A stretch of DNA of 64,000 nt, taken from the NCBI GenBank assembly GCA_963840035.1, contig CAWIXE010000002.1:896001-960000 (forward strand), in the 5' to 3' direction. Origin of the DNA: a candidate division FCPU426 bacterium (GTDB taxonomy: Bacteria > Oederibacteriota > PGYV01 > Palsa-1178). The notes below the pieces were generated by a model. The model had not been told where the DNA came from and searched no databases. It saw only the letters and a list, made by a program, of their open reading frames with translations. This document shows, one piece after another, positions 1 through 64,000 of the stretch; the first letter of the stretch is position 1, and every line of letters begins with the position of its first letter. The position numbers and the translations under genes were made by a program.

Positions 1-2307
1 CCCTGTCGGAAATTCAGTGGGCGTATCCGCGGCTGTGGCTGTCTTCGTAGCCGTTGCCGTGGAAGTGCGCGTGGATGTCGGGGTATCAGCGGGCGTTTGC
101 GTGGCTGTGGGCGGCGGGGTCAGCGTCCGCGTTATCGTCGGCGTATGAGTGGCTGTGGGAGGCGTGCCTGTTTCCGTGAGCGTTATGGTGGGCGACGCGG
201 TATGCGAGAGGGTTGCTGTGCGTGTTTGTGTGGCCGTCTTAGAACTCTGCACTGAGCTTGTCGAAGTAAACGTTGGTATGATAGTGTACGTGCCGGTCAC
301 GGTTAAAGTCGGGCTGTTATAAGGCGTATTAGTGCGCGTCGCGCTCCATGTGGCCGTCTGCATGGCCGTGTATGTATTTGTGGGCGTGTTTGCCGGGGTA
401 TTTGTATATGAAGCCATCGCCGTATTAGTCCTCGTGGCAGTCCCGGTCGCTGTCCGCGTCGCGGTCGATGTCGCGGTCGACGTGGCGGTCCTGGTGGCCG
501 TCATAGTTTTTGAAGGAGTAAAAGTCAGGGTGGTTGCCGGCGTGTTTGTGGATGTCATCGCGGGCGGCATGCAACCTATGGCTGCTATGGTTTTCTGCGC
601 GGCGGGCGCGTTAATGAGCACTACATCGTCCACCCACAGGTCATATGTATAAGGCGCGCCTGTCTGACCCTGCGTCTGCCACTGTATGGCGTTTACTGCC
701 GAGAGGGCCATGGTCCGCGTAACCGTGGTATCGCCCCATCCCTCCTGGGAGAATAAAACACTCGCGAAATCCACAGTCACTTTTGTCCATGCCGTGGTGG
801 CGGAAAATACATAGCCGTACATATCTTCGTCTTCCTTGCCTCCGAAAGCCGCCGGCGAATTAATCTTGAGCCTGAAAGACATGGGTATGGCGCTCTTACA
901 CCAGAAGCTTAAGCCTGTGGCAGTGCTTATGTTAACCGGGGCCTGGGGTTCTTTCAGCGGGAAGCCCAGCCCGGCAAAACCGTATAAAAAAGTGGTCGTT
1001 ACCACGCCGGATATGTGAGCCGCGTAATCAGTACCGCCGCCGCGGCCCGGGCTCTGCATGTAAAAAGGCATAATTGGCTGGCCGGTATCTTCAAAGCGGT
1101 CCCTTGACCACGGCACTATGAGTGAAGTGCCTTTGGGATTCTTGACGCAGTCCTTGTCAGTGCAGTCATTGCTGTCGTCGTATGTATACCAGTCAGTGCA
1201 GATACTGCTCATGTAGTTGCCGTCGGTCATATTGTCCAGGAACATGTTTGCCGGCCCTACTGTCTCGGTCGGAGCAGGCACGTTTGGCGTGTTTGTGACT
1301 GTCGCGATAGTACATGCCCCGAAGTTATCAGGGGGATTGTTTATCTTGCCCACCACATAACTCCCTGTCGGCTTATAGCTGTTCCAAGTACCCGCGTCGC
1401 ACGAGCCCGGGTTAAGCATGCCGGATGTTTCCGGTGCCTCGGACCATGACCACGCGCACCAGCTGATTTTATTTGTGGCCATTATGCTTATGAACTGGTC
1501 TGCACGTGTATAATTAGTGCCTCCGGCGCCGCTGGCCTCTGTGGGCGCCCACTCAGTGACAAATATCGGGAGCTGCCCCACGAAGTTTGTAAGCATGCTT
1601 GTATCGTGGGTGGCGGCGTAAAAGTGGAAGGTGTACATAATGTTGGAAAATGACAGTTTGTTGCTTACCACTTCCGAACCCAGCTGTGACCAGTTCGGGG
1701 TGCCCACTATGATGACCGCGTCAGGGTCTATGGCGCGGATTCTCGGTATTATGTCATTGGCATATGTCCTGACCTGGGTCCAGGAAACGCCGTTGGGTTC
1801 ATTGCATATTTCATAAATTACATTTCTCCTGTCCTTATGCGCTGTGGCCATGGATTCCCAGAAGGTCCTCGCGTAAATAATATTAGTATTAGGGTCGCCG
1901 TCGGTCAGGTTATGCCAGTCTATAAGCGCGTATATGCCCTTTTGCTCGCACATAGCGACGACGCTATTTACCTGTGCGGTAAAGCCGCTGGGATTTGACG
2001 TGTAGCCGTTTTGAGTGGAGTAGCAGGCGATCCTGAATATGTCTATGCCGACAGTATTGATCAGATAATCTAACCCGGTGTTTGTGATACAGCAGTAATC
2101 CATGCAGGGCTGCGGAGACCCAGTCCCATACCACTGCAAGCCGTGGCTGGATACACCACGGAGCTGAATCGCGGTGCCGCATTCGTTTACAAGGTTATTG
2201 CCCACAACGCGAAGCTGGCCATTGCTTGATAAAGGAGACGCAGAGGTAAATGAATATAGGAGGATAAAAAGGAATAAGTAAGCCAATGTTTGGGTCTTAA
2301 ACTTCAC
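1..2307 (-). CDS. Secreted GH5 cellulase/endoglucanase + CBM11/CIA30-like domain + long Thr/Pro-rich stalk (3' end runs off the window)
   Basis: Absent from the ORF track because it has no stop in the window. Translated by hand from GTG at 2307: signal peptide, [21 protein letters not shown] (acid/base Glu), [21 protein letters not shown] (nucleophile), then WYTYDD...GLSFW...WVDDV, then TATxT repeats. Confidence 0.88.
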
Positions 2308-2400
2308 TGAGCAGATTTTTTTGATAATCTCACCATTTTTTTGTCAGTTTTTTTAAGCGTTTAAACTGATGCTCAAAAAAAAACTTTTCCCGTCCAAGTT

Positions 2401-2429
2401 ATTATAATCCCTAACCCCGGCACTGTCAA
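2401..2429 (-). promoter_or_regulatory. sigma70-type promoter for the GH5 gene
   Basis: Minus strand TTGACA-17 nt-TATAAT, perfect consensus, about 95 bp upstream of the start. Confidence 0.7.
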
Positions 2430-2516
2430 TAACTAAAACAGAACACGATTTCCCATATCAAAACCGGGTAGCGAAACTTAACACCACCAAAGGTCAAATC
2501 CCCAAACAGGCGTTCC

Positions 2517-2655
2517 GTAGAGACGGGACCCGTGCCCGTCTCAAGGCAGGACATCCCTGAGACGCCCACAGGTGGCGTCTCTACAGAATTATTTCTTTTT
2601 TGTCCTCGTAGGGGCGATTCAGTTTCTCATGAGCTTGTCGAATGACGAATCGCCC
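2517..2655. repeat. GTAG-type REP hairpin cluster
   Basis: GTAGAGACGGGACCCGTGCCCGTCTC, GAGACGCCC..GGCGTCTCTAC and GTAGGGGCGATTCA..CGAATCGCCC hairpins; the same motifs recur at about 5.0, 7.5 and 11.8-12.7 kb. Confidence 0.8.
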
Positions 2656-2726
2656 AAACCCCGGCAATTCAAATAATAATTGGGACCAGCTATTAACCAG
2701 ATGTCAGTACTATTTTCATGACCTTA

Positions 2727-3293
2727 TTAAATTTTACAATAAAACAGCCCCACAAACCCGGACCTAAAAACTTTTGTCCCGGCCAGCTGCAGATTTACAG
2801 GTTTCCCCTGAGTTCCAAATACAGGCAACCCCGACCCCAGCAGTATAGGGTTTACAAAAAGTTTGTACTCATCTATCAGCCCCGCCGCGGTCAGAGTCCT
2901 GGCTGATTCCGCGCTGGCGAGCATCAGTATGTCCTTCCCGGGTTTGTTCTTAAGTTCCCTGATCTGCCCCGCAACATCGCCCCCCACAAACCTGGTAAGC
3001 GCATCCCCGCCTGCCTTCATGGTATTTGAAATCACAACCTTCTCCACCGAGTTATACCATGCCGAGTGCTGCCTGTCATGTTTAGAAGCCTTAGGAGCTT
3101 TCCCCGCGTCGGGCCAGTAAGCCTGCATGATCTCATAAGTCTTCCTGCCGTATAAGGCAGTATCCGAGCGTGAGGTCATTTTAGCCACATAATCAAACAT
3201 CTCCGGATCCACCTTTACCCAGCTGATATCCCTGTCAGCTGTCGCCGAGAACATATCCAGTGAAACATGGATAAATAATATTATTTTTCTCAT
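2727..3293 (-). CDS. Dihydrofolate reductase/RibD C-terminal family protein
   Basis: MRKIILFIHVSLD, LYGRKTYE, GLIDEY.LFVNPILLGSG motifs. Confidence 0.88.
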   Translation of the reverse strand: MRKIILFIHVSLDMFSATADRDISWVKVDPEMFDYVAKMTSRSDTALYGRKTYEIMQAYWPDAGKAPKASKHDRQHSAWYNSVEKVVISNTMKAGGDALTRFVGGDVAGQIRELKNKPGKDILMLASAESARTLTAAGLIDEYKLFVNPILLGSGLPVFGTQGKPVNLQLAGTKVFRSGFVGLFYCKI

Positions 3294-3705
3294 TTTGCCC
3301 CCCTTTATTATTCACGCATAACAAGCATATCAAAAATCCCGTGAAAAAGCAAAAACGTAAACCAGGGTTGCAGTGTCGATTCGCCGTACTGAGCCTGTCG
3401 AAGGACGAATCGCCCGCCTTCCCCTAAGAGCCTTTATAAAAATACTCCCCGGCACCAATGAGCGTATATTGCTCTAGTAATAAGCCGCAAATTCAAATAT
3501 GAATAACAGAGTTATGAATACAATGTCCTTGCTAATCATCGTCAGCTCCTGAGCTGTATATATTTGTTCCGATAAAGGATACGGATCCGTTTGCGTCCTA
3601 AGTTTCGTTTTTCACCCCGGCCCCATTCCCGCCAAAATCAAACACTCTTTGAGCTTTGAGCCCATTGAGCGTTTGAGCTTCCCCATTACCCACCACTTCC
3701 CGTTC

Positions 3706-4890
3706 CTACAACAAGTCCTCCGGTTTTAACTTCAGAAAATCCTCTATAGGGATTCCGCCCGTACCGGCCAGGTATTTCTTTGCCTTTCCAAACTCATTTG
3801 TAAAAGCCTGCATACCGTCCGCGCCCTGTTTTTTGATGCCGCTTTTTACTTCTATAGCTGCCAGTTTTCCGCCGCCGGAAAGAACAAAATCAACTTCCCT
3901 GCCGCCGGATGCCCAGTAAAAAAGCTCCACACCTGTGCCTTTGACAGCGTTTGCCAGATGCGCGCCCACGCATGATTCTACGGATCTGCCGCGGACTTCA
4001 GGGTCAGCGCTTGCGGTTTTAAGGTCAAGCCCTGATTGCGCAGACAAAAGCCCGTTATTTAATACCTGGAATTTAGGGCTTGATCCCCTCTGTCTGACTT
4101 TCTGGCCGGCGTATTTCTGCAAACCCGTGAGCATACCCGCCCCGGAAAGCAGGTCCAGATAATGCGCGAGCGTGGTTGTATTACCGGCGTCCTGCAGCTG
4201 TCCGAGTATCTTCTGGTATGAAAGTACCTGTCCGGAATATAAGCAGCCAAGCTGAAACAGCCTTCTGAGCAATGCCGGCTTATCCACGCGTGTCATCTGT
4301 AAAATATCACGGGAAATAGCCGGTTCAATTATAGAACCGGTTATGTATTCAGCCCACCTTCGCTGGTCCTTTATCAGCGCGGCCCCGCCGGGATAACCGC
4401 CAAAATATATGAATTCATCAGGGCTGAATCCGAAGGCTTTGGACATTTCCGCGTATGACCAGTGTGTAATATGCACTGTTTCAAAACGGCCTGCCAGGCT
4501 TTCCCCAAGGCCTTTATTTATCAGTATGGGCGAAGACCCAAGCAGCATGAGGTATATTTTTCTGCCGGCAGATGTGTCCTCGTCCCAGAGCCTTTTTACA
4601 GTCTCAGACCAGCCGGGTATTTTCTGTATTTCATCAATAACAAGCAGCGCTTTTCCGGCGCTTTTTGGCGCTTTAAGCCGGGCCGTCTCCCATTGCTGCT
4701 CAATCCAAGAGCGGCTTTTTAAATCAGGCTCATCCGCCACCGAGTACTGAGTTTCCATTTTTAAAGCCCCAAGTACCTGCTTGGCCAGAGTGGTTTTCCC
4801 CACCTGCCGCGGCCCGTATAATGCCTGTATAAACCGCCTTGGCTCCTCAAACCTTTTTACAATAAGTGAAAAATTCGCTCTTTTGAACAT
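3706..4890 (-). CDS. AAA_14 ATPase with C-terminal DUF4143 (PD-(D/E)xK-like) domain
   Basis: Walker A GPRQVGKT, Walker B VIDEIQ, ESLAGR, GGYP, C-terminal EVDFV...AIEVKSG; GGAGG RBS before ATG 4890. Confidence 0.88.
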   Translation of the reverse strand: MFKRANFSLIVKRFEEPRRFIQALYGPRQVGKTTLAKQVLGALKMETQYSVADEPDLKSRSWIEQQWETARLKAPKSAGKALLVIDEIQKIPGWSETVKRLWDEDTSAGRKIYLMLLGSSPILINKGLGESLAGRFETVHITHWSYAEMSKAFGFSPDEFIYFGGYPGGAALIKDQRRWAEYITGSIIEPAISRDILQMTRVDKPALLRRLFQLGCLYSGQVLSYQKILGQLQDAGNTTTLAHYLDLLSGAGMLTGLQKYAGQKVRQRGSSPKFQVLNNGLLSAQSGLDLKTASADPEVRGRSVESCVGAHLANAVKGTGVELFYWASGGREVDFVLSGGGKLAAIEVKSGIKKQGADGMQAFTNEFGKAKKYLAGTGGIPIEDFLKLKPEDLL

Positions 4891-4904
4891 AACCGCCTCC
4901 ATCT

Positions 4905-4952
4905 TTACTCAACGTCATGAGTAATTTTACTCAATACATTGAGTAAAGTCAA
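4905..4952 (-). promoter_or_regulatory. Promoter overlapped by two tandem TTACTCA-N6-TGAGTAA palindromic operators
   Basis: TTGACT (4947-4952)-17 nt-TAAAAT (4924-4929) on minus; palindromes at 4905-4924 and 4926-4947. Confidence 0.7.
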
Positions 4953-5005
4953 GCCAATTCACAGGGTGTTCCGGGACGCACAGTTTTGAATTTATATTAA
5001 ACACC

Positions 5006-5137
5006 GTAGAGACGGGACCCGTGCCCGTCTCAAGGCAGGTAGTTGTATTTTATTAGTTTGCCTTCGTAGGGGCGATTCACGAATCGCCCAAACCGATGCA
5101 CCCCGTAGAGACGGGACCCGTGCCCGTCTCAAGGCAG
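5006..5137. repeat. GTAG-type REP hairpin cluster
   Basis: Two GTAGAGACGGGACCCGTGCCCGTCTCAAGGCAGG copies flank GTAGGGGCGATTCACGAATCGCCC. Confidence 0.8.
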
Positions 5138-5138
5138 G

Positions 5139-5876
5139 CTACGGTTTTCTCAAAATATAAAAAACATAATCATAATACTCTGAGTACTTTTCGTATATAT
5201 CAAACTCATCCTTCGTATCCTGTATCAGCTGTAACGCGTCCCCATTCCTGTATTTCTTCGAAAACTCTTCGAGATTTTTTTTAAGAGGCCCATAAAAATC
5301 CACCCACCCCTGCCTGCCAAGCTGAAAATCCGCAACAACCTCATACCCCTGCCGTACAGCAGCCTCTCTATTCGACCCGGCAGTCCCCATGCCGCCGTAA
5401 GCGTTATTCCAGTAACGCACAAGTTCCGCCGGCAGGTCCGGCTTTATGAATACCGCATCAGAAACCACAAGATATCCCCCGCTCTTCAAATATTTTTTCC
5501 ACTCTTTCAGCCCGTTCTCAAACCCCATTATGTATATAGCCCCTTCGCTCCATATGGCGTCAAACTTAACATCCGGTAAATCCAGAGTATTCATATCCCC
5601 CCTGAGAGTCTTCAGCCGCCCCTTAAAACCGGCCGCGGTGGAGGTTTGATACAGGGTATCAAGAAAACCCTGGAACACATCAAGGGCCGTTATAGAAGCG
5701 CTAGTATTTTTCAAAAGCACCATAGTCTGCGCCCCGGTGCCGCAGCCTATGTCGAGAATCTTGCCGTTTGAGGGGATTTTTATATATGACAGGGCTTTCA
5801 GCGTAGCCGCATCAGTCCCCGGCCCCTGCCTGTTAGTGCCTTTAAAAAGTATCTGTATGTAGTCCATGTAATTCAT
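5139..5876 (-). CDS. Class I SAM-dependent methyltransferase
   Basis: RQGPG, ILDIGCGTG, FDAIWSEGAIY, LKSGGYLVVSD. Confidence 0.9.
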   Translation of the reverse strand: MNYMDYIQILFKGTNRQGPGTDAATLKALSYIKIPSNGKILDIGCGTGAQTMVLLKNTSASITALDVFQGFLDTLYQTSTAAGFKGRLKTLRGDMNTLDLPDVKFDAIWSEGAIYIMGFENGLKEWKKYLKSGGYLVVSDAVFIKPDLPAELVRYWNNAYGGMGTAGSNREAAVRQGYEVVADFQLGRQGWVDFYGPLKKNLEEFSKKYRNGDALQLIQDTKDEFDIYEKYSEYYDYVFYILRKP

Positions 5877-5902
5877 AAGTTTCCTTTCAGCCGATATGGC
5901 GC

Positions 5903-7000
5903 TTATTTCCGGTATTTCATCAACCCTTTTACAGCGGCCTTTACCGCGTTTATCGCGTCTTCCGCGTCCTTCTTTTTTATTCCTGTCATTTCAGCCGCCT
6001 GCATCATGTGTTTTCCCTCCGGCAGACCCTGGCCTAAAAGCGTTGTAGTGTGCTGCCCGTTAAAACCGGAGCTGTATGTCAGGTCATACGCCGGTGAAAA
6101 CGACCACTTTCCATTGTCGTAAATGAATGAAAAATTCTTGGCATGGTCATCCCTGTTATGCGAGAAGATATTAAACACCATGAGGCGGAATACTTTCACC
6201 ACTTCCCTCATGTCCCCGGTTAATTTCATGGTTGCTTTCATGAGGCCGGTATAGTCGAGCGACGGCGCCCTGAAGTCGGCGTTTAAAAGGCCGGCTGCCG
6301 TGTGCGTGTGCAGTTTCTTCCTTCCGCGCCTGTCAAAGCGCTTTATGGCAAAATACTTCTTTTCCAGCAGCTTTGTCTCCGGCATTATTATTCCGCATTT
6401 TTTTGCGGCCTGCGAGTACTCATACTCCATCACGCCGGAATCAGCCTTATCAGATGAATTCGGAAATTTCACTATCCATGGCTCGCCTTTTATCTGTATC
6501 ATGGCTTTAGGCCTTGCCCCTCCTGAAGACCCGCCTTTTTTCGCGAGTGTCTCCAGGTGCCCCGTGTAGTTTTCATTTAAAACCTTTTTTACCTCTTTAG
6601 CCAGCTCATTTACGCCGGCCCTGACGCTTCCTTTAAAAAAATCATTTTGCGGCCTGTATTCCAGCGCGCCCATGCCGTTTTTGCCCACTATGCTTAAGCG
6701 TTCCACGAGGGAGACTCCCGCGGGGTCTATCCTGTTTTTTAACAGCAGCCTGTCTATTAAGAGCCTTCCCCAGCCGTCCGGCAGGCTGTCGTTAAATATA
6801 CCGAACATACCTGAGTAAGGCTGCGCCGCGGCGGTAAAAACCCCGGCCTGTAGAGGCAGGTGAAACGGGGATATGGAAAAACCCGTTTCAAGAAATGACG
6901 GGTCATATTCAAATACATACGCGTCCGCCCCGGCCGCTCCAAGCCTGCCGGCTTTTTTTCCGTATATGTAAACATCCAGCACCCTTGTTTTTTTAATCAT
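5903..7000 (-). CDS. hipA: HipA-family Ser/Thr kinase toxin
   Basis: DSLPDGWG, SSGGARPK, IKRFDR, NRDDHAKNFS, SPAYD. Confidence 0.92.
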   Translation of the reverse strand: MIKKTRVLDVYIYGKKAGRLGAAGADAYVFEYDPSFLETGFSISPFHLPLQAGVFTAAAQPYSGMFGIFNDSLPDGWGRLLIDRLLLKNRIDPAGVSLVERLSIVGKNGMGALEYRPQNDFFKGSVRAGVNELAKEVKKVLNENYTGHLETLAKKGGSSGGARPKAMIQIKGEPWIVKFPNSSDKADSGVMEYEYSQAAKKCGIIMPETKLLEKKYFAIKRFDRRGRKKLHTHTAAGLLNADFRAPSLDYTGLMKATMKLTGDMREVVKVFRLMVFNIFSHNRDDHAKNFSFIYDNGKWSFSPAYDLTYSSGFNGQHTTTLLGQGLPEGKHMMQAAEMTGIKKKDAEDAINAVKAAVKGLMKYRK

Positions 7001-7331
7001 TTATACGCCCTCTTTTTCTTTTTTTTGGGTTTTTCTGGCTGACGGCTTCGTCAAAAGAGGCATAGTTTCTGGATGTAAAAAGCAGGTTAAAGCCGTCTGT
7101 GGATTTCAGGGCCATAGCGAGCATAATGATATGTTTTAATGATATCTCCCCCGAGCTTTCAAACCGTTTTAAAGTCCCCATGCTGACCCCGGAGCGGGAA
7201 GCAAGCGCCGCCTGCGTTAAGTTAAGCTCCAGCCGACGCATCCGAACCCGGGAAGCAATCCCCCTGCTTAAATCCGAAGGGCTGAAGTCCGTAAAATCCA
7301 TATTAGTGGATAACATATTATCTTTTATCAT
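6993..7331 (-). CDS. XRE/HipB-type HTH antitoxin
   Basis: LTQAALASRSGVSMGTLKRFESSG HTH; overlaps the hipA start; GAGGTG RBS. Confidence 0.85.
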   Translation of the reverse strand: MIKDNMLSTNMDFTDFSPSDLSRGIASRVRMRRLELNLTQAALASRSGVSMGTLKRFESSGEISLKHIIMLAMALKSTDGFNLLFTSRNYASFDEAVSQKNPKKRKRGRIND

Positions 7332-7351
7332 ATATTTCACCTCGTACAGAT

Positions 7352-7380
7352 ATTATAATAGCCATTATATGGATTGTCAA
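7352..7380 (-). promoter_or_regulatory. sigma70 promoter of the hipBA-like operon
   Basis: Perfect TTGACA-17 nt-TATAAT on minus. Confidence 0.75.
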
Positions 7381-7429
7381 GGCGAATATTTGTATTCTGT
7401 ATTCAGGTAAGGTACATTACTTTACTATA

Positions 7430-7762
7430 TTCACGAATCGCCCAACCTATGGCATTCTGTAGAGACGGGACCCGTGCCCGTCTCGCCTTAAACACCGAGA
7501 CGCCCGCGAGGGGCGTCTCTACAGGTTTGTTTGTGTCGTTGTATGGGCGATTCACGAATCGCCAATACCAATAATTTTCGTAGAGACGGGGCTCGTCCCC
7601 GTCTCGCCTTAAACACCGAGACGCCCGCGAGGGGCGTCTCTACAGGTTTGTTTTATTCTTGCCTTCGTAGGGGCGATTCAGTTTCTCATGAGCCTGTCGA
7701 ATGACGAAACGCCCAAACCGTGGCATTCCGTAGAGACGGGACCCGTGCCCGTCTCAAGGCAG
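7430..7762. repeat. REP cluster containing about two units of the 121-bp repeat
   Basis: Same GTAGAGACG/CGTCTCTAC and GGGCGATTCA-GAATCGCC hairpins as 11798-12750. Confidence 0.82.
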
Positions 7763-7877
7763 CATCTTTAGTTCTAAAATAATAACCACGTTCGTACAGC
7801 ACACCACAATTGTTAATTATTAATTGTTAATTGCCCTTCCAGTTGGATTCATGATTCCGGTCCTGACACCTGTATTT

Positions 7878-8576
7878 CTACGGGAGGCTGTAATATATCG
7901 TGAGTTTCGGCCTTTGCGACGGGACCGCGTAGATGGCTGTGTACATATTCGCGTATGCTCCGCTGGCCTCATCCACAGCCTTCAGGATCAGCCCGTAGTT
8001 TGCCGCTGGCGATGATATCCAGGAACCCACCAGTGACGGGTTTAAGGCAAAGGTCAGTGTGGTAGAGTTGGCTGTTTTTGAGTCCATGGCAGCGCCAAAA
8101 TCCCCTCCAGGGGCAGCCCAAAGCAGCGAGTTCGCGTAGTTCATCCAGTTGGTCTGATTGCTTATCCATGGGGCTGTTACGGGATAAACAGTTATAGTAT
8201 TATCCATGGCGCCGCTTAACGTTATGGTAAGGTACGCTTTGTGTACAATCACGCCCGTAGGGACCACGGCCGAAGACAGGTCAAATTTAATCAGAGAGCG
8301 GTATTTATATCCGCCCGCGCTGCCGAGGGTGACATTATCATTTGTGTAGTATATGGTGTATTCGTATAAGCCCGATATGATGTTGTTGACCGTTGTCCCC
8401 GCATAAGCGTTTGAGGGATACATGCCATCCTGGAAGTTCATGGTGACATAGCCGGCATCGCCCAGAGGCCCCGCAGGCCCTGCCGCGCCCTTGCATGATG
8501 TCAGAACCACCGCGATAAAAAGGAAAACCGGGAGCAGAACCGCTGTTACAAATCTTTTGTTTTTCAAGTTTTTCAT
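7878..8576 (-). CDS. Lipoprotein with DNRLRE-like domain
   Basis: Lipobox LTSC, YRSLIKFDLS, W..PGGDF, NYGLILK, RPKLTIYY. Confidence 0.7.
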   Translation of the reverse strand: MKNLKNKRFVTAVLLPVFLFIAVVLTSCKGAAGPAGPLGDAGYVTMNFQDGMYPSNAYAGTTVNNIISGLYEYTIYYTNDNVTLGSAGGYKYRSLIKFDLSSAVVPTGVIVHKAYLTITLSGAMDNTITVYPVTAPWISNQTNWMNYANSLLWAAPGGDFGAAMDSKTANSTTLTFALNPSLVGSWISSPAANYGLILKAVDEASGAYANMYTAIYAVPSQRPKLTIYYSLP

Positions 8577-9192
8577 AAAACATCTCCTTTTCAATCAGAT
8601 TTTAATTCCATACGCAGCCATGAAGTTCGGGTACTTAAGTTATCTCCCTATTTCAGTTTTTTTATATCCTTTTTCGGCGGCAGCGCAGTTTTAAAGAGTT
8701 GCCGCGGCGCTGCTGTCAGTCGCGGCCGGAGTTTTGAACATGGTCCCCGAATAAATCCAAAACTGAAAGAACAGATGCCGGTAAAAATAACTTTTCAATC
8801 TGCCGCCTTCTTATATAATATATACACTATTAATTGTATAAAAAATAGACATGAAACAAAAGTACGGATTTCCACTATTTATGGACATATTTCAGCGGGT
8901 ATATATGTGTTTTCGCGGAAGTTTTGAAAAAGCGCGTATACTGATGACCACGCCTTCACACAGCATGCGTTTTATCAGCCTTTAAAACTCTTATACTAAC
9001 GGCAATGAAAATTGGCGTAAGAACCCGATTCATAAACTAAATACTATTGTATAAAAACCATAATCGTTAGATTCATGATTTCGGTTCTGACACCTTTCAC
9101 ATTTTTAAAGTTTTAACCAAATTTCAACCCGAAAACTCAAATACCCCCTTGAGCGTTTGAGCCTCTTGAACCTTGAGCCAAATCCCCCATAA

Positions 9193-10137
9193 CTACCGTC
9201 CCTCCACCCACCCAAAAACTTCCCTGTCCCAGGTCTTTTCATCGTCCTTCATATACGACAGGTGCCCGGCGTCCGGGAAGACCACCATCTTTTTCTCTCC
9301 TGCCAGGTTCTCATATATCTTTTCCCCCTGGCTGACAGATACCCTCTTGTCTTTTCCGCCCTGTAAAAGAAGCGTAGGTATTCTTATATCCTTTGCGTAC
9401 TGCCATGGGTTGTAGTTAAAAGCATTATATCCTTCTATGACACTGCCCCAGAAGACCAGTATTTCGGCAAAGGGCCATGACGGGGCTTTGAGGAGGTCAA
9501 ATCTGCGCCTGACAGTGTCCAAAAGCCCGGCAAATGGACTCTCTATGATTAGACATGATGGTTTAATCCCATAAGCGCTTATAGCCCGCATAGAAGCCGC
9601 GCTGCCCATGGATACCGCGTATATGATTATATTCTTGTACCCGAGCTCTACAGCTTTATCATAAGCCGCCTTCACATCTACAGCCTCATGATACCCCACC
9701 CCGGTGCTATTTCCCCCGGACCCGCCGCTGCCGTAAAAATCAACCAGCATGACCCCGTATCCGCGTGAAAGAAACTTCACAGCCTCGGGTATGAGCTGTG
9801 TTTTACTTTCAGTGTAGCCGTGAAAAAGAAGCAATATCGTATCCTTCTTACTGCCGTTAGCCAGCCAGCATTCCAAAGGTATGCCTTTAAAACCAGGAAA
9901 ATTTAAGACTTCGTATTTAAAAGAGGGTTTTATGGATTTGGATTCAGGTTTGGGGACTGTGACTCCGGTGAAAAGTGCGGTTGCTTTCTGGGTAAATGAA
10001 AGCTGCTCGGGTTTTAAGGGCTTGGGGCCTGATGAGGTGAAGTGGGTCATTTTGTAGGCGTGCATGAAGGCAATTAGGTTTAGAAGGATAAATAGAGTTA
10101 AAAGGGTTATGAGTATTCGTTTAATAGGTTTTTTCAC
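9193..10137 (-). CDS. Membrane-anchored alpha/beta hydrolase
   Basis: FHGY, nucleophile elbow AVSMG, GGKD, DAGH; GGAG RBS before GTG 10137. Confidence 0.85.
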   Translation of the reverse strand: MKKPIKRILITLLTLFILLNLIAFMHAYKMTHFTSSGPKPLKPEQLSFTQKATALFTGVTVPKPESKSIKPSFKYEVLNFPGFKGIPLECWLANGSKKDTILLLFHGYTESKTQLIPEAVKFLSRGYGVMLVDFYGSGGSGGNSTGVGYHEAVDVKAAYDKAVELGYKNIIIYAVSMGSAASMRAISAYGIKPSCLIIESPFAGLLDTVRRRFDLLKAPSWPFAEILVFWGSVIEGYNAFNYNPWQYAKDIRIPTLLLQGGKDKRVSVSQGEKIYENLAGEKKMVVFPDAGHLSYMKDDEKTWDREVFGWVEGR

Positions 10138-10310
10138 ACAGTCTCCAATTCTATTTATTTCCAATCTCAACTTTCCAGCGAAGCGCGTTATTACCCCATT
10201 CATCCCGAGCCTGTCGAAGGATATGCGCCCGGCTTGTCAGGTATTAAGTCAAGACCTGACCCCAATAATAATTAATTAATTTAATTTCATCCTTCCTTTT
10301 AATATTTGTG

Positions 10311-11144
10311 TTATTTCAAACCGATCTGCTTCCTTTGCAAAGGTAAAAAATTTTCTTTTGATACTACTTTTTTACCTGTTCTTCGTTCAATGTCTCTTCT
10401 TGTTCTGCCCGCAACAGCTCCGCCGTCGGCCGCATCCTTTTTTAGCGGGTTAAATCCTCTGGAATTTCTGTCCTGCGTAATTTTTGTCGTTGTGGCTTCA
10501 GCAAGCATTGTCAGGATCAATTCCAGGTCAGTCATGTGGTCTCTTAAGTTTTCGCGCTGCAAATTTTTTATCTTTTTATATTCAGCCACAGGCAGTTCAA
10601 ACGTTCCCTTCATTATTTCATTGGTCAGTATTGCGTATTCCCGTTCTGTTTCAACGTCTCTTTGCGCCCATTCATCAGTCAGGCTGTGCCTTACTGCTAT
10701 ACCCCTCATCCGCTTATCCACCCAGGATCTCGGGTACCCTTTCTTTTCGTAAAGTTCTTTCATCCTGGACATTGATAATTCAGGGTCCTCGATTTCATCT
10801 ATTCTTTCTTTCCCGACTTTTGCCAGCCATCTTTTTAATGGTTCAACTTTTTTTGATGGAATAGACTGTATAATCCTGAACATCGTTTCGGTATTTGCGC
10901 AGTCTGTTTCGTAATACTTACCATCGGAGGATTGGACTTTCAGTTGTCCGATTTTTTCGGACAACTCGGCATATCCCTCTGTTTTCAGCTTCTTTTTTAA
11001 GTCATTCCAGTATTTACGGGGTCTCTGGCTGTCTGTCAGCACATAAACCACATCTATGATTGAAAACCACCATTCCCCATTATTCATAATTTTTCTGACG
11101 GTTTTACCGTGAAATAGGTCTAACTTTTTGGTTTCTTTTTTCAA
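10311..11144 (-). CDS. Bro-N domain (antirepressor-like) protein
   Basis: EWWFSIIDVV.VLTDS..PRKYWNDLKKKL, RIIQSIPS, ENLRDHMTDLELI. Confidence 0.82.
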   Translation of the reverse strand: MKKETKKLDLFHGKTVRKIMNNGEWWFSIIDVVYVLTDSQRPRKYWNDLKKKLKTEGYAELSEKIGQLKVQSSDGKYYETDCANTETMFRIIQSIPSKKVEPLKRWLAKVGKERIDEIEDPELSMSRMKELYEKKGYPRSWVDKRMRGIAVRHSLTDEWAQRDVETEREYAILTNEIMKGTFELPVAEYKKIKNLQRENLRDHMTDLELILTMLAEATTTKITQDRNSRGFNPLKKDAADGGAVAGRTRRDIERRTGKKVVSKENFLPLQRKQIGLK

Positions 11145-11211
11145 GTAACACCTCGATCCAATATTCTAGTCAGCCTGGACTGGAGCCGCCAAGTGTGTTT
11201 TAATCTAAATA

Positions 11212-11241
11212 AAGTATACGCTTTGTATACTTGTATGTCAA
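11212..11241 (-). promoter_or_regulatory. Promoter with overlapping palindrome upstream of the Bro-N gene
   Basis: TTGACA-17 nt-TATACT on minus; inverted repeat AAGTATAC-N5-GTATACTT at 11212-11232. Confidence 0.65.
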
Positions 11242-11797
11242 TAATATTTTGGTTTTGTGATAAATATCAACTATCAACCGGGGACTGGTACTATTTTTTG
11301 CTATAATAAACACGTGAGTACATCACAACACAATTGTTCATTGTTAATTATTAATTGTTAATTGCCCCTTTCCGCCTTTCGTATCTTATTCCACCTATCC
11401 CCCACATACGGCCAGTGTTCCCAACCTTGCTCATTATATCTAAAATCCCCATCCCACGCAACGCATGCCCAGTCAAGTTCAAGGCCTTGGACGTGGAATT
11501 CAGTGGCTACGTCTTGTCAACTATTAACTCGCCTTGCCAGCCGGAGCAGTACTATCGCGGAGGCTGGAGGTCTGGTACCATTTTTACTGGTATGAAAGTA
11601 CCTGTCCGGAATATCGGCAATAAATACCTCCATCAATTTTAACAAAGACACCGGAAAACACGTCCCACAATCCCACATATTCTTATAACGCTTATGCTGA
11701 ATTTGTCAAGATTATAGATTGAGGATTCCGGCCCCGAAACATTTATTAGTTTGTCATTTTAGTGCCGATTTAAGAATCGCTCAACCTATGGAATCTT

Positions 11798-12750
11798 GTA
11801 GAGACGGGGCTCGTCCCCGTCTCGCCTTAAACACCGAGACGCCCGCGAGGGGCGTCTCTACAGGTTTGTTTGTGTCGTTGTATGGGCGATTCATGAATCG
11901 CCAATACAAATAAATTTCGTAGAGACGGGGCTCGTCCCCGTCTCGTCTTAAACACCGAGACGCCCACAAGGGGCGTCTCTACAGGTTTGTTTGTGTCGTT
12001 GTATGGGCGATTCATGAATCGCCAATACAAATAAATTTCGTAGAGACGGGGCTCGTCCCCGTCTCGTCTTAAACACCGAGACGCCCACGAGGGGCGTCTC
12101 TACAGGTTTGTTTGTGTCGTTGTATGGGCGATTCATGAATCGCCAATACAAATAAATTTCGTAGAGACGGGGCTCGTCCCCGTCTCGTCTTAAACACCGA
12201 GACGCCCACGAGGGGCGTCTCTACAGGTTTGTTTGTGTCGTTGTATGGGCGATTCATGAATCGCCAATACAAATAAATTTCGTAGAGACGGGGCTCGTCC
12301 CCGTCTCGTCTTAAACACCGAGACGCCCACAAGGGGCGTCTCTACAGGTTTGTTTGTGTCGTTGTATGGGCGATTCATGAATCGCCAATACAAATAAATT
12401 TCGTAGAGACGGGGCTCGTCCCCGTCTCGTCTTAAACACCGAGACGCCCACGAGGGGCGTCTCTACAGGTTTGTTTGTGTCGTTGTATGGGCGATTCATG
12501 AATCGCCAATACAAATAAATTTCGTAGAGACGGGGCTCGTCCCCGTCTCGCCTTAAACACCGAGACGCCCACGAGGGGCGTCTCTACAGGTTTGTTTGTG
12601 TCGTTGTATGGGCGATTCATGAATCGCCAATACAAATAAATTTCGTAGAGACGGGGCTCGTCCCCGTCTCGTCTTAAACACCGAGACGCCCACAAGGGGC
12701 GTCTCTACAGGTTTGTTTGTGTTGTTGTATGGATAATTCACGAATCGCCA
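11798..12750. repeat. Tandem array of about 8 x 121-bp REP/BIME-like units, three hairpins per unit
   Basis: GTAGAGACGGGG recurs at 11798, 11919, 12040, 12161, 12282, 12403, 12524 and 12645; units are near-identical, with no unique spacers. Confidence 0.95.
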
Positions 12751-12885
12751 AAACCGGGTACAGCCTGTCCCTTGTTCCTTGCCGCTGTACTGACCAACAC
12801 AAACAGCGTACTTGTCACGTCTCAGGTAAGGACCTGCCCCATTCTTTGGCTAAAATCAACGTGTACAGGTTATAAGATACAGGTA

Positions 12886-13572
12886 TCACATCCTGTCGAG
12901 CTTGACGTCATCTATAAACACGGCTACGTTGGCGCTGTCATCGAGCACTGTCGAAGAGTGGGTAATTGTGATTGAAATGTCGTTTAACGACGAGAGTATC
13001 TGCTGCCTGGTGGAGCCGAGCTCCTCAAAATCCGTAAAGTTGAGGGTAAAAGTCTGCCATGTCCCCGGAGTGGGTGTGAGCACGTATTTCAGCCCGTTTC
13101 CAAGGTTGTCATTAAGCCTGATTTCGTAACTTAAGCTGCCGGTTCCGGCGCTGATAACATCAAATTTTATCCTGAATTTTATGTAGGTCTGATATGAAGC
13201 GTCCAAAAAATCCGTATTGGATGTCATCAGGTACGTGCCTATTACCAGGGTCCCCAGGAAACTGGATGTGCCGTAATGTGCCTGCGCGGTCCCGGTCACA
13301 GCAAGGCAGGCGCTGTTTTCATCAGAAGTTGAAATGGACAGCCCTGTATGAGTACTTCCTGTAGAGCCGGTGACAAACCAGTAGTTAGTTGAGACGGCGG
13401 CAGATACGGAGTTATTCAGGTCGCCGTCGGTAAAATCATCCACATAAACCGGCGGGGGCGTCGGAGTCGGTGAAGGAGTTGGGCCGGAGTCATTTTTTTT
13501 GCATGAGACCGAAAAGAACATCGTAACGACGAATACCACTGCCAGTGCCTGTATCATTTTCTTATTGAACAT
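12886..13572 (-). CDS. Lipoprotein with Pro/Thr linker and CBM11/CIA30-like domain
   Basis: SVSCKK lipobox, PTPSPTPTPPP, VDDFTDGD...WQTFTLNFTDF...FIDDVKL. Confidence 0.65.
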   Translation of the reverse strand: MFNKKMIQALAVVFVVTMFFSVSCKKNDSGPTPSPTPTPPPVYVDDFTDGDLNNSVSAAVSTNYWFVTGSTGSTHTGLSISTSDENSACLAVTGTAQAHYGTSSFLGTLVIGTYLMTSNTDFLDASYQTYIKFRIKFDVISAGTGSLSYEIRLNDNLGNGLKYVLTPTPGTWQTFTLNFTDFEELGSTRQQILSSLNDISITITHSSTVLDDSANVAVFIDDVKLDRM

Positions 13573-13771
13573 AAACCCTCCCATAGTATTGCGGCCATGC
13601 CGCAGTTGTAATTAATTACTAAAACCCCGATCCAAATTACCGCCCATCAAACCATAGAAGCGCAGTAAAATCAAATTTATCAACTATTAACTCGCCTTGC
13701 CAGACGGAGCAGTACTATCGCGGAGGCTGGAGGTCTGGTACCATTTTTTTAATCCCATTATGCCCGTTAGC

Positions 13772-14695
13772 CTAATAACAATTCATAAAATATAAAGCCG
13801 GTGAATATGAAGTTGTGCTAAGTGTCCCCGGTGACGCCGGCATGTTTATATCAGGGTCTGCGGTAACATCCATATATCGCCCTCCGGCTACCGGGTAATG
13901 AGCATATATCGTACTACTTCCCACAAGTCCGATCCAGTAGTCCCCTGCTAAAAGGACAGTGTCAGGAAATGAGTAATTTGCCCATCCCGCAGTTCCGTTC
14001 TGTAACGCGCTTTGCGCGATTAGCGCGCCCGGTTCGCCGCCGCTGTCGCCATATATGCCGGCCCTTAAATAGCCTCCGGAGCTATAACATTTTGCCGCGT
14101 ATGCGTTGACCGTAATCGTTGAAGAAACAGTGTATTTGAAAAAAACTATATATCCGCCGGCCCATGTCGTGGCAGTGTCGGTAAAATCACCCAGCATGTT
14201 GGTACAGCCGGTGGTCGAAACCGGAGTCAGGGTGCAGGTGGCTGTAGCTGTAACGGTAGCTGTTGGCGTGGTTGTCGGGCTCACAATCGGGTTTCCGGAA
14301 CAGTCCAGTCCGGTAGCACTAAGCCCTGAGCACATCAAGTTACCGGAGACGCACATTAAATTACCGGCGTAACGCTGCCCGTCCTGGCAGTCATAACAGA
14401 CACCTCCGGTGTCTGTCAGGTGGTTGTCTGTTACACCGTCGCAGTCATCGTCTATGCCGTTACAGACTTCGGCGGAAGGTTTTGTATTGCAGCTGCAGTT
14501 TCCAAAAGGATAAGTTGACGGGTCGTCATTTATGCATGTAGTTGTGGGCGTGGCCGTGGAACTGGCCCCGGGCGTAATAGTGGCCGTGTATGTCGCCGCA
14601 TTCTGGTTTGTAGGCGAAGATGGCGCTTTACTTGCGCATTGAGATAAAACAACCAGCGCTGAAAATACAAAGATAACAGCCATAATTTTTCTCAT
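13772..14695 (-). CDS. Lipoprotein with Thr stalks, a Cys-rich putative metal-binding (MopE-like) motif and a C-terminal beta-sandwich
   Basis: LSQC lipobox; AEVCNGIDDDCDGVTD; C-terminus resembles that of 43345..44121 (GIY.D..G.PGALI, L.AG.YWIG). Confidence 0.65.
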   Translation of the reverse strand: MRKIMAVIFVFSALVVLSQCASKAPSSPTNQNAATYTATITPGASSTATPTTTCINDDPSTYPFGNCSCNTKPSAEVCNGIDDDCDGVTDNHLTDTGGVCYDCQDGQRYAGNLMCVSGNLMCSGLSATGLDCSGNPIVSPTTTPTATVTATATCTLTPVSTTGCTNMLGDFTDTATTWAGGYIVFFKYTVSSTITVNAYAAKCYSSGGYLRAGIYGDSGGEPGALIAQSALQNGTAGWANYSFPDTVLLAGDYWIGLVGSSTIYAHYPVAGGRYMDVTADPDINMPASPGTLSTTSYSPALYFMNCY

Positions 14696-14805
14696 GTAAA
14701 CCGCCTCCGATTATTCCGTGTAATTGTAAACTGATTTATTTATTATATATGATTTTCAGGGCGAGTCAACGCCATAAAATTTGACCCCATCACCTCAACT
14801 TTTTA

Positions 14806-15060
14806 TTACTCATGTCTGTCCCGGTTTTTAACGCTCTTGCCGGAGACGGATTCAAGATACATCCGCTCGACCTTGATTCTTGCCCAGTTATTTTTCCGCA
14901 GAAATTTCAGACTCGAGCTGACGCTCGGATTGGAGAAAAAACAGTTAATCTTTACCCGGCGGTTCATTTCTATCCATCCGAATTTTTCCACGAGATAATT
15001 CAGTATCTGCTCAAGGGTGATGCCATGAAGCGGATTATTAACTTGAGAATCGCCGGCCAT
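14806..15060 (-). CDS. VF530/DUF2132 family small DNA-binding protein
   Basis: NNPLHGITLEQIL..LVE.FGW, INCF.SNPSVSSSLKFLRK..WAR.KVE. Confidence 0.88.
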   Translation of the reverse strand: MAGDSQVNNPLHGITLEQILNYLVEKFGWIEMNRRVKINCFFSNPSVSSSLKFLRKNNWARIKVERMYLESVSGKSVKNRDRHE

Positions 15061-15183
15061 TAAAAACCTCCTGCATCAATGCATTGAAAATTTCGCATAT
15101 TATCATACCAAAGAGTATAACATAAAACCGGCCGGTTACACTAAAGCCTTACACCGGCCCTTGACTTAAGACATGAAACGTCC

Positions 15184-15263
15184 CGGTTCAGACCTTGCTT
15201 ATAGCATTCAAACCATATCCCATTAGTTTGACTTTATCAATGCTCTAAGCAAGGCCTGCCCCC
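15184..15263. repeat. Short element with inverted ends (GGTTCAGACCTTGCTTATAGCATT ... AATGCTCTAAGCAAGGCCTGCCCC)
   Basis: Imperfect inverted pair; a related half GGTGTCAGACCTTGCTTAGAGCATT occurs near 49998. Confidence 0.55.
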
Positions 15264-15517
15264 GATCCATGCTTAACCATATAATAATCGCGCCCCAGCG
15301 CAATAGACGACAATTGTTAATTCTTAATTGTTAATTGCCTTTTTGCCGTTTCTTTGTCAATTCCGCCCTGCTCTTATTGTATATAGTTTAATCATTTAAA
15401 AAGGTTTTTCCAAAACCCCGCCCCACCCCGTGAAACCAACCGTCTCCCCACCATTGCTTTTCCACGGTTATTATATTATATGTTAACTAAGATGACTTCC
15501 AAACAGGAGGTGCGCTC

Positions 15518-16063
15518 ATGATTATTGGATACTTGTTTCCTGCCGCGATTTATACCTTTTTCTACCTCCAGCACTATAACTTCATCAAAGCTCACCCGCA
15601 CGACCAGGCTGCCATCTGGATGAACATCATTTTAGCCGTAGTACTTGTCATTACAGCCATAGTATTCATTTACGCGGCCATAAAAGAAGCGCTTGATGCC
15701 GCGGATATGGAAAAGGCTGAAAAAGAGTGGCAGGTAAGGCGTGAAAAAGAAGCGGCTGAAAGAGATGAAGCGGCGCGAAAGGACAAGAAACTATGGGAAG
15801 AAAATATGAAAAAACTGCGAGAAGAAAGGTCCAGCAAAATCGAGGAAGAAAAAACAGCCTTCTCAGTCAAGGCATACAACGAAAGATACTACGGAGCCCC
15901 CGGCTACCGTGAAAAGATGTGCCCGGAAGAAATCCTGAAAGCATTTAAATCCACAAACGGCCCCATGCTCCCCGAAATCCCCGGAGAGGTCAGGGTGAAG
16001 ACTGCGGAGTATACCAGGATGGTTAGGGAGACTTGTGATAGGTTGGGTGAAAGGTTTAATTGA
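15518..16063 (+). CDS. Hypothetical 2-TM membrane protein with charged coiled-coil tail
   Basis: 181-aa ORF, AGGAGG RBS, two hydrophobic segments. Confidence 0.7.
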   Translation: MIIGYLFPAAIYTFFYLQHYNFIKAHPHDQAAIWMNIILAVVLVITAIVFIYAAIKEALDAADMEKAEKEWQVRREKEAAERDEAARKDKKLWEENMKKLREERSSKIEEEKTAFSVKAYNERYYGAPGYREKMCPEEILKAFKSTNGPMLPEIPGEVRVKTAEYTRMVRETCDRLGERFN

Positions 16064-16142
16064 AAATCTTAATTAGAGTCATGAATCAGGCTCTGGAACC
16101 TTGATTCACTCCGGTTATTGCTTCCTGGCGTCCATAATTTTA

Positions 16143-19100
16143 TTAAACATTCAAAAGCGCCTTAAATCTATCCCCATAAACAATCGATTCTCTTAATTGT
16201 TTAAATATTTCCGGATTTTGTCTGGCTATTTCCTTGACCGTCTTTTTTTTGTCTAATTTAACCGCCATCTCAAGCAGCCCCATCGCTTCAGACAAATATG
16301 AATCTTTTGATATTTTAGGATTTTTTCGCGCTATAAAGCAAAGAGTCCTGGCCTTTCCGTAAAGCGCGTCAGGATAGTCATGCCTTATTTCTATTGCGGC
16401 TGAATACGCTTTAAGGGCTTCATTATCCCTGTAAAGCTGGCCCAAAAGGAATCCGGACTCCTTAAAAGCCTCCGCATAATTGGGTTTTAAGCGGATGGCC
16501 TCCTCATATTCCTTTAATGCGTCGCCTCTTTTTTCTTTGCCAAATTTCGTAAGTATATAGCCTCTTGTATAGTGTGCAAACGCGTTATTGGCGAGCACAT
16601 CTTTTGCGCCATCTATTACTTCAAGAGCCCTGCCAAAATCGCCTAAATTCGCTAAAATTGCCGCGTGTTCGCATATCGCGTCAGGCATTGCAGGATTCAG
16701 TTCAAGCGCTTTTTTAATAATATCAAGGGCAAGTTCATGTTTTGAATCAGTGGTATATGCCCTGGCAAGCTGGCAATACGACATGATATTTGACGGGTCC
16801 AGGTCTATGGCCTTTTTATAGTCACTTATGGCGTCATTTAAGCGGCCTTTTGTGCGGATCACAGTTTTTGCCCTATTGACGTATAATTCTGCCTCAAAAG
16901 GATACAAATATATCATGGTGTTAAATTCTTTTTCAGCGTCCGCTAATTTGCCGTTACGCGCAAGTGAAATCGCCCGCATGAAGCGCCTGAAGTCAACCTG
17001 ATATCCGAGGCTAACAGCTTTATTCCAGTCGTTTTTCGCCGCCTCTTCATGGCCCGAACCCAGTTCATGGTAAATTTCAGACCTGAATGCGTATAACTCC
17101 GCGAAATCAGGGTTTAACTTGATGGCTTTATCAATTTCACTTATTGCTTCTTTGAGTCTTGAAAGCTTTACCAGCGCAATGCTTTTTAAATGGTAATAGC
17201 TTGGTTTCTTCCCATTTATTAAAATTGCCTTGTCATACTCGGCAACAGCCTTCTCATAATCATTCATTTTAGCGTATACTATTCCTTTATTGGAATAAGC
17301 TCCGTCATATTTTCTTCGTATTACTATCGCCTTATCGAACGCCTGCAGAGCCGTGTCATAATACCCCTGCTGTGAAAGCGCCATACCAAGCCTCAAATAC
17401 GCGTACGCGTTGTTGGAATCATATTCCAGGGCGTTGTTTAATGCTGTAATAGCATCCGGCAGCCGCCTCATTAGGCCCAGGATTATTGCTTTATTTACGT
17501 ACGCATCTGAAAACTCCGGCCGTAAAGCCAGCGCGTTTTCAACCGCGGTGAGCGCTTCAGGAAAATCACCTTTGCGCCCAAGTATATAACAGCGGTTATT
17601 CCAAGCGTCGGCAAATTCCGGATTTAACTCTATTGCTTTTGAGTTTTCTTCTAGGGCTTTTTCTATCTGGTCCGAACGGGCGTAATTATATCCAAGCCCA
17701 TAATGAGCGTATGCGTTATCGGGATTAATTTTCAGGATTAACTCAAATAAGCGCTGTGAACGCTCAAAGTCTATCTGGTGCGAATAATACCGGCTCAGAT
17801 ATTCGAGCCCTTCCTGATCAAGCGATTTTTCCATGGATTGTGCTGTCTTTTCAAACCGGTCGTCCTCAGATAACAGGTCTTCCGGGTATTTTACGATTTT
17901 GATTAAAAATCCCGGGTGAGGTTTTACTTTTCCTTCTGATAAAGGCTCAAGCATGAAGTATCGTTTTTCAAGTTCACACAGGTCTTTTTCCAGGCTTACC
18001 CTGTCAGAGCCGCAGCCAAAAACATTTTCTAAAATATGCTGTATTCGGACAACAGCCTGCGGTATGCCGACGGAATCCAGCAGTTTCATAGCCTGAAGCA
18101 GCCGTTTGCCGTGCGGATCAAGGTTTTCATATTGTGCCGTCATATTTTCGTACTGCAAATACTGAGTTATGTCGCCGGGCAGCGGATAGTTGCGCTCCTG
18201 GGTTTCATCCCATTCTAACCCGACTTTTTTCGATAATTCTTCACGCTGCGAAACGGTCATAGGGACAAGCCTGTATTTTTGCAGATAATCTTCGCAGAAA
18301 CGGACGACTGTATTGCCTGCACTTTCCAGAAGCAGAGAATAATTCGCCCCTTTACGGCAGGTTGCGGCTACAGCATAATTCCCGCCCGTAGCTTCACCAG
18401 TCAATTTGGCAAATGAGATAATATCGTAATTCTCACGCGCCAACTGATCTATATCATCCAGCAGTATTATAACCTTTCTATTCTTTAAAAATGAAAAAGC
18501 ATTTCTGTCCGGCACCGGTTTTTTTGCGGCCGGGGAAATAACCACATAATCCTTTAAACCTATAAGTATATTCAGCATGGCAAGTGTTTTTCCGGCATTA
18601 AATGTATCTACCATCAGCAATCCGCGGCCGCCGCCTTCCCGCAGCTTCTTCCTGAGTGCTTTTTCTGTAAACTTACGGCCTTCGTCCGCTTCCGGATCAT
18701 AATCGCTTTTATCCCATACAAACTCTCTATGTATATAAGATTTTTCAAAAAACGGCCTTGTCCCGTCTTTAAAGTCCTTTTTTTCACCCGATTTTACTTT
18801 TTCAAATCTCAGGTCAGCAAGAGTTAGTTCATTAGTATTTTTGCAAAGCGCAAAAGACTCAATACGGCGCATCGTTTTAAGCCTTAATTTATTTATTATA
18901 AAACCGGATAACCAAATGATAAAATTTAAAGTAATAAAAACCATAATGGACGACATTATTACAGGATGCCTGTTTGCGAATTCAACTATCGCCACAGACG
19001 CGGGGTCCCTGTTAAGAAAACTTATAACGATGCTGATAATTAGCGCAAGTAATGACAAAGAATTAAAAACTATAAACGCTATGGATTTAGACATCAAAGT

Positions 19101-19157
19101 GACAAAATCTTCAATAAACAAGATCAGTTTTTTCATTAACATTGTACCCCACAACAA
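16143..19157 (-). CDS. N-terminal TM + divergent P-loop NTPase + long TPR array
   Basis: Two hydrophobic helices; Walker A-like DTFNAGKT; Walker B IILLDDID; many TPR units (KAIELNPEFADAWNNR etc.). Confidence 0.8.
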   Translation of the reverse strand: MLWGTMLMKKLILFIEDFVTLMSKSIAFIVFNSLSLLALIISIVISFLNRDPASVAIVEFANRHPVIMSSIMVFITLNFIIWLSGFIINKLRLKTMRRIESFALCKNTNELTLADLRFEKVKSGEKKDFKDGTRPFFEKSYIHREFVWDKSDYDPEADEGRKFTEKALRKKLREGGGRGLLMVDTFNAGKTLAMLNILIGLKDYVVISPAAKKPVPDRNAFSFLKNRKVIILLDDIDQLARENYDIISFAKLTGEATGGNYAVAATCRKGANYSLLLESAGNTVVRFCEDYLQKYRLVPMTVSQREELSKKVGLEWDETQERNYPLPGDITQYLQYENMTAQYENLDPHGKRLLQAMKLLDSVGIPQAVVRIQHILENVFGCGSDRVSLEKDLCELEKRYFMLEPLSEGKVKPHPGFLIKIVKYPEDLLSEDDRFEKTAQSMEKSLDQEGLEYLSRYYSHQIDFERSQRLFELILKINPDNAYAHYGLGYNYARSDQIEKALEENSKAIELNPEFADAWNNRCYILGRKGDFPEALTAVENALALRPEFSDAYVNKAIILGLMRRLPDAITALNNALEYDSNNAYAYLRLGMALSQQGYYDTALQAFDKAIVIRRKYDGAYSNKGIVYAKMNDYEKAVAEYDKAILINGKKPSYYHLKSIALVKLSRLKEAISEIDKAIKLNPDFAELYAFRSEIYHELGSGHEEAAKNDWNKAVSLGYQVDFRRFMRAISLARNGKLADAEKEFNTMIYLYPFEAELYVNRAKTVIRTKGRLNDAISDYKKAIDLDPSNIMSYCQLARAYTTDSKHELALDIIKKALELNPAMPDAICEHAAILANLGDFGRALEVIDGAKDVLANNAFAHYTRGYILTKFGKEKRGDALKEYEEAIRLKPNYAEAFKESGFLLGQLYRDNEALKAYSAAIEIRHDYPDALYGKARTLCFIARKNPKISKDSYLSEAMGLLEMAVKLDKKKTVKEIARQNPEIFKQLRESIVYGDRFKALLNV

Positions 19158-19201
19158 TTTTATATGAATAGATTATATCTTTTATGGCTCCCTATCATAA
19201 G

Positions 19202-19296
19202 TAATTGTACCAGACCCCGAGTTAATAAACAACTTTATTAACATTCAACAGCCCCTTCTATTATCAACTATTAACTCGAGGTCTGGTATCATTTTT
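19202..19296. mobile_element. ~100-bp MITE/REPIN-like element with terminal inverted repeats (family C)
   Basis: TGTACCAGACCCCGAGTTAATA ... TATTAACTCGAGGTCTGGTATCA; the same paired layout occurs at 34731, 52929 and 63579. Confidence 0.6.
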
Positions 19297-19330
19297 TGTA
19301 TTTGATTAGCCTTTAAATATTTGAACAGAC

Positions 19331-20806
19331 CTACTGACCCTGCCTCTTCAACCACCCCATAACTTCCCACGTAGCTTGCAAATCCTCTTCATTATACACT
19401 AAAATCGTCTTCATAAGTTCTTCCCGTTTTAAAGAATCCTTCGTCTCCATAGCCTTTATGTACTGCGCCATGGACCAAGACCCTCCATACTCTTCCTGCG
19501 ACCGCTTAAATCCCGCCAACTTCTCTAAGACCTTCAAAGAGTAACTCGGCGCAGCCAAAATCACCGATGTCCTTGCCTCCGGGTACAGGTCGAAAAGATT
19601 GGATTTCACCCTCTCCGCTATGGCTATGTCGTCGCCGTATCTTGATAAGTACAAGTCGAGTTTGGTTTTTTCGTAGCTGGAGTAGTGGACGAAAGGTATG
19701 TCTCCGTATTCGTCCAGTATGGCCTTGCTAAGCCGCAGGAACTCCAGCCACCCCTGTTTATCCCCCTCAGAGCCCATAGGAGCCACCGCAGGCGTGTATG
19801 TGGATGGTTTTGCGCCGTATACCTTCAACCCCCACAGATAGACGGTATCTATCTCATCCAGGTAAGGCGGCATGCCTTCGAGGTCGAACATTACGTAGTT
19901 GTTAAAAAAAGGTATCTTGATAGGCTGAACCCACATATGCTCCCCGCTCTTCAAAGCCCGCGCCTGGTCAAATATCCGATAAGCCCGAACCCCCACTTTC
20001 ACCATCTGCTCCCCGCGCGCCTTTTTTAAAGCCTTCAAACTGGATACATCATAGTTATCCAGCAGTTCATCCACAGTATTTATCCCGACATCCCGAAGAG
20101 CGAAAGCCGTACCCTTATCTACATCAGATAGCACAGCCACATTCATCCCATCCATAGCCGCCTTCCAGCACCCATCCCCAAACCCACACCCATTACACCT
20201 GGTCCACCCCACAGGCATATAAGGCTCCGCACCAAGCGTCTTTATATGTAATATTTTCCCCACCTCCGCCTCAGCGCTCCCCCCGCCATCATAACCAAAC
20301 TCCAGCACTGCCCCAGTCCCGCTAACCACCTGCAACCCCGCAGGCAGAGTGCCTGTGGCTTTCTGAAAAAGATACCCATAAAACTGCAACTGCTTCACCA
20401 CTTCCGTATGATGTTCCACTTCATCCACCTTCCGCGCCATCTTGGCATCGCGGATGATGTAGGAGCTGCCTGAGAGGATGAGAAAATCCGGGTTGCCGAA
20501 TATGGAGTGTTTGATACCGCTGATCGTGATTTCAGCCTGAAAGGCGGGCTGATAGATGATAGAAGTTTTAGAAGCCATAAACTTTTTTGTTTGAGTTATC
20601 TTTTCTTCCATAGTCATAGCTGATAAGTCAACATGCGGGCCTATGGATTTCAGGTGGTCGAGTTCGTGGCGTTTGCCTAGGTCGAAGAGGACTTCCTGGT
20701 ATGGGTCGAGGGGTTTTTCGGGGGTTTGGAGGGAGCGGAGGAAGAGGCGCTTCGCGCACTCTTCGGGGATGTATAGGTCGTAAATGTTGGGTGCCGATAT
20801 ATTCAT
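19331..20806 (-). CDS. TM0106-family RecB-like nuclease with C-terminal RNase H-like domain
   Basis: GNPDFLI...IRDAK, QLQFY, CxxC, MFDLEG, HYSSYE, SYSLK, YNEEDL. Confidence 0.85.
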   Translation of the reverse strand: MNISAPNIYDLYIPEECAKRLFLRSLQTPEKPLDPYQEVLFDLGKRHELDHLKSIGPHVDLSAMTMEEKITQTKKFMASKTSIIYQPAFQAEITISGIKHSIFGNPDFLILSGSSYIIRDAKMARKVDEVEHHTEVVKQLQFYGYLFQKATGTLPAGLQVVSGTGAVLEFGYDGGGSAEAEVGKILHIKTLGAEPYMPVGWTRCNGCGFGDGCWKAAMDGMNVAVLSDVDKGTAFALRDVGINTVDELLDNYDVSSLKALKKARGEQMVKVGVRAYRIFDQARALKSGEHMWVQPIKIPFFNNYVMFDLEGMPPYLDEIDTVYLWGLKVYGAKPSTYTPAVAPMGSEGDKQGWLEFLRLSKAILDEYGDIPFVHYSSYEKTKLDLYLSRYGDDIAIAERVKSNLFDLYPEARTSVILAAPSYSLKVLEKLAGFKRSQEEYGGSWSMAQYIKAMETKDSLKREELMKTILVYNEEDLQATWEVMGWLKRQGQ

Positions 20807-20849
20807 TATGTCTCCTTAAAGTAGATTCATACTTCCGGTCTCTGTAATA

Positions 20850-21938
20850 TTATTTGTACTTGATTCTTGGATGTGGTAACCTACCTTTTGTTATTCGTGA
20901 ATAATATTGCGAATAATTTACAAGTTCCAAATCACGAATTAAAGGCACTTTCCCTTGATCTCTCAACATCTTTGCTTTATCGACTTCAAAACAAAAACTA
21001 AGTCCTAAATCAATACTTAGACACTTTTGCTCAATTCCAACACAACATCCGTTTTCAGTTATTACAGAATAACCACCAAGACTTTTCACCCGTTTACTCT
21101 TTTTTTCTATCAATCTAATATATTCTTCTTTAATATGTCCATTGAAATATATTTGGTTGTTAGCATTTAAAAACTGCAAGACGTTAAGTTGATCAACATC
21201 ATTTTGTTCCTTAATAACCACAATATCAGAATTTTTTTTGCCCACATTGTAAACTTTTGAATCATAAAGCATTATTGCTCTTGTCGGCGAAATCGGCAAA
21301 AACATTTGAAGTCCGGGAGTTTGAAATCCGGCATTGCCCGATGGAGAATTGTAGTTCTCAAGAAATTGATTATACCTAACGACCGGATGATCGGAAGTAA
21401 TAAAACATTTAGGCGTTTTATTGACCAATATCTTTAACTTAAGATCAAATATTTGTACCGCCGAAGTAAGCATAAAATTCATGTAATCTTTTGCCGGTTC
21501 ATCTGAACGCAATTCGTAATCATTACAGAACTGTATATATTGCAATTCAGTAAAACCTAGTAGACCTTTTATATATTTCTTGAAATATTCATCGAGCAAT
21601 CTTTCGTGATCGTTTACAGCTTTTAAAGTACGAGTTGTAAGTGTAAAAATATAGCATAGAAAATAACCATATTCTTCCGTATCGAAACTGATAACAGTAT
21701 TATTTTCAAATTGTTCAATAACTTTGCCAGCTTGACTTTCAAGCTTAGCCAACATTTTCTCAACATGCGAATCTTTACCATAAAAATAATCTTCATAAGC
21801 CTGATTATTCAGATCGGCTTCAGCAATAATTTTATTTGTTTTTTTTATATAAGTTCCAATGTGTGCTTTCCCCGCAGTAACAGCAAACATTCTAAGATGG
21901 GATTTATTAACATAATGCTGTTTTTTATTTTTGGGCAT
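20850..21938 (-). CDS. DUF4238 domain protein
   Basis: N-terminal KKQHYV..SHLR.F, FITSDHPVV, FLPISP. Confidence 0.8.
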   Translation of the reverse strand: MPKNKKQHYVNKSHLRMFAVTAGKAHIGTYIKKTNKIIAEADLNNQAYEDYFYGKDSHVEKMLAKLESQAGKVIEQFENNTVISFDTEEYGYFLCYIFTLTTRTLKAVNDHERLLDEYFKKYIKGLLGFTELQYIQFCNDYELRSDEPAKDYMNFMLTSAVQIFDLKLKILVNKTPKCFITSDHPVVRYNQFLENYNSPSGNAGFQTPGLQMFLPISPTRAIMLYDSKVYNVGKKNSDIVVIKEQNDVDQLNVLQFLNANNQIYFNGHIKEEYIRLIEKKSKRVKSLGGYSVITENGCCVGIEQKCLSIDLGLSFCFEVDKAKMLRDQGKVPLIRDLELVNYSQYYSRITKGRLPHPRIKYK

Positions 21939-22295
21939 ACTTTATTTTCCTGATAAGTCTATAATCAAACGTTTTTTTGAAGGAAAAATACACAAAACAA
22001 CAGGTATTATAATCAAAATAAAGGATCTGCTTTTCAACATAAATGTATCCTATCTCTTTGATGCATCTTTTGATTTACCTTTTTTCACGTTTTCGTCATC
22101 ATTTCCTTATATGACATGCTTCTGAGCGTCTTTCAATAACTGCACAAATTTGTATCTGAGCTATTCTTCGCCATTGTACAAAGCTACATTTTGTTATCTT
22201 AATCGTTTATTTTTTTAAAATAGAATCATGAATCAGGATCTGACACATTCTATTCTTCTATTCCCTCCTCTAATTTTAAAATTAATAAAAACCAA

Positions 22296-23216
22296 CTATT
22301 TCATAACGAATTTTGATGGGTCTTTTGGATTTTGACATATTTTACTATTTATATTTAGATATCTATTTAATAAACCAATCAATCTAATTAATTCACTATT
22401 TTCAATAGAATCTAGAGCAAAAAGCTTATAAATTTTTGATCCTAGCGTTGTTATTTTGACCAAAGTTGGATTAATGGTATCAGGACTATTAAATGGATTC
22501 CCTTGATAACCACAGACTACACCGTATTGACAAAGTTCAAATAATTCGGCGTATAACGAGACGACTTCGGAATCAATGACAAAATGACCATCCCGCTGAT
22601 AGCTTAATGCTGAAAAAATACCATTGCCTTCTTCAAGTCGATCTATTAATTTGCTTTTAAACAAAGCAATTAAACAAAATTCGCTGAACGTAAATTCATC
22701 AAACATTTTAATAAAACGATAGACTTCGTTTTGATTGGAAATTGACATGTCATTAGAGATATTGATAAACAATTTTTCAAGCAAAGTATACTTTCTGCTG
22801 TCAGTTGCACGCTTAATTCTGTCATAAAAAATATCAATGATACCAATAGCAGCGCTTTGCTCGCTGAAGATAGGGTTTACTTTTTCATTTTTGTTAGACT
22901 TCATTTGTTTTAAAACTTGTTCATTAAAAGCTGAAATTCTTTCTTTTTCTTGTACATTAATCAATTGCTTGAAATAATTCGTTTTCGCCTCAATCATGCA
23001 CTGAATTAAATCATTACCAAAAATAATTACATTTATCGCAGTTTTCATTTTACTTTCCGGCATAAATTCTAATGCATCTTTAAGTCTTTCTACTAAAAGA
23101 TCAATATTTCGTTTTATAACTCCAACTGAAAGCAATTTTTTTAACAATACAACAAACGCATAACACAAAAGAAGTAAAATATAAGTATCTAAATAATTCG
23201 AATTTATCAAACCCAA
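22296..23216 (-). CDS. Hypothetical protein, possibly DUF4393/Abi-alpha-like with C-terminal wHTH
   Basis: 306-aa ORF starting 37 bp after the res stop; LCQYGVV...ITTLGSKI pattern; family call is tentative. Confidence 0.55.
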   Translation of the reverse strand: MGLINSNYLDTYILLLLCYAFVVLLKKLLSVGVIKRNIDLLVERLKDALEFMPESKMKTAINVIIFGNDLIQCMIEAKTNYFKQLINVQEKERISAFNEQVLKQMKSNKNEKVNPIFSEQSAAIGIIDIFYDRIKRATDSRKYTLLEKLFINISNDMSISNQNEVYRFIKMFDEFTFSEFCLIALFKSKLIDRLEEGNGIFSALSYQRDGHFVIDSEVVSLYAELFELCQYGVVCGYQGNPFNSPDTINPTLVKITTLGSKIYKLFALDSIENSELIRLIGLLNRYLNINSKICQNPKDPSKFVMK

Positions 23217-23252
23217 ATATCTCCAGTATAAATTTAATATTATTAAGTGTTG

Positions 23253-26200
23253 TTATCTGTTTATAGTTTCTACAAATTCAGCAATGATAGCAAACTCATT
23301 TTCTTCAGCATTAGGTATAATAATTGATGCATATGCTGGATTTATAGGTTCTAAAATGATCTCTTTGTGTTCCCAAGTCTCATCCGCTTTTTCGACTTTT
23401 TTTCTTGTGTATTTTTTTACAGTATATGTTCCACCTGTTTCAGGATCAGAAATACTATTATGTTGGACTAATACTATTTTACCTTGCCTGCTTCCAATGA
23501 CATTAGATCTAAACAGACAGTAATCTCCGTCGTGAATTCTGGGCTCCATTGAATGACCTAGTACTTTAGAAACAAACATTGTTTTATCTATTGTTTTAGA
23601 AACAATCTTTGTCCATCCTTTGGGTTCAGCAGGTACACTGTTGCCAAATAATCCACAAGCTGCTTCCAATTCATAAACAGGCACAAACTGAGTGTATTGC
23701 AATTCAGCACTTACTTCCGGCAAGATAACAAAATTTTCCTTAGACTCAGTTATATATTCAGTACCAACAATTGAAAAATCACCTTCTCTTTCCATTTGTT
23801 CGATAGTGTACTCTTTCGTGCTTTGGTTTATAGGAGTAAGATTTATTTGATATTCTGGCAGAAGCGTATTCTTGCTTTTTTTCTCTTGCATTTCAAATTT
23901 ACGGATTGTACAACAAGGATCATATTCATTGTCATCAAATTTAACTTTTTTGCTATAGACTAAGCATACTTGATTTTTTATATTTTCTGTATCAAAAGAT
24001 GAATCAAATATTATCCAGTCATTATTAGATTTCAAGGGATAAAGTGCTTCACCTTTAATTTGTATTGCAAAAACAGTTTCTGGGTATTTCTCGGTTTTTT
24101 CTGGAACCGATAGCCACGAATCACTTTTAGCAGTTTTATTTTCTTTAATAAACTTTTTATACGCGTTTATGGGTGAGTACACAGGAATATATTTAACAAA
24201 ACGCAATTCTTCCGGTGCATCCTCCAATAAATACTGCTTGTCATGTTGTTTTTTTAATGATTTTTCAGCTTGACTAATCAATTTTGCAAAATCCCATTTT
24301 TCTCTTTGAGCTATATCCATTTGTTGTGAATAGACCAATGCACTTTTATATCCTGGTATCTGATCCAATCTTTGAAGCAGAACACTTTTTTTAGTATCAG
24401 AAAATATCTCACCTTTTGTTTCAACAACATATATAACATCATTAAAGCCAATAATAAAATCAGGATAATATTTTTTGGATCCATAACTGAAATGTATTTG
24501 TCTTTGATTTCTAATCCAGAATAAATTAGCATTATCTTTTTCTTTATAAAGATAATCATTAACTATGTCTGCTAATTGTTTTTCAGGAAAAGAATCAAAA
24601 CTATTATAATCATATATAGCTTTCTCGTAGCCAAAAAAACTGTAGCCCGAACTAACTAAATTCAATATTTTGGCACTGTCAAACTTCTTCCATTTTTCAT
24701 TATTAATCTGATCTTCTGGAATTTTCATTTCATATTCTCTAAAAGTATTAATTAAATTATAAGCCTCGTCACTTTTGACCTCTCTAAAATCAATACTAAA
24801 ATAATTTTTTTCAATGTGATTTCTATAAAAGTGACTGAACGAATCAACAAATAAATTCATAGCAAGTTTGTCATCCGAATCTGTTAACTTATAGTATTGC
24901 AGTCCAATTCCATTTAATTTTTCTAAATACAAACTAAAAGCATTTTTAGTATACGCAGTGTCTGGTAAACAATGCAAATTTTTCATCGCCCTACCATAAA
25001 CTTGTTTTAATTCTTTATCAGCAAACTTCAAAATACCTATAGTTCCTCCACTTTGTTGCAACTGTTTGTGGAATTCCTTTTCATCTGCAAAAATATCAAC
25101 TTCTAAGAAAAATGTATCCGGTTTATACTTAATAAACTTTTTTATATCCGATTTTTGATCATGAAAACAATTTTCTTCTAAAAAAGAATTCGTAATTGTT
25201 TCAACATCGTTAACAAGCGGTAACAAAGCAATATTTTCTTTAACTTTAAAATCAGCTCGTATATGCGGTATGTATTTTTGATTGAGTAATTCTTTCTTAA
25301 CTTTATTAGTAATGCTTTTTCTCGGTTTGTCAGAACTAATATATTTATCCGTTAAACCGAATTCTTTTTGAATTGCAAGTATCTGTTCTTCGAAATTTTT
25401 CCCTTGATCACAGACGATATGTAACATTTCTGTTTGCTTTAAAATTGAATTTTCTGATTCATCAAATTCCCTAACGTTTTTGCTTAGTCGAACACCTCTG
25501 CCAATAATTTGTTTTACAGAAGTTTTAAAGTCGGAAGCCGTGTCTTTAATTACAGCCATTGTATAAATATTTGGGATATCGATGCCTTCATCTAATCGTT
25601 GCATATATACAACAATTTCTGTATCGTTGTATTTTATTTCTCTAAATTTCTTTTCAGTTTCTTTATCCGACTCGCCATAATAGAATATTGTTGTTTGTGC
25701 AATATGATTAATTTCTTGCCTGAGTTTCGAAATACTAGAATTAAAATCACCTTTGAACATTTGAATTAGCAACTCAGTAATATTTAACTCTTGATCTTTC
25801 AATTTATCCAAAATTATTTCGATATTTTCAATATCTGCAGATAACTCATTAATAATATATTTATATATTTTCTCAGTGAATATTGTATCGTCTTTAACTT
25901 TTATAAACGAGATAGGTTTCAAATTTGCAATTTTGTTATCCATAGCGATCGCTTTCTTCTTCAAAATATGAATTAGAAATAGTGTGATTATTTTGAACTT
26001 TTCCGATTGAGCAATTTCTTCATTTTTTCTTTTCTTTTCTTCAGGCATTAAGGCAACAGCTCTAACGAGTTTTCCATAACCATCTTCCAGGAAATGTTTA
26101 ATATCGTATTTATATACCACGGTTTGATTTCTTTTTTCATCTCCGGAATCATCTTCAATTGCTGTAGCGGTATATTCCAAAACTAGATCCGGGTGAAAAC

Positions 26201-26972
26201 TCATGATGATTTCCTTAGATTTTCTATTCTGCGCATGATGTGCTTCATCCGTTATAATTACAAGTTTCTTATTTTTCAAATATTGTTTAATACTAATATT
26301 ATTCCCGTCTTCATCTTTCCACTTAGCAGATTCCCATGTTTTAGAGGTGTTAGTTGCATTAGTTCCAAATTTTGATATATTAAAAATGAAAACATTAGCG
26401 TCCTTATCTTCATTAAAAAACAGATCTTGCGAATAGTTATCGCCTGTTACTAAATTAAATGTAAACGGAGTGTCATCAGCCCAAACAGAATCATAATTCC
26501 CTATTTGAAAATTTCTTATTGTCTTTTCATAAATATCCGTTGATGCTGGTGTAATAATAAGAAAATTCTTAATATTATATTTTTTATTTAATAGGTATAT
26601 TGCCGCTCCCATAAGCATTGTTTTTCCAGAACCTGTTGCCATTTCGAATCCCAAAAACGGTGACATTTTTTTTGAATCGATATCAACAATTTCCAACAAA
26701 TGATTAATATGTTCAATTATTCGATGATTTGGAATGTTTGTTTTAAAAAACATTTCAGCCTGAGATGTAGCAAATATATAATCCAAAATATACAATGCAT
26801 CTTTTTGATACTGTCTAAGTGGATGTTTTGTGATACCTGTTTCTAGCGTATTAAAAATAGAATATGTATTTTGGGAAAACAATTCCGTTTGTGCATTATT
26901 ATATCCGCCCAAAATTTCCACTAATTTGTCTTTATATCTTTCATAATACGTATACTTATTTTTATTTTTCAT
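23253..26972 (-). CDS. res: Type III restriction Res subunit (SF2 helicase + PD-(D/E)xK) fused to two S24/LexA-like domains
   Basis: FEMATGSGKT, DEAHH, LDEGIDIPNI, QIIGRGVRL, YYPDFI...VETKG; C-terminal VPVYELEAACG...GHSMEPRI.DGD...YTVKKY. Confidence 0.88.
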   Translation of the reverse strand: MKNKNKYTYYERYKDKLVEILGGYNNAQTELFSQNTYSIFNTLETGITKHPLRQYQKDALYILDYIFATSQAEMFFKTNIPNHRIIEHINHLLEIVDIDSKKMSPFLGFEMATGSGKTMLMGAAIYLLNKKYNIKNFLIITPASTDIYEKTIRNFQIGNYDSVWADDTPFTFNLVTGDNYSQDLFFNEDKDANVFIFNISKFGTNATNTSKTWESAKWKDEDGNNISIKQYLKNKKLVIITDEAHHAQNRKSKEIIMSFHPDLVLEYTATAIEDDSGDEKRNQTVVYKYDIKHFLEDGYGKLVRAVALMPEEKKRKNEEIAQSEKFKIITLFLIHILKKKAIAMDNKIANLKPISFIKVKDDTIFTEKIYKYIINELSADIENIEIILDKLKDQELNITELLIQMFKGDFNSSISKLRQEINHIAQTTIFYYGESDKETEKKFREIKYNDTEIVVYMQRLDEGIDIPNIYTMAVIKDTASDFKTSVKQIIGRGVRLSKNVREFDESENSILKQTEMLHIVCDQGKNFEEQILAIQKEFGLTDKYISSDKPRKSITNKVKKELLNQKYIPHIRADFKVKENIALLPLVNDVETITNSFLEENCFHDQKSDIKKFIKYKPDTFFLEVDIFADEKEFHKQLQQSGGTIGILKFADKELKQVYGRAMKNLHCLPDTAYTKNAFSLYLEKLNGIGLQYYKLTDSDDKLAMNLFVDSFSHFYRNHIEKNYFSIDFREVKSDEAYNLINTFREYEMKIPEDQINNEKWKKFDSAKILNLVSSGYSFFGYEKAIYDYNSFDSFPEKQLADIVNDYLYKEKDNANLFWIRNQRQIHFSYGSKKYYPDFIIGFNDVIYVVETKGEIFSDTKKSVLLQRLDQIPGYKSALVYSQQMDIAQREKWDFAKLISQAEKSLKKQHDKQYLLEDAPEELRFVKYIPVYSPINAYKKFIKENKTAKSDSWLSVPEKTEKYPETVFAIQIKGEALYPLKSNNDWIIFDSSFDTENIKNQVCLVYSKKVKFDDNEYDPCCTIRKFEMQEKKSKNTLLPEYQINLTPINQSTKEYTIEQMEREGDFSIVGTEYITESKENFVILPEVSAELQYTQFVPVYELEAACGLFGNSVPAEPKGWTKIVSKTIDKTMFVSKVLGHSMEPRIHDGDYCLFRSNVIGSRQGKIVLVQHNSISDPETGGTYTVKKYTRKKVEKADETWEHKEIILEPINPAYASIIIPNAEENEFAIIAEFVETINR

Positions 26973-28904
26973 TTATTTTTCCAACTCCACCATAATAGCA
27001 TGTGGTACTTTAATTATTTCAAGATAATCTGGTTTAGATTCAAAAGCAATATCAACACCTCGGTTAGTAAAAATATCTATCGAATCCGGATTGAATTTAC
27101 TCTTTATTCTAGTAATAATGTCTTGTATATATTCATACTTAATCGTCTCAAGATTCTCATCTTTTTCTACAATACTGACCAAAGCTATCCTCGATCGCGC
27201 ACCTATGTGCTGAATTCCTATTTTAAAATCCATTTCACAATCTTTAAATAGATCTGTATGTTCTAAATTAGAAACATCGAGTAACTGATAGTCATAAGAT
27301 GTTAATAGTGATTCTTCTATGTGCGATGTACTTAAATTCCAATTAAAATCAATTTGCGAATTTTTGTTAAATCTAATGATCGATTCGCCTAGCGCATAGT
27401 AACTAAATCCTCCACCCCCATTCCACTTTACATTTTCTGTTATACCAGTGTCATCGGATCCATCTATAACAGATTTTAATCTTGGTATAATGTGTGTATC
27501 TGCGTGATCTCCAATCTCAACCCCGATCCAATTCATATTCATTTTATGCGCAACTGCAAGTGTAGTACCTGATCCAGCAAAACAATCTAAAACAATCTCG
27601 CCTTTTTTTGCCCCCGAAATTTCTATAATCCTTTTAACGAGCTTTTCAGGTTTCTTACTTTCCTTGAATTTAACTCCACCTTCATTTGATATGCCGTTGT
27701 ATGGAATATCCGTCCAAATATTAGTAAGCTGTTTTGTTGGCACTTGCTTTCCATCAATAGACTTAACCTTGCTGGAATAAAAATATATCTGTCTTCCATT
27801 CATTACATAAATTTCTTTATCTGTTCTATCGACCTTGAATATTTCCATCTCTTTTTCTTTTGACTTTTCTCTTGTTTCCACTATCTTTACTCCGGCATCA
27901 TCAGCAATTGCTGTAAGTTGAAACACCGACCTTGAATTCTTAAGTGCAAATTCTGCAATTTCAGACATAAAGTCAAGTTTCCCTATTTTTCCTACTGCAT
28001 CTTTAACTGAATTAAAACCTTTCAACTTTGCATAATATTCTTTAACGGGTTCTATTTTCCACTTTTTGTAATCGGAATCAATATTTACTACAATTTTACT
28101 ATAGCCTTCATCGTAATCACATTCTATATAACTTGTTTCATATTTATAGCATGTCTTATCTTTCGCATACATTAAAATATACTCAGCAGAGTCATATGGT
28201 GAAGGATTTACAGTTTTCAGACCAGACGGATCTGATGTTTTCACTGTGAAGATGTTAACAAAATTGTTTTTTCCAAATAGTTCATCTAGTAAGACTTTTA
28301 TATGAAATAAATTTTTTTGATCTAATTGAATACACAATGTACCTTCTTTTTTTAACAATTCATGCAAAATTACTAAACGGTCTCGCATTAGTGTCAACCA
28401 TTCTGATTGTGCTAAGTTGTCATCATAATGCTCGAAAGCTTGTCCCGTATTATAAGGCGGATCAATATAGATGCATTTTACTTTTTCTTGTTCATCTAAA
28501 TTTGAAAACTTCTTCTTCAAAGAATTCAGCGCTAATAAATTATCGCCTTTAATAAGAATATTTTTTTGTAGAGAATCTTCCTTTTTTTCTTCTACAACTT
28601 TATATACATTATTTTTGCCTATTGAACCATTTTTACTGCTAGTATAAACAAAGTATGTTTTATTATGAATTAATGGTCTTGCCTCTTTAATTCTTATGTC
28701 GCTTCTATTAACCCAATAAGGTGTTCTGCCCTTTCCAATTTCAGAATTGATTTCATAAAAAAGCGATTCATCTTTATTTACCCAATCAATCACAGGCGCT
28801 TGAACATCAGATTTTATCAGCTCATCTTTCTGTTTACTCAACATTATAGCTTTTTGTTTATTGTACCATTCTAACGAAAGAGATCCTTTATAACTTTTAG
28901 ACAT
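26973..28904 (-). CDS. mod: Type III Mod adenine DNA methyltransferase (beta class)
   Basis: LIKGDNL, IYIDPPYNTG, KKPEKL, VLDCFAGSGTT; its stop abuts the res start. Confidence 0.92.
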   Translation of the reverse strand: MSKSYKGSLSLEWYNKQKAIMLSKQKDELIKSDVQAPVIDWVNKDESLFYEINSEIGKGRTPYWVNRSDIRIKEARPLIHNKTYFVYTSSKNGSIGKNNVYKVVEEKKEDSLQKNILIKGDNLLALNSLKKKFSNLDEQEKVKCIYIDPPYNTGQAFEHYDDNLAQSEWLTLMRDRLVILHELLKKEGTLCIQLDQKNLFHIKVLLDELFGKNNFVNIFTVKTSDPSGLKTVNPSPYDSAEYILMYAKDKTCYKYETSYIECDYDEGYSKIVVNIDSDYKKWKIEPVKEYYAKLKGFNSVKDAVGKIGKLDFMSEIAEFALKNSRSVFQLTAIADDAGVKIVETREKSKEKEMEIFKVDRTDKEIYVMNGRQIYFYSSKVKSIDGKQVPTKQLTNIWTDIPYNGISNEGGVKFKESKKPEKLVKRIIEISGAKKGEIVLDCFAGSGTTLAVAHKMNMNWIGVEIGDHADTHIIPRLKSVIDGSDDTGITENVKWNGGGGFSYYALGESIIRFNKNSQIDFNWNLSTSHIEESLLTSYDYQLLDVSNLEHTDLFKDCEMDFKIGIQHIGARSRIALVSIVEKDENLETIKYEYIQDIITRIKSKFNPDSIDIFTNRGVDIAFESKPDYLEIIKVPHAIMVELEK

Positions 28905-28914
28905 TTTTTCACTC

Positions 28915-31635
28915 CTATTTGTTTTTAAACCTACAAACGCAATCCGGCTTGTTACACGAATGGTCTAATTCGTTCTTTCGTATTGCATTTGCAGCATCAA
29001 TAATTTTCACTTTCATCTTATTAAGATCTTTTGATGTTAATTCGTTTTTAAAAGGCTCATTTTTATCCAAATTATATATTTCTAAAAAATCTGCATTTTC
29101 TCCGGTTAATTCTTTATAACCCAGAGCATATAACTGTAGCTGATCTATTGATGCATTATATGCCTGGGCATCTTCAGTTGATTTAAAATCAATAATTGTC
29201 TTTTCAAATGTGCCATCAACATTTTTACGCTTTATTAAGTCCATTTTACCATTAACTAGAATTCCATCTCCCAAATCAACCTGTATCTCTTTTTCTGCAA
29301 ACTCAATATGCTGAAATTCTTTCGAATTCTTGTCAAAATATATCTTTAACGATTCTTCGGCTCTTTGTGACATTTCTGCAATCATTTTATCCGTGGCGTA
29401 TGGAAAGTTCTTATGCCTATTCAATAATTCCGATAATTGATCTTTACTAATAACCTTCCCTGCAAGTGTTTCTTTGTGAAGTTCCATTAACGAGTTATGA
29501 ATAGCTGAACCGAAGCCCATTCTGGCGCCTCTTGGTGGCTGAAAACCGTAAAAAGTCCAGAATTTAAAACTATATGGACAATCAAAATATGACTTTAACA
29601 ACGAAAAATTTAAAGCAATATTTGCAGTCTCTATCGATGGTCTCGGTATAGTTTTTTCTCTTTCTGACCAGTTCCTTTCCAGGGATTGCATTACAAAGTC
29701 TGAAGTTCTTATTTCCGACCCAAAGATTGATTCTTTTTGTTGTTGTTTCCCGTCAGGTGCTCTAGAAACAATCAAAAACTTTTTGGATCTAGTAATTGCA
29801 ACATACATCAATCTACGCTCATCTTCTACATGAGGAAAATATCTGTCATAGTCCCGGATCAATGCCTTATCAATGAAGTGCCAGACTTGCTTTCCAGTCG
29901 GTTGACTAGTTGGAAGATAGTTCTTATTTAATCCAGGAATAAAAACAACAGGAAATTCAAGCCCTTTTGCCTGATACACAGTCATTATCTGTACCGCATT
30001 AGGCGTTTTATATGAATTATTCATCCAGCCTTCTGGATAGTAATCTTCAGCAGAGTATTTTAAAAAATTTAAGAAGGTATCTAGTTTATACGCAGGATTT
30101 GACGTTTTAAAATATACAGTTTCAAAATCATTAATTATCTGGCTAAACATTCCCAAATTATAGAATACGATTTCGTTGTTTCCATATCCACTTGCAGTAT
30201 GCGAATCAACAACAAAAGCCTCTTCACGTACCCCTGCTTTATCCAAAAAATCCATATATATTTCTTGAATATTGAACCGTTCATAATATGTGTCTCTATT
30301 TGGCACTTTTTTATTAAGCTGATTAATTGCTTGATCCAGGTCAGCATCTTGAATCCTATCCGATAATTCCTTCCAATGATGTTTTAATACTTCTTTATCA
30401 ATTTCTTCATTCAGATATTGAAAGATTGCTTTTGCAGCCCTGGCTTCAGGCCTCTGGAACAAATTATTTACTCCAGTGACGATAAAAGGTATGTTTTCGT
30501 GTTGTAATGTTTCTATAATTGCCTCAGCTTTCTTCCATTTACGAAGCAAGATTACAAAATCCGAATAGTCTAACCCTCGCTCTTCAGAATCTTCTTTATC
30601 ATTGAATTTAGTTCCTCTTAAATTTCTTATCGATTTAACAATAAAATCATTTTCACTTGCCACATCATTAAACTGGTTATAAATAATATCGCCTCTTTCA
30701 TATTTTTGAAAACCCTCTGCATTCATTGTTTTTGCAAGGCGATTAGTGTTATTTGTAATTACTTTTAATGCAACATCCACAATAGCGCCAGAGCTTCTGA
30801 AATTATCCTGCAATGGAACATAATCTACATTTTTATAACGATCTCTAAAATTTCTTATAAATTCAATATGCGATCCACGCCACTGAAAAATTGTTTGATC
30901 ATCATCTCCGACAACGCAAACATTAGCCCCCATCAGGTACAGCTGTTCAACAATCTGCTCCTGAACGGGATTTACATCCTGATATTCATCAACAATCAGA
31001 TATCCAATATTCTCGGCGATTTTTTGTTTGAACACATCATCATTCTTGATGTGCTCCAGAGCTTTAGTCATAATCATTGTAAAATCCATGTATGCATGAT
31101 CCATTAAAACTTTTTCATATTTTTCTTTTGAATCAAGAATATTTTGCGGTATAACTGCCCCCGGAACAAAATCAGATTCACGTACGATTCCCATCAATTG
31201 AATGAAATGACCGGTATCTTTAAAACGCTCCATATTTAGATCTTTCATGCCAATATTTCCAAAACTCCTATCAACAAAAAGTTTAAGTTTTACCTCATCT
31301 AAAACAGAAAATTTCTGGAACTCGTACTTATTTTGCTGAAGAATATTTAGACACCAGGAATGGATCGTTCCAACGTACATTTCAGCGATACCTGCAATTT
31401 CAGGTGCTTGTTCTCTACAAAGCTTCAAAATTCTTGCTTGTAGTTCTCCCGCTGCTTTTTCTGTATAGGTAAACGCGATAATTTTTGATGGACTAATTCC
31501 GCTTTTCAAAATGCTTATAATTCGCTGCGAAATAACCTGCGTTTTTCCCGAACCAGCGCAGGCAATTATTTGAAGCGCTTTATCAATAGTGTTGTAAGCT
31601 CGCTCTTGATCTTTAGTGTATTTTGGAATGGACAT
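28915..31635 (-). CDS. UvrD/REP-family helicase with C-terminal PD-(D/E)xK (AddB/Cas4-like) nuclease
   Basis: ACAGSGKT, VDEYQD, VGDDDQTIFQWRG, NFRS, AKGLEF, ERRLMYVAITR; C-terminal DCP...GKMDLI...IIDFKS...QLQLY...C..C.C. Confidence 0.9.
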   Translation of the reverse strand: MSIPKYTKDQERAYNTIDKALQIIACAGSGKTQVISQRIISILKSGISPSKIIAFTYTEKAAGELQARILKLCREQAPEIAGIAEMYVGTIHSWCLNILQQNKYEFQKFSVLDEVKLKLFVDRSFGNIGMKDLNMERFKDTGHFIQLMGIVRESDFVPGAVIPQNILDSKEKYEKVLMDHAYMDFTMIMTKALEHIKNDDVFKQKIAENIGYLIVDEYQDVNPVQEQIVEQLYLMGANVCVVGDDDQTIFQWRGSHIEFIRNFRDRYKNVDYVPLQDNFRSSGAIVDVALKVITNNTNRLAKTMNAEGFQKYERGDIIYNQFNDVASENDFIVKSIRNLRGTKFNDKEDSEERGLDYSDFVILLRKWKKAEAIIETLQHENIPFIVTGVNNLFQRPEARAAKAIFQYLNEEIDKEVLKHHWKELSDRIQDADLDQAINQLNKKVPNRDTYYERFNIQEIYMDFLDKAGVREEAFVVDSHTASGYGNNEIVFYNLGMFSQIINDFETVYFKTSNPAYKLDTFLNFLKYSAEDYYPEGWMNNSYKTPNAVQIMTVYQAKGLEFPVVFIPGLNKNYLPTSQPTGKQVWHFIDKALIRDYDRYFPHVEDERRLMYVAITRSKKFLIVSRAPDGKQQQKESIFGSEIRTSDFVMQSLERNWSEREKTIPRPSIETANIALNFSLLKSYFDCPYSFKFWTFYGFQPPRGARMGFGSAIHNSLMELHKETLAGKVISKDQLSELLNRHKNFPYATDKMIAEMSQRAEESLKIYFDKNSKEFQHIEFAEKEIQVDLGDGILVNGKMDLIKRKNVDGTFEKTIIDFKSTEDAQAYNASIDQLQLYALGYKELTGENADFLEIYNLDKNEPFKNELTSKDLNKMKVKIIDAANAIRKNELDHSCNKPDCVCRFKNK

Positions 31636-31859
31636 CTTACTCCCTGGGTATTTACCCCTACGCCTAAAATAAGACTTTAATGAACAGAATTATTACCTTT
31701 TACATTATCAAACAATTAACTTTAACATACCTTTTCAAATAGTTCTAGTACTTGTTCAAATTCCCAACACCGTGCCTTGACTCAAGACATTATACTAAAT
31801 TTCATTATATTTTATTAGTATTATATTTATAATTGCATAAATAACGCACATTTATTACT

Positions 31860-32645
31860 TTAAATTCGTTCTGTCACCCATTTTATTATTTCGTCTGTTG
31901 CGTCAACAACAAACTCCTGCCCCTTATCAGCGGCTTTAAAGTAACCTTTCTGCCAATTCTTATCCGTATGGTAGCTCATGCCCTTGAAATATTCCGGCAG
32001 GTCCCAATGTGTTTTCAATTCCCCTTTCTTCGTCAATTCCACACCTTCATGATATTTAATAGGTCCCGCGCCTAGAAGTTTCGCATTCAGCGAAAGGTTT
32101 TCACTTGCCACATAAAGAGTATTGTTCTTCTTATATTGCCCCGCGTTGACCACATGTGGATGATCTGCATAGCATTCATCCGCTTTTTCACCATCCCCGA
32201 GCCTGATAATCCTGCCAACCTGGAGATACCCAAATATCGCATGAAAACCGTATTTGTCCTCCTCAAACTCCGGCTTCCCATTGTTCCACTTAGCATGCTG
32301 AAACCACCCAAAAAATAAAAACAAATCCCCTTCTTTTACTCCCTGATTCCGAAGATGCCCCTGAGCCGCATCACACTGCCCAAACGCCGGCAGCCAGCCT
32401 GGAGCTCTTTTGATTGCATCCTTACGTATATCAGGGTCAAGATGGCAGTAGTTTTCGATTTTGGTGTTTGATTTCAGGGATTTAATGATACCCCAGTACG
32501 TTTGACCTTTATATGAAATATCATCGTATGTAAGACTATCTTTAGAAGGAACCGGCATTGAAATCATGTCTTTTCTGTCAAATATAGGGCTCGGCATCTC
32601 ACCATACTGTGAGTCAAATCCTTTGCGGCTCAGTATAATTTTCAT
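31860..32645 (-). CDS. Nmad3 (nucleotide modification-associated domain 3) family protein
   Basis: MKIILSRKGFDS.YG..PSPI, CHLDPD, AFGQ..AAQGHL, GDLFLFFGWF, IFGYLQVG, GQEFV. Confidence 0.8.
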   Translation of the reverse strand: MKIILSRKGFDSQYGEMPSPIFDRKDMISMPVPSKDSLTYDDISYKGQTYWGIIKSLKSNTKIENYCHLDPDIRKDAIKRAPGWLPAFGQCDAAQGHLRNQGVKEGDLFLFFGWFQHAKWNNGKPEFEEDKYGFHAIFGYLQVGRIIRLGDGEKADECYADHPHVVNAGQYKKNNTLYVASENLSLNAKLLGAGPIKYHEGVELTKKGELKTHWDLPEYFKGMSYHTDKNWQKGYFKAADKGQEFVVDATDEIIKWVTERI

Positions 32646-33217
32646 TTCAAAAATTTAAAAATTAAGTACAATTTGTTTTCAAGGATATGTTTTTCAAATG
32701 GCACAGGAGTCTTTTTTTCAGACCCTCTCGTTAAAAATATTTCTTTTGGCTTAATTTTATTAAAGGAAAAGTAGAATTGGCTTTCTTTTTTTCCTTTCTT
32801 TGTTTTTAAGCTATTTATGAACTTGCCCATTTCTTTATCAGTAAAAACAATCATTCTGTTGTGAATCCACTTATCTGGTTTTCTGCTTTTATTTAAAGTT
32901 TTTCTTTTTGAATATTCTTCATACACACCAAAAAGAATATAAAAATCAGCCCTTCCAACAACATGCTTAATATTTCCGAACCAAAAATTCGTATCATATT
33001 TATGTTTGCCCGTAGGAATGTGATCCCACGATCTAGAAGCTTTAACTTGAATCGTTGCGCTTTTTTTTGATTTGTTGCTATAAATTAGCAAATCAAAACC
33101 TTTTTGCTGCCTGCTCATAGGTACAAGCAAAGCAAAACCCTTGTTTTTTGGAAATACATTCTGAAGCTCTTCGGCGACCTTATACTCTGAATATGGAAGT
33201 GTAAAAATGTTCTCCAT
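32642..33217 (-). CDS. Putative PD-(D/E)xK (restriction-endonuclease-like) protein
   Basis: SEYKVAE...GFDLLI...TIQVKAS pattern; ATGA overlap with the Nmad3 gene. Confidence 0.6.
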   Translation of the reverse strand: MENIFTLPYSEYKVAEELQNVFPKNKGFALLVPMSRQQKGFDLLIYSNKSKKSATIQVKASRSWDHIPTGKHKYDTNFWFGNIKHVVGRADFYILFGVYEEYSKRKTLNKSRKPDKWIHNRMIVFTDKEMGKFINSLKTKKGKKESQFYFSFNKIKPKEIFLTRGSEKKTPVPFEKHILENKLYLIFKFLK

Positions 33218-33281
33218 TTTTATTCTCCTCGTTTGCATAAATTAATCAGCGTAATTAAATATACGAATTAAAAATACTATT

Positions 33282-33827
33282 TTATTTGCCTATTATTACA
33301 GTGCTTGCTACTGTTGAAATAAAAATTATAGTAAAAAATAAACCCAATAACGCTTGAAATGCAGCTATTACTTCAATCAAATTTTTAGCTGGTTTTGTCC
33401 TGTTATATCCAAACGTTGTTATTGTTTGAACGCTGAAGAGCACATATTGAAGCTCGGCATTCCATGTGGTTGATTTCATTATTTTATTTTCGAATTTCAA
33501 AGAACCGGGAATATGCCACTCAATTATTCCATATAAAAACGCAAAAAGAAAAATAAACAAAAAATAATAGATGAGTAAATATGTCAATCCCAGACTCAAT
33601 GGTTGTTTTATTGTAGTTAAAACCAAACTCCAAATAAAAGTTATTGCTACCAGAATCCATAACGCAGAAGTAACATGGTCAATGAAACTATTTTTTTTAA
33701 AGTATCCCTTGCCATTTCTTGTGTCTTTAATTCCAAAAAAAGATAAAATGTAATAAAAAACAATGTAAACAGTGCAAGCAATTGTAACATTTCTGGGGTT
33801 TCCTATGAATTCTATAACATGATTCAC
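33282..33827 (-). CDS. Ion-channel-like membrane protein (Ion_trans_2-type pore)
   Basis: TM helices around FSVQTITTFGYN, a variant of the TTxGYG selectivity filter. Confidence 0.7.
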   Translation of the reverse strand: MNHVIEFIGNPRNVTIACTVYIVFYYILSFFGIKDTRNGKGYFKKNSFIDHVTSALWILVAITFIWSLVLTTIKQPLSLGLTYLLIYYFLFIFLFAFLYGIIEWHIPGSLKFENKIMKSTTWNAELQYVLFSVQTITTFGYNRTKPAKNLIEVIAAFQALLGLFFTIIFISTVASTVIIGK

Positions 33828-33967
33828 GAATCACCTCCTTATATAAAATCCCCAACACCGTGCCTTGACAATTGACTTTATTCAAATAACCGCCTCATTT
33901 TATTGATCACATTCATATTTCATTGTATATAACAATATTCATCATTCCTCTCAAATTACACCTTTAC

Positions 33968-34471
33968 TTACTTCAACTTTTTTATTTGATTTAATGCCTT
34001 TTTACAACCGATATTATTGGCTGTATTTAAATCTTTTTTTGCATTATCAATTTGGTCTATAATCACATAACATGCGGCTCTTAGTATATAAACATCACAG
34101 AACGAATTATCTAGTTCAAGTGATTTACTACAATCTTTAATAGCATCATCATATTTTTTTATGCCAAACTCCGCAGAGGCTTTTCCGTAATAAGCTACCG
34201 GATCATTTGGGTTAAGTTTGATTGCCTTAAGGCTATCTTCAATCATACCTTTATTATCACCAACACGCATTTTCGCAAAGCAGCGCCTATCAAACGTTCG
34301 GTAATTTGATGGGTCTATCTCAATTGCTTTTGAATAAAACTCTATCGCTTTTTTAAAGTTCCCGTTTGATGCTTGTTTATCGCCTTTATCAATATATGTG
34401 TCTGCGCTTATTGCCAATATAAATGTAATCGATAACATTGAAAGAATTATCAATAACACGTTTTTTTTCAT
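33968..34471 (-). CDS. Secreted TPR protein
   Basis: GGAGGAG RBS, MKKNVLLII signal peptide, TPR units (KAIEIDPSN, KAIKLNPND). Confidence 0.82.
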   Translation of the reverse strand: MKKNVLLIILSMLSITFILAISADTYIDKGDKQASNGNFKKAIEFYSKAIEIDPSNYRTFDRRCFAKMRVGDNKGMIEDSLKAIKLNPNDPVAYYGKASAEFGIKKYDDAIKDCSKSLELDNSFCDVYILRAACYVIIDQIDNAKKDLNTANNIGCKKALNQIKKLK

Positions 34472-34542
34472 TTCTCCTCCGGAATCAAATTTATTAAAAA
34501 ACTTCCCAACACCGTGCCTTGACAATTGACATTGTACCAGTT

Positions 34543-34731
34543 TCATCTTAATTTTATTAGCGTTTTATCTCCCAGTTTGTGAATAAGGCTTTCAATACGT
34601 TGTTTTATGACCTTGTCTTGTGCCGCTTCTGCTTCCAGTTTGTTTATTGCCTTACTTACCGCTTTGTGGGTTATGGCAAACATTTCCGCTACTTCCTTTA
34701 ATCTTAATCCGGTTTGGCTTCTTATCAGTGA
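34543..34731 (-). pseudogene. 3' remnant of a probable Y1/REP-associated transposase (C-terminal HTH)
   Basis: Hand translation SLIRSQTGLRLKEVAEMFAITHKAVSKAINKLEAEAAQDKVIKQRIESL...KLR*; no start codon; 5' side cut by a family C element; followed by TGTCAATTGTCAAGGCACGGTG. Confidence 0.6.
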
Positions 34732-34835
34732 AAATGGTACCAGACCTCGAGTTAATAGTTAATACATAACTTTTTTAACTGCTGAACCAGACTTTCTTTT
34801 GTCAAATATTAACTCGGGGGCCGGTTCCATTTTTT
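34731..34835. mobile_element. ~100-bp MITE/REPIN-like element (family C)
   Basis: AAAATGGTACCAGACCTCGAGTTAATA ... TATTAACTCGGGGGCCGGTTCCATTTT. Confidence 0.6.
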
Positions 34836-34849
34836 CCAATTATCTTATA

Positions 34850-36691
34850 TTATGGCCCTGGCGGAGAAAACCATACTTCATCGCTGTTGCCCGTTGCGTT
34901 TTCTCCTCCTATGCACCAAATTTTTGGGCCCGAGCCTGCATCATATATAAGCGCAAGGCTCCTGTATCTGTGCCCAAGTGTTGCGTTATTCGTTGCTTTC
35001 CACCAGTTTTTTCCGTCTGAGGAAGCCCACGCGTCGGCATATCCATTCAGCCCGCCTGTTCCTCCAGAAACCCATATCATATTATTATATACCCAGCTTA
35101 AATGGCCTCTCCTGGGGCCAAAGGGCGCTGATGCTGTGGCGCATTGCCAGTTCACACCGTCTGACGATGACCAGACATCATTTAATTCATTTCCTCCGGT
35201 TCCCATCCCTCCTATGACCCACATTTTCAGCCCCGTGCCGTCGTCAAAAACGACGCTTGAGTGCATCTGCCTCGGCGGGAATGCCGCGGAGGCGTTCGCG
35301 CATGTAAATGTAATCCCGTCGGATGACGACCATACATCGTTAAGATATAGATTCACACTGCCTTCGCCGGCTATGACCCATATTTTATTGTTAAAGACAA
35401 GGCACGTGTGGTCAAATCTTCCCTCAAATCCGCCGTTATGCGTTGAGCAGCTCCATGCCGCGCCATCCGTGGAATACCACACGTCGTTCCTTATGTCTGC
35501 ACTTCCGGCAAAACCGCCGATGAGCCACATCTTCTCGCCGCTTCCCGGGTCAAAAGCCACGCAGCCCGCGCCCCATCTGCCATGGGCCGCGGTGTAGGTC
35601 GTCGACGCGTACCAGTTGGTCCCGTCGGAGGAATAAATAACGTCATTTCTGATAGTGCCTACATAACCGCTTACGGCCCACATCTTTCCGTCGTATACCG
35701 TGCCAGTATGCCAGTACCTGCCGGCAAACGTCGTTCCCGAAGCTGACTGCGCCCAGTATGTTCCCGGACCAAATGTCGGTGTTATTGACGCGGTTGGTGA
35801 TATAGTGGACGTGTTCGTGGAAGTCGGGGTGGCCGTCTTTGTAAGTGTTACCGATTTTGTATTCGTAAATGTCGGTGATATGGACCATGTGGGCGATATC
35901 GTATGCGTGCATGATATGGTATATGTCCCGGTAATAGTGGGCGTCGCCGTACTCGTACCGGGATCATTGTATTTTACATTCACGCCTTTGCTTATGAGAT
36001 AAGGAATGTCCGTGTGAAGCGCCTTATAGCTCAGAGTGTTTCCCCTCAGGTCGACTACAGAGCTCGGGCCCAATCCCCCGGCATCGCAATTCTGTACGAT
36101 GGCGTCTATGTCCGTTATGTTGCTGCTGCCGAGGTCCAGATGGAAAAGTCCGGTCAGTCCCGCTATAGGATCAAGGCTGTTTATGCCCAGGGTGTTCCTG
36201 TATAAATTCATCCATGTGAGTCCGGTCATCCCGCTAATGGCATCTATGTTCAGGGGCACAGTGTTATAGTATATAAGGAGTTCGGTTAATTTCGGGAAAT
36301 ACTGCACGCCTTCAAGATTATTGACAGCCTTGCTGACTATGAAAAGCACCGTAAGGTCCTGGGACTCTTCCCTGTAAATATCCCCGGTGGGCTTTGATAA
36401 GGTCAGCCTTATTTGGGACTCCAGCACTGGGTCGGGGATATTGATGCGAACGTATGTGGGCGTAACGGTCGGGGACATTGACGCGGTTGGCAGCAGCGTG
36501 GAAGTCCTTGTTGCCGTGTTTGAGGGCGTGACGGTTTTCGATGATGTAGGTATGGGCGTGGATGTGGATGTAAAAGAAACCGTGGGATCAGGGCTTGCAA
36601 AAACAGACGGCCCCACGGGGTGTCTTTTCGAACACGACATCATGCATTGCATGATCAGGGCCAGAAAAATAATAAAATATTTTTTTTTCAA
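34850..36691 (-). CDS. Lipoprotein: Thr stalk + internalin-like LRR + Thr stalk + Kelch-like beta-propeller
   Basis: MSCSK lipobox; IPDPVLESQIR and LRR; repeated K(M/I)W.IGG...NDVWSSSDG; likely TTG start at 36691. Confidence 0.78.
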   Translation of the reverse strand: MKKKYFIIFLALIMQCMMSCSKRHPVGPSVFASPDPTVSFTSTSTPIPTSSKTVTPSNTATRTSTLLPTASMSPTVTPTYVRINIPDPVLESQIRLTLSKPTGDIYREESQDLTVLFIVSKAVNNLEGVQYFPKLTELLIYYNTVPLNIDAISGMTGLTWMNLYRNTLGINSLDPIAGLTGLFHLDLGSSNITDIDAIVQNCDAGGLGPSSVVDLRGNTLSYKALHTDIPYLISKGVNVKYNDPGTSTATPTITGTYTISCTHTISPTWSISPTFTNTKSVTLTKTATPTSTNTSTISPTASITPTFGPGTYWAQSASGTTFAGRYWHTGTVYDGKMWAVSGYVGTIRNDVIYSSDGTNWYASTTYTAAHGRWGAGCVAFDPGSGEKMWLIGGFAGSADIRNDVWYSTDGAAWSCSTHNGGFEGRFDHTCLVFNNKIWVIAGEGSVNLYLNDVWSSSDGITFTCANASAAFPPRQMHSSVVFDDGTGLKMWVIGGMGTGGNELNDVWSSSDGVNWQCATASAPFGPRRGHLSWVYNNMIWVSGGTGGLNGYADAWASSDGKNWWKATNNATLGHRYRSLALIYDAGSGPKIWCIGGENATGNSDEVWFSPPGP

Positions 36692-36900
36692 AAATGCCGC
36701 CTTCCTTTGTGTAATAAAAGAATCCACAACACGTGCCTTGACAATTGACATTAATCAAATAAACGCCTTATTTTATTAACCCCACTTGTATTTCTTCGTA
36801 AATAATCACTATTTATCGTCCCTCTCTAATTCCACCATCGCGCGATACTCTACCAACTAAGTTACCGCCCCTTCCAAACTAATGCCGCAGGGCATATAGA

Positions 36901-37137
36901 CTATTTCTTAACGAAAACCAGCATATTAAAATATATCGTGGTAGCTTTTGCCCCAAGTAACGCCCAGATACATCCCGGGTTCTGAGTAACTGCTATGTTT
37001 TCCATAGAGTGAAATTCCCAGTTGTCTTTAGCTTCCAGATTGATAAGGTCCGCAAAAGACCTGACAGCCCCGTCAAAAGACCCGTTCTTTCCCAATACTA
37101 ATTCTTTTGGTGCCGGTACACATTTATACTGCGCCAT
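36901..37137 (-). CDS. Small DUF4177-like protein
   Basis: YKCV...LINLEAKDNWEF...LVFVK pattern; GGGGG RBS. Confidence 0.6.
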   Translation of the reverse strand: MAQYKCVPAPKELVLGKNGSFDGAVRSFADLINLEAKDNWEFHSMENIAVTQNPGCIWALLGAKATTIYFNMLVFVKK

Positions 37138-37372
37138 ATTCCCCCCCATACTTTTTTACGTTATTTAAATTCTCCTGAGCTTTCTAAAACATTCATTACA
37201 TCTTTCAGCCCTTGTTATACTCATGATGCCCTGCGGCATTATTATTTCCCTATTATCCCGCAAGAGTCGGCCGCCATCTCGGCATACGGCTCTTTGCATC
37301 TCGCCTTATATTAAGAATTTAAGTAAATACCTTATACTAAGTCATCATCAGGGCACAAATTATCAGCGTGTT

Positions 37373-40165
37373 TTATATAGCGTCTTTAAGTTCGTTTTTT
37401 ATTTTTTCAGCTCTTTTATCGCCTAATTCCAAAGCTTTTGACGCGTCTTTAAGGGCGCCTGCTTTATCCCCGAGTTTTAACTTTACTTCAGCCAGGTAGT
37501 AGTATACTTCTCCGTCTTTCAGCATGGTTACAAGGGCTGTTTCCAGGTCTTTTTTAGCTTTTCCATAATCACCTTTTTTGTAATACATCATGCCCCTGCC
37601 TTTAAAGGTAATATCCGATTTTGGCTGCATGTAAAAGGCTGTGTCAAAATCCTTATTTGCGGCGTTGTAGTCGCCCATCTGGGTATATGCTATTCCCCTG
37701 TATGAATAACCTATGCACGCCTGCGGGAAACCTTTGATCACGGCTTCGAAATCTTTGACCGCGCCTTTATAATCACCCATTGTTATCCTGAGGTTTCCGC
37801 GAGTCAGATAAGCCGAAGTATATTTGGGGTTCAGTTCTATCGCTTTATCAAGGTCCATCAGGGCCTCTTTATTGTTTGCAAGCGCTATTTTGGCTGTTGC
37901 GCGGTAATTGTAGTAAGTATAATCTGCCGGATTGTCCTTTAAGAATAAATCACAGTCCCTGATGGCTCCGGCATAATTACCGGAATACATTTTATCAAAT
38001 AGCAGCTGCAGGGGCGTTTTTGCTTTTCCGGTCCTTTGGTCTATGGCGCTGTCCGGTAATTTCTTTTCCCTTTTTGCGAGTCCCAGCCATATCTTTGCTT
38101 CTTTATATCCGCCTTCACCCCAGACATCATACACGGAATTATCGCCTATTGCCTTAAAACATTTAATAGCCTCTTTTTTCATTTTCTTATCGACATAATA
38201 CTTCGCAAGCTCGTTCCAGGCTTCCCAGTTGTGTTCATCCGCCTTTATGAGGTCGTTTATGGCTTTTAGCTTCATCTTTATCACTGCCGGGTTCCTGGTT
38301 ATCTTTTCCTTGGCATGATCCGTGGCCTGTCCGTTGAGGTCCTGGCTTATGGCCGCGAGCACCAGATTTGGATATAGGGCAGCCAGATCGGGATTACCCT
38401 GCGGGATTACTTTTTTCGCGTCAGCAAGCGCTTTATCCCTGTTTCCGGTCAGTGACATCCAGAAAAAGTAATCTTCCCAGTTTTTGATATCCATGGGTTT
38501 GCGCCCGAAATACAGGAGCATGATATTCTTGTAATCTTTGTAATATGGCGATGATTTTACCGCGTCCGCGAAGTTATCCCTTGCGATCTGATTGCCGTCA
38601 AATTCATACGAACCGCTTGCGCGGAAACTGTCCTGGGCAATCTCACTGATAAGGAAAGGACACTTGTTATAAAACTGCTTATAAAGCCCCTCAATCTCGG
38701 CTATACTCCCGTGCCATTTTGGCTGCAGATAGTTGGCAAAGTTCAGGTAAGCGGCGGAGTCGTATGGATTTAAGCCGATTGACGTGCTAAAAGCATCATG
38801 CATTTCCAGTTTATCAATCCCTGCCGCCAGACCGGAGATCATCAGATTATTCCATGTCCAGCCGTCCCCGGGAGCGGTTTTTGTGGCCCGGCGGGAGGCG
38901 TTTAATCCAAAGTTGATGCGCCGTTCGATCTCCGCCCACTTTTTGGATTCAACAGTATTTGCGTAACCGTTGCCTCTCAAGTCCCAGGCCCAGTTTATAT
39001 ATGTATCCGACAGCAGCATCCACGCATCCTGATTTTCCGGATGTATTTTAGTCCATGCTTCGGCAAGCTCGATGGCTTCACTGTTATATTTTGATTTGCT
39101 GAGTATTTTGACGGCTGACTTGTAAAGATAGACATTATTATTGTCATTTAGAAGCTGATTTATTAAGGCTTTTGCCGGTTCCGCGTCGTATATAGGATTT
39201 GAAATACTCGCTTTTATCTCTTCATAAATTGTAAAAGGCGACTTTTCAGCGGTATTGTTGATTTTGTTTACCGCTATCCAGGACCCACCCTGATTCCTGT
39301 CTGCGGCTGTCCACTGCCATCTGCTTTTCAGGAATGGATTATCCGGTTCCTTTTCGGACATTTTATCCACACCACAGGCGATTGCCGGCCATGCCCGAAG
39401 TATGTGCTCTATGCGGGCGCTTTTCAGGAAATTATCTTCGTTTAAGAACAAAGTCTTTGAAAAATATTCCTTTTGTTGCTGTTCAAGTTTTGCTTCAGTC
39501 CATAAAAAATAACACTCCGCGGCCCACTCAGGCGCTTTGTGCACTTCACCAACAGGAAATTTTTTCCTGTAATAACCGTCGATTTTGCCTCCCCAAAAAT
39601 GCAGGGCTATTTCATATTCATTGTTCAGCTTTTTTATGGTGCCTTCGCCAAAATGTCTTCCTTTAAAACGCATCGGCAACTGTTCCCTGTATACCTGTTG
39701 TATAGGTTTTCTCAGCGGATCAAACAGCGCCAGATTCTGGAATAAATAGCCCACATCAGGTATGCTCATGTTAAAACCAGGCGTATAAGAAGCCCTGATC
39801 ATAGCCAGATAACTTATAAATGAACCAAGCGGCGTTAAGCCGCTGTCCTCGACATTAGTAAGTGGAAATATAAGCGGGCAAGGCGTCAATTCTCTTGAAG
39901 AAGAAACCAGTTTTTTTATAAGTGCACTAATTTCGGTATGAGGTTTCATTGCTTTGGCCTGCATCTCGGCAATCTGTTTTTTAATTGCAAAAAAACCGGA
40001 AATCTTTCCGCCGAATAACATAATCAGTGTCAGTCCCGATAAAATAACAACGGATAATATTATAATGGGGAGTTTTGCCCCGGAAGAATTCTTCCACACA
40101 GGCTGAAGCTGTCCATCTGTATTATTATTTGAACCATTGCCGGAGCTATTATTCATCAATTCCAC
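37373..40165 (-). CDS. Membrane-anchored DUF4034-like + TPR protein
   Basis: TM helix; YINWAWDLRGNGYANTV and LQPKWHGS; C-terminal TPRs. Confidence 0.75.
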   Translation of the reverse strand: MELMNNSSGNGSNNNTDGQLQPVWKNSSGAKLPIIILSVVILSGLTLIMLFGGKISGFFAIKKQIAEMQAKAMKPHTEISALIKKLVSSSRELTPCPLIFPLTNVEDSGLTPLGSFISYLAMIRASYTPGFNMSIPDVGYLFQNLALFDPLRKPIQQVYREQLPMRFKGRHFGEGTIKKLNNEYEIALHFWGGKIDGYYRKKFPVGEVHKAPEWAAECYFLWTEAKLEQQQKEYFSKTLFLNEDNFLKSARIEHILRAWPAIACGVDKMSEKEPDNPFLKSRWQWTAADRNQGGSWIAVNKINNTAEKSPFTIYEEIKASISNPIYDAEPAKALINQLLNDNNNVYLYKSAVKILSKSKYNSEAIELAEAWTKIHPENQDAWMLLSDTYINWAWDLRGNGYANTVESKKWAEIERRINFGLNASRRATKTAPGDGWTWNNLMISGLAAGIDKLEMHDAFSTSIGLNPYDSAAYLNFANYLQPKWHGSIAEIEGLYKQFYNKCPFLISEIAQDSFRASGSYEFDGNQIARDNFADAVKSSPYYKDYKNIMLLYFGRKPMDIKNWEDYFFWMSLTGNRDKALADAKKVIPQGNPDLAALYPNLVLAAISQDLNGQATDHAKEKITRNPAVIKMKLKAINDLIKADEHNWEAWNELAKYYVDKKMKKEAIKCFKAIGDNSVYDVWGEGGYKEAKIWLGLAKREKKLPDSAIDQRTGKAKTPLQLLFDKMYSGNYAGAIRDCDLFLKDNPADYTYYNYRATAKIALANNKEALMDLDKAIELNPKYTSAYLTRGNLRITMGDYKGAVKDFEAVIKGFPQACIGYSYRGIAYTQMGDYNAANKDFDTAFYMQPKSDITFKGRGMMYYKKGDYGKAKKDLETALVTMLKDGEVYYYLAEVKLKLGDKAGALKDASKALELGDKRAEKIKNELKDAI

Positions 40166-40486
40166 GTTCCCTCCTAATTTTATAAAAACTCCTCAACACC
40201 GTGCCTTGACAATTGACTTTATCCAAATAATCGCCTTATTTTACTGACCATACTACTATTTCTTCACAAATACGCACTATTTATCATTATTCCCCAAATC
40301 CATCCTATCCACGATGCTCTACCAACTGAGATACCGACCCGCTTTGCCATCCAAACCCCTGTCCTGGTCTATCTCCCTTGAACCCACAGTCCCTTCCAGG
40401 ACACCTGATTTCGAGTCAGGTACCATTCTACCCAATCCCGCTTAATTATCAACATACACGACGAAGCCTTGACGAAGTCACCGAAA

Positions 40487-41842
40487 TCACTCCGCAGGGA
40501 ACTCCACGTTCATTATCATATTCATCACTGAATCTTCTGCCGCGGTTGTTGTTTTCTTCATGTTTTGGTCCGTATAATCAGTCCCTGTATAATCTATAAG
40601 TGTTATGTATTTCCCCTGCAATGTATAGTACATTTTCAGGTAATGTCTTGTATAAGCGGGGCATGCGCCTTCCTTTGTATCATACTCGGCTACTGCCCAC
40701 CCTTTTCCCGCAGGTTTTATTATGCTGATGCCGCAGAGATTATACTTCTCGTACGGTTCAGCAAGGCTCGGATGTTTTACAGCGTCAATTTCTGCCAGCT
40801 TTTTTTTGCGCAGTGCTTCAGCTATCGCTGGATTCTCCGGGGTGAATTGATCCTCCGGTATGCCCAGTGAATCTGAAGGTATAACGGATACTTTGAGCAG
40901 GGCTAACCCCGGACATGGCGTTTTTTGCATCATCATCAGCCTTTCGCCTTTTGCGCCTGCCGGCATCATCGTCCAGCTATCATCAGGCTGGATTGTCATG
41001 CCGTTAATCAGCTTGCCGCTTCCCGCCATAAATCCCATCGCTTTGTCCCGAATGCCGGGCAGCATCATAACAGAAGTAGCAGCCGCCACTATGGCCACAT
41101 AAAATAAAACAGAAAGGAAACATCCAAGAAATGTGTTCATGCCTTTTGTCTCTTCGGGTTTTACATTATTTGCCTTTTTATAAAGATTGTACATTACAAC
41201 TTTCAGCGACGTGAAAAACGGCCCAAGCAGGATGCCAATACCGGTCGACACCGCCAAAAAAACAATATTGTCTTTAAGAAAACTAATATGGCCGGTTTGT
41301 ATGATAATCTGGGTTGCGGCATTAGGCAATATATAAAAGAACAAGCATAAAAAAAAGACCGTCCAAAAGCGGCCTTTTACAGTCAGGGCGCTTACTTTTA
41401 ACGGGCTTGAAGATTTATCCTCCAGGACCGCGGCTTCCATCGCAAAGAACCTTGTAGTAAGCCAGTATATTCCGGGGAATACAAGCAACACAAGGCCCAG
41501 CAGCGATACTATCATGTAAATCATCATTGCCACAAAGCCTCTCAAAGCCTTTGAAGAACCGTTTGATACGGCGGCACTTATGTCAATCCTGCCTTCAAGG
41601 TGTGCCATGGATATGGCTGTTATCAGCGTAGAAACGCCCAGTAACGACAAAAGTACAGCAACCAGAAAGGCCGCCATTATAAATGGCGAGCTGCTTTTAA
41701 CGGCAATAACATAAAAAGACAGCGCCATAAGAGGCCCTATACTTATTATATTCATTATGATCAAAGTAAAATAGTTGCCAACACAAACAGAAAATGCATC
41801 CTTCAAAACTTCCGAAAACGCGGCTCCTGATTTTTTTGTCAT
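40487..41842 (-). CDS. Hypothetical polytopic membrane protein with soluble C-terminal domain
   Basis: About 6-7 hydrophobic helices, LLVFPGIYW...S...VKGRFW pattern. Confidence 0.72.
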   Translation of the reverse strand: MTKKSGAAFSEVLKDAFSVCVGNYFTLIIMNIISIGPLMALSFYVIAVKSSSPFIMAAFLVAVLLSLLGVSTLITAISMAHLEGRIDISAAVSNGSSKALRGFVAMMIYMIVSLLGLVLLVFPGIYWLTTRFFAMEAAVLEDKSSSPLKVSALTVKGRFWTVFFLCLFFYILPNAATQIIIQTGHISFLKDNIVFLAVSTGIGILLGPFFTSLKVVMYNLYKKANNVKPEETKGMNTFLGCFLSVLFYVAIVAAATSVMMLPGIRDKAMGFMAGSGKLINGMTIQPDDSWTMMPAGAKGERLMMMQKTPCPGLALLKVSVIPSDSLGIPEDQFTPENPAIAEALRKKKLAEIDAVKHPSLAEPYEKYNLCGISIIKPAGKGWAVAEYDTKEGACPAYTRHYLKMYYTLQGKYITLIDYTGTDYTDQNMKKTTTAAEDSVMNMIMNVEFPAE

Positions 41843-42003
41843 AACACCCCCATTAATAGTATTTATAAACAGTTTGAACTTAAAATAAAAACCCCAATAC
41901 CGTGCCTTGACTCAAGTCTTTATTCAAATAAACGCATACTTTATCAGACATGTTGCTATTTCTTTGTAAACAAACATAAAATAAGCGTCGGGACCTGATT
42001 TAT

Positions 42004-42076
42004 ATTCACAAACCGGGGGCCGCCTGCTGTGTACCGGAATGAAATGACTGTTACATAGTCCCCGGTTTGTGAATTG
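42004..42076. repeat. Inverted repeat ATTCACAAACCGGGG...CCCCGGTTTGTGAAT
   Basis: 15-bp inverted arms; related hairpin at about 48832-48867. Confidence 0.6.
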
Positions 42077-42090
42077 GCCAGCCTTTCATA

Positions 42091-42495
42091 TTAACCCATC
42101 ATCTTCTTTGCCCAGTTAAAGTACCTGTCCGTTCTTTTATAAATTTCTTCAGCCTCTTTTTTCGTAAATATCCTGTCCATATACTCAACCTGATTTTTCA
42201 TCGCGATTATCCTTCCAAGCGCCGCGGCTTCATTGCCGGCTGAGCGGCCCAGTTTCTCTTCCATGAGCTTTATCACATCCCGGTGGTCCTTGCTTGTGCT
42301 CCTTATGCCGCATTTCTTTGCAAGGACGGCATCCGTGGCTGATATGGCGCAGTGCACGGCTTCAAGGCCTACTGAGTACCAGTTTTCATCTTTGTATGCG
42401 GCATTCATCGCCCTGAAAAAAGCGGACGCCTTATCCATGTATACGGCATGGCTTGAGTTTTCCACGTTTTCAAAGCCGCCATGTTTTATGTTCAT
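42091..42495 (-). CDS. HEPN domain protein (MNT-HEPN toxin)
   Basis: AVHCAISATDA, DH, KNQVEY helical HEPN pattern; overlaps the MNT stop. Confidence 0.8.
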   Translation of the reverse strand: MNIKHGGFENVENSSHAVYMDKASAFFRAMNAAYKDENWYSVGLEAVHCAISATDAVLAKKCGIRSTSKDHRDVIKLMEEKLGRSAGNEAAALGRIIAMKNQVEYMDRIFTKKEAEEIYKRTDRYFNWAKKMMG

Positions 42496-43106
42496 TTTAT
42501 CAGTTCCCCCATGTTCTTACCGTAAATCACCGTACCTGACCTGAATATTTCCATTACAAGCCCGTTCTTTTTCTTATAAGCGCCGCGGAATTCCGGGACG
42601 CTTAATATGGCCGGAGACAGCACATTACCGTATTTAGCGATAAAAAATCCGGATGCTTTGGATATCCTGTCGGCTGCCGCCTCTTTTTTATCAGCATCCC
42701 TGACCACCATCATGATGTCTATGTCGCTTTCCGCCGAATCTTTGCCTTTTGCCACGCTTCCGAAGAGTATTATGGATACAGTATCCGCTTTTGCCAGCCC
42801 TGCCAGGTCATGCGCAAGTTCTATCTTCAGATTTTCCTCAGCTTTAAATACCGGCTCGATTATGTCCCGCACATTAATATTGGACCTGTTTAAGGCATAA
42901 ACCGCGGTCCTGCCGCTTCCGTCCCTTTTTATGACGCCCAGCGCCGCCAGTTTCTTTAACTCAGAGGAGCAAGACTGGTGATTGATTCCCGCCATCCGCG
43001 CAAGAGCGCGGCCGGAATGAAGCCCCTGTGCCCCGCATAGCGCAGCGAGAAGCTTAATGGCTGTTTTATTTGAAAAAACACTTAATACCGCATTTTTAAA
43101 GATCAT
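42492..43106 (-). CDS. HTH + minimal nucleotidyltransferase (MNT) antitoxin
   Basis: SGRALARMAGI HTH; ILFGSVAKG....SDIDI; ATG 43106 after GGGG RBS. Confidence 0.85.
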   Translation of the reverse strand: MIFKNAVLSVFSNKTAIKLLAALCGAQGLHSGRALARMAGINHQSCSSELKKLAALGVIKRDGSGRTAVYALNRSNINVRDIIEPVFKAEENLKIELAHDLAGLAKADTVSIILFGSVAKGKDSAESDIDIMMVVRDADKKEAAADRISKASGFFIAKYGNVLSPAILSVPEFRGAYKKKNGLVMEIFRSGTVIYGKNMGELIK

Positions 43107-43126
43107 AGCCACCCCTGTCTTGTTTT

Positions 43127-43180
43127 GCAGACAATTGTCTGCTTTTATAGACAGTATATATCCTTTTACGCCCTTGTCAA
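43127..43180 (-). promoter_or_regulatory. Promoter and palindromic operator of the MNT-HEPN operon
   Basis: TTGACA-16 nt-TATACT on minus; perfect 16-bp palindrome GCAGACAATTGTCTGC at 43127-43142. Confidence 0.65.
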
Positions 43181-43344
43181 CATGAAAATTACAGCCAGAT
43201 AACACAATCCCCAACACCGTACCTTGACTCAAGAAATTATTCAAATAAACGTCTTATTTTATTGGCCATGTTGCTATTTCTGCGTAAATAAGCGAAAAAT
43301 ATGTGTCAAAAAGAACCGGCCTTTCCTAATAATTAAATAATGCT

Positions 43345-44121
43345 TTATTCACAATAAACAAAATACGCGCTTATCGACGTCGCGATGGGGTTCGTCGCGT
43401 ATGTGCCGCTTGCCGGCAAGCCTGCCGAAAAATCCGACCATGCAGAGCCGCACGCGTACAGCCCATTTCCGTCTGATATCAGGATAGACCCCTCAGCAAC
43501 CGTGCCTATCCAGTAGGTGCCGGCGTTTAATGTCGTCAAGGGGAAAACAAAGGCATTAAAAGAGTTATAAGTCATGGCAACGCCGGAAGTTTCGCTTATC
43601 AAAGCGCCCGGCGAGCCTGTGTTGTCCGCATATATCCCTATCCTGTACTGTTTTCCTATATTGCCGGCTTCATTTCCCACGCCGAACATGACGTAATTGA
43701 AAGTGATATCTGAAGCCAGCGTATAGCTGCTTATCAGCATGCAATTGGAGGCCCAGTTGTAGGAAACGGCCATATTCCCGATAAGGTTTCCGCCGCACAC
43801 CAGCGAAGTGGGAGTCACCGTGCAGGTGGCAGTCGCGGTCTCAGTGGCAGTCTCAGACACAGTGCCGGTGCATGTAGCCGAGCTTGTTTCCGTAATCGTA
43901 ATGGTTCCGGTGAGCGTGACGGTCATCGTCGGCGTTTGAGATGCTGTTGCGGTTTCCGTCATAGTCCCCGTTTGAATTATTGTCCGCGTCATGGTAACTG
44001 TAGCCGTCATTTCTCCCACCGCAGTGTTCTCCGGCCCTGACGGCGCTTTTTTATTGCATCCGTAACAAATCAACAAAAAAACTGCCAATAAGATCATGTT
44101 TTTTTCATACTTCCCCTCCAT
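43345..44121 (-). CDS. Thr-stalk lipoprotein (start ambiguous; possible slip in an A7 tract)
   Basis: YGCNKKAPSGP lipobox, Thr-rich stalk, C-terminal domain similar to that of 13772..14695. Confidence 0.68.
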   Translation of the reverse strand: MEGKYEKNMILLAVFLLICYGCNKKAPSGPENTAVGEMTATVTMTRTIIQTGTMTETATASQTPTMTVTLTGTITITETSSATCTGTVSETATETATATCTVTPTSLVCGGNLIGNMAVSYNWASNCMLISSYTLASDITFNYVMFGVGNEAGNIGKQYRIGIYADNTGSPGALISETSGVAMTYNSFNAFVFPLTTLNAGTYWIGTVAEGSILISDGNGLYACGSAWSDFSAGLPASGTYATNPIATSISAYFVYCE

Positions 44122-44191
44122 TTTATCCCGGTGTCCGGTATTAAATCAACAACACTGTGCCTTGACAATTGACTTTGCTCAAACGTAAAAA

Positions 44192-44375
44192 GGTGTCAGA
44201 CCTGATTCATGATTCTATCCTTCGACAGGCTCAGGATTATATTTCCTCTGCCGCAGGCATGCCTATCCCGCATAGTTATTTTATGGATTGTTTGAAAAGA
44301 ATCTTCCCGATAACCCCGGTTCACCATCACAGCTCCCAGTTTTCAGTCGTATGCCCCACAAGCCATCCTATCACA
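44192..44375. repeat. ~180-bp non-coding repeat, second copy at 51080-51255
   Basis: Shared CCTGATTCATGATTCTATCCTTCGACAGGCTCAGGATT, TCTGCCGCAGGCATGCCTATC, TTATGGATTGTTTGAAAAGAATCT and GTATGCCCCACAAGCCATCCTA. Confidence 0.8.
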
Positions 44376-44420
44376 ATATGCAGTACATTGCAACCAATAC
44401 CGGTTTGTCGTTATTGTACA

Positions 44421-45620
44421 CGTAAGTTGCAACAATTAAAACCCCACCCCAACCAACTGAGGCATTTTTCTTGTAAAGATTTGATTTGTCATTTGTGTCG
44501 CAGTTTCGTATCCAATTACCTTTCTGGGGTAATTGTTCATCCATGTCTCTATTTTCTTGATTTCCTTATTGCTTATAGGGCCTATGCTGGTTCCCTTGGG
44601 TATAAACCGTCTTATCATCCTGTTTGAGTTCTCGTTTGTACCTCTTTCACAGGAACAATAAGGGTGAGCAAAATATATATTTGTCCTTTTTTGTCCATTA
44701 AATACTTTGCTGGCTTCTAAAAACTCCCAGTTCAAGAACTCCGAGCCATTATCTGCCGTGATACTCTTAAAAATATCCTTAAAATTTTCTTTGTATTTCT
44801 GTTCCAACTTCGTCAGAACTCTGTCGACTTCTTCATTTGAGGCTGACTTCATTTTCTCAATTATTTCCTTTCTTGTCTTCCTTTCACTCAACGTCAACAA
44901 ACATTTTTTATCCCCTTGCTTTCCTTTGACGCAATCGATTTCCCAGTGACCGTATTCAGATCTTTCATTGGCCTCTTTTGGTCTGTCTTCTATGCTCTTG
45001 CAAAGTCTGTTCTTATCGAAAACACGCACTCTTTTGTTCTTGTTTTTCCTTTTGCGTTTCATCCATAAATCCTCATTGCTTATGCCATAAAAAACTTCTT
45101 TGCCTATATAGTTATAAATGGTTTTTGCACTTAAAGTCACAGTAAATTTCTGTTCTTTGTTCTTGATTGTTGCTGCAACCGCGGCCGGAGAGTATCGGTC
45201 TTTCTTTATGGTTAGTTCTATGTATTCAGCCAGTTTGTGGTCGCTGCCTATCTTTAATCCTGGTCCTTTGTGCTTTGACTTTTCATCATGTATTTCCTGG
45301 CCTATGTGCGCTTTATATACCTTCCGGGTTGTTAAATCACTATTCAACAGCTCAATCGTGCCTCTTTTTATCTCTCTGTTTATCGTCCTGTGATTTCTAC
45401 CCAACAAACGGCCTATCTCGCGACCTGTTAATTTCTTCTGCCGTAAAGCCTCAATCTTGTATCTTTCGCTTTCCCTTAAATACGTTCTTGTGGTACTATT
45501 TACTTGTCCCATCAGTCCAGCTCCTTTGGTTTATGTTTGGTCGCACTTACATAATACCATCAGTTGTTCTGTTGGGACTTTTTCTTTTTCTATGTGGGGT
45601 TTTTCATCTTACACTTTTTA
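44421..45620 (-). mobile_element. IS30-family insertion sequence (1200 bp) with 16-bp flanking direct repeats
   Basis: Imperfect IRs ending AAAACCCCA/TGGGGTTTT; TTGTCGTTATTGTACA at 44405-44420 and 45621-45636. Confidence 0.82.
44436..45512 (-). CDS. IS30-family DDE transposase
   Basis: LGRNHRTINREIKRG HTH, GHWEID, SITADNGSEF, ERGTNEN.NRMIRRFIPKG, NNYPRK. Confidence 0.95.
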   Translation of the reverse strand: MGQVNSTTRTYLRESERYKIEALRQKKLTGREIGRLLGRNHRTINREIKRGTIELLNSDLTTRKVYKAHIGQEIHDEKSKHKGPGLKIGSDHKLAEYIELTIKKDRYSPAAVAATIKNKEQKFTVTLSAKTIYNYIGKEVFYGISNEDLWMKRKRKNKNKRVRVFDKNRLCKSIEDRPKEANERSEYGHWEIDCVKGKQGDKKCLLTLSERKTRKEIIEKMKSASNEEVDRVLTKLEQKYKENFKDIFKSITADNGSEFLNWEFLEASKVFNGQKRTNIYFAHPYCSCERGTNENSNRMIRRFIPKGTSIGPISNKEIKKIETWMNNYPRKVIGYETATQMTNQIFTRKMPQLVGVGF

Positions 45621-45695
45621 TTGTCGTTATTGTACATAATAGTGTGTAAATTCATTTTGGCCGTTAATTATGTTTGTTTCCATTATAAACGGCTT

Positions 45696-45785
45696 CCCCC
45701 CTCTCCTCTTTAGGAGAGGGGCAGGGGTGAGGTGAAACCAATTGGCTTGTTCCCCTCACCCTACCCTCTCCCATATGGGAGAGGG
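45696..45785. repeat. Inverted pair of CCCTCTCC..GGAGAGGG / CCTCACCC palindromic repeats
   Basis: CCCTCTCCTCTTTAGGAGAGGGGCAGGGGTGAGG ... CCTCACCCTACCCTCTCCCATATGGGAGAGGG. Confidence 0.7.
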
Positions 45786-46006
45786 AAAAAATAACAAATC
45801 AGTTTACACACAATTAATGACAGTATCCGGTTTGTCGGGTGCCGGAGTCTGTATTCCCATTTCAATCCCTCGCGTCTTCTCAGAGGCCTCTCAGTCGAAC
45901 CGGGGTCGGGCTTTCACATTTTTCGAGTCAATTTTCCTATATAAATGTTGCCATATTATACAGGTTTCTGTATACTACATGCAAAATTACACCCTGGGAG
46001 ATCAAT

Positions 46007-46693
46007 ATGAAAAAAGTTCTCGTTCCTTTGTTTGTTTTATTCGTTGTTTTGCACGCCATTATCGCCGGATGCAAGAATAACCCGGCCCCTGCAGGCCCGT
46101 CCGGCCCTTCCGGCACGGCTACAGTAACGGCTACCTGCACTTTATCGCCTACAATTACATGCACGCCTTCAGCGTCAGCCACCGTTACCCCCACCATCAC
46201 CCCGAATAATTCAGCCGCGTCATTTGACTTTGAAAGCGGCACCCAGGGCTGGGGAAATACGGGATACGCGGCTGTCATAGACGAATCCCTGAGCACTGCC
46301 AGAGCGCACGGAGGCGCCTCGTCGATTATGATCAGCTGCAGTTTCACCAATACAAATTATATGGTTTCGCTTGTAAAGTATTTTTTCCCGGATTACTACA
46401 ACTTCAAGGGAAAGACTTTTTCAGCGTGGATATATGTCCCGGCAACGATGGGAATATTGTCCCCTTCGTACAGCACCCGGCTTTATATGTGCGACCTGAG
46501 CGGATGGCATTACGTGGTCGGCCCGGCGCTCACATCAACGGACATGTGGCAAAATATAACTATATCCGTCCCTGATGACATGGCCATGGATAATTATATT
46601 CAAAGGATAGAATTCTGGGTATGTAAATCATTACCGTCGACAACACCTGACTGGACCGGGATTATTTACCTGGATGATGTGTCTTGGTTTTAG
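46007..46693 (+). CDS. Thr-stalk lipoprotein with carbohydrate-binding-like domain
   Basis: GGGAG RBS, IAGCKNNPAP, FDFESGTQGW...SAWIYVP...IYLDDVSW. Confidence 0.75.
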   Translation: MKKVLVPLFVLFVVLHAIIAGCKNNPAPAGPSGPSGTATVTATCTLSPTITCTPSASATVTPTITPNNSAASFDFESGTQGWGNTGYAAVIDESLSTARAHGGASSIMISCSFTNTNYMVSLVKYFFPDYYNFKGKTFSAWIYVPATMGILSPSYSTRLYMCDLSGWHYVVGPALTSTDMWQNITISVPDDMAMDNYIQRIEFWVCKSLPSTTPDWTGIIYLDDVSWF

Positions 46694-47094
46694 TCCTCCA
46701 GAGCAATTAGCTAATTACGCGATACAGGACACGGCATCCAGTTTTACTTCCAGTCCGGCCTGCTTCTGCCTATGACATTATTGGACAATACAAGCGGTGT
46801 GTTTCCGTCAACGAGATTTCCAACACCGTGACTTGACAATTGGCATTGTTCAAATAAACGCCATATTTAATTGGCCACGCTGCTATTTCTTCGTAACTTT
46901 CCATACCAACACAATCCAACACCATACCCAACGAAATCTCCCTTTTCACAAATTGGGGTCCCCTTCGGAAAGCCCGGGGTTTTCTATACATTGGCAATCT
47001 CCCGAGCCTGTCGAAGGAGACCCAACCCCGTGAAACATTTCGCCGCCTCCAACCAATTCACAAACATACGATCGCCCCGGTTCCGTTTAAAACA

Positions 47095-47742
47095 TTATTT
47101 AAAATTATCCAGTATTTTTCCGCGCATATTTTTGTATTCCTCTTCCGTGATAACTTTTTTATCTTTCAGCGCTTTAAGGTCATTCAGTTTCTGCTCCAGA
47201 GGGGAGACGGATGTGGCTGCCTCAGGCTGACCGGCTGTGGACACGGCCTTTTGACGAAAATATTTGTCACACGATGTATTCTCAGATGGCGGCATCTTGC
47301 CCCATTTATCATGGAACTTTTCGTCCCCTCCCGACGCTTCTTCCGCAGTTTTACCCCCTGACAGAACTTTATATTCAAAATACCTCAGTATCTGTTCCTT
47401 ATCAAAGAGAAACCAGTACTCAGTCCCGCTATTCACGCTGTATTCCTCGGCTTCCGTCACTGATGACGCGTCAGAGAAATAATCCCCGTCCTTGTACTGT
47501 GTCTTGAAGCGCTGCTTTGTGACGGCTTTTAAGTTGCCAAATTCTATTGCTATCATGTCGCAGTTGCCTATGCTTCCGCCCGGCTGCGGGCAGCAGGTTC
47601 CGGACATGGCGGCCAGTACGTCCGCATATGTGGCAGTGCCCACCATAGGCTTGAACTTATCCTTTACCTTATGGTTTACAGTTGCACATCCGTTCAAAAG
47701 AAAAAAAGATATTGTTAAGACCAAAGCAAACATCCTTTTCAT
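47095..47742 (-). CDS. Lipoprotein with C-terminal SHOCT domain
   Basis: LNGC lipobox; LNDLKALKDKKVITEEEYKNMRGKIL. Confidence 0.78.
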   Translation of the reverse strand: MKRMFALVLTISFFLLNGCATVNHKVKDKFKPMVGTATYADVLAAMSGTCCPQPGGSIGNCDMIAIEFGNLKAVTKQRFKTQYKDGDYFSDASSVTEAEEYSVNSGTEYWFLFDKEQILRYFEYKVLSGGKTAEEASGGDEKFHDKWGKMPPSENTSCDKYFRQKAVSTAGQPEAATSVSPLEQKLNDLKALKDKKVITEEEYKNMRGKILDNFK

Positions 47743-47869
47743 CGCAAACCTCCCACACCTGACTATTTGTTTTTAATGATAAAGTCTCATCACTTCAACC
47801 CCACTGCTAAACCCATTAAAAATGGCGTCAGACAGAACCCGAATCATGAACATTTCGCGAAAGAGTCAG

Positions 47870-48568
47870 TTAGTAATCAAAGTCCACGCTGTCGACGTAA
47901 ATATTACCGCCTGTGACAACTGGCAGGCTTTCATTTCTTGCGAATATCCATATGCCTTCCAGGAGGGCTTGTGCGCCCGTCGGAGGTGGATTTGCGGCTG
48001 TGTCCCATACAAAGTGCTGCCATTCCCCGGTGCCGTCCGCATAGCCAAGGTTTTGCCAGTGTGTAAAAAATAAAAGCGTACTCATGCCTATGCCTATTTG
48101 GTATCCCGCCATGCCCGGCGGGCATTTGATGTAAAAGCTTATGACGTGTCCTGTCACATCTAAGCCGCCCGGATAATAACAATAAAATATTTCATCGCCT
48201 GTATCCACAGCGCTATACATGGATCCGGGCGGGTCAAAATAATTCCCGGAGGTATAACCCAGGCTATTCAACGAACTAAACGTCCAGTTGGGTAATTCCG
48301 CGGCCGATGAAAAAGAATAATCAGCGCCGGGTATAACCGCGGTAGCGGTTTCAAGCGGCGTGTTTGTATTTGTGGCTGTCGAAGTAGGCGTTGCCGTGGC
48401 GGTTATAGTGGAAGTAACCGTTATAGTAGCCGTATCAGCCGGAGTGGCAGTCATGGTTACAGTTGAGGAAGGTGTAATACCGGCCAAAGGATTAGCAGGA
48501 GACTTCTTCTTACATGAAACAAGAGATAAAGCAATAACCGCAACAAGTAAAAAAGCTAACTTTTTCAT
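47870..48568 (-). CDS. Thr-stalk lipoprotein with CBM-like domain
   Basis: LVSCKKKSPANP, Thr-rich stalk, ...IYVDSVDF. Confidence 0.75.
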   Translation of the reverse strand: MKKLAFLLVAVIALSLVSCKKKSPANPLAGITPSSTVTMTATPADTATITVTSTITATATPTSTATNTNTPLETATAVIPGADYSFSSAAELPNWTFSSLNSLGYTSGNYFDPPGSMYSAVDTGDEIFYCYYPGGLDVTGHVISFYIKCPPGMAGYQIGIGMSTLLFFTHWQNLGYADGTGEWQHFVWDTAANPPPTGAQALLEGIWIFARNESLPVVTGGNIYVDSVDFDY

Positions 48569-48920
48569 TTTTCCTCCGTTAATTTATATGTCATTCCCGC
48601 ACGAAAAATTGGTGTCAGTGGCTGATTCATGATTCTATTACAACAACACAAACAGACCTATCCCACAAAGCAACTAAATGGTTTGTCTGAAAAGAATTGT
48701 CCTCAAATATTAAATCCCGCATATCCCCTCCGCGCAGTCAGGAACCGAATTTAAGTATGTCTTATTATACCACTTCGGGGCTTATTTGTAATTGACCTTT
48801 TAGGCATTCCAGTCGGTCACACTGCCATCCAATTCACAAACCGGGGACAGTCCCCATTTTGTGAATTAGCTGTTAAAATCATTCACAAAAACAAATCTGT
48901 AAATTACCCCTGTTTTTGCT

Positions 48921-49130
48921 TTATGTCATGTCCGTTGTTTTTACCGTCCTGCCGGACTTGTCATATGTCACCCATTTGCCCGTCTGTTTACCATCCTTAA
49001 ACCATCCCTGCCGCATTTTGGAGCCGTCTTTCCTGTACCATTCCCAGTACCCGTGCTTTATGTCTTTTTCCAGGTTCCCTTTCGCATATATACTGCCATA
49101 CTTATTTGAGCGTGTAGTTAAATCAACTCC
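48921..49130 (-). pseudogene. 5'-truncated MORN-repeat/YwqK-like small gene
   Basis: Hand translation ..YGSIYAKGNLEKDIKHGYWEWYRKDGSKMRQGWFKDGKQTGKWVTYDKSG..*; no in-frame N-terminal start; begins at the family A copy at 49131. Confidence 0.6.
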
Positions 49131-49255
49131 CAGGACCGTGCCTCGACAATAGACATCGTCCCAAAATCCGCCTTATTTTATTGAACCAAGGTCTTTGAGC
49201 AAAAATGTGGCTGTCCCTTTTTTACTATAACAGGCCCGACGCTATTATTTTGACT

Positions 49256-49948
49256 TTATTTTTCTTTTGACAGCAATCCCTGCCCCAAAAAAACCGTTAC
49301 TGCCGCAAACATAAATATGGATAAAACCATTAAAATTATGGCCGCTTTTGGCGCAAACCACAGAAATGGTATGTTTGCTATGAACAGCAGTATGCTTCCG
49401 AAAACCGTATATGAAAACGCTTTCCATGTTTTAAAAAATGCAACGGCATATATAAAAAACGCTGTATAGGCAAGCGTAAATCCGGCTACGTCATATGACA
49501 AATACTTTAATGTTTCCACTTGCCTCAGATAAAGCATAACATCGGGAGAAATACCTGCCAAATGGCCCTGAAATCGATATATGCCGGCGCCAAAAACAGG
49601 CAAATTATTCATGATTTCCATAAGTAAAGATATCCCTAAAAGTGATTCCGCAAAAATCACAGCATAAGGATTTGAATCAAACTTCTTTACAGCAAACATA
49701 ACGCTGACCGGGAAGAATGAAAAAGCATATAACAATATCAGCATTGATTGAACCAAAGAAAAAACAGAATCTATCCCGGAACTATTTTGGGCCGCCGAAG
49801 GTATAAACCCTCCCGGGCTGACTTTTGGCATTACAACAATATAGGAAATACCATATCCGACAAGACCAATAACGGTAAGTATTCCAAGCATGTAAAAAAC
49901 TTTTTTAAACATTTCACTACGTTCGGCATTATTGTCCTTTGCTTTCAT
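49256..49948 (-). CDS. Hypothetical 6-TM membrane protein
   Basis: 230 aa, multiple hydrophobic helices, AGGAG RBS. Confidence 0.7.
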   Translation of the reverse strand: MKAKDNNAERSEMFKKVFYMLGILTVIGLVGYGISYIVVMPKVSPGGFIPSAAQNSSGIDSVFSLVQSMLILLYAFSFFPVSVMFAVKKFDSNPYAVIFAESLLGISLLMEIMNNLPVFGAGIYRFQGHLAGISPDVMLYLRQVETLKYLSYDVAGFTLAYTAFFIYAVAFFKTWKAFSYTVFGSILLFIANIPFLWFAPKAAIILMVLSIFMFAAVTVFLGQGLLSKEK

Positions 49949-50284
49949 TGCATCATGCTCCTTGAATAAATTGTCCGGCTTAAAGTAAAAAGTGTCCGGT
50001 GTCAGACCTTGCTTAGAGCATTAATAATTTTAATTTGCTTTGTATATACTCCAAACAGGGTCTGACGCCTTCCGCATTTGCGGCCCGCCTGCCGAAGGCA
50101 CCACAAGGGGGGGTGGCAATTTGCCCCCACCCTTTCAGAAATCCACAACACTGCCTTAAATCTCCAACACCGTGCCCTGACATTAGATATTCTAGCAAAA
50201 TCCGCTATATTTTATTGAAATTTATTCTAAATCTTATGTTACCCATAAAATTAATTTACAAGGTCCGATACCCACAATTTCATT

Positions 50285-50923
50285 CTATAACTTAACCGCC
50301 TTAAACGCGATTCTTACTTTCACAGTCTTTGGTTTTTTAGCCTTCCTGTAGCTAATCCCATCCTTATTTAAGACACCAATCTTCACTCCTGCATTATAAG
50401 ACAATTCCTCCACAGTCACCGCCCCTGTCTGTTCAATAACTTTCCTAAGCACAGCCGAGCACCCTTCGGCGTCGCTTTTTGCGTCGTGGTGGTTTAGTTT
50501 GTGTCTGACATGTTTGCACACTGTGGGTAGTTTGTGGTTTTCGAGCTGTTTCCACAGCTTCTGTGTCAGCTTGCAGGTGCAGATGAATTCTGTTTCAGGG
50601 AGATCAAGCGCGTAAAGATTGACAAGCGCGCGGAGCACCTTTGAATCAAAAACGGCAAAATGGGCGGCAAGGGTCGAGCTGGCAAATAGAGGCTTCATTT
50701 TTCCGTATATTTCAGGAAATTCAGGCTTATTTCTGACATGGGAAGGTTTTATGCCGTGTATGCTGATAAAATCATGCCTGAACTCCGAGTAGTCCACATG
50801 GGGCCGTATTAATGAGGATCCGGATTCCAGTAATTTTCCATCTTCCAAAAGCGCATACCCGATGGAACAAGCGCTTTCCGGATTATAATTGGCTGTTTCA
50901 AAATCAATACAAAGAACCCGCAT
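50285..50923 (-). CDS. DEDDh 3'-5' exonuclease (DnaQ/Pol III epsilon-like)
   Basis: IDFETAN, IHGI, AHFAVFD, HHDAKSDA. Confidence 0.88.
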   Translation of the reverse strand: MRVLCIDFETANYNPESACSIGYALLEDGKLLESGSSLIRPHVDYSEFRHDFISIHGIKPSHVRNKPEFPEIYGKMKPLFASSTLAAHFAVFDSKVLRALVNLYALDLPETEFICTCKLTQKLWKQLENHKLPTVCKHVRHKLNHHDAKSDAEGCSAVLRKVIEQTGAVTVEELSYNAGVKIGVLNKDGISYRKAKKPKTVKVRIAFKAVKL

Positions 50924-51079
50924 AAACCCTCCATTGTTCTGGTATATGAAACTTGGGGCGATGCTCTAGCCGTTAGTTCCCCTTCCGACATGTTCTTCGC
51001 ACATCACGGTTTTTGTGGATATGCTTTTAAATGAAATCCCTGTGTCATTATACGGAGATATAATTATCAACACAAAAAA

Positions 51080-51350
51080 GGCGTCAGGGCCTGATTCATG
51101 ATTCTATCCTTCGACAGGCTCAGGATTCTGCCGCAGGCATGCCTATCACGCATATTTGTCTTATGGATTGTTTGAAAAGAATCTGCCCCGTCATTCCGGT
51201 TAAGCATCATAGCTCCCGTTTATATTAGTATGCCCCACAAGCCATCCTACCACACCCACACCCCCAATACAACCCCACCCCTCAACGTTATTGCACACTT
51301 TGGGGTCAGCCCCCCCCAAGTGTGCAATAACCATTCTTGAGCCCTATTAT
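51080..51350. repeat. Second copy of the ~180-bp repeat followed by the hairpin GTTATTGCACAC..GTGTGCAATAAC
   Basis: Direct similarity to 44192-44375; hairpin at about 51287-51331. Confidence 0.72.
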
Positions 51351-51480
51351 AACACTTGATCGAAAATATTTCAATTTTGACATCAATCCCATTATAACAA
51401 CTTGACTGAATGCGGGAAATGCTATAACATAAAAAACATCAAATTATTCCCATAATTTTATTATGAATACGGGGGCTCAA

Positions 51481-52779
51481 ATGAAAAAGACGATACATTT
51501 GTTAATAGTTTTATCACTCATGTTTTTGGTGTTGGCATCCTGCGGCAAAAAGAATAATCCTGCCGCGCCGTCGGTTAACCCCACATTAACACAAACACTG
51601 CGCGATACAGGGACACCTACCTTTACCCGGTCAGTCACGGATTCCCCCACTGAAACCGCAACACGCACGAGCACTCCGCCGGCTACCGGGACATACACGA
51701 ATACGCCGACAGCTACCGGCACTGACACATTTACGCTGACAGCTACCGATACATATACTGTTACCACGACCGGCACCGAAACCCTGACATTTACAGAAAC
51801 AGCCACTTTTTCACCGACATCCACCCCTACCAGGACAAACACGATTACAAACACGCCTAACGCGACCCAGACAGCGGCGGCCCAGCTCACCGCTGAGGCC
51901 CGGCAGACCGTGGTCATTGGATTGCCGTATACTTCATTTGCTTCGGTGCCCGGCGGGACTTTCGTACAGGCAGCCCCGGGTTCTAGCTTCACCCATACGG
52001 TTTCATCTTTTTACATGTCCAAGTATGAAGTGACTTATGAACTTTGGTACGAAGTATATATGTGGGCATTAAGTAACGGGTATGTCTTTAATAACCTGGC
52101 CCATGAAGGAAGTGTCGGGTATTCCGGAGGGGTTCCGACGTCAAGAAAGCTTGAGCCCGTAACCTGGGTTACATGGAGAAGCGCAATTGTCTGGTGCAAC
52201 GCGTACAGCCAGATGACAGGCCGCACGCCAGTGTATTATTCTGACGCGGGGTTTACAACTCTTATAAAGAATTCAACAGCCGGGACTTACAGCGGTTCTG
52301 TTAATACCACACCCGGGAGTTTTGACAATCCTTACGTAAACTGGTCCTGCGACGGTTTCCGCCTTCCGACAGAGGGCGAATGGCAATTCGCGGCAAGATA
52401 CATAGACGGCACAACCTGGACCCCGTATACATACGTATCCGGCGACTCAGCGCCGAGCAGTTCGTCCGCAACCATTGGCGATTATTGCTGGTATTCAGGA
52501 AACTCGGGAAACACCAGCCACGACGTCGGGACAAAGCTGCCCAATGCACTTGGCATATATGACATGTCAGGAAATGCCTATGAATGGTGCTTTGATTTCT
52601 ATGGAAATTATCCCGGCACTTCCACGGATTATAAGGGGGCCGCGGCCAACAACCTTCGCTCCATATTGGGCGAACATTTCTGGGACGACGCCCAATACAT
52701 GTATGTGGGCATGCGCAGCAACGTCTATGCATGGGGCGCGAATCACATTATAACCATACGGCTAGCAAGGACTCAGTAA
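51481..52779 (+). CDS. Thr-stalk lipoprotein with FGE-sulfatase/SUMF1 (CLec-fold) domain
   Basis: LASCGKK; SKYEVT, PV.WV.W, FRLPTEGEWQFAAR, NALGIYDMSGNAYEWC. Confidence 0.85.
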   Translation: MKKTIHLLIVLSLMFLVLASCGKKNNPAAPSVNPTLTQTLRDTGTPTFTRSVTDSPTETATRTSTPPATGTYTNTPTATGTDTFTLTATDTYTVTTTGTETLTFTETATFSPTSTPTRTNTITNTPNATQTAAAQLTAEARQTVVIGLPYTSFASVPGGTFVQAAPGSSFTHTVSSFYMSKYEVTYELWYEVYMWALSNGYVFNNLAHEGSVGYSGGVPTSRKLEPVTWVTWRSAIVWCNAYSQMTGRTPVYYSDAGFTTLIKNSTAGTYSGSVNTTPGSFDNPYVNWSCDGFRLPTEGEWQFAARYIDGTTWTPYTYVSGDSAPSSSSATIGDYCWYSGNSGNTSHDVGTKLPNALGIYDMSGNAYEWCFDFYGNYPGTSTDYKGAAANNLRSILGEHFWDDAQYMYVGMRSNVYAWGANHIITIRLARTQ

Positions 52780-52928
52780 TAGGACAACGATTTCAACCAT
52801 TGTCTGCCGTTTTTAAAAGACGCCAGTAAGTTTAGTGCCAGACCCCGGGTTAACAGCTAATAACCAAGTAATGGCCGCGGTGAGTGTTCCCCGCCGGGCC
52901 CTTATCCGAAGTACGTGCTGAAAACAAA

Positions 52929-53029
52929 GAATGGCACCAGGCCATGGGTTAATGGTTATAAATCACTTAATAACAGCTGAACCGGAATAGCTTTTATCGG
53001 CTATTAACCCGGGGTCTGGCGCCATTTTA
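52929..53029. mobile_element. ~100-bp MITE/REPIN-like element (family C), with an extra half copy at about 52833
   Basis: AATGGCACCAGGCCATGGGTTAATGG ... CTATTAACCCGGGGTCTGGCGCCATTTT. Confidence 0.55.
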
Positions 53030-53030
53030 A

Positions 53031-54935
53031 TCACTTTAAAATTATAGCCACCTTCGGTTTTGAATACGCCTTTTCAGGGCCGTCCTCCGCATAAACTGAT
53101 ATGTAATAACTTCCGGCACTGAGCCCGCCGAGTTTTCGCTTCGGCAGTGTAAGCACGGTGTCACGCAGGAAATATCCTTTATATGCCTGATCTATTACGA
53201 GCCTAAAGGATGTTGTGTATATCCTGACATGAATCATGGACGCGTGACGCGTCACATCAAACTTCACCATCAAATCCGCATGCTGACTGACGGGATTTGG
53301 GAACAAAATAACATCAACTATTTCAAACTTTTCTTTTTCCTCCGCCGTGGGTACGGCAGTGGCCGTCCCTGTCGGCATCGGCGATGGTGTCAGCGTCATG
53401 GTTCCGGAAAAAACAGCCGTAAATGTGGGCGTTGCGGTAAATGAAGATGCCGCTGTCCGAGTTGCTGTCATTGTATTAATCTGCGTGCCTGTCGGCAATA
53501 ATGTCGGCGTGGATGTGCGTGTGGCTGTAAATGACGGCACCACCGTCAACGTGAACGTGGCAGTCGTAAGCACAGCCGTAAAAGTCGCGCTTTCAACCGC
53601 TGTGGCTGTCATGCTTGGCACAGTTGTATTCGTCAGTGAAGGCGTAGCCGTATGTGTGGCTGTATTAACCGGGCTTACGGTCAGTGTCGGCGACTGGGAT
53701 TGCGTTGCTGTTTCTGTATAGGTTGAACTCGGGGACACTGTATTTATGTACGTCCCTGTTACGGTAAACGTAGGCGTAAAAATCCCGGATGTATGCGTTG
53801 ACGTTGCCTCCGCTGTCCTTGTATAAGTGCGCGTAACCGTGTTCGTGTAAGTGGCTGTAGGAGGAGCAGGTGTCTGAGTGTGCGTAGATGTACCGGTAGT
53901 AGACCCCGTGATTGTACATGTCGGCGTACCTGTAATTGTGTTTGTCGGTGTACCTGTCTTTGTGCTTGTTGCCGTAACTGTCTTCGTGCTTGTCGCCGTA
54001 CCTGTCTTCGTGCTTGTCGCCGTACCTGTCTTCGTGCTTGTCGCCGTACCTGTCTTTGTGCTTGTCGCCGTACCTGTTGATGTAAACGTGGCTGTGATCA
54101 CGGGCGTCGCCGTACGCGTGCGCGTCCTTGTTATTGTTGCGGATGGCACGCAGCCGGCCGGTATTGTCCCGTTGAAACCTGTATTATACTGGTCTGTAAT
54201 CGCGAGCACGAGGTAGCCGTTCTTTATCACCGCGTTCTGCGGTATAAAGTCGCACTCATTCTCGGCAAAAGTGTGTGTGGCAGCCTGCCACCTGGATGTG
54301 TTAAATGTGTCAAAATCATCCTTCCACTGCAGGGTAAAATTATTGCCGGTGCCGTAATTTCCGCTGCCCGGAGTATATGAGTAATACGACGCGTAATCAT
54401 AATAGGCGTATGCCGGCAAGGAAGCCGGGTCAAAAGCGCCTGCCCAGGACGCCAGGTTTGTGGCCCAGTGGTTGAGCATGAATTTTTGGGTAAAAGTCAG
54501 TTCCGCTATATGGCTCCCCGAATCCCTGTACACCTCGGCGCCGTCTATAAACCACGCCACATATGAAGGCGTCCATTCAACCGCATAAACTATGAAGCAT
54601 TTTGTAGGGTCGGTTCCCAGCATTTGTATGTGTTCATGCATGGTGTGGTTATAGGTAATGGCATTGAACTGAACGCGGTCATTGTAAAGTCCCAGCACCT
54701 CAACGTCCAGTTCGTTCCACTGTGGAGTGGTGAAGTTGTCATCATTGAATGTAAACATAGTGGACAATATGCCGCTCTTGTTCGAAGCAAGCATCCGCAT
54801 TTCAAATCTTCCATATTTATATGATGTTGTCGTCCTGATTTCAGCCGCCTTGTAATTCTTCGCGTATGCCGGCTGTGAGGCCAAAATAAATAAAACCAGA
54901 GTAACGAACCACAGAACCTTCCTGCTCTTTGCCAT
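53031..54935 (-). CDS. Secreted GH16 beta-glucanase + long Thr-rich stalk + C-terminal FPNP sorting-like domain
   Basis: YKYGRFE, catalytic WNELDVE, EWTPSYVAWFIDG; VILFPNP...IYT...GSYYI. Confidence 0.88.
   Translation of the reverse strand: MAKSRKVLWFVTLVLFILASQPAYAKNYKAAEIRTTTSYKYGRFEMRMLASNKSGILSTMFTFNDDNFTTPQWNELDVEVLGLYNDRVQFNAITYNHTMHEHIQMLGTDPTKCFIVYAVEWTPSYVAWFIDGAEVYRDSGSHIAELTFTQKFMLNHWATNLASWAGAFDPASLPAYAYYDYASYYSYTPGSGNYGTGNNFTLQWKDDFDTFNTSRWQAATHTFAENECDFIPQNAVIKNGYLVLAITDQYNTGFNGTIPAGCVPSATITRTRTRTATPVITATFTSTGTATSTKTGTATSTKTGTATSTKTGTATSTKTVTATSTKTGTPTNTITGTPTCTITGSTTGTSTHTQTPAPPTATYTNTVTRTYTRTAEATSTHTSGIFTPTFTVTGTYINTVSPSSTYTETATQSQSPTLTVSPVNTATHTATPSLTNTTVPSMTATAVESATFTAVLTTATFTLTVVPSFTATRTSTPTLLPTGTQINTMTATRTAASSFTATPTFTAVFSGTMTLTPSPMPTGTATAVPTAEEKEKFEIVDVILFPNPVSQHADLMVKFDVTRHASMIHVRIYTTSFRLVIDQAYKGYFLRDTVLTLPKRKLGGLSAGSYYISVYAEDGPEKAYSKPKVAIILK
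53950..54077. repeat. In-frame 24-bp tandem repeat, about 5 copies (TATSTKTG)
   Basis: GTACCTGTCTTYGTGCTTGTYGCC repeated every 24 bp. Confidence 0.85.
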
Positions 54936-55240
54936 ATTTTCTCCTTAATCATTCTGATACCAAGCGGCTTAATTACAGGTTACCGGTAAACTTACGGGCC
55001 AAAAAAAATCCTATATCCGTCATCTTCCCTAAAATTTGTAAGTGGTAATATACTGTGATAGCCGTAACATTTAACCAGCTGTCATCCCCGCTCCCGGTTA
55101 TACTAATAAACTATATTCTGAATTTTACCACACCGAAGCCTTAATTTCAACCTATAACACCCTGCGTAACAATACAAACAAATGAAAAAGGGTGTAAGAT
55201 GATGATTCAGTCCGCCTCCCGATTTACAAAACGGGATTGA

Positions 55241-55702
55241 CTACTCTTTAAGCATTTTTTCCAGCTCTTCAAACTCCTTTATCATATCCCCGGTGCTTAT
55301 CGTTCTTTCCGGGGCCTGGCCGTGCGCACCCACGCCCGCGTTAAACGCGTAAGCAAGGCACGTATTGTAGATGTTAATGTCATCTAATAGGCGGTTTACA
55401 GCCTCTTTTTTCTTTCCGGTTATGCCCGCTTTCCTAAGGGCTAACATGTCCCGGGTCTGCAGCCAGTGCTGTATTTCCCACTGCGCCTTTATCATACCCT
55501 CTGTTTCATTGCCCGTCTTCCTGATAAGTGCATCGCAGTTATAAAGGAATAAGAGGTTTTCTTTGCATTCCAGTATGGTATCTATGGTCAGGGTTTTTAT
55601 GGCCCTGTATTTTTGAAATTCCTGGTAACCCACAAACGCCGCGAATACGGCTAATAAAATCAAAACTACTTTAAGAACGGTTTTTCCATGCATTGAAGCC
55701 AC
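55241..55702 (-). CDS. Hypothetical protein with N-terminal TM
   Basis: 153-aa ORF with one hydrophobic helix. Confidence 0.6.
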   Translation of the reverse strand: MASMHGKTVLKVVLILLAVFAAFVGYQEFQKYRAIKTLTIDTILECKENLLFLYNCDALIRKTGNETEGMIKAQWEIQHWLQTRDMLALRKAGITGKKKEAVNRLLDDINIYNTCLAYAFNAGVGAHGQAPERTISTGDMIKEFEELEKMLKE

Positions 55703-55706
55703 CTCT

Positions 55707-56093
55707 TCATTTATCAGAATTTTCCTGATTTTCAGTCTCTGGGGCCTTTTTCTTTTGCCTCACAATTAAAAACATGCCAACTACCATCAGCACCATACTT
55801 ATAATGGACGCGGCGCCCTTGATGACATAATATGCCGAGAGCACTTCCTGCATCTTTGGGTTTGTAAGGTCGGTAAATGTCCGGGATATGCCCGGGACGA
55901 ACAGCATTGACGGTATATAGTTAAGCAGGCTTATGGCAGACGCGATAAGCACGAGCATAAAGCCGGAGTTGGATTTTTGTCTCCAGCCGATAAAACACGC
56001 TATAATCAGGAGGATGTAGAGTGTGACCCAGAGCAGGTAGTTAAGCCAGTAGCCAAGGTGAAACAGAGTAACAATAGAACCCATGTTTTCCAT
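55707..56093 (-). CDS. Hypothetical 3-TM membrane protein
   Basis: GGAGG RBS; three hydrophobic helices. Confidence 0.68.
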   Translation of the reverse strand: MENMGSIVTLFHLGYWLNYLLWVTLYILLIIACFIGWRQKSNSGFMLVLIASAISLLNYIPSMLFVPGISRTFTDLTNPKMQEVLSAYYVIKGAASIISMVLMVVGMFLIVRQKKKAPETENQENSDK

Positions 56094-56105
56094 AAGAACC
56101 TCCGG

Positions 56106-56941
56106 TAAGGCTAATTAACAATTAATAATTTACAATTAACAATTTTCGTCTATCGCGCCGGGGCGCGATTGATTTGGGCTTTACAACTAACCTTACTTCT
56201 AACCTGTAGAGAGGGGGCTTGCTCCCTCTCTATGTTGGCATTAGAACAACTACCTTTTTCACCCTGCAACGTTTAGAGGGGGCAAGCCCCCTCTCTACAA
56301 AATCTAAATATGTTTAAGGGCAATTAACAATTAATAATTTACAATTAATAATTTTCGTCAATCGCGCCGGGGCGCGATTGATTTGGGCTTTACAACTAAC
56401 CTTGCTTCTAACCTGTAGAGAGGGGGCTTGCTCCCTCTCTATGTTGGCATTAGAACAACTACCTTTTTCACCCTGCAACGTTTAGAGGGGGCAAGCCCCC
56501 TCTCTACAAAATCTAAATATGTTTAAGGGCAATTAACAATTAATAATTTACAATTAACAATTTTCGTCTATCGCGCCGGGGCGCGATTGATTTGGGCTTT
56601 ACAACTAACCTTGCTTCTAACCTGTAGAGAGGGGGCTTGCTCCCTCTCTATGTTGGCATTAGAACAACTACCTTTTTCACCCTGCAACGTTTAGAGGGGG
56701 CAAGCCCCCTCTCTACAAAATCTAAATATGTTTAAGGGCAATTAACAATTAATAATTTACAATTAACAATTTTCGTCTATCGCGCCGGGGCGCGATTGAT
56801 TTGGGCTTTACAACTAACCTTGCTTCTAACCTGTAGAGAGGGGGCTTGCTCCCTCTCTATGTTGGCATTAGAACAACTACCTTTTTCACCCTGCAACGTT
56901 TAGAGGGGGCAAGCCCCCTCTCTACAAAATCTAAATATGTT
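56106..56941. repeat. Tandem array of 4 x 209-bp REP-containing units
   Basis: AATTAACAATTAATAATTTACAATT at 56113, 56322, 56531 and 56740; hairpins ATCGCGCC-GGCGCGAT, GTAGAGAGGGGGCTTGCTCCCTCTCTA, AGAGGGGGCAAGCCCCCTCT. Confidence 0.95.
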
Positions 56942-56983
56942 AGTGCCGGCGCATAACTCCGGTCTGTAAACAGATCCAAATAT

Positions 56984-58441
56984 TTATGGCATGTATATAT
57001 ATTCAAAATTTATCCTGTAACCTATATTCTCAAGCGGTGCGCAGGTTGGCGGGGCGGCTTTTATGTAGTAAGTCCCGTCTGTGGATATGGTCAGATACGT
57101 TTGCGCGTCGATTATTGCCATGGACGAGTTATAAAGCGTAAGGACCGGGTTTACCGCGGAGGTTGAATCCGTTGTCGAGAGGTTTATGTATGAAGAATAA
57201 TCCAGGACAACCTCAATCTTTATCCAATCCTCGTCACACGCGCCGTCAAAGGTATGCTGCTGGTAAAAGTATACATTGTCTCCGGGCGCCACGAAATCCT
57301 CCACTATATTCACTGTGGCTTGTGTATCGTCCCCTGCGCCCTGTTCATATATATCCGGCTGGTTTACTGCCACCGTAGACGTGGCCGTGGCTGTGGGCGT
57401 GGCTGTTCTGGTCGCGGTTGAAGTCCTGGTTATGGTGGCCGATGGAAGCGGATTGCCTATGGATATGGTATAAAGTTTCTCCATGGCAGTGCCGCATGAC
57501 GCGTCCATCACCTTTAAACGCATTACCACGCAGTCGGCCGGCACTGTCACATCAAAATCCCCGGCAGGATAAGGGACGGGGGTTGTATCCGTCTCGTTGC
57601 TGCTGTTAAAAAAGAAGACGCTGCATGTGTTGTTAAACGCCGCGCTCTTATTTGTGAATCTCACCGGAATAACCTGCCCGGGGGTTGTTTCCAGGCTCAT
57701 GGTGTCTGCATCGCAGTAATTGTGAAAACTGTGGTTCTCGGCCACTCCGGATACGACATAACGGTATGAACCGTTGTCGTTCTCATACATATCGGCGGTG
57801 CCGTTTATGAAAATCGTAGGCGTCATAGTCGGGGTCTGTATTAATTCGCCTATGGTTACCGAATAGCTTTTATCCCCGGCATCAGAACAGGCCCCTTCCT
57901 GCAGCGACACGCAGAAATAACCACAATCCGCCGGCACTGTTACGTCAAAGTCGGTGTTATTAAAATTACCAGCCGCAACATAGGTTCCTGTATTGTAGTT
58001 GTAAAACATGACCGAACACGAGAAATAAAGAGCAGCCCCTTTATTTGTAAATCTAACCGGCACCTCCTGCCCCGGGCTTACCAGGAGCTGCATGTTGTCA
58101 TGGTCGCACATTCCGTCGCCGCTAAAAGTGTGATTCTCCGTTACCCCCGGAGTTACAAACCTGAAGTAATCCGGGTCGTCGTCCGAATCGTCCTCATAAA
58201 TATCCGGTTCATTTAAATACCGTGTCTCCGTCGGCGTAATTGTTACCGTGGGAGATAATGTCACAGAAGGAGAAAACGTTGATGTAATTAAGGGATCAAC
58301 CTGTGTCGCAGTCATACTCGCAGTCAAAGTCGCTGTAGAAACCGAGGCCCCGGGAGACGCCGGGCTGTTCTTGCCGCATGATGAGACAAATACTAACACG
58401 TTCAAAACCACCGCCGTCATTACAAGTATCCCTTTTTTCAT
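56984..58441 (-). CDS. Thr-stalk lipoprotein with three repeated D-x-Y-E...H-x-F...C-D-x-D domains
   Basis: VSSCGKNSPASP; PDIYE/ADMYE/PDIYE repeats separated by Thr linkers. Confidence 0.78.
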   Translation of the reverse strand: MKKGILVMTAVVLNVLVFVSSCGKNSPASPGASVSTATLTASMTATQVDPLITSTFSPSVTLSPTVTITPTETRYLNEPDIYEDDSDDDPDYFRFVTPGVTENHTFSGDGMCDHDNMQLLVSPGQEVPVRFTNKGAALYFSCSVMFYNYNTGTYVAAGNFNNTDFDVTVPADCGYFCVSLQEGACSDAGDKSYSVTIGELIQTPTMTPTIFINGTADMYENDNGSYRYVVSGVAENHSFHNYCDADTMSLETTPGQVIPVRFTNKSAAFNNTCSVFFFNSSNETDTTPVPYPAGDFDVTVPADCVVMRLKVMDASCGTAMEKLYTISIGNPLPSATITRTSTATRTATPTATATSTVAVNQPDIYEQGAGDDTQATVNIVEDFVAPGDNVYFYQQHTFDGACDEDWIKIEVVLDYSSYINLSTTDSTSAVNPVLTLYNSSMAIIDAQTYLTISTDGTYYIKAAPPTCAPLENIGYRINFEYIYMP

Positions 58442-58476
58442 TTTTCCCCCAATAGTATAATTCGTTAACCCCAACT

Positions 58477-58660
58477 GTAAGGGCAATTAACAATTTTCGT
58501 CTATCGCGCTGTGGCGCGATTGATTTGGACTTAACAACTTACCTTACATCTAACCTGTAGAGAGGGGGCTTGCTCCCTCTCTATGTTGGCATTAGAACAA
58601 CTACCTTTATCACCCTGCAACGTTTAGAGGGGGCAAGCCCCCTCTCTACAAGATCTAAAT
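58477..58660. repeat. Single copy of the 209-bp family unit (a partial copy lies at about 59445-59565)
   Basis: Same GTAGAGAGGGGGCTTGCTCCCTCTCTATGTTGGCATTAGAACAACTACC sequence. Confidence 0.85.
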
Positions 58661-58679
58661 ACGTATTAAAAACTTCGTT

Positions 58680-59417
58680 TTAATATAACTGCACCATGTC
58701 TATCATGAAATCATCGCTCCACTGCGAATTACCCGACGCTGATATGGCGTACATGTCCCATTCAAATCTCCTGACTTCCGTCAATATCTGGCTTACGGTC
58801 TGGGGATGGCTGCCGGTAAATGAATCAAAGGCAAAACCCTGGGTTAACTCGGCAAAATTTATGTTGAACTGCTGCCACGTGAGCGGCGCGGTTATTACAA
58901 ATTCCTTCCTGTACCTTGACTTTATGCCCTGGTCCTGCTCTGTCTGGGACCCGAGGGCAAAACTAAAGTGCATATCCTTATTGTAAAGCGAAGTCGTGGA
59001 AACGCTTGAATAGGCGTAAAAGCTGATGCCGGAGTATGCCGATATGTCCGCGGCATATGTCACGGTGGTATACATGCCGGTAAAACCGTATTGTAATGAA
59101 GGCGGGTAAACTATACTGGTAAAAATTAACTGATTTGTTATCTTTGCGCAGCCCGCAGTGGAGCCAGGGGCTCCGCCTGACGCCATAAATGTGCTTGATG
59201 ATATATTTGAATTGGCGTTTGTAAGGCCCAGGTCCACGTCGTCAAAAGCGTACCAGCTGCCGCCGAGTAAATTTTGCGAATTACCATCTTCGCAATCGTC
59301 AATAAGCAAAGGTGCCGGGCCGGCCGGCCCCGGATTAGTGCCTTTATTATCGCTTGTGCATCCAAAAAATAACGCTGAAACCAATAGTGCCGCTGCCAGG
59401 AAATGGATCTTTTTCAT
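58680..59417 (-). CDS. Lipoprotein with CBM11/CIA30-like domain
   Basis: FFGC lipobox; LIDDCEDGN.QNLLGGSWYAFDD, YSGISFYA, WQQFNINFAEL.Q. Confidence 0.75.
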   Translation of the reverse strand: MKKIHFLAAALLVSALFFGCTSDNKGTNPGPAGPAPLLIDDCEDGNSQNLLGGSWYAFDDVDLGLTNANSNISSSTFMASGGAPGSTAGCAKITNQLIFTSIVYPPSLQYGFTGMYTTVTYAADISAYSGISFYAYSSVSTTSLYNKDMHFSFALGSQTEQDQGIKSRYRKEFVITAPLTWQQFNINFAELTQGFAFDSFTGSHPQTVSQILTEVRRFEWDMYAISASGNSQWSDDFMIDMVQLY

Positions 59418-59967
59418 TCCGCTTGCCCCCTGTTTGAATTATAAAACCTTTCTTTATCACCCTTCTATGTTTAGAGGGGGCAAGCCCCCTCTCTACAAAA
59501 TCTAAATACGTTTAAGGGCAATTAACAATTGTGGTCTATCGCGCTGGGGCGCGATTGTTTTGGGCCTTAAAACAATGAACAATGAACAACTGCATCTCTA
59601 CAATCCCGCACTTTATAATAGAAAGTGCCATAGCACACCATAATTATTAATTGTTAATTGCCATAGAAAGGATAATTCTGATTATTTCCGTTTTGCATCA
59701 TGACTTCCTTTATTATTGTATTCCCCGAAGAAATCCTACCACACACACACATTCATTTCAACCCAAACAGCTGTTCCTTTTTAGGAAAATCTTTTTTCTC
59801 CGACCCTTGGTCGGCCCCGGTGCCGACACGCATAAAATCCAAATACGAACCGGCAGGGCAAATTAGCGCCGCGGTTAATAAAAAAAATGTTTATCAGAGC
59901 ACACTTGAAATTTTCCTGTATTTATGCAAATATATTAAACAACAATATTGATCCGGGGGGTTCTTTC

Positions 59968-60528
59968 ATGGCAAAAAAAATTGTAATGTTTATTTCTGTT
60001 TTAATGATGCTTTCGTCATTTCAGGCGTGCAAGAACACTTCTCCATCAACGCCCGCGGCATCAACCCCGGGAATGACTTTTACAGTCACCGTAACCAGCT
60101 CGCGGACAGCCACTTATACGCGGACGCCTTCCGCGACTTATACGCGCACAATCACACCGACTTTCACAATGACGCCCTCTTTTACAGCCACGCGCACTTC
60201 CACGCCGGCGCATTCTCCGACAGCGACTGCCACATATACATTTAACCCGCTGCTTACTTCCCTGTCTCCTGACACGGGCACATTCAACACCGGGGATATT
60301 GTCCCTATTACCATTTATATTAACCAGCCATCGCCTGCAGGCGGAACTCAAATAGCCCTTAATACCACCGGCGGCTGCGCCAGCGTGGCTCCAATCGCCT
60401 TAATCGCAGGAGGCATGAGCAGCTGCACCATAAACATGACTGTCGGTGTTGTCCCTTGCTCCGGAGGTCTGGTCGCCACGCTTTCAACAAGCACAGTAAC
60501 AGGATCATATGACGTGGTTGCGCCATAA
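59968..60528 (+). CDS. Thr-stalk lipoprotein
   Basis: FQACKNTSP lipobox, TRTPSATYT repeats. Confidence 0.72.
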   Translation: MAKKIVMFISVLMMLSSFQACKNTSPSTPAASTPGMTFTVTVTSSRTATYTRTPSATYTRTITPTFTMTPSFTATRTSTPAHSPTATATYTFNPLLTSLSPDTGTFNTGDIVPITIYINQPSPAGGTQIALNTTGGCASVAPIALIAGGMSSCTINMTVGVVPCSGGLVATLSTSTVTGSYDVVAP

Positions 60529-60732
60529 ATCAATTGCAATAGGCCATATTTCCGTTTACAGGTTGTCATTGCGAGGTGCCGTATTTGTTTTATGGCGACG
60601 AAGTCGACCGCTAGAAAATCAAACGTTTATTATTGGTTAATTAACAATTATGGCGCAGCTATATTATTATTATAAAAAAGTGCGTAAGCACACCATAATT
60701 GTCAATTCTTAATTGTAAATTGTTAATTGTTT

Positions 60733-61152
60733 TCACACACCTTCAAGTATTGTCGTAAAAATATCGTGGTGTTCCTCTTCATCCTTGAGTATGTGCTCGA
60801 AAATCTCTTTTGTCGTATAATCCTTCTCCTCCTGCGCCAGCTCCACTATCTGTTTGTAAAGCGCAATTGCGACCTCTTCATCCTTTTTGTTCTGTTCTAA
60901 CATTTCCTTCAGACCGTTGCCGACATTTATCGGCGTCGGTTTTGCCGTGGGCACGCCGCCTAAGTAGTTAAGCCTTTCCGCTATCATTTCCGCGTGTTTC
61001 ATCTCCTGTATGGCTATTTTTTTAAACTCATCTTTTACAGCAAAAGCCTTTGCGCCTGACCATAGCACGTGCTGCCACATGTACTGTATCGAGACCTGCA
61101 GTTCCCGCGCGATACCGTCGTTCAACAACCCAAGCAGTTTTTCCGAAGCCAT
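60733..61152 (-). CDS. Ferritin-like (bacterioferritin-type) di-iron protein
   Basis: RELQVSIQY, QEMKHAEMIAER, DEE.AI.LY, DEEEH. Confidence 0.88.
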   Translation of the reverse strand: MASEKLLGLLNDGIARELQVSIQYMWQHVLWSGAKAFAVKDEFKKIAIQEMKHAEMIAERLNYLGGVPTAKPTPINVGNGLKEMLEQNKKDEEVAIALYKQIVELAQEEKDYTTKEIFEHILKDEEEHHDIFTTILEGV

Positions 61153-61257
61153 AACCACCCTCCTCATATTTTTTTACTCCCAATTTCGCCGCAATTCAGG
61201 TTTTGTTATTTAATTATAATAACAATGTGCCGCCGCACACCATAATTGTTAATTGTA

Positions 61258-61887
61258 TTAAAGCACCACCTGCACCGTCCCCCTGTTCGCCGGCATGCCC
61301 GGCGCGCTTATCGTGTCTTCGCCGTCCAGCCCATTTGTCATTATTATCCAGTAACTGTTCCCTGGAATCAGCAGGAAATCCTGGCTATTCGCGTCGTTTG
61401 AAAGGGGGATTGTGTATCTGAGAGTCGTTATTCCGCCCGTTTCAGTGCCTGATACCGCTGATGTGTTGTCAATAACATCGGGGCTGTGGACATGAAAACC
61501 GCCGAACTGGTCGGATACGACGGTTGTTCCGCCTGAAACATAGCCGATAATAATGTTCGCGCCGTTCATCTGCGCCGCGGAATTAAATCCAAGGCCGATC
61601 CATCCCGTGGTGGGCGCGCTCACTACGCAGTCCAGGTTCGCGCCGTTTACCTTCCACCGGAACGTTATGCCGGCCGCTGACGCCGTGGAAAAGCCGTCAG
61701 GTGTGGGTGTGACGGTCGGAGTGAAAGTGAGAGTACGCGTCATGGAGGGCGTCAGCGATTGAGCAATGGTGGCGGTCATGGTTATCGCGGGCGTATTTGA
61801 CGGGCCCGCGGGATTTGTCTGTTTACTGCAAAAAGTCAGCAATAAAACAACAGCTGTCAAAAGCAAAACAGTAACGGCCTTTTTCAT
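61258..61887 (-). CDS. Thr-stalk lipoprotein with DOMON domain
   Basis: TFCSKQTNPAGP; PTTGWIGLGFN...MNGANIIIGYV, H..D. Confidence 0.78.
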   Translation of the reverse strand: MKKAVTVLLLTAVVLLLTFCSKQTNPAGPSNTPAITMTATIAQSLTPSMTRTLTFTPTVTPTPDGFSTASAAGITFRWKVNGANLDCVVSAPTTGWIGLGFNSAAQMNGANIIIGYVSGGTTVVSDQFGGFHVHSPDVIDNTSAVSGTETGGITTLRYTIPLSNDANSQDFLLIPGNSYWIIMTNGLDGEDTISAPGMPANRGTVQVVL

Positions 61888-61898
61888 TTATTCCCCCG

Positions 61899-62807
61899 CT
61901 AAGTTTTTTTATGCTTTAAAAACGTCCCGTTCTCATACTCATCAAAAGCCACGCGCAGCTCTTCCCTTGTGTTCATGACTATGGGCCCGTACCACGCGAC
62001 CGGCTCCTTTAAGGGTTTGCCGGAAATAAGCAGGAACCTCGCTCCTTTTATTCCCGCTTTTACGGTTATGCCGTCCCCGCCGGAGAATATTACGAGGTTT
62101 TCTTTTTCCGTAAAATCATTAATTGCTTCTGCCGCATAATACTTTTCCGGGTCACCTGTAAAATCCGCCGCCTGTTCGCCAAAATTACCGCTGCCTTCAA
62201 AGATAAATGCCATGGCCGCGTGGTCAGGGCTGATACTGCGCGTGAAAACAATTCCGGGTTCAAGCGTGATGTCCATGTATTCGGGGGCAATGACTATGTC
62301 CTTTACAGGTCCTGTAACCGCGTCTATTTTCCCGGCTACGACCCTTATGATTGCGCCGTCCGTTTTTACCACAGGTATGGCGCTGCTTTTGACTTCCCTG
62401 TACCGCGGTTCCATCATTTTATTTTTTGCCGGAAGGTTCGCCCACAGCTGGAAACCGTGCATAGCGCCCTTAGCCCCGCCTTTTGGCATTTCCTGGTGTA
62501 TGATGCCGCTGCCCGCCGTCATCCACTGCACATCACCCTGCGAGATGACGCCGCTGTTTCCCATGGAATCGCCGTGTTCCACCGCACCTTCGAGCATGTA
62601 TGTGATGGTCTCTATGCCGCGGTGCGGGTGCCATGGGAATCCGGCCACGTAGTCTGCCGGGTCATTTGACTTGAAATGGTCGAGCAGGAGGAACGGGTCT
62701 GCAGGGTTGTCAGGGGAAAAACCCAGCGCCCTTTTAAGTCTTACGCCCGCGCCTTCAAGCACGGGTTTCGCCCTTGTTATGGATTTTATCTTCATGTGAT
62801 TATTCAT
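61899..62807 (-). CDS. Pirin family protein
   Basis: DPFLLLD, GFPWHPHRGIETITY, QWMTAGSGIIHQE, GPIVMNT. Confidence 0.93.
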   Translation of the reverse strand: MNNHMKIKSITRAKPVLEGAGVRLKRALGFSPDNPADPFLLLDHFKSNDPADYVAGFPWHPHRGIETITYMLEGAVEHGDSMGNSGVISQGDVQWMTAGSGIIHQEMPKGGAKGAMHGFQLWANLPAKNKMMEPRYREVKSSAIPVVKTDGAIIRVVAGKIDAVTGPVKDIVIAPEYMDITLEPGIVFTRSISPDHAAMAFIFEGSGNFGEQAADFTGDPEKYYAAEAINDFTEKENLVIFSGGDGITVKAGIKGARFLLISGKPLKEPVAWYGPIVMNTREELRVAFDEYENGTFLKHKKT

Positions 62808-62832
62808 TTTAATATCACCTGAACTGAGGGCA

Positions 62833-63420
62833 TTATTTCCCGCCAGAATGGTTATGCATTACAAATTCCCAGTTGATAAGCGGCCAGAAAGCGTCCACGT
62901 ATTCCGCCCTTCTGTTGCGGTAATCTATGTAGTAGGCATGTTCCCATACGTCAAGCACCAGTAACGGCTTTTTCCCTTCTGTGAGGGGGTTGCCAGCGTT
63001 CTGGGTCTTCATGATGGAAATGCTGTCGCCAGCGTCATCCACGAGCCACACCCAGCCGGAACCGAAGACCTCCATCGCGGCTTTGGAAAATGCCCCCTTG
63101 AATCCGTCCAGCGAGCCAAACGACTTGTTTATAAGCAGTGTAAAGCCTTCGTCAAGCTCCGGTTCATGCTTCGTGCTAAGGCAGTTCCAGAAAAAGGAAT
63201 GGTTCCAGTGCTGCGCCGCGTTGTTAAAAACAGGGCCTGACGCCTTAAGTACTATATCGTCTAAAGCCATGTTTTCGAACTCAGTACCTTTTATAAGCCT
63301 GTTAAGGTTGTCCACGTAAGCTTTATGGTGCTTTCCATAATGGTACTCAAAAGTCTCGGCAGAAATCTTTGGCGCGAAAGCGCCTGTTGAAAAATGAAGA
63401 TTTGGAAGTTTATGTTCCAT
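62833..63420 (-). CDS. sodB: Fe/Mn superoxide dismutase
   Basis: YHYGKHH, FNNAAQHWNHSFFW, FGSGWVWL, DVWEHAYY. Confidence 0.9.
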   Translation of the reverse strand: MEHKLPNLHFSTGAFAPKISAETFEYHYGKHHKAYVDNLNRLIKGTEFENMALDDIVLKASGPVFNNAAQHWNHSFFWNCLSTKHEPELDEGFTLLINKSFGSLDGFKGAFSKAAMEVFGSGWVWLVDDAGDSISIMKTQNAGNPLTEGKKPLLVLDVWEHAYYIDYRNRRAEYVDAFWPLINWEFVMHNHSGGK

Positions 63421-63578
63421 GTGTGCCTCCTAAAAATGCGGTAAATATACCGGCAAGGGTTTTAGTTTAGAGGTTTGTTTGGAGTCCGTACTACAAATAT
63501 AGCATTAAAAACGGCAGTGTCAATGGTAAGCCGGAAAATAAATGTCGATTGCCTGTTGCCATTTTCATAATTAGGCGA

Positions 63579-63680
63579 TTGGTACCAGGCCTCAATTTAA
63601 CAGTTTGTGTATATAATCATGTGCAGCTGGACCATGCTCATTTTTATAACTATTGACCCTGGGTCTGGACCAATTTTTTA
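63579..63680. mobile_element. ~100-bp MITE/REPIN-like element (family C, degenerate)
   Basis: TTGGTACCAGGCCTCAATTTAACAGTT ... AACTATTGACCCTGGGTCTGGACCAA. Confidence 0.5.
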
Positions 63681-63745
63681 TCAACCTTTGCCAGCCCGGC
63701 CAAAATTGCCGGGCCCATAAGCAGGATGCCTGAAAGCAAAAATCC

Positions 63746-64000
63746 CTAGCACAAGTATTCCTTCCACGATATCGCGTGCGCGATACCCGGGGGTATCAGG
63801 ATAATCCATACAGCCACTCCTGCGGCTATGCAAGAGTAGGATGAGACGATGATAATCTTCCAGTTTTTCCTGAGCGTATCCCCCATTCTGCCCGATAAAG
63901 CATTTCCCAGCCATTTATAAGGCCCTTTTATCTGGGTTGAGGCAAAGATGGTATAAAGGAAAAAGAGGGTAAAAGCCACGCCGCCGCCGGTTAAAAAAAG
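63746..64000 (-). CDS. C-terminal part of a membrane protein entering from the window edge
   Basis: Frame open from 64000 to TAG at 63746, with two hydrophobic segments. Confidence 0.55.
   Translation of the reverse strand, partial: LFLTGGGVAFTLFFLYTIFASTQIKGPYKWLGNALSGRMGDTLRKNWKIIIVSSYSCIAAGVAVWIILIPPGIAHAISWKEYLC

Follow-up and report, generated by a model that had tools for sequence, protein, structure and literature searches.

TIRtrons, TIRYTs (the transposases that they encode) and the repeat families associated with them were described by Di Nocera, De Gregorio and Rocco (2013; PMC3733652), and correspond to subclass 2.1 of the TnpA_REP transposases in the classification of Quentin et al. 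(2018; PMC6006769). In the sections of these two papers concerned with the elements, the gene of a TIRtron is RAYT-like, encodes a Y1/HUH protein of about 320-335 aa and is extended at the C-terminus by a Bac_DnaA_C/HTH-like part; long terminal inverted repeats (TIRs) replace the REP hairpins, and the 3' repeat runs up to, or into, the end of the gene. The TIRs also form a moderately abundant repeat family, occurring as singles, dimers and groups, and one genome can hold several distinct TIRtrons with separate TIRs. Mobilisation in trans has already been proposed in print for both the TIR and the REP families, and the same sections describe no assay of a TIRYT. The locus considered here shares all these structural traits, i.e., gene type, repeat arrangement, dispersed repeats and coexisting subfamilies, and departs from the published picture in two respects, namely the lack in its TIR of the GGGGWSAS motif, published for many but not all TIRs, and its host, an uncultured lineage outside the sampling of both papers. 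Three features go undescribed in those sections: arrays that are one-ended and co-oriented (made exclusively of right ends here and of left ends in a sister family), an outward -10 box specific to right ends, and the position of ends at the junctions of defence and toxin-antitoxin modules.

The stretch analysed (the window) covers 64,000 nt of contig CAWIXE010000002.1 (hereafter C2), from position 896,001 to 960,000. An nhmmer profile derived from the window copies themselves (cut-off E<0.1) delimits 11 copies of the element in the region from 31.7 to 50.2 kb, about 90 nt each and all on the minus strand (Table 1). The same profile gives 25 matches in the whole genome, so that 18.5 kb out of 3.46 Mb holds 11 of the 25. 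The original prediction of 11 copies in a single orientation was borne out by two further approaches, namely a 21-mer derived from the end (7 window matches with at most 3 mismatches, minus strand only, 0 being expected from 100 shuffles) and a repeat search of the window, which returned the families D8 (11 in-register copies of 45 nt, 31754-50198) and D4 (10 copies of 73 nt). No inverted copy of the element occurs in the window, and a search tolerating up to 3 mismatches found no left-end core there. Mutual likeness among window copies is only about 60-90%, and the seven AATTG-variant copies of the source genome all lie in the window. The sharp stop of similarity reported on the gene-proximal side is real, with a limit some 8-9 nt further out than proposed, at ...GGTGTTGGGGATTY; on the other side similarity is of variable extent, as had been noted, usually about 85 nt and longer in c36726, c40194 and c34507. 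The degenerate copy announced near 15151 is present at 15165 and falls below the nhmmer threshold.

Table 1. Features of the window, by position (RE, right end).
Feature	Coordinates	Strand	Evidence or remark
Degenerate core-like match	15149..15165	-	4 mismatches in 17; no nhmmer match
Solo RE c31765	31760..31846	-	nhmmer E=4.8e-13; putative outward box TATAAT
Solo RE c33853	33847..33932	-	nhmmer E=2.8e-18; gene start 19 nt past tip
Solo RE c34507	34502..34588	-	nhmmer E=5.4e-15; putative outward box TGG-TACAAT
Y1 transposase C-terminal (DnaA_C-like HTH) remnant	34573..34740	-	ends in stop-codon region inside c34507
Miniature inverted-repeat element, other TIRtron subfamily (TIR5)	34740..34850	.	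sequence comparison
Solo RE c36726, core with 1-nt deletion	36721..36805	-	nhmmer E=2.3e-17
Solo RE c40194	40189..40275	-	nhmmer E=8.4e-19
Solo RE c41895	41890..41975	-	nhmmer E=5.1e-16
Solo RE c43212	43206..43294	-	nhmmer E=5.6e-20; 26 nt upstream of MNT-HEPN's own promoter
Solo RE c44150	44144..44230	-	nhmmer E=5.5e-11
IS30-type insertion sequence in unit 3	44411..45828	-	Pfam HTH_38 + rve; not of element family
Solo RE c46821	46816..46898	-	nhmmer E=2.3e-19
Solo RE c49131, diverged core	49126..49206	-	nhmmer E=4.5e-15
Solo RE c50165	50159..50236	-	nhmmer E=4.3e-14; putative outward box TGC-TAGAAT
TIR2-type end	51075..51100	-	upstream of RNase_T gene preceding array

Sequence comparison identifies the window repeat as a TIRtron right end, a TIRtron being an IS-like unit in which long terminal inverted repeats enclose a TIRYT gene. 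Full-length Y1 genes ending in the repeat were found in a genome of the sister family of the source genome (G012, contig C18; 18 matches to the element in this genome) and at two metagenome loci (L093 and L096). In the intact element of C18, the left-end core (48493, -) is followed by the 327-aa gene (48611-49591) and then by the right-end core (49620, +); both metagenome loci show the same layout, the window core standing inverted at the two ends. The flanks of these three elements are unrelated and similarity ends just beyond the terminal repeats. The source genome itself contains a variant intact copy (C2:583,756-584,913), where the gene (C2:583882-584865) lies between inverted variant ends with their tips outward and has its stop codon in the AATAAAATAA box. 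The 327-aa TIRYT, a Y1/HUH transposase related to RAYTs, has a DnaA_C-like HTH tail: it passes the cut-off of PF01797 Y1_Tnp (27.2 bits for 23), remains under that of NF047646 REP_Tyr_transpos (67 bits for 80) and is matched by DnaA models over residues 205-319 (E=6.4e-9), the match to PF08299 being weak and under cut-off (E=0.003). The motifs H-Y-H and Y119-x-H-x-N-P are invariant in all seven aligned proteins. The 'HTH remnant' pointed out ahead of c34507 turned out, by translation and comparison, to be a transposase C-terminus; over 56 aa it shares 71% aa identity with a 141-aa ORF of G006:C97, and it can be aligned by eye with the C-terminal part of the intact proteins. As such, the intact TIRtrons, the variant copy and the c34507 remnant support the predicted link, in which a Y1/HUH transposase element ends in this repeat. 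The source genome has eight Y1_Tnp loci. No intact transposase cognate to the window ends was found there, only three paralogues with 30-33% mutual identity, and present-day mobilisation would therefore require cross-recognition.

Along the element strand, in the 5'-3' direction, a right end shows in turn the last ~13 transposase codons, the AATAAAATAA box with the stop codon, a -10-like box and the terminal repeat, which is ~35 nt long and closes with ...GTCAAGGCACGGTGTTGGGGATTY. In left ends this terminal repeat stands inverted, with the AATAAAATA box in unchanged direction, and the tips read ...GGTGTTGGGGATTY and TAAACTGACACC.... Three forms occur, namely intact, miniature (a left end plus a right end) and solo. 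The core and the AATAAAATA box are nearly unchanged across copies and the remainder has diverged, a contrast which suggests a continuing constraint that decay into fossils leaves unaccounted for. GGGGWSAS is absent from the TIR tips of this element, and two other TIRtron subfamilies of the order approach it (GGGGACGG and GGGGTCAA). Among relatives, the element is present in 8 of 24 genomes of the order and in none of 75 elsewhere in the phylum; of the 54 stretches returned by a metagenome search, 51 loci were examined and about 36 bear a left- or right-class end.

Other known systems resemble this one in part. Like REP/BIME repeats and their RAYT (the REPtron), the element couples a related Y1 transposase with an inverted arrangement around the gene and with short non-coding derivatives scattered and clustered in intergenic DNA, but its ends are non-palindromic TIRs of ~35 nt with ~50 nt of subterminal sequence and no conserved hairpin, and its copy number is in tens, not hundreds. 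Classical RAYTs with GTAG-type REP hairpins also exist in the source genome and in the window; these short RAYTs (162-222 aa) have the GTAG-tagged REP flanks that the element's gene lacks, on which ground a REPtron identity was rejected. With IS200/IS605 elements (IS608, ISDra2), the likeness lies in the Y1/HUH catalytic core and in strand polarity (see below), the transposase here being twice as long, with an HTH tail and no TnpB; small TnpA proteins and same-strand subterminal hairpins stand there against a 327-aa protein, inverted terminal repeats and no conserved hairpin, and this identity was likewise rejected. A single fixed end with variable adjacent cargo, the logic of the original prediction, recalls IS91/ISCR elements. 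The latter encode Y2 HUH transposases and have distinct ori and ter ends, while the enzyme here is of the Y1 type with TIRs and the solo ends have no adjoining transposase; a search with PF04986 (Y2 HUH) gave no match in the genome, control genomes being equally silent. Integrons and CALINs also present co-oriented, unrelated accessory modules, split by one repeat family and shuffled between relatives. In contrast, units here contain from 1 to >4 genes, some self-promoted, and the repeat is a transposon end with a promoter-like box. The observation that the element is unlike an attC palindrome stands, with 0 predicted pairs in 14 aligned right ends (RNA energy parameters, top strand only) and no inverted copies in the window; this lack of an attC fold, together with the lack of a PF00589 recombinase on contig C2, led to the rejection of an integron/CALIN identity. 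PF00589 matches in the genome are found solely at C1:572783, C1:707941 and C3:15002-15552. The earlier statement that no integrase is present is thus right for C2, although the array does include an IS30-type DDE transposase gene (HTH_38 + rve, 44436-45512).

The co-orientation of the window copies is accounted for by a strand rule which applies genome-wide. The transposase-sense strand is the G-rich strand for 24 of the 25 ends of the genome (13/14 outside the window), and 88% of long ORFs are likewise on the G-rich strand. When the source genome and all fetched loci are pooled, the first ORF past the tip is co-oriented in 11 of 16 right-end-class copies, and 36 of 42 left-end-class copies have an element-co-oriented ORF stopping at or near the tip. 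Single-strand insertion on the lagging-strand template, selection for co-transcription, or both, could produce this rule, and the polarity observed agrees with the lagging-strand-template bias reported for IS200/IS605 elements in the corresponding passage of PMC5027513.

Solo right ends likely supply a putative outward promoter to the gene past the tip. Of the 19 right-end-class copies, 9 have a TAnnnT at a fixed place and 7 of these also have TGn, against 2 of the 53 left-end-class copies passing this test, and the three intact elements read TGn-CATAAT or TGn-CACAAT at the -10-like box; this TGnTATAAT-like box would fire outwards. Within the window, TAnnnT is seen in only 3 of the 8 tabulated copies, the others reading AATAAT, AACAAT, GATAAA or AATAAA, in a table where one window copy was misfiled as left-end class and three others, too diverged, are left out. 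When read by eye, the right ends show no match to the -35 consensus. The MNT-HEPN unit has its own promoter (TTGACA-16-TATACT), and the end is thus not needed by every unit. It had been claimed that in most cases a co-oriented gene starts 25-130 bp past the end; when ORFs of 60 aa or more are scored, the first one begins 19-46 nt past the tip in 5 of the 11 window copies, where a Shine-Dalgarno sequence is present and no space is left for another promoter. The rest are varied: the longest ORF begins within the element in two (at -7 and -12), and the remaining four have their first ORF at +123, +210, +464 or none within 500 nt; the internal starts previously proposed at 36691 and 43106 correspond to +30 and +100. 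The accessory nature of the cargo was confirmed with Pfam, namely UvrD/PD-(D/E)XK, N6_N4 methylase, ResIII, Nmad3, Polbeta-type NTase with HEPN, TPR and Kelch.

Taken as a whole, the account we consider probable, with appreciable room for doubt, is that the window copies are transposase-less solo TIRtron right ends within an accessory/defence island, likely acting as outward promoters. Such ends likely spread into the short intervals that separate accessory-gene modules, or stayed behind there; a TIRYT acting in trans may mobilise them, and, assuming local spread, the cluster would have grown in a tolerant, horizontally acquired island. That the window has one end type only counts against plain decay, which would not obviously produce it from whole elements. 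Decay is nonetheless the core of another reading, improbable in our view though less so than the other alternatives, in which whole or miniature elements inserted between genes, lost their left halves and persist as inert fossils with no present role. The absence of a cognate transposase from the source genome agrees with it, as do the divergence of the copies, the weak -10 boxes of most window copies, the transposase remnant upstream of c34507 and the state of c44150, broken by another end (a TIRtron end of the second subfamily, TIR2, stands in place of its inner part) and with IS30 nearby. It is less easily reconciled with a core and AATAAAATA box that stay near-invariant while the rest drifts, with the right-end specificity of the -10-like box or with the five genes which have no other promoter space, and eleven separate losses of a left half with zero left ends kept in the window would be unparsimonious. 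That the repeat is a host regulatory site unconnected with mobile DNA, i.e., a regulon promoter/operator or a sigma-54-type promoter, appears very improbable. Its position upstream of genes, a GGCACG...TTGG arrangement resembling by eye a -24/-12 promoter and an upstream near-palindrome (TATTT-N6-AAATA) would suit such a role, but the intact elements reveal the sequence to be a transposase gene end plus terminal repeat, the 'palindrome' being transposase coding sequence. Moreover, the GG-to-TTG spacing is one base shorter than the sigma-54 consensus, the -12 box reads TTGG or TCGG and thus lacks a conserved GC, left-end copies face the 3' ends of genes, and occurrence among relatives is patchy.

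The original prediction went further and made the end a fixed site for one-ended, rolling-circle-like capture and stacking of genes; no direct result speaks in its favour and polarity has the genome-wide explanation given above. Recast for a TIRYT, the idea would be that the enzyme cleaves two like tips and rejoins them, so that circles made of a module and an end are excised and inserted at another end, the array being a stack of captured modules and functionally integron-like. We regard this HUH cassette platform as unlikely, and would put at the same low level the broader proposal that like-end joining (right-right here, left-left in the sister family) builds defence/toxin-antitoxin islands, with the end doubling as promoter; if true, a single-strand transposase, and no integrase, would carry out an integron-like assembly of islands in this order. 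Arrays that are one-ended and co-oriented and have unrelated accessory cargo do recur, with the 11 right ends here and left-end-only arrays in G012 (L014, L013), G022 (L072) and the metagenome (L086, L087, L102, L125), within which Nmad3 and MNT-HEPN modules recur. The MNT-HEPN module (80% nt identity) is found in two genera with TIRtron-derived repeats of differing subfamilies on both sides, and module order around it differs between the source genome and G006; yet the same shuffling is seen in G006, whose contig bears a single right end of this family, and homology of the module sets in at the module's own -35 box, at a distance from the tip of 26 nt here and ~66 nt in G006. Two contigs 99.97% alike over 2935 nt part a few bases at most from where another TIRtron has its left tip. 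About half of the left tips are at most 30 nt from the preceding stop codon, and tandem duplicated tips were found. As to breakpoints, the comparison of related left-end arrays (G012 vs G022 or L086), where breaks at the tip had been anticipated, places them at differing positions inside the end. The foreign composition of units 9-11 (31-35% GC vs 47.2% for the genome) would suit capture, while units of 0.65-9.5 kb, some self-promoted, are unlike compact cassettes. Neither excision products nor empty sites nor circle junctions were observed, the source genome has no cognate transposase and its copies are old. Besides, insertion sequences and miniature elements commonly accumulate in defence islands.

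Some local details complete the description of the array. The end c31765 heads a low-GC unit carrying a helicase-nuclease and a restriction-modification system. The IS30-type element has three more copies in the genome at 97-100%, and miniature elements of the TIR5 kind also flank MNT-HEPN in G006. Finally, tRNA-like fragments were observed at 40300-40450, just upstream of c40194.

The co-oriented repeat of the original prediction is well founded, as a repeat search of the window recovered 11 in-register copies, all on the minus strand (family D8, 31754-50198; a family D4 has 10 copies over 73 nt), and a 21-mer from the conserved end matched the window seven times (≤3 mismatches), on the minus strand only, where shuffled sequences expect 0. 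Alignment of the 11 copies, which are only 60-90% alike, delineates a conserved block of approximately 90 nt stopping abruptly on the downstream-gene side at ...GTCAAGGCACGGTGTTGGGGATTY, i.e., the outer edge or tip; this sharp edge had been noted on the correct side but placed a few bases short of its true end. The degenerate copy proposed near 15151 corresponds to a 13/17 match at 15165, but falls under the profile threshold. In the source genome (3.46 Mb, three contigs C1 to C3, the window being C2:896001-960000), a profile built from the 11 copies gave 25 matches at E<0.1, namely those of the window and 14 at some 10 other loci. The predicted clustering is thus borne out, with 11/25 copies inside 18.5 kb and all seven AATTG-variant copies of the genome in the window, while the predicted co-orientation follows a genome-wide strand rule (24/25 ends) and is not specific to the array. 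The entire window gave 0 matches in Rfam at gathering thresholds.

The identity of the repeat is best understood from the Y1/HUH transposases. Eight loci of the genome match PF01797 (Y1_Tnp), five being short RAYTs of 162-222 aa set in REP hairpins and three encoding proteins of 321-332 aa with a mutual identity of 30-33%; PF04986 (Y2_Tnp) had no match in the genome, the control genomes being silent too. One of these three genes, on C2, is bracketed by inverted profile matches with their sharp ends outwards. The AATAAAATAA box of the repeat is the tail of this gene, comprising its final codons up to L-I-K-stop, the core of this element, i.e., the conserved terminal part of its ends, being a variant, GTCACGACACGGACC. 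The exact core of the window was met in G012, a genome from another family of the same order, where it bounds a gene 62% identical to the C2 gene, and the metagenome loci L096 and L093 have the same layout. These three intact copies are mutually 86-94% identical, have TAA at both borders, which may be a target-site duplication, and sit in unrelated flanks, with similarity ending just beyond the inverted repeats. The Y1 class guessed for the enzyme, as well as the proposed search for full-length Y1 genes bounded by the repeat, find their answer in these intact genes between inverted copies of the core. Since intact elements carry this exact core at both ends of the gene, the window repeat is the right end (RE) of such an element, composed of (i) the last ~13 transposase codons, (ii) the stop-codon box, (iii) a -10-like box, and (iv) the terminal inverted repeat (TIR). 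The left end (LE) comprises, in this order, the inverted core, an AATAAAATA box whose direction matches that in the RE, and the ribosome-binding site and start codon of the transposase, which starts ~135 nt from the left tip, its promoter being expected in the left-end region. With miniature elements having both ends and no gene, found between co-oriented genes, the locus belongs to one family present in intact, miniature and solo forms, whose left and right ends can be told apart. A search with the core (≤3 mismatches) found left ends wholly absent from the window, where solo right ends fill almost all of each intergenic gap of a defence/accessory island. A homologue search found no intact cognate transposase gene left in the source genome; upstream of the copy at 34507, ~55-75 codons of a transposase C-terminus are kept, with 71% identity over 56 aa to an intact 141-aa ORF of G006, a genome of the same family and another genus. 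This ORF could encode a domesticated small HTH protein rather than being debris. Tips of left ends also occur as tandem partial duplications, 28-140 nt apart, at several loci.

The 327-aa transposase scores 27.2 bits for the Y1_Tnp domain (cut-off 23) and 67 bits, below the cut-off of 80, for the model of REP-associated tyrosine transposases, with DnaA C-terminal matches at residues 205-319; the H-Y-H and Y-x-H-x-N-P motifs are invariant in 7/7 aligned proteins. In the available excerpts of Quentin et al. (2018; PMC6006769), subclass 2.1 of TnpA_REP, the largest of that study, is described as long proteins whose C-terminus is of the Bac_DnaA_C or HTH type and which lack nearby REPs, exactly as in this protein, and is identified with TIRYTs (Di Nocera et al., 2013; PMC3733652). 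TIRYTs form a large group of Y1 transposase relatives. The 2013 excerpts define TIRtrons as RAYT-like genes between long TIRs, the TIR families being “moderately abundant,” with many members in “dimers or clusters” and with single, dimeric and grouped copies counted, and name Stenotrophomonas and Koribacter among the carriers of such families; neither set of excerpts gives biochemistry or a known role for TIRYTs. The element is a new member of this published kind; its TIR lacks the GGGGWSAS motif of many TIRs in those excerpts. As for integrons, the repeat differs in having no conserved fold (0 predicted pairs for an attC-like or hairpin structure, as the original prediction had it) and the contig has no integron integrase; this part of the claim that integrases are missing stands, but an IS30-type transposase does lie within the array.

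Considering its distribution, an 18-mer of the core (≤1 mismatch; reversed-pattern control, 0) occurs in 8/99 genomes of the phylum, all in the order of the window (24 genomes) and none in the 75 outside, with a patchy presence among families, i.e., f1 (2/7, plus the source genome), f2 (1/1), f8 (1/1), and f6 (3/4). Homologues of the 327-aa protein are encoded in 12/24 genomes of this order, which holds at least five TIRtron subfamilies, each with its own TIRs; ends of three are present in the window. A wider scan of genome contigs, which missed the many copies of G012, returned 13 stretches, nine in MAGs labelled Spirochaetia, “bacterium” or “uncultured bacterium”; the other four (Methylocystis, Eubacterium, Trebonia, Polyangiaceae) were taken as chance matches because these taxa are unrelated. 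For the second subfamily, the tips of 4/5 plus-strand copies lie 7-98 nt past a stop codon that ends a minus-strand gene; left-end-type solos of this subfamily thus mark the module junctions on the left of the window. In three or more genera, TIRtron-derived ends of several subfamilies are found where defence or toxin-antitoxin modules meet. The window further contains tandem arrays, repeating every 121 nt or 209 nt, that are made of GTAG-type REP hairpins, GTAGAGACG...CGTCTC and TAGAGGGGGCAAGCCCCCTCTCTAC, which also border short RAYT genes on C1 and C3; from these shared hairpins, the arrays are BIME/REPIN-like, with their likely mobilising enzymes present.

Features of the island and of related elements (unprefixed positions are window coordinates; other prefixes denote contigs, related genomes G or fetched loci L)
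Feature	Position	Remark
Helicase-nuclease UvrD/PD-(D/E)XK, then N6_N4 methylase and ResIII-S24 fusion		Between RE copies
Nmad3 protein and two partners		Between RE copies
Small TPR protein; Kelch/LRR protein		Between RE copies
930-aa TPR protein; 451-aa protein without family		Between RE copies
Polbeta-type nucleotidyltransferase and HEPN pair (MNT-HEPN)		Between RE copies
Several small proteins without family		Between RE copies
IS30-type transposase	44436-45512	Between RE copies
MNT-HEPN control region	43100-43185	In G006: L127 (G006:C97) 7040-7105
Low-GC block	22296-31635	
IS30-type element	44411-45828	Edge piece, 45617-45834
HipA-type kinase gene (HipA_C and Couple_hipA)	5903-7000	REP-rich left part
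AAA_14/DUF4143 ATPase	3706-4902	REP-rich left part
tRNA-like fragments	40300-40450, ~36800-36850	Minus strand
Second-subfamily TIRtron ends	7842-7871, 9066-9095, 11713-11742, 16072-16101, 22219-22248, 51075-51100	Intact element, C3:278093-279058
Tandem arrays, 121-nt and 209-nt periods	11631-12777, 56106-57032	Also 2509-7762, 58457-59573
Short RAYT genes	C1:7047-7565, C1:355676-356200, C3:356464-357132	Bordered by GTAG-type hairpins
Transposase gene, variant core	C2:583882-584865	Profile matches at 583756 and 584913
Intact element, exact core	G012:C18	Core 48493(-); gene 48611-49591; core 49620(+)
Miniature elements	C1:218314-218477	Source genome; 3 in G012; 1 in G001
141-aa ORF	L127 (G006:C97) 13355-13780	Counterpart of transposase remnant
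Left-end tip duplications	L013 3639-3707 and 18689-18739, L086 9-118, L087 455-530, G000 C1:339667-339852	L013 from G012; L086, L087 from metagenomes

The transposase-sense strand coincides with the locally G-rich strand for 24/25 ends of the genome (13/14 outside the window, at ~10 loci), the lone exception being C3:244779; of the 1973 ORFs that reach 200 aa or more, 88% are on this strand too. Elements of the IS200/IS605 type have a published polarity, with their top strand on the lagging-strand template; the ends in this genome show the same polarity, here inseparable from selection for co-transcription. Whichever the cause, such a genome-wide strand rule means that the uniform orientation in the window needs no array-specific mechanism. 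When the source genome is pooled with every fetched locus, 11/16 RE-class copies have a co-oriented first ORF past the tip, and 36/42 LE-class copies meet a co-oriented ORF that terminates at the tip or close to it (within 30 nt for roughly half), these counts being based on greedy ORF calling with 56 copies unclassed, some of them chance matches. A cruder test admitting any 60-codon open frame (8 vs 9 for right ends) is unreliable since genuine genes also keep frames open on their antisense strand.

Nearly all genes of the window lie on the minus strand, and five of them begin 19-46 nt past a tip, behind a GGAGG-type site, so that the end itself, or sequence upstream of it, must hold their transcription starts. 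TAnnnT is present at one set position (8 nt ahead of TCAAGG) in 9/19 RE-class copies, with TGn preceding seven, as against 2/53 LE-class copies (one window RE being misfiled among the 53); the three intact elements have TGn-CATAAT or TGn-CACAAT at this position. In the window, the canonical box appears in only 3/8 tabulated copies, the rest having AATAAT, AACAAT, GATAAA, or AATAAA. As such, the right end likely carries an outward promoter, and solo right ends are probably portable promoters; if ends only carry promoters, they would be another case of mobile promoters wiring horizontally acquired genes. A promoter scan of the window gave 57 promoter-like sites vs 44.3 ± 7.1 in shuffles and did not list the right-end boxes, which are without a -35. 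Reading the core as a sigma-54 or ECF promoter was rejected on the spacing and the non-conserved -12 GC, relative to the consensus, and a sigma-70 reading, in which TTGTCA would be the -35 and a T-rich box lies 17 nt on, was rejected for the lack of a conserved A at -11. The MNT-HEPN unit has its own promoter, TTGACA-16-TATACT, together with a palindromic operator; G006 conserves the two.

The proposal that the ends are joints at which modules are captured and stacked would, if true, define a new integrase-free route to defence islands, and it draws on the recurrence of one-ended, co-oriented arrays with unrelated accessory cargo, made of right ends here and of left ends in G012, G022, and the metagenome loci L086, L087, L102 and L125, with similar kinds of cargo, e.g., Nmad3 and MNT-HEPN. 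In G006, MNT-HEPN (80% nt identity to the window; 74% and 90% aa), an RNase_T gene (71% aa), the transposase remnant and one right end occur in a changed order, MNT-HEPN being set between miniature elements of another subfamily, of which G002 has the intact form. However, the homology of MNT-HEPN starts at the -35 box of the module, a point 26 nt away from the tip in the window and ~66 nt in G006. Also in favour, L087 (3603) and L072 (G022:C107, 4932) share 2935 nt at 99.97% identity but diverge within a few bases of a left tip belonging to a further subfamily, whose TIR begins AGGGGACGGACC, with no similarity beyond; the tip thus looks like the site of a rearrangement or insertion of very recent date. 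Yet between G012 and G022 or L086 the breakpoints fall at differing points within the left end, with no fixed crossover. Units spanning 0.65-9.5 kb, copies only 60-90% alike, a source genome devoid of the cognate enzyme, a contig without integron integrase and a repeat without conserved fold all speak against such joints, and the loci compared showed neither an empty site nor a circle junction, and no gain or loss by whole units. Capture and stacking at the end, the central claim of the original prediction, is thus not borne out and seems improbable, and the reading of solo right ends as promoters is preferred.

The control region of MNT-HEPN, with a near-consensus promoter and, across the leader, a perfect palindrome of 16 nt, is kept in both genera; judged from this conservation, the pair looks like an autoregulated toxin-antitoxin module moving with its control region. 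Units 9-11 (22.2-34.5 kb) have a GC content of 31-35% vs 47.2% for the genome. Within them, a block of ~31% GC encodes the UvrD/PD-(D/E)XK protein, the N6_N4 methylase, a 1239-aa ResIII/SWI2_SNF2 and S24 peptidase fusion and a 306-aa protein without family, and is adjoined by DUF4238 and RNase_H_2 proteins; the block resembles a foreign defence island. A HipA-type kinase gene and an AAA_14/DUF4143 ATPase are found on the left of the window, among the REPs that are plentiful there. The IS30-type element has three more copies in the genome (97-100% identity), and a ~200-nt piece at its edge, with ~40 diverged copies genome-wide (73-92%), is probably a miniature derivative. With tRNA genes considered as island anchors, ARAGORN called 0 in the window; minus-strand fragments resembling D-arms and anticodon arms lie just upstream of two RE copies and may be relics of tRNA-gene integration.
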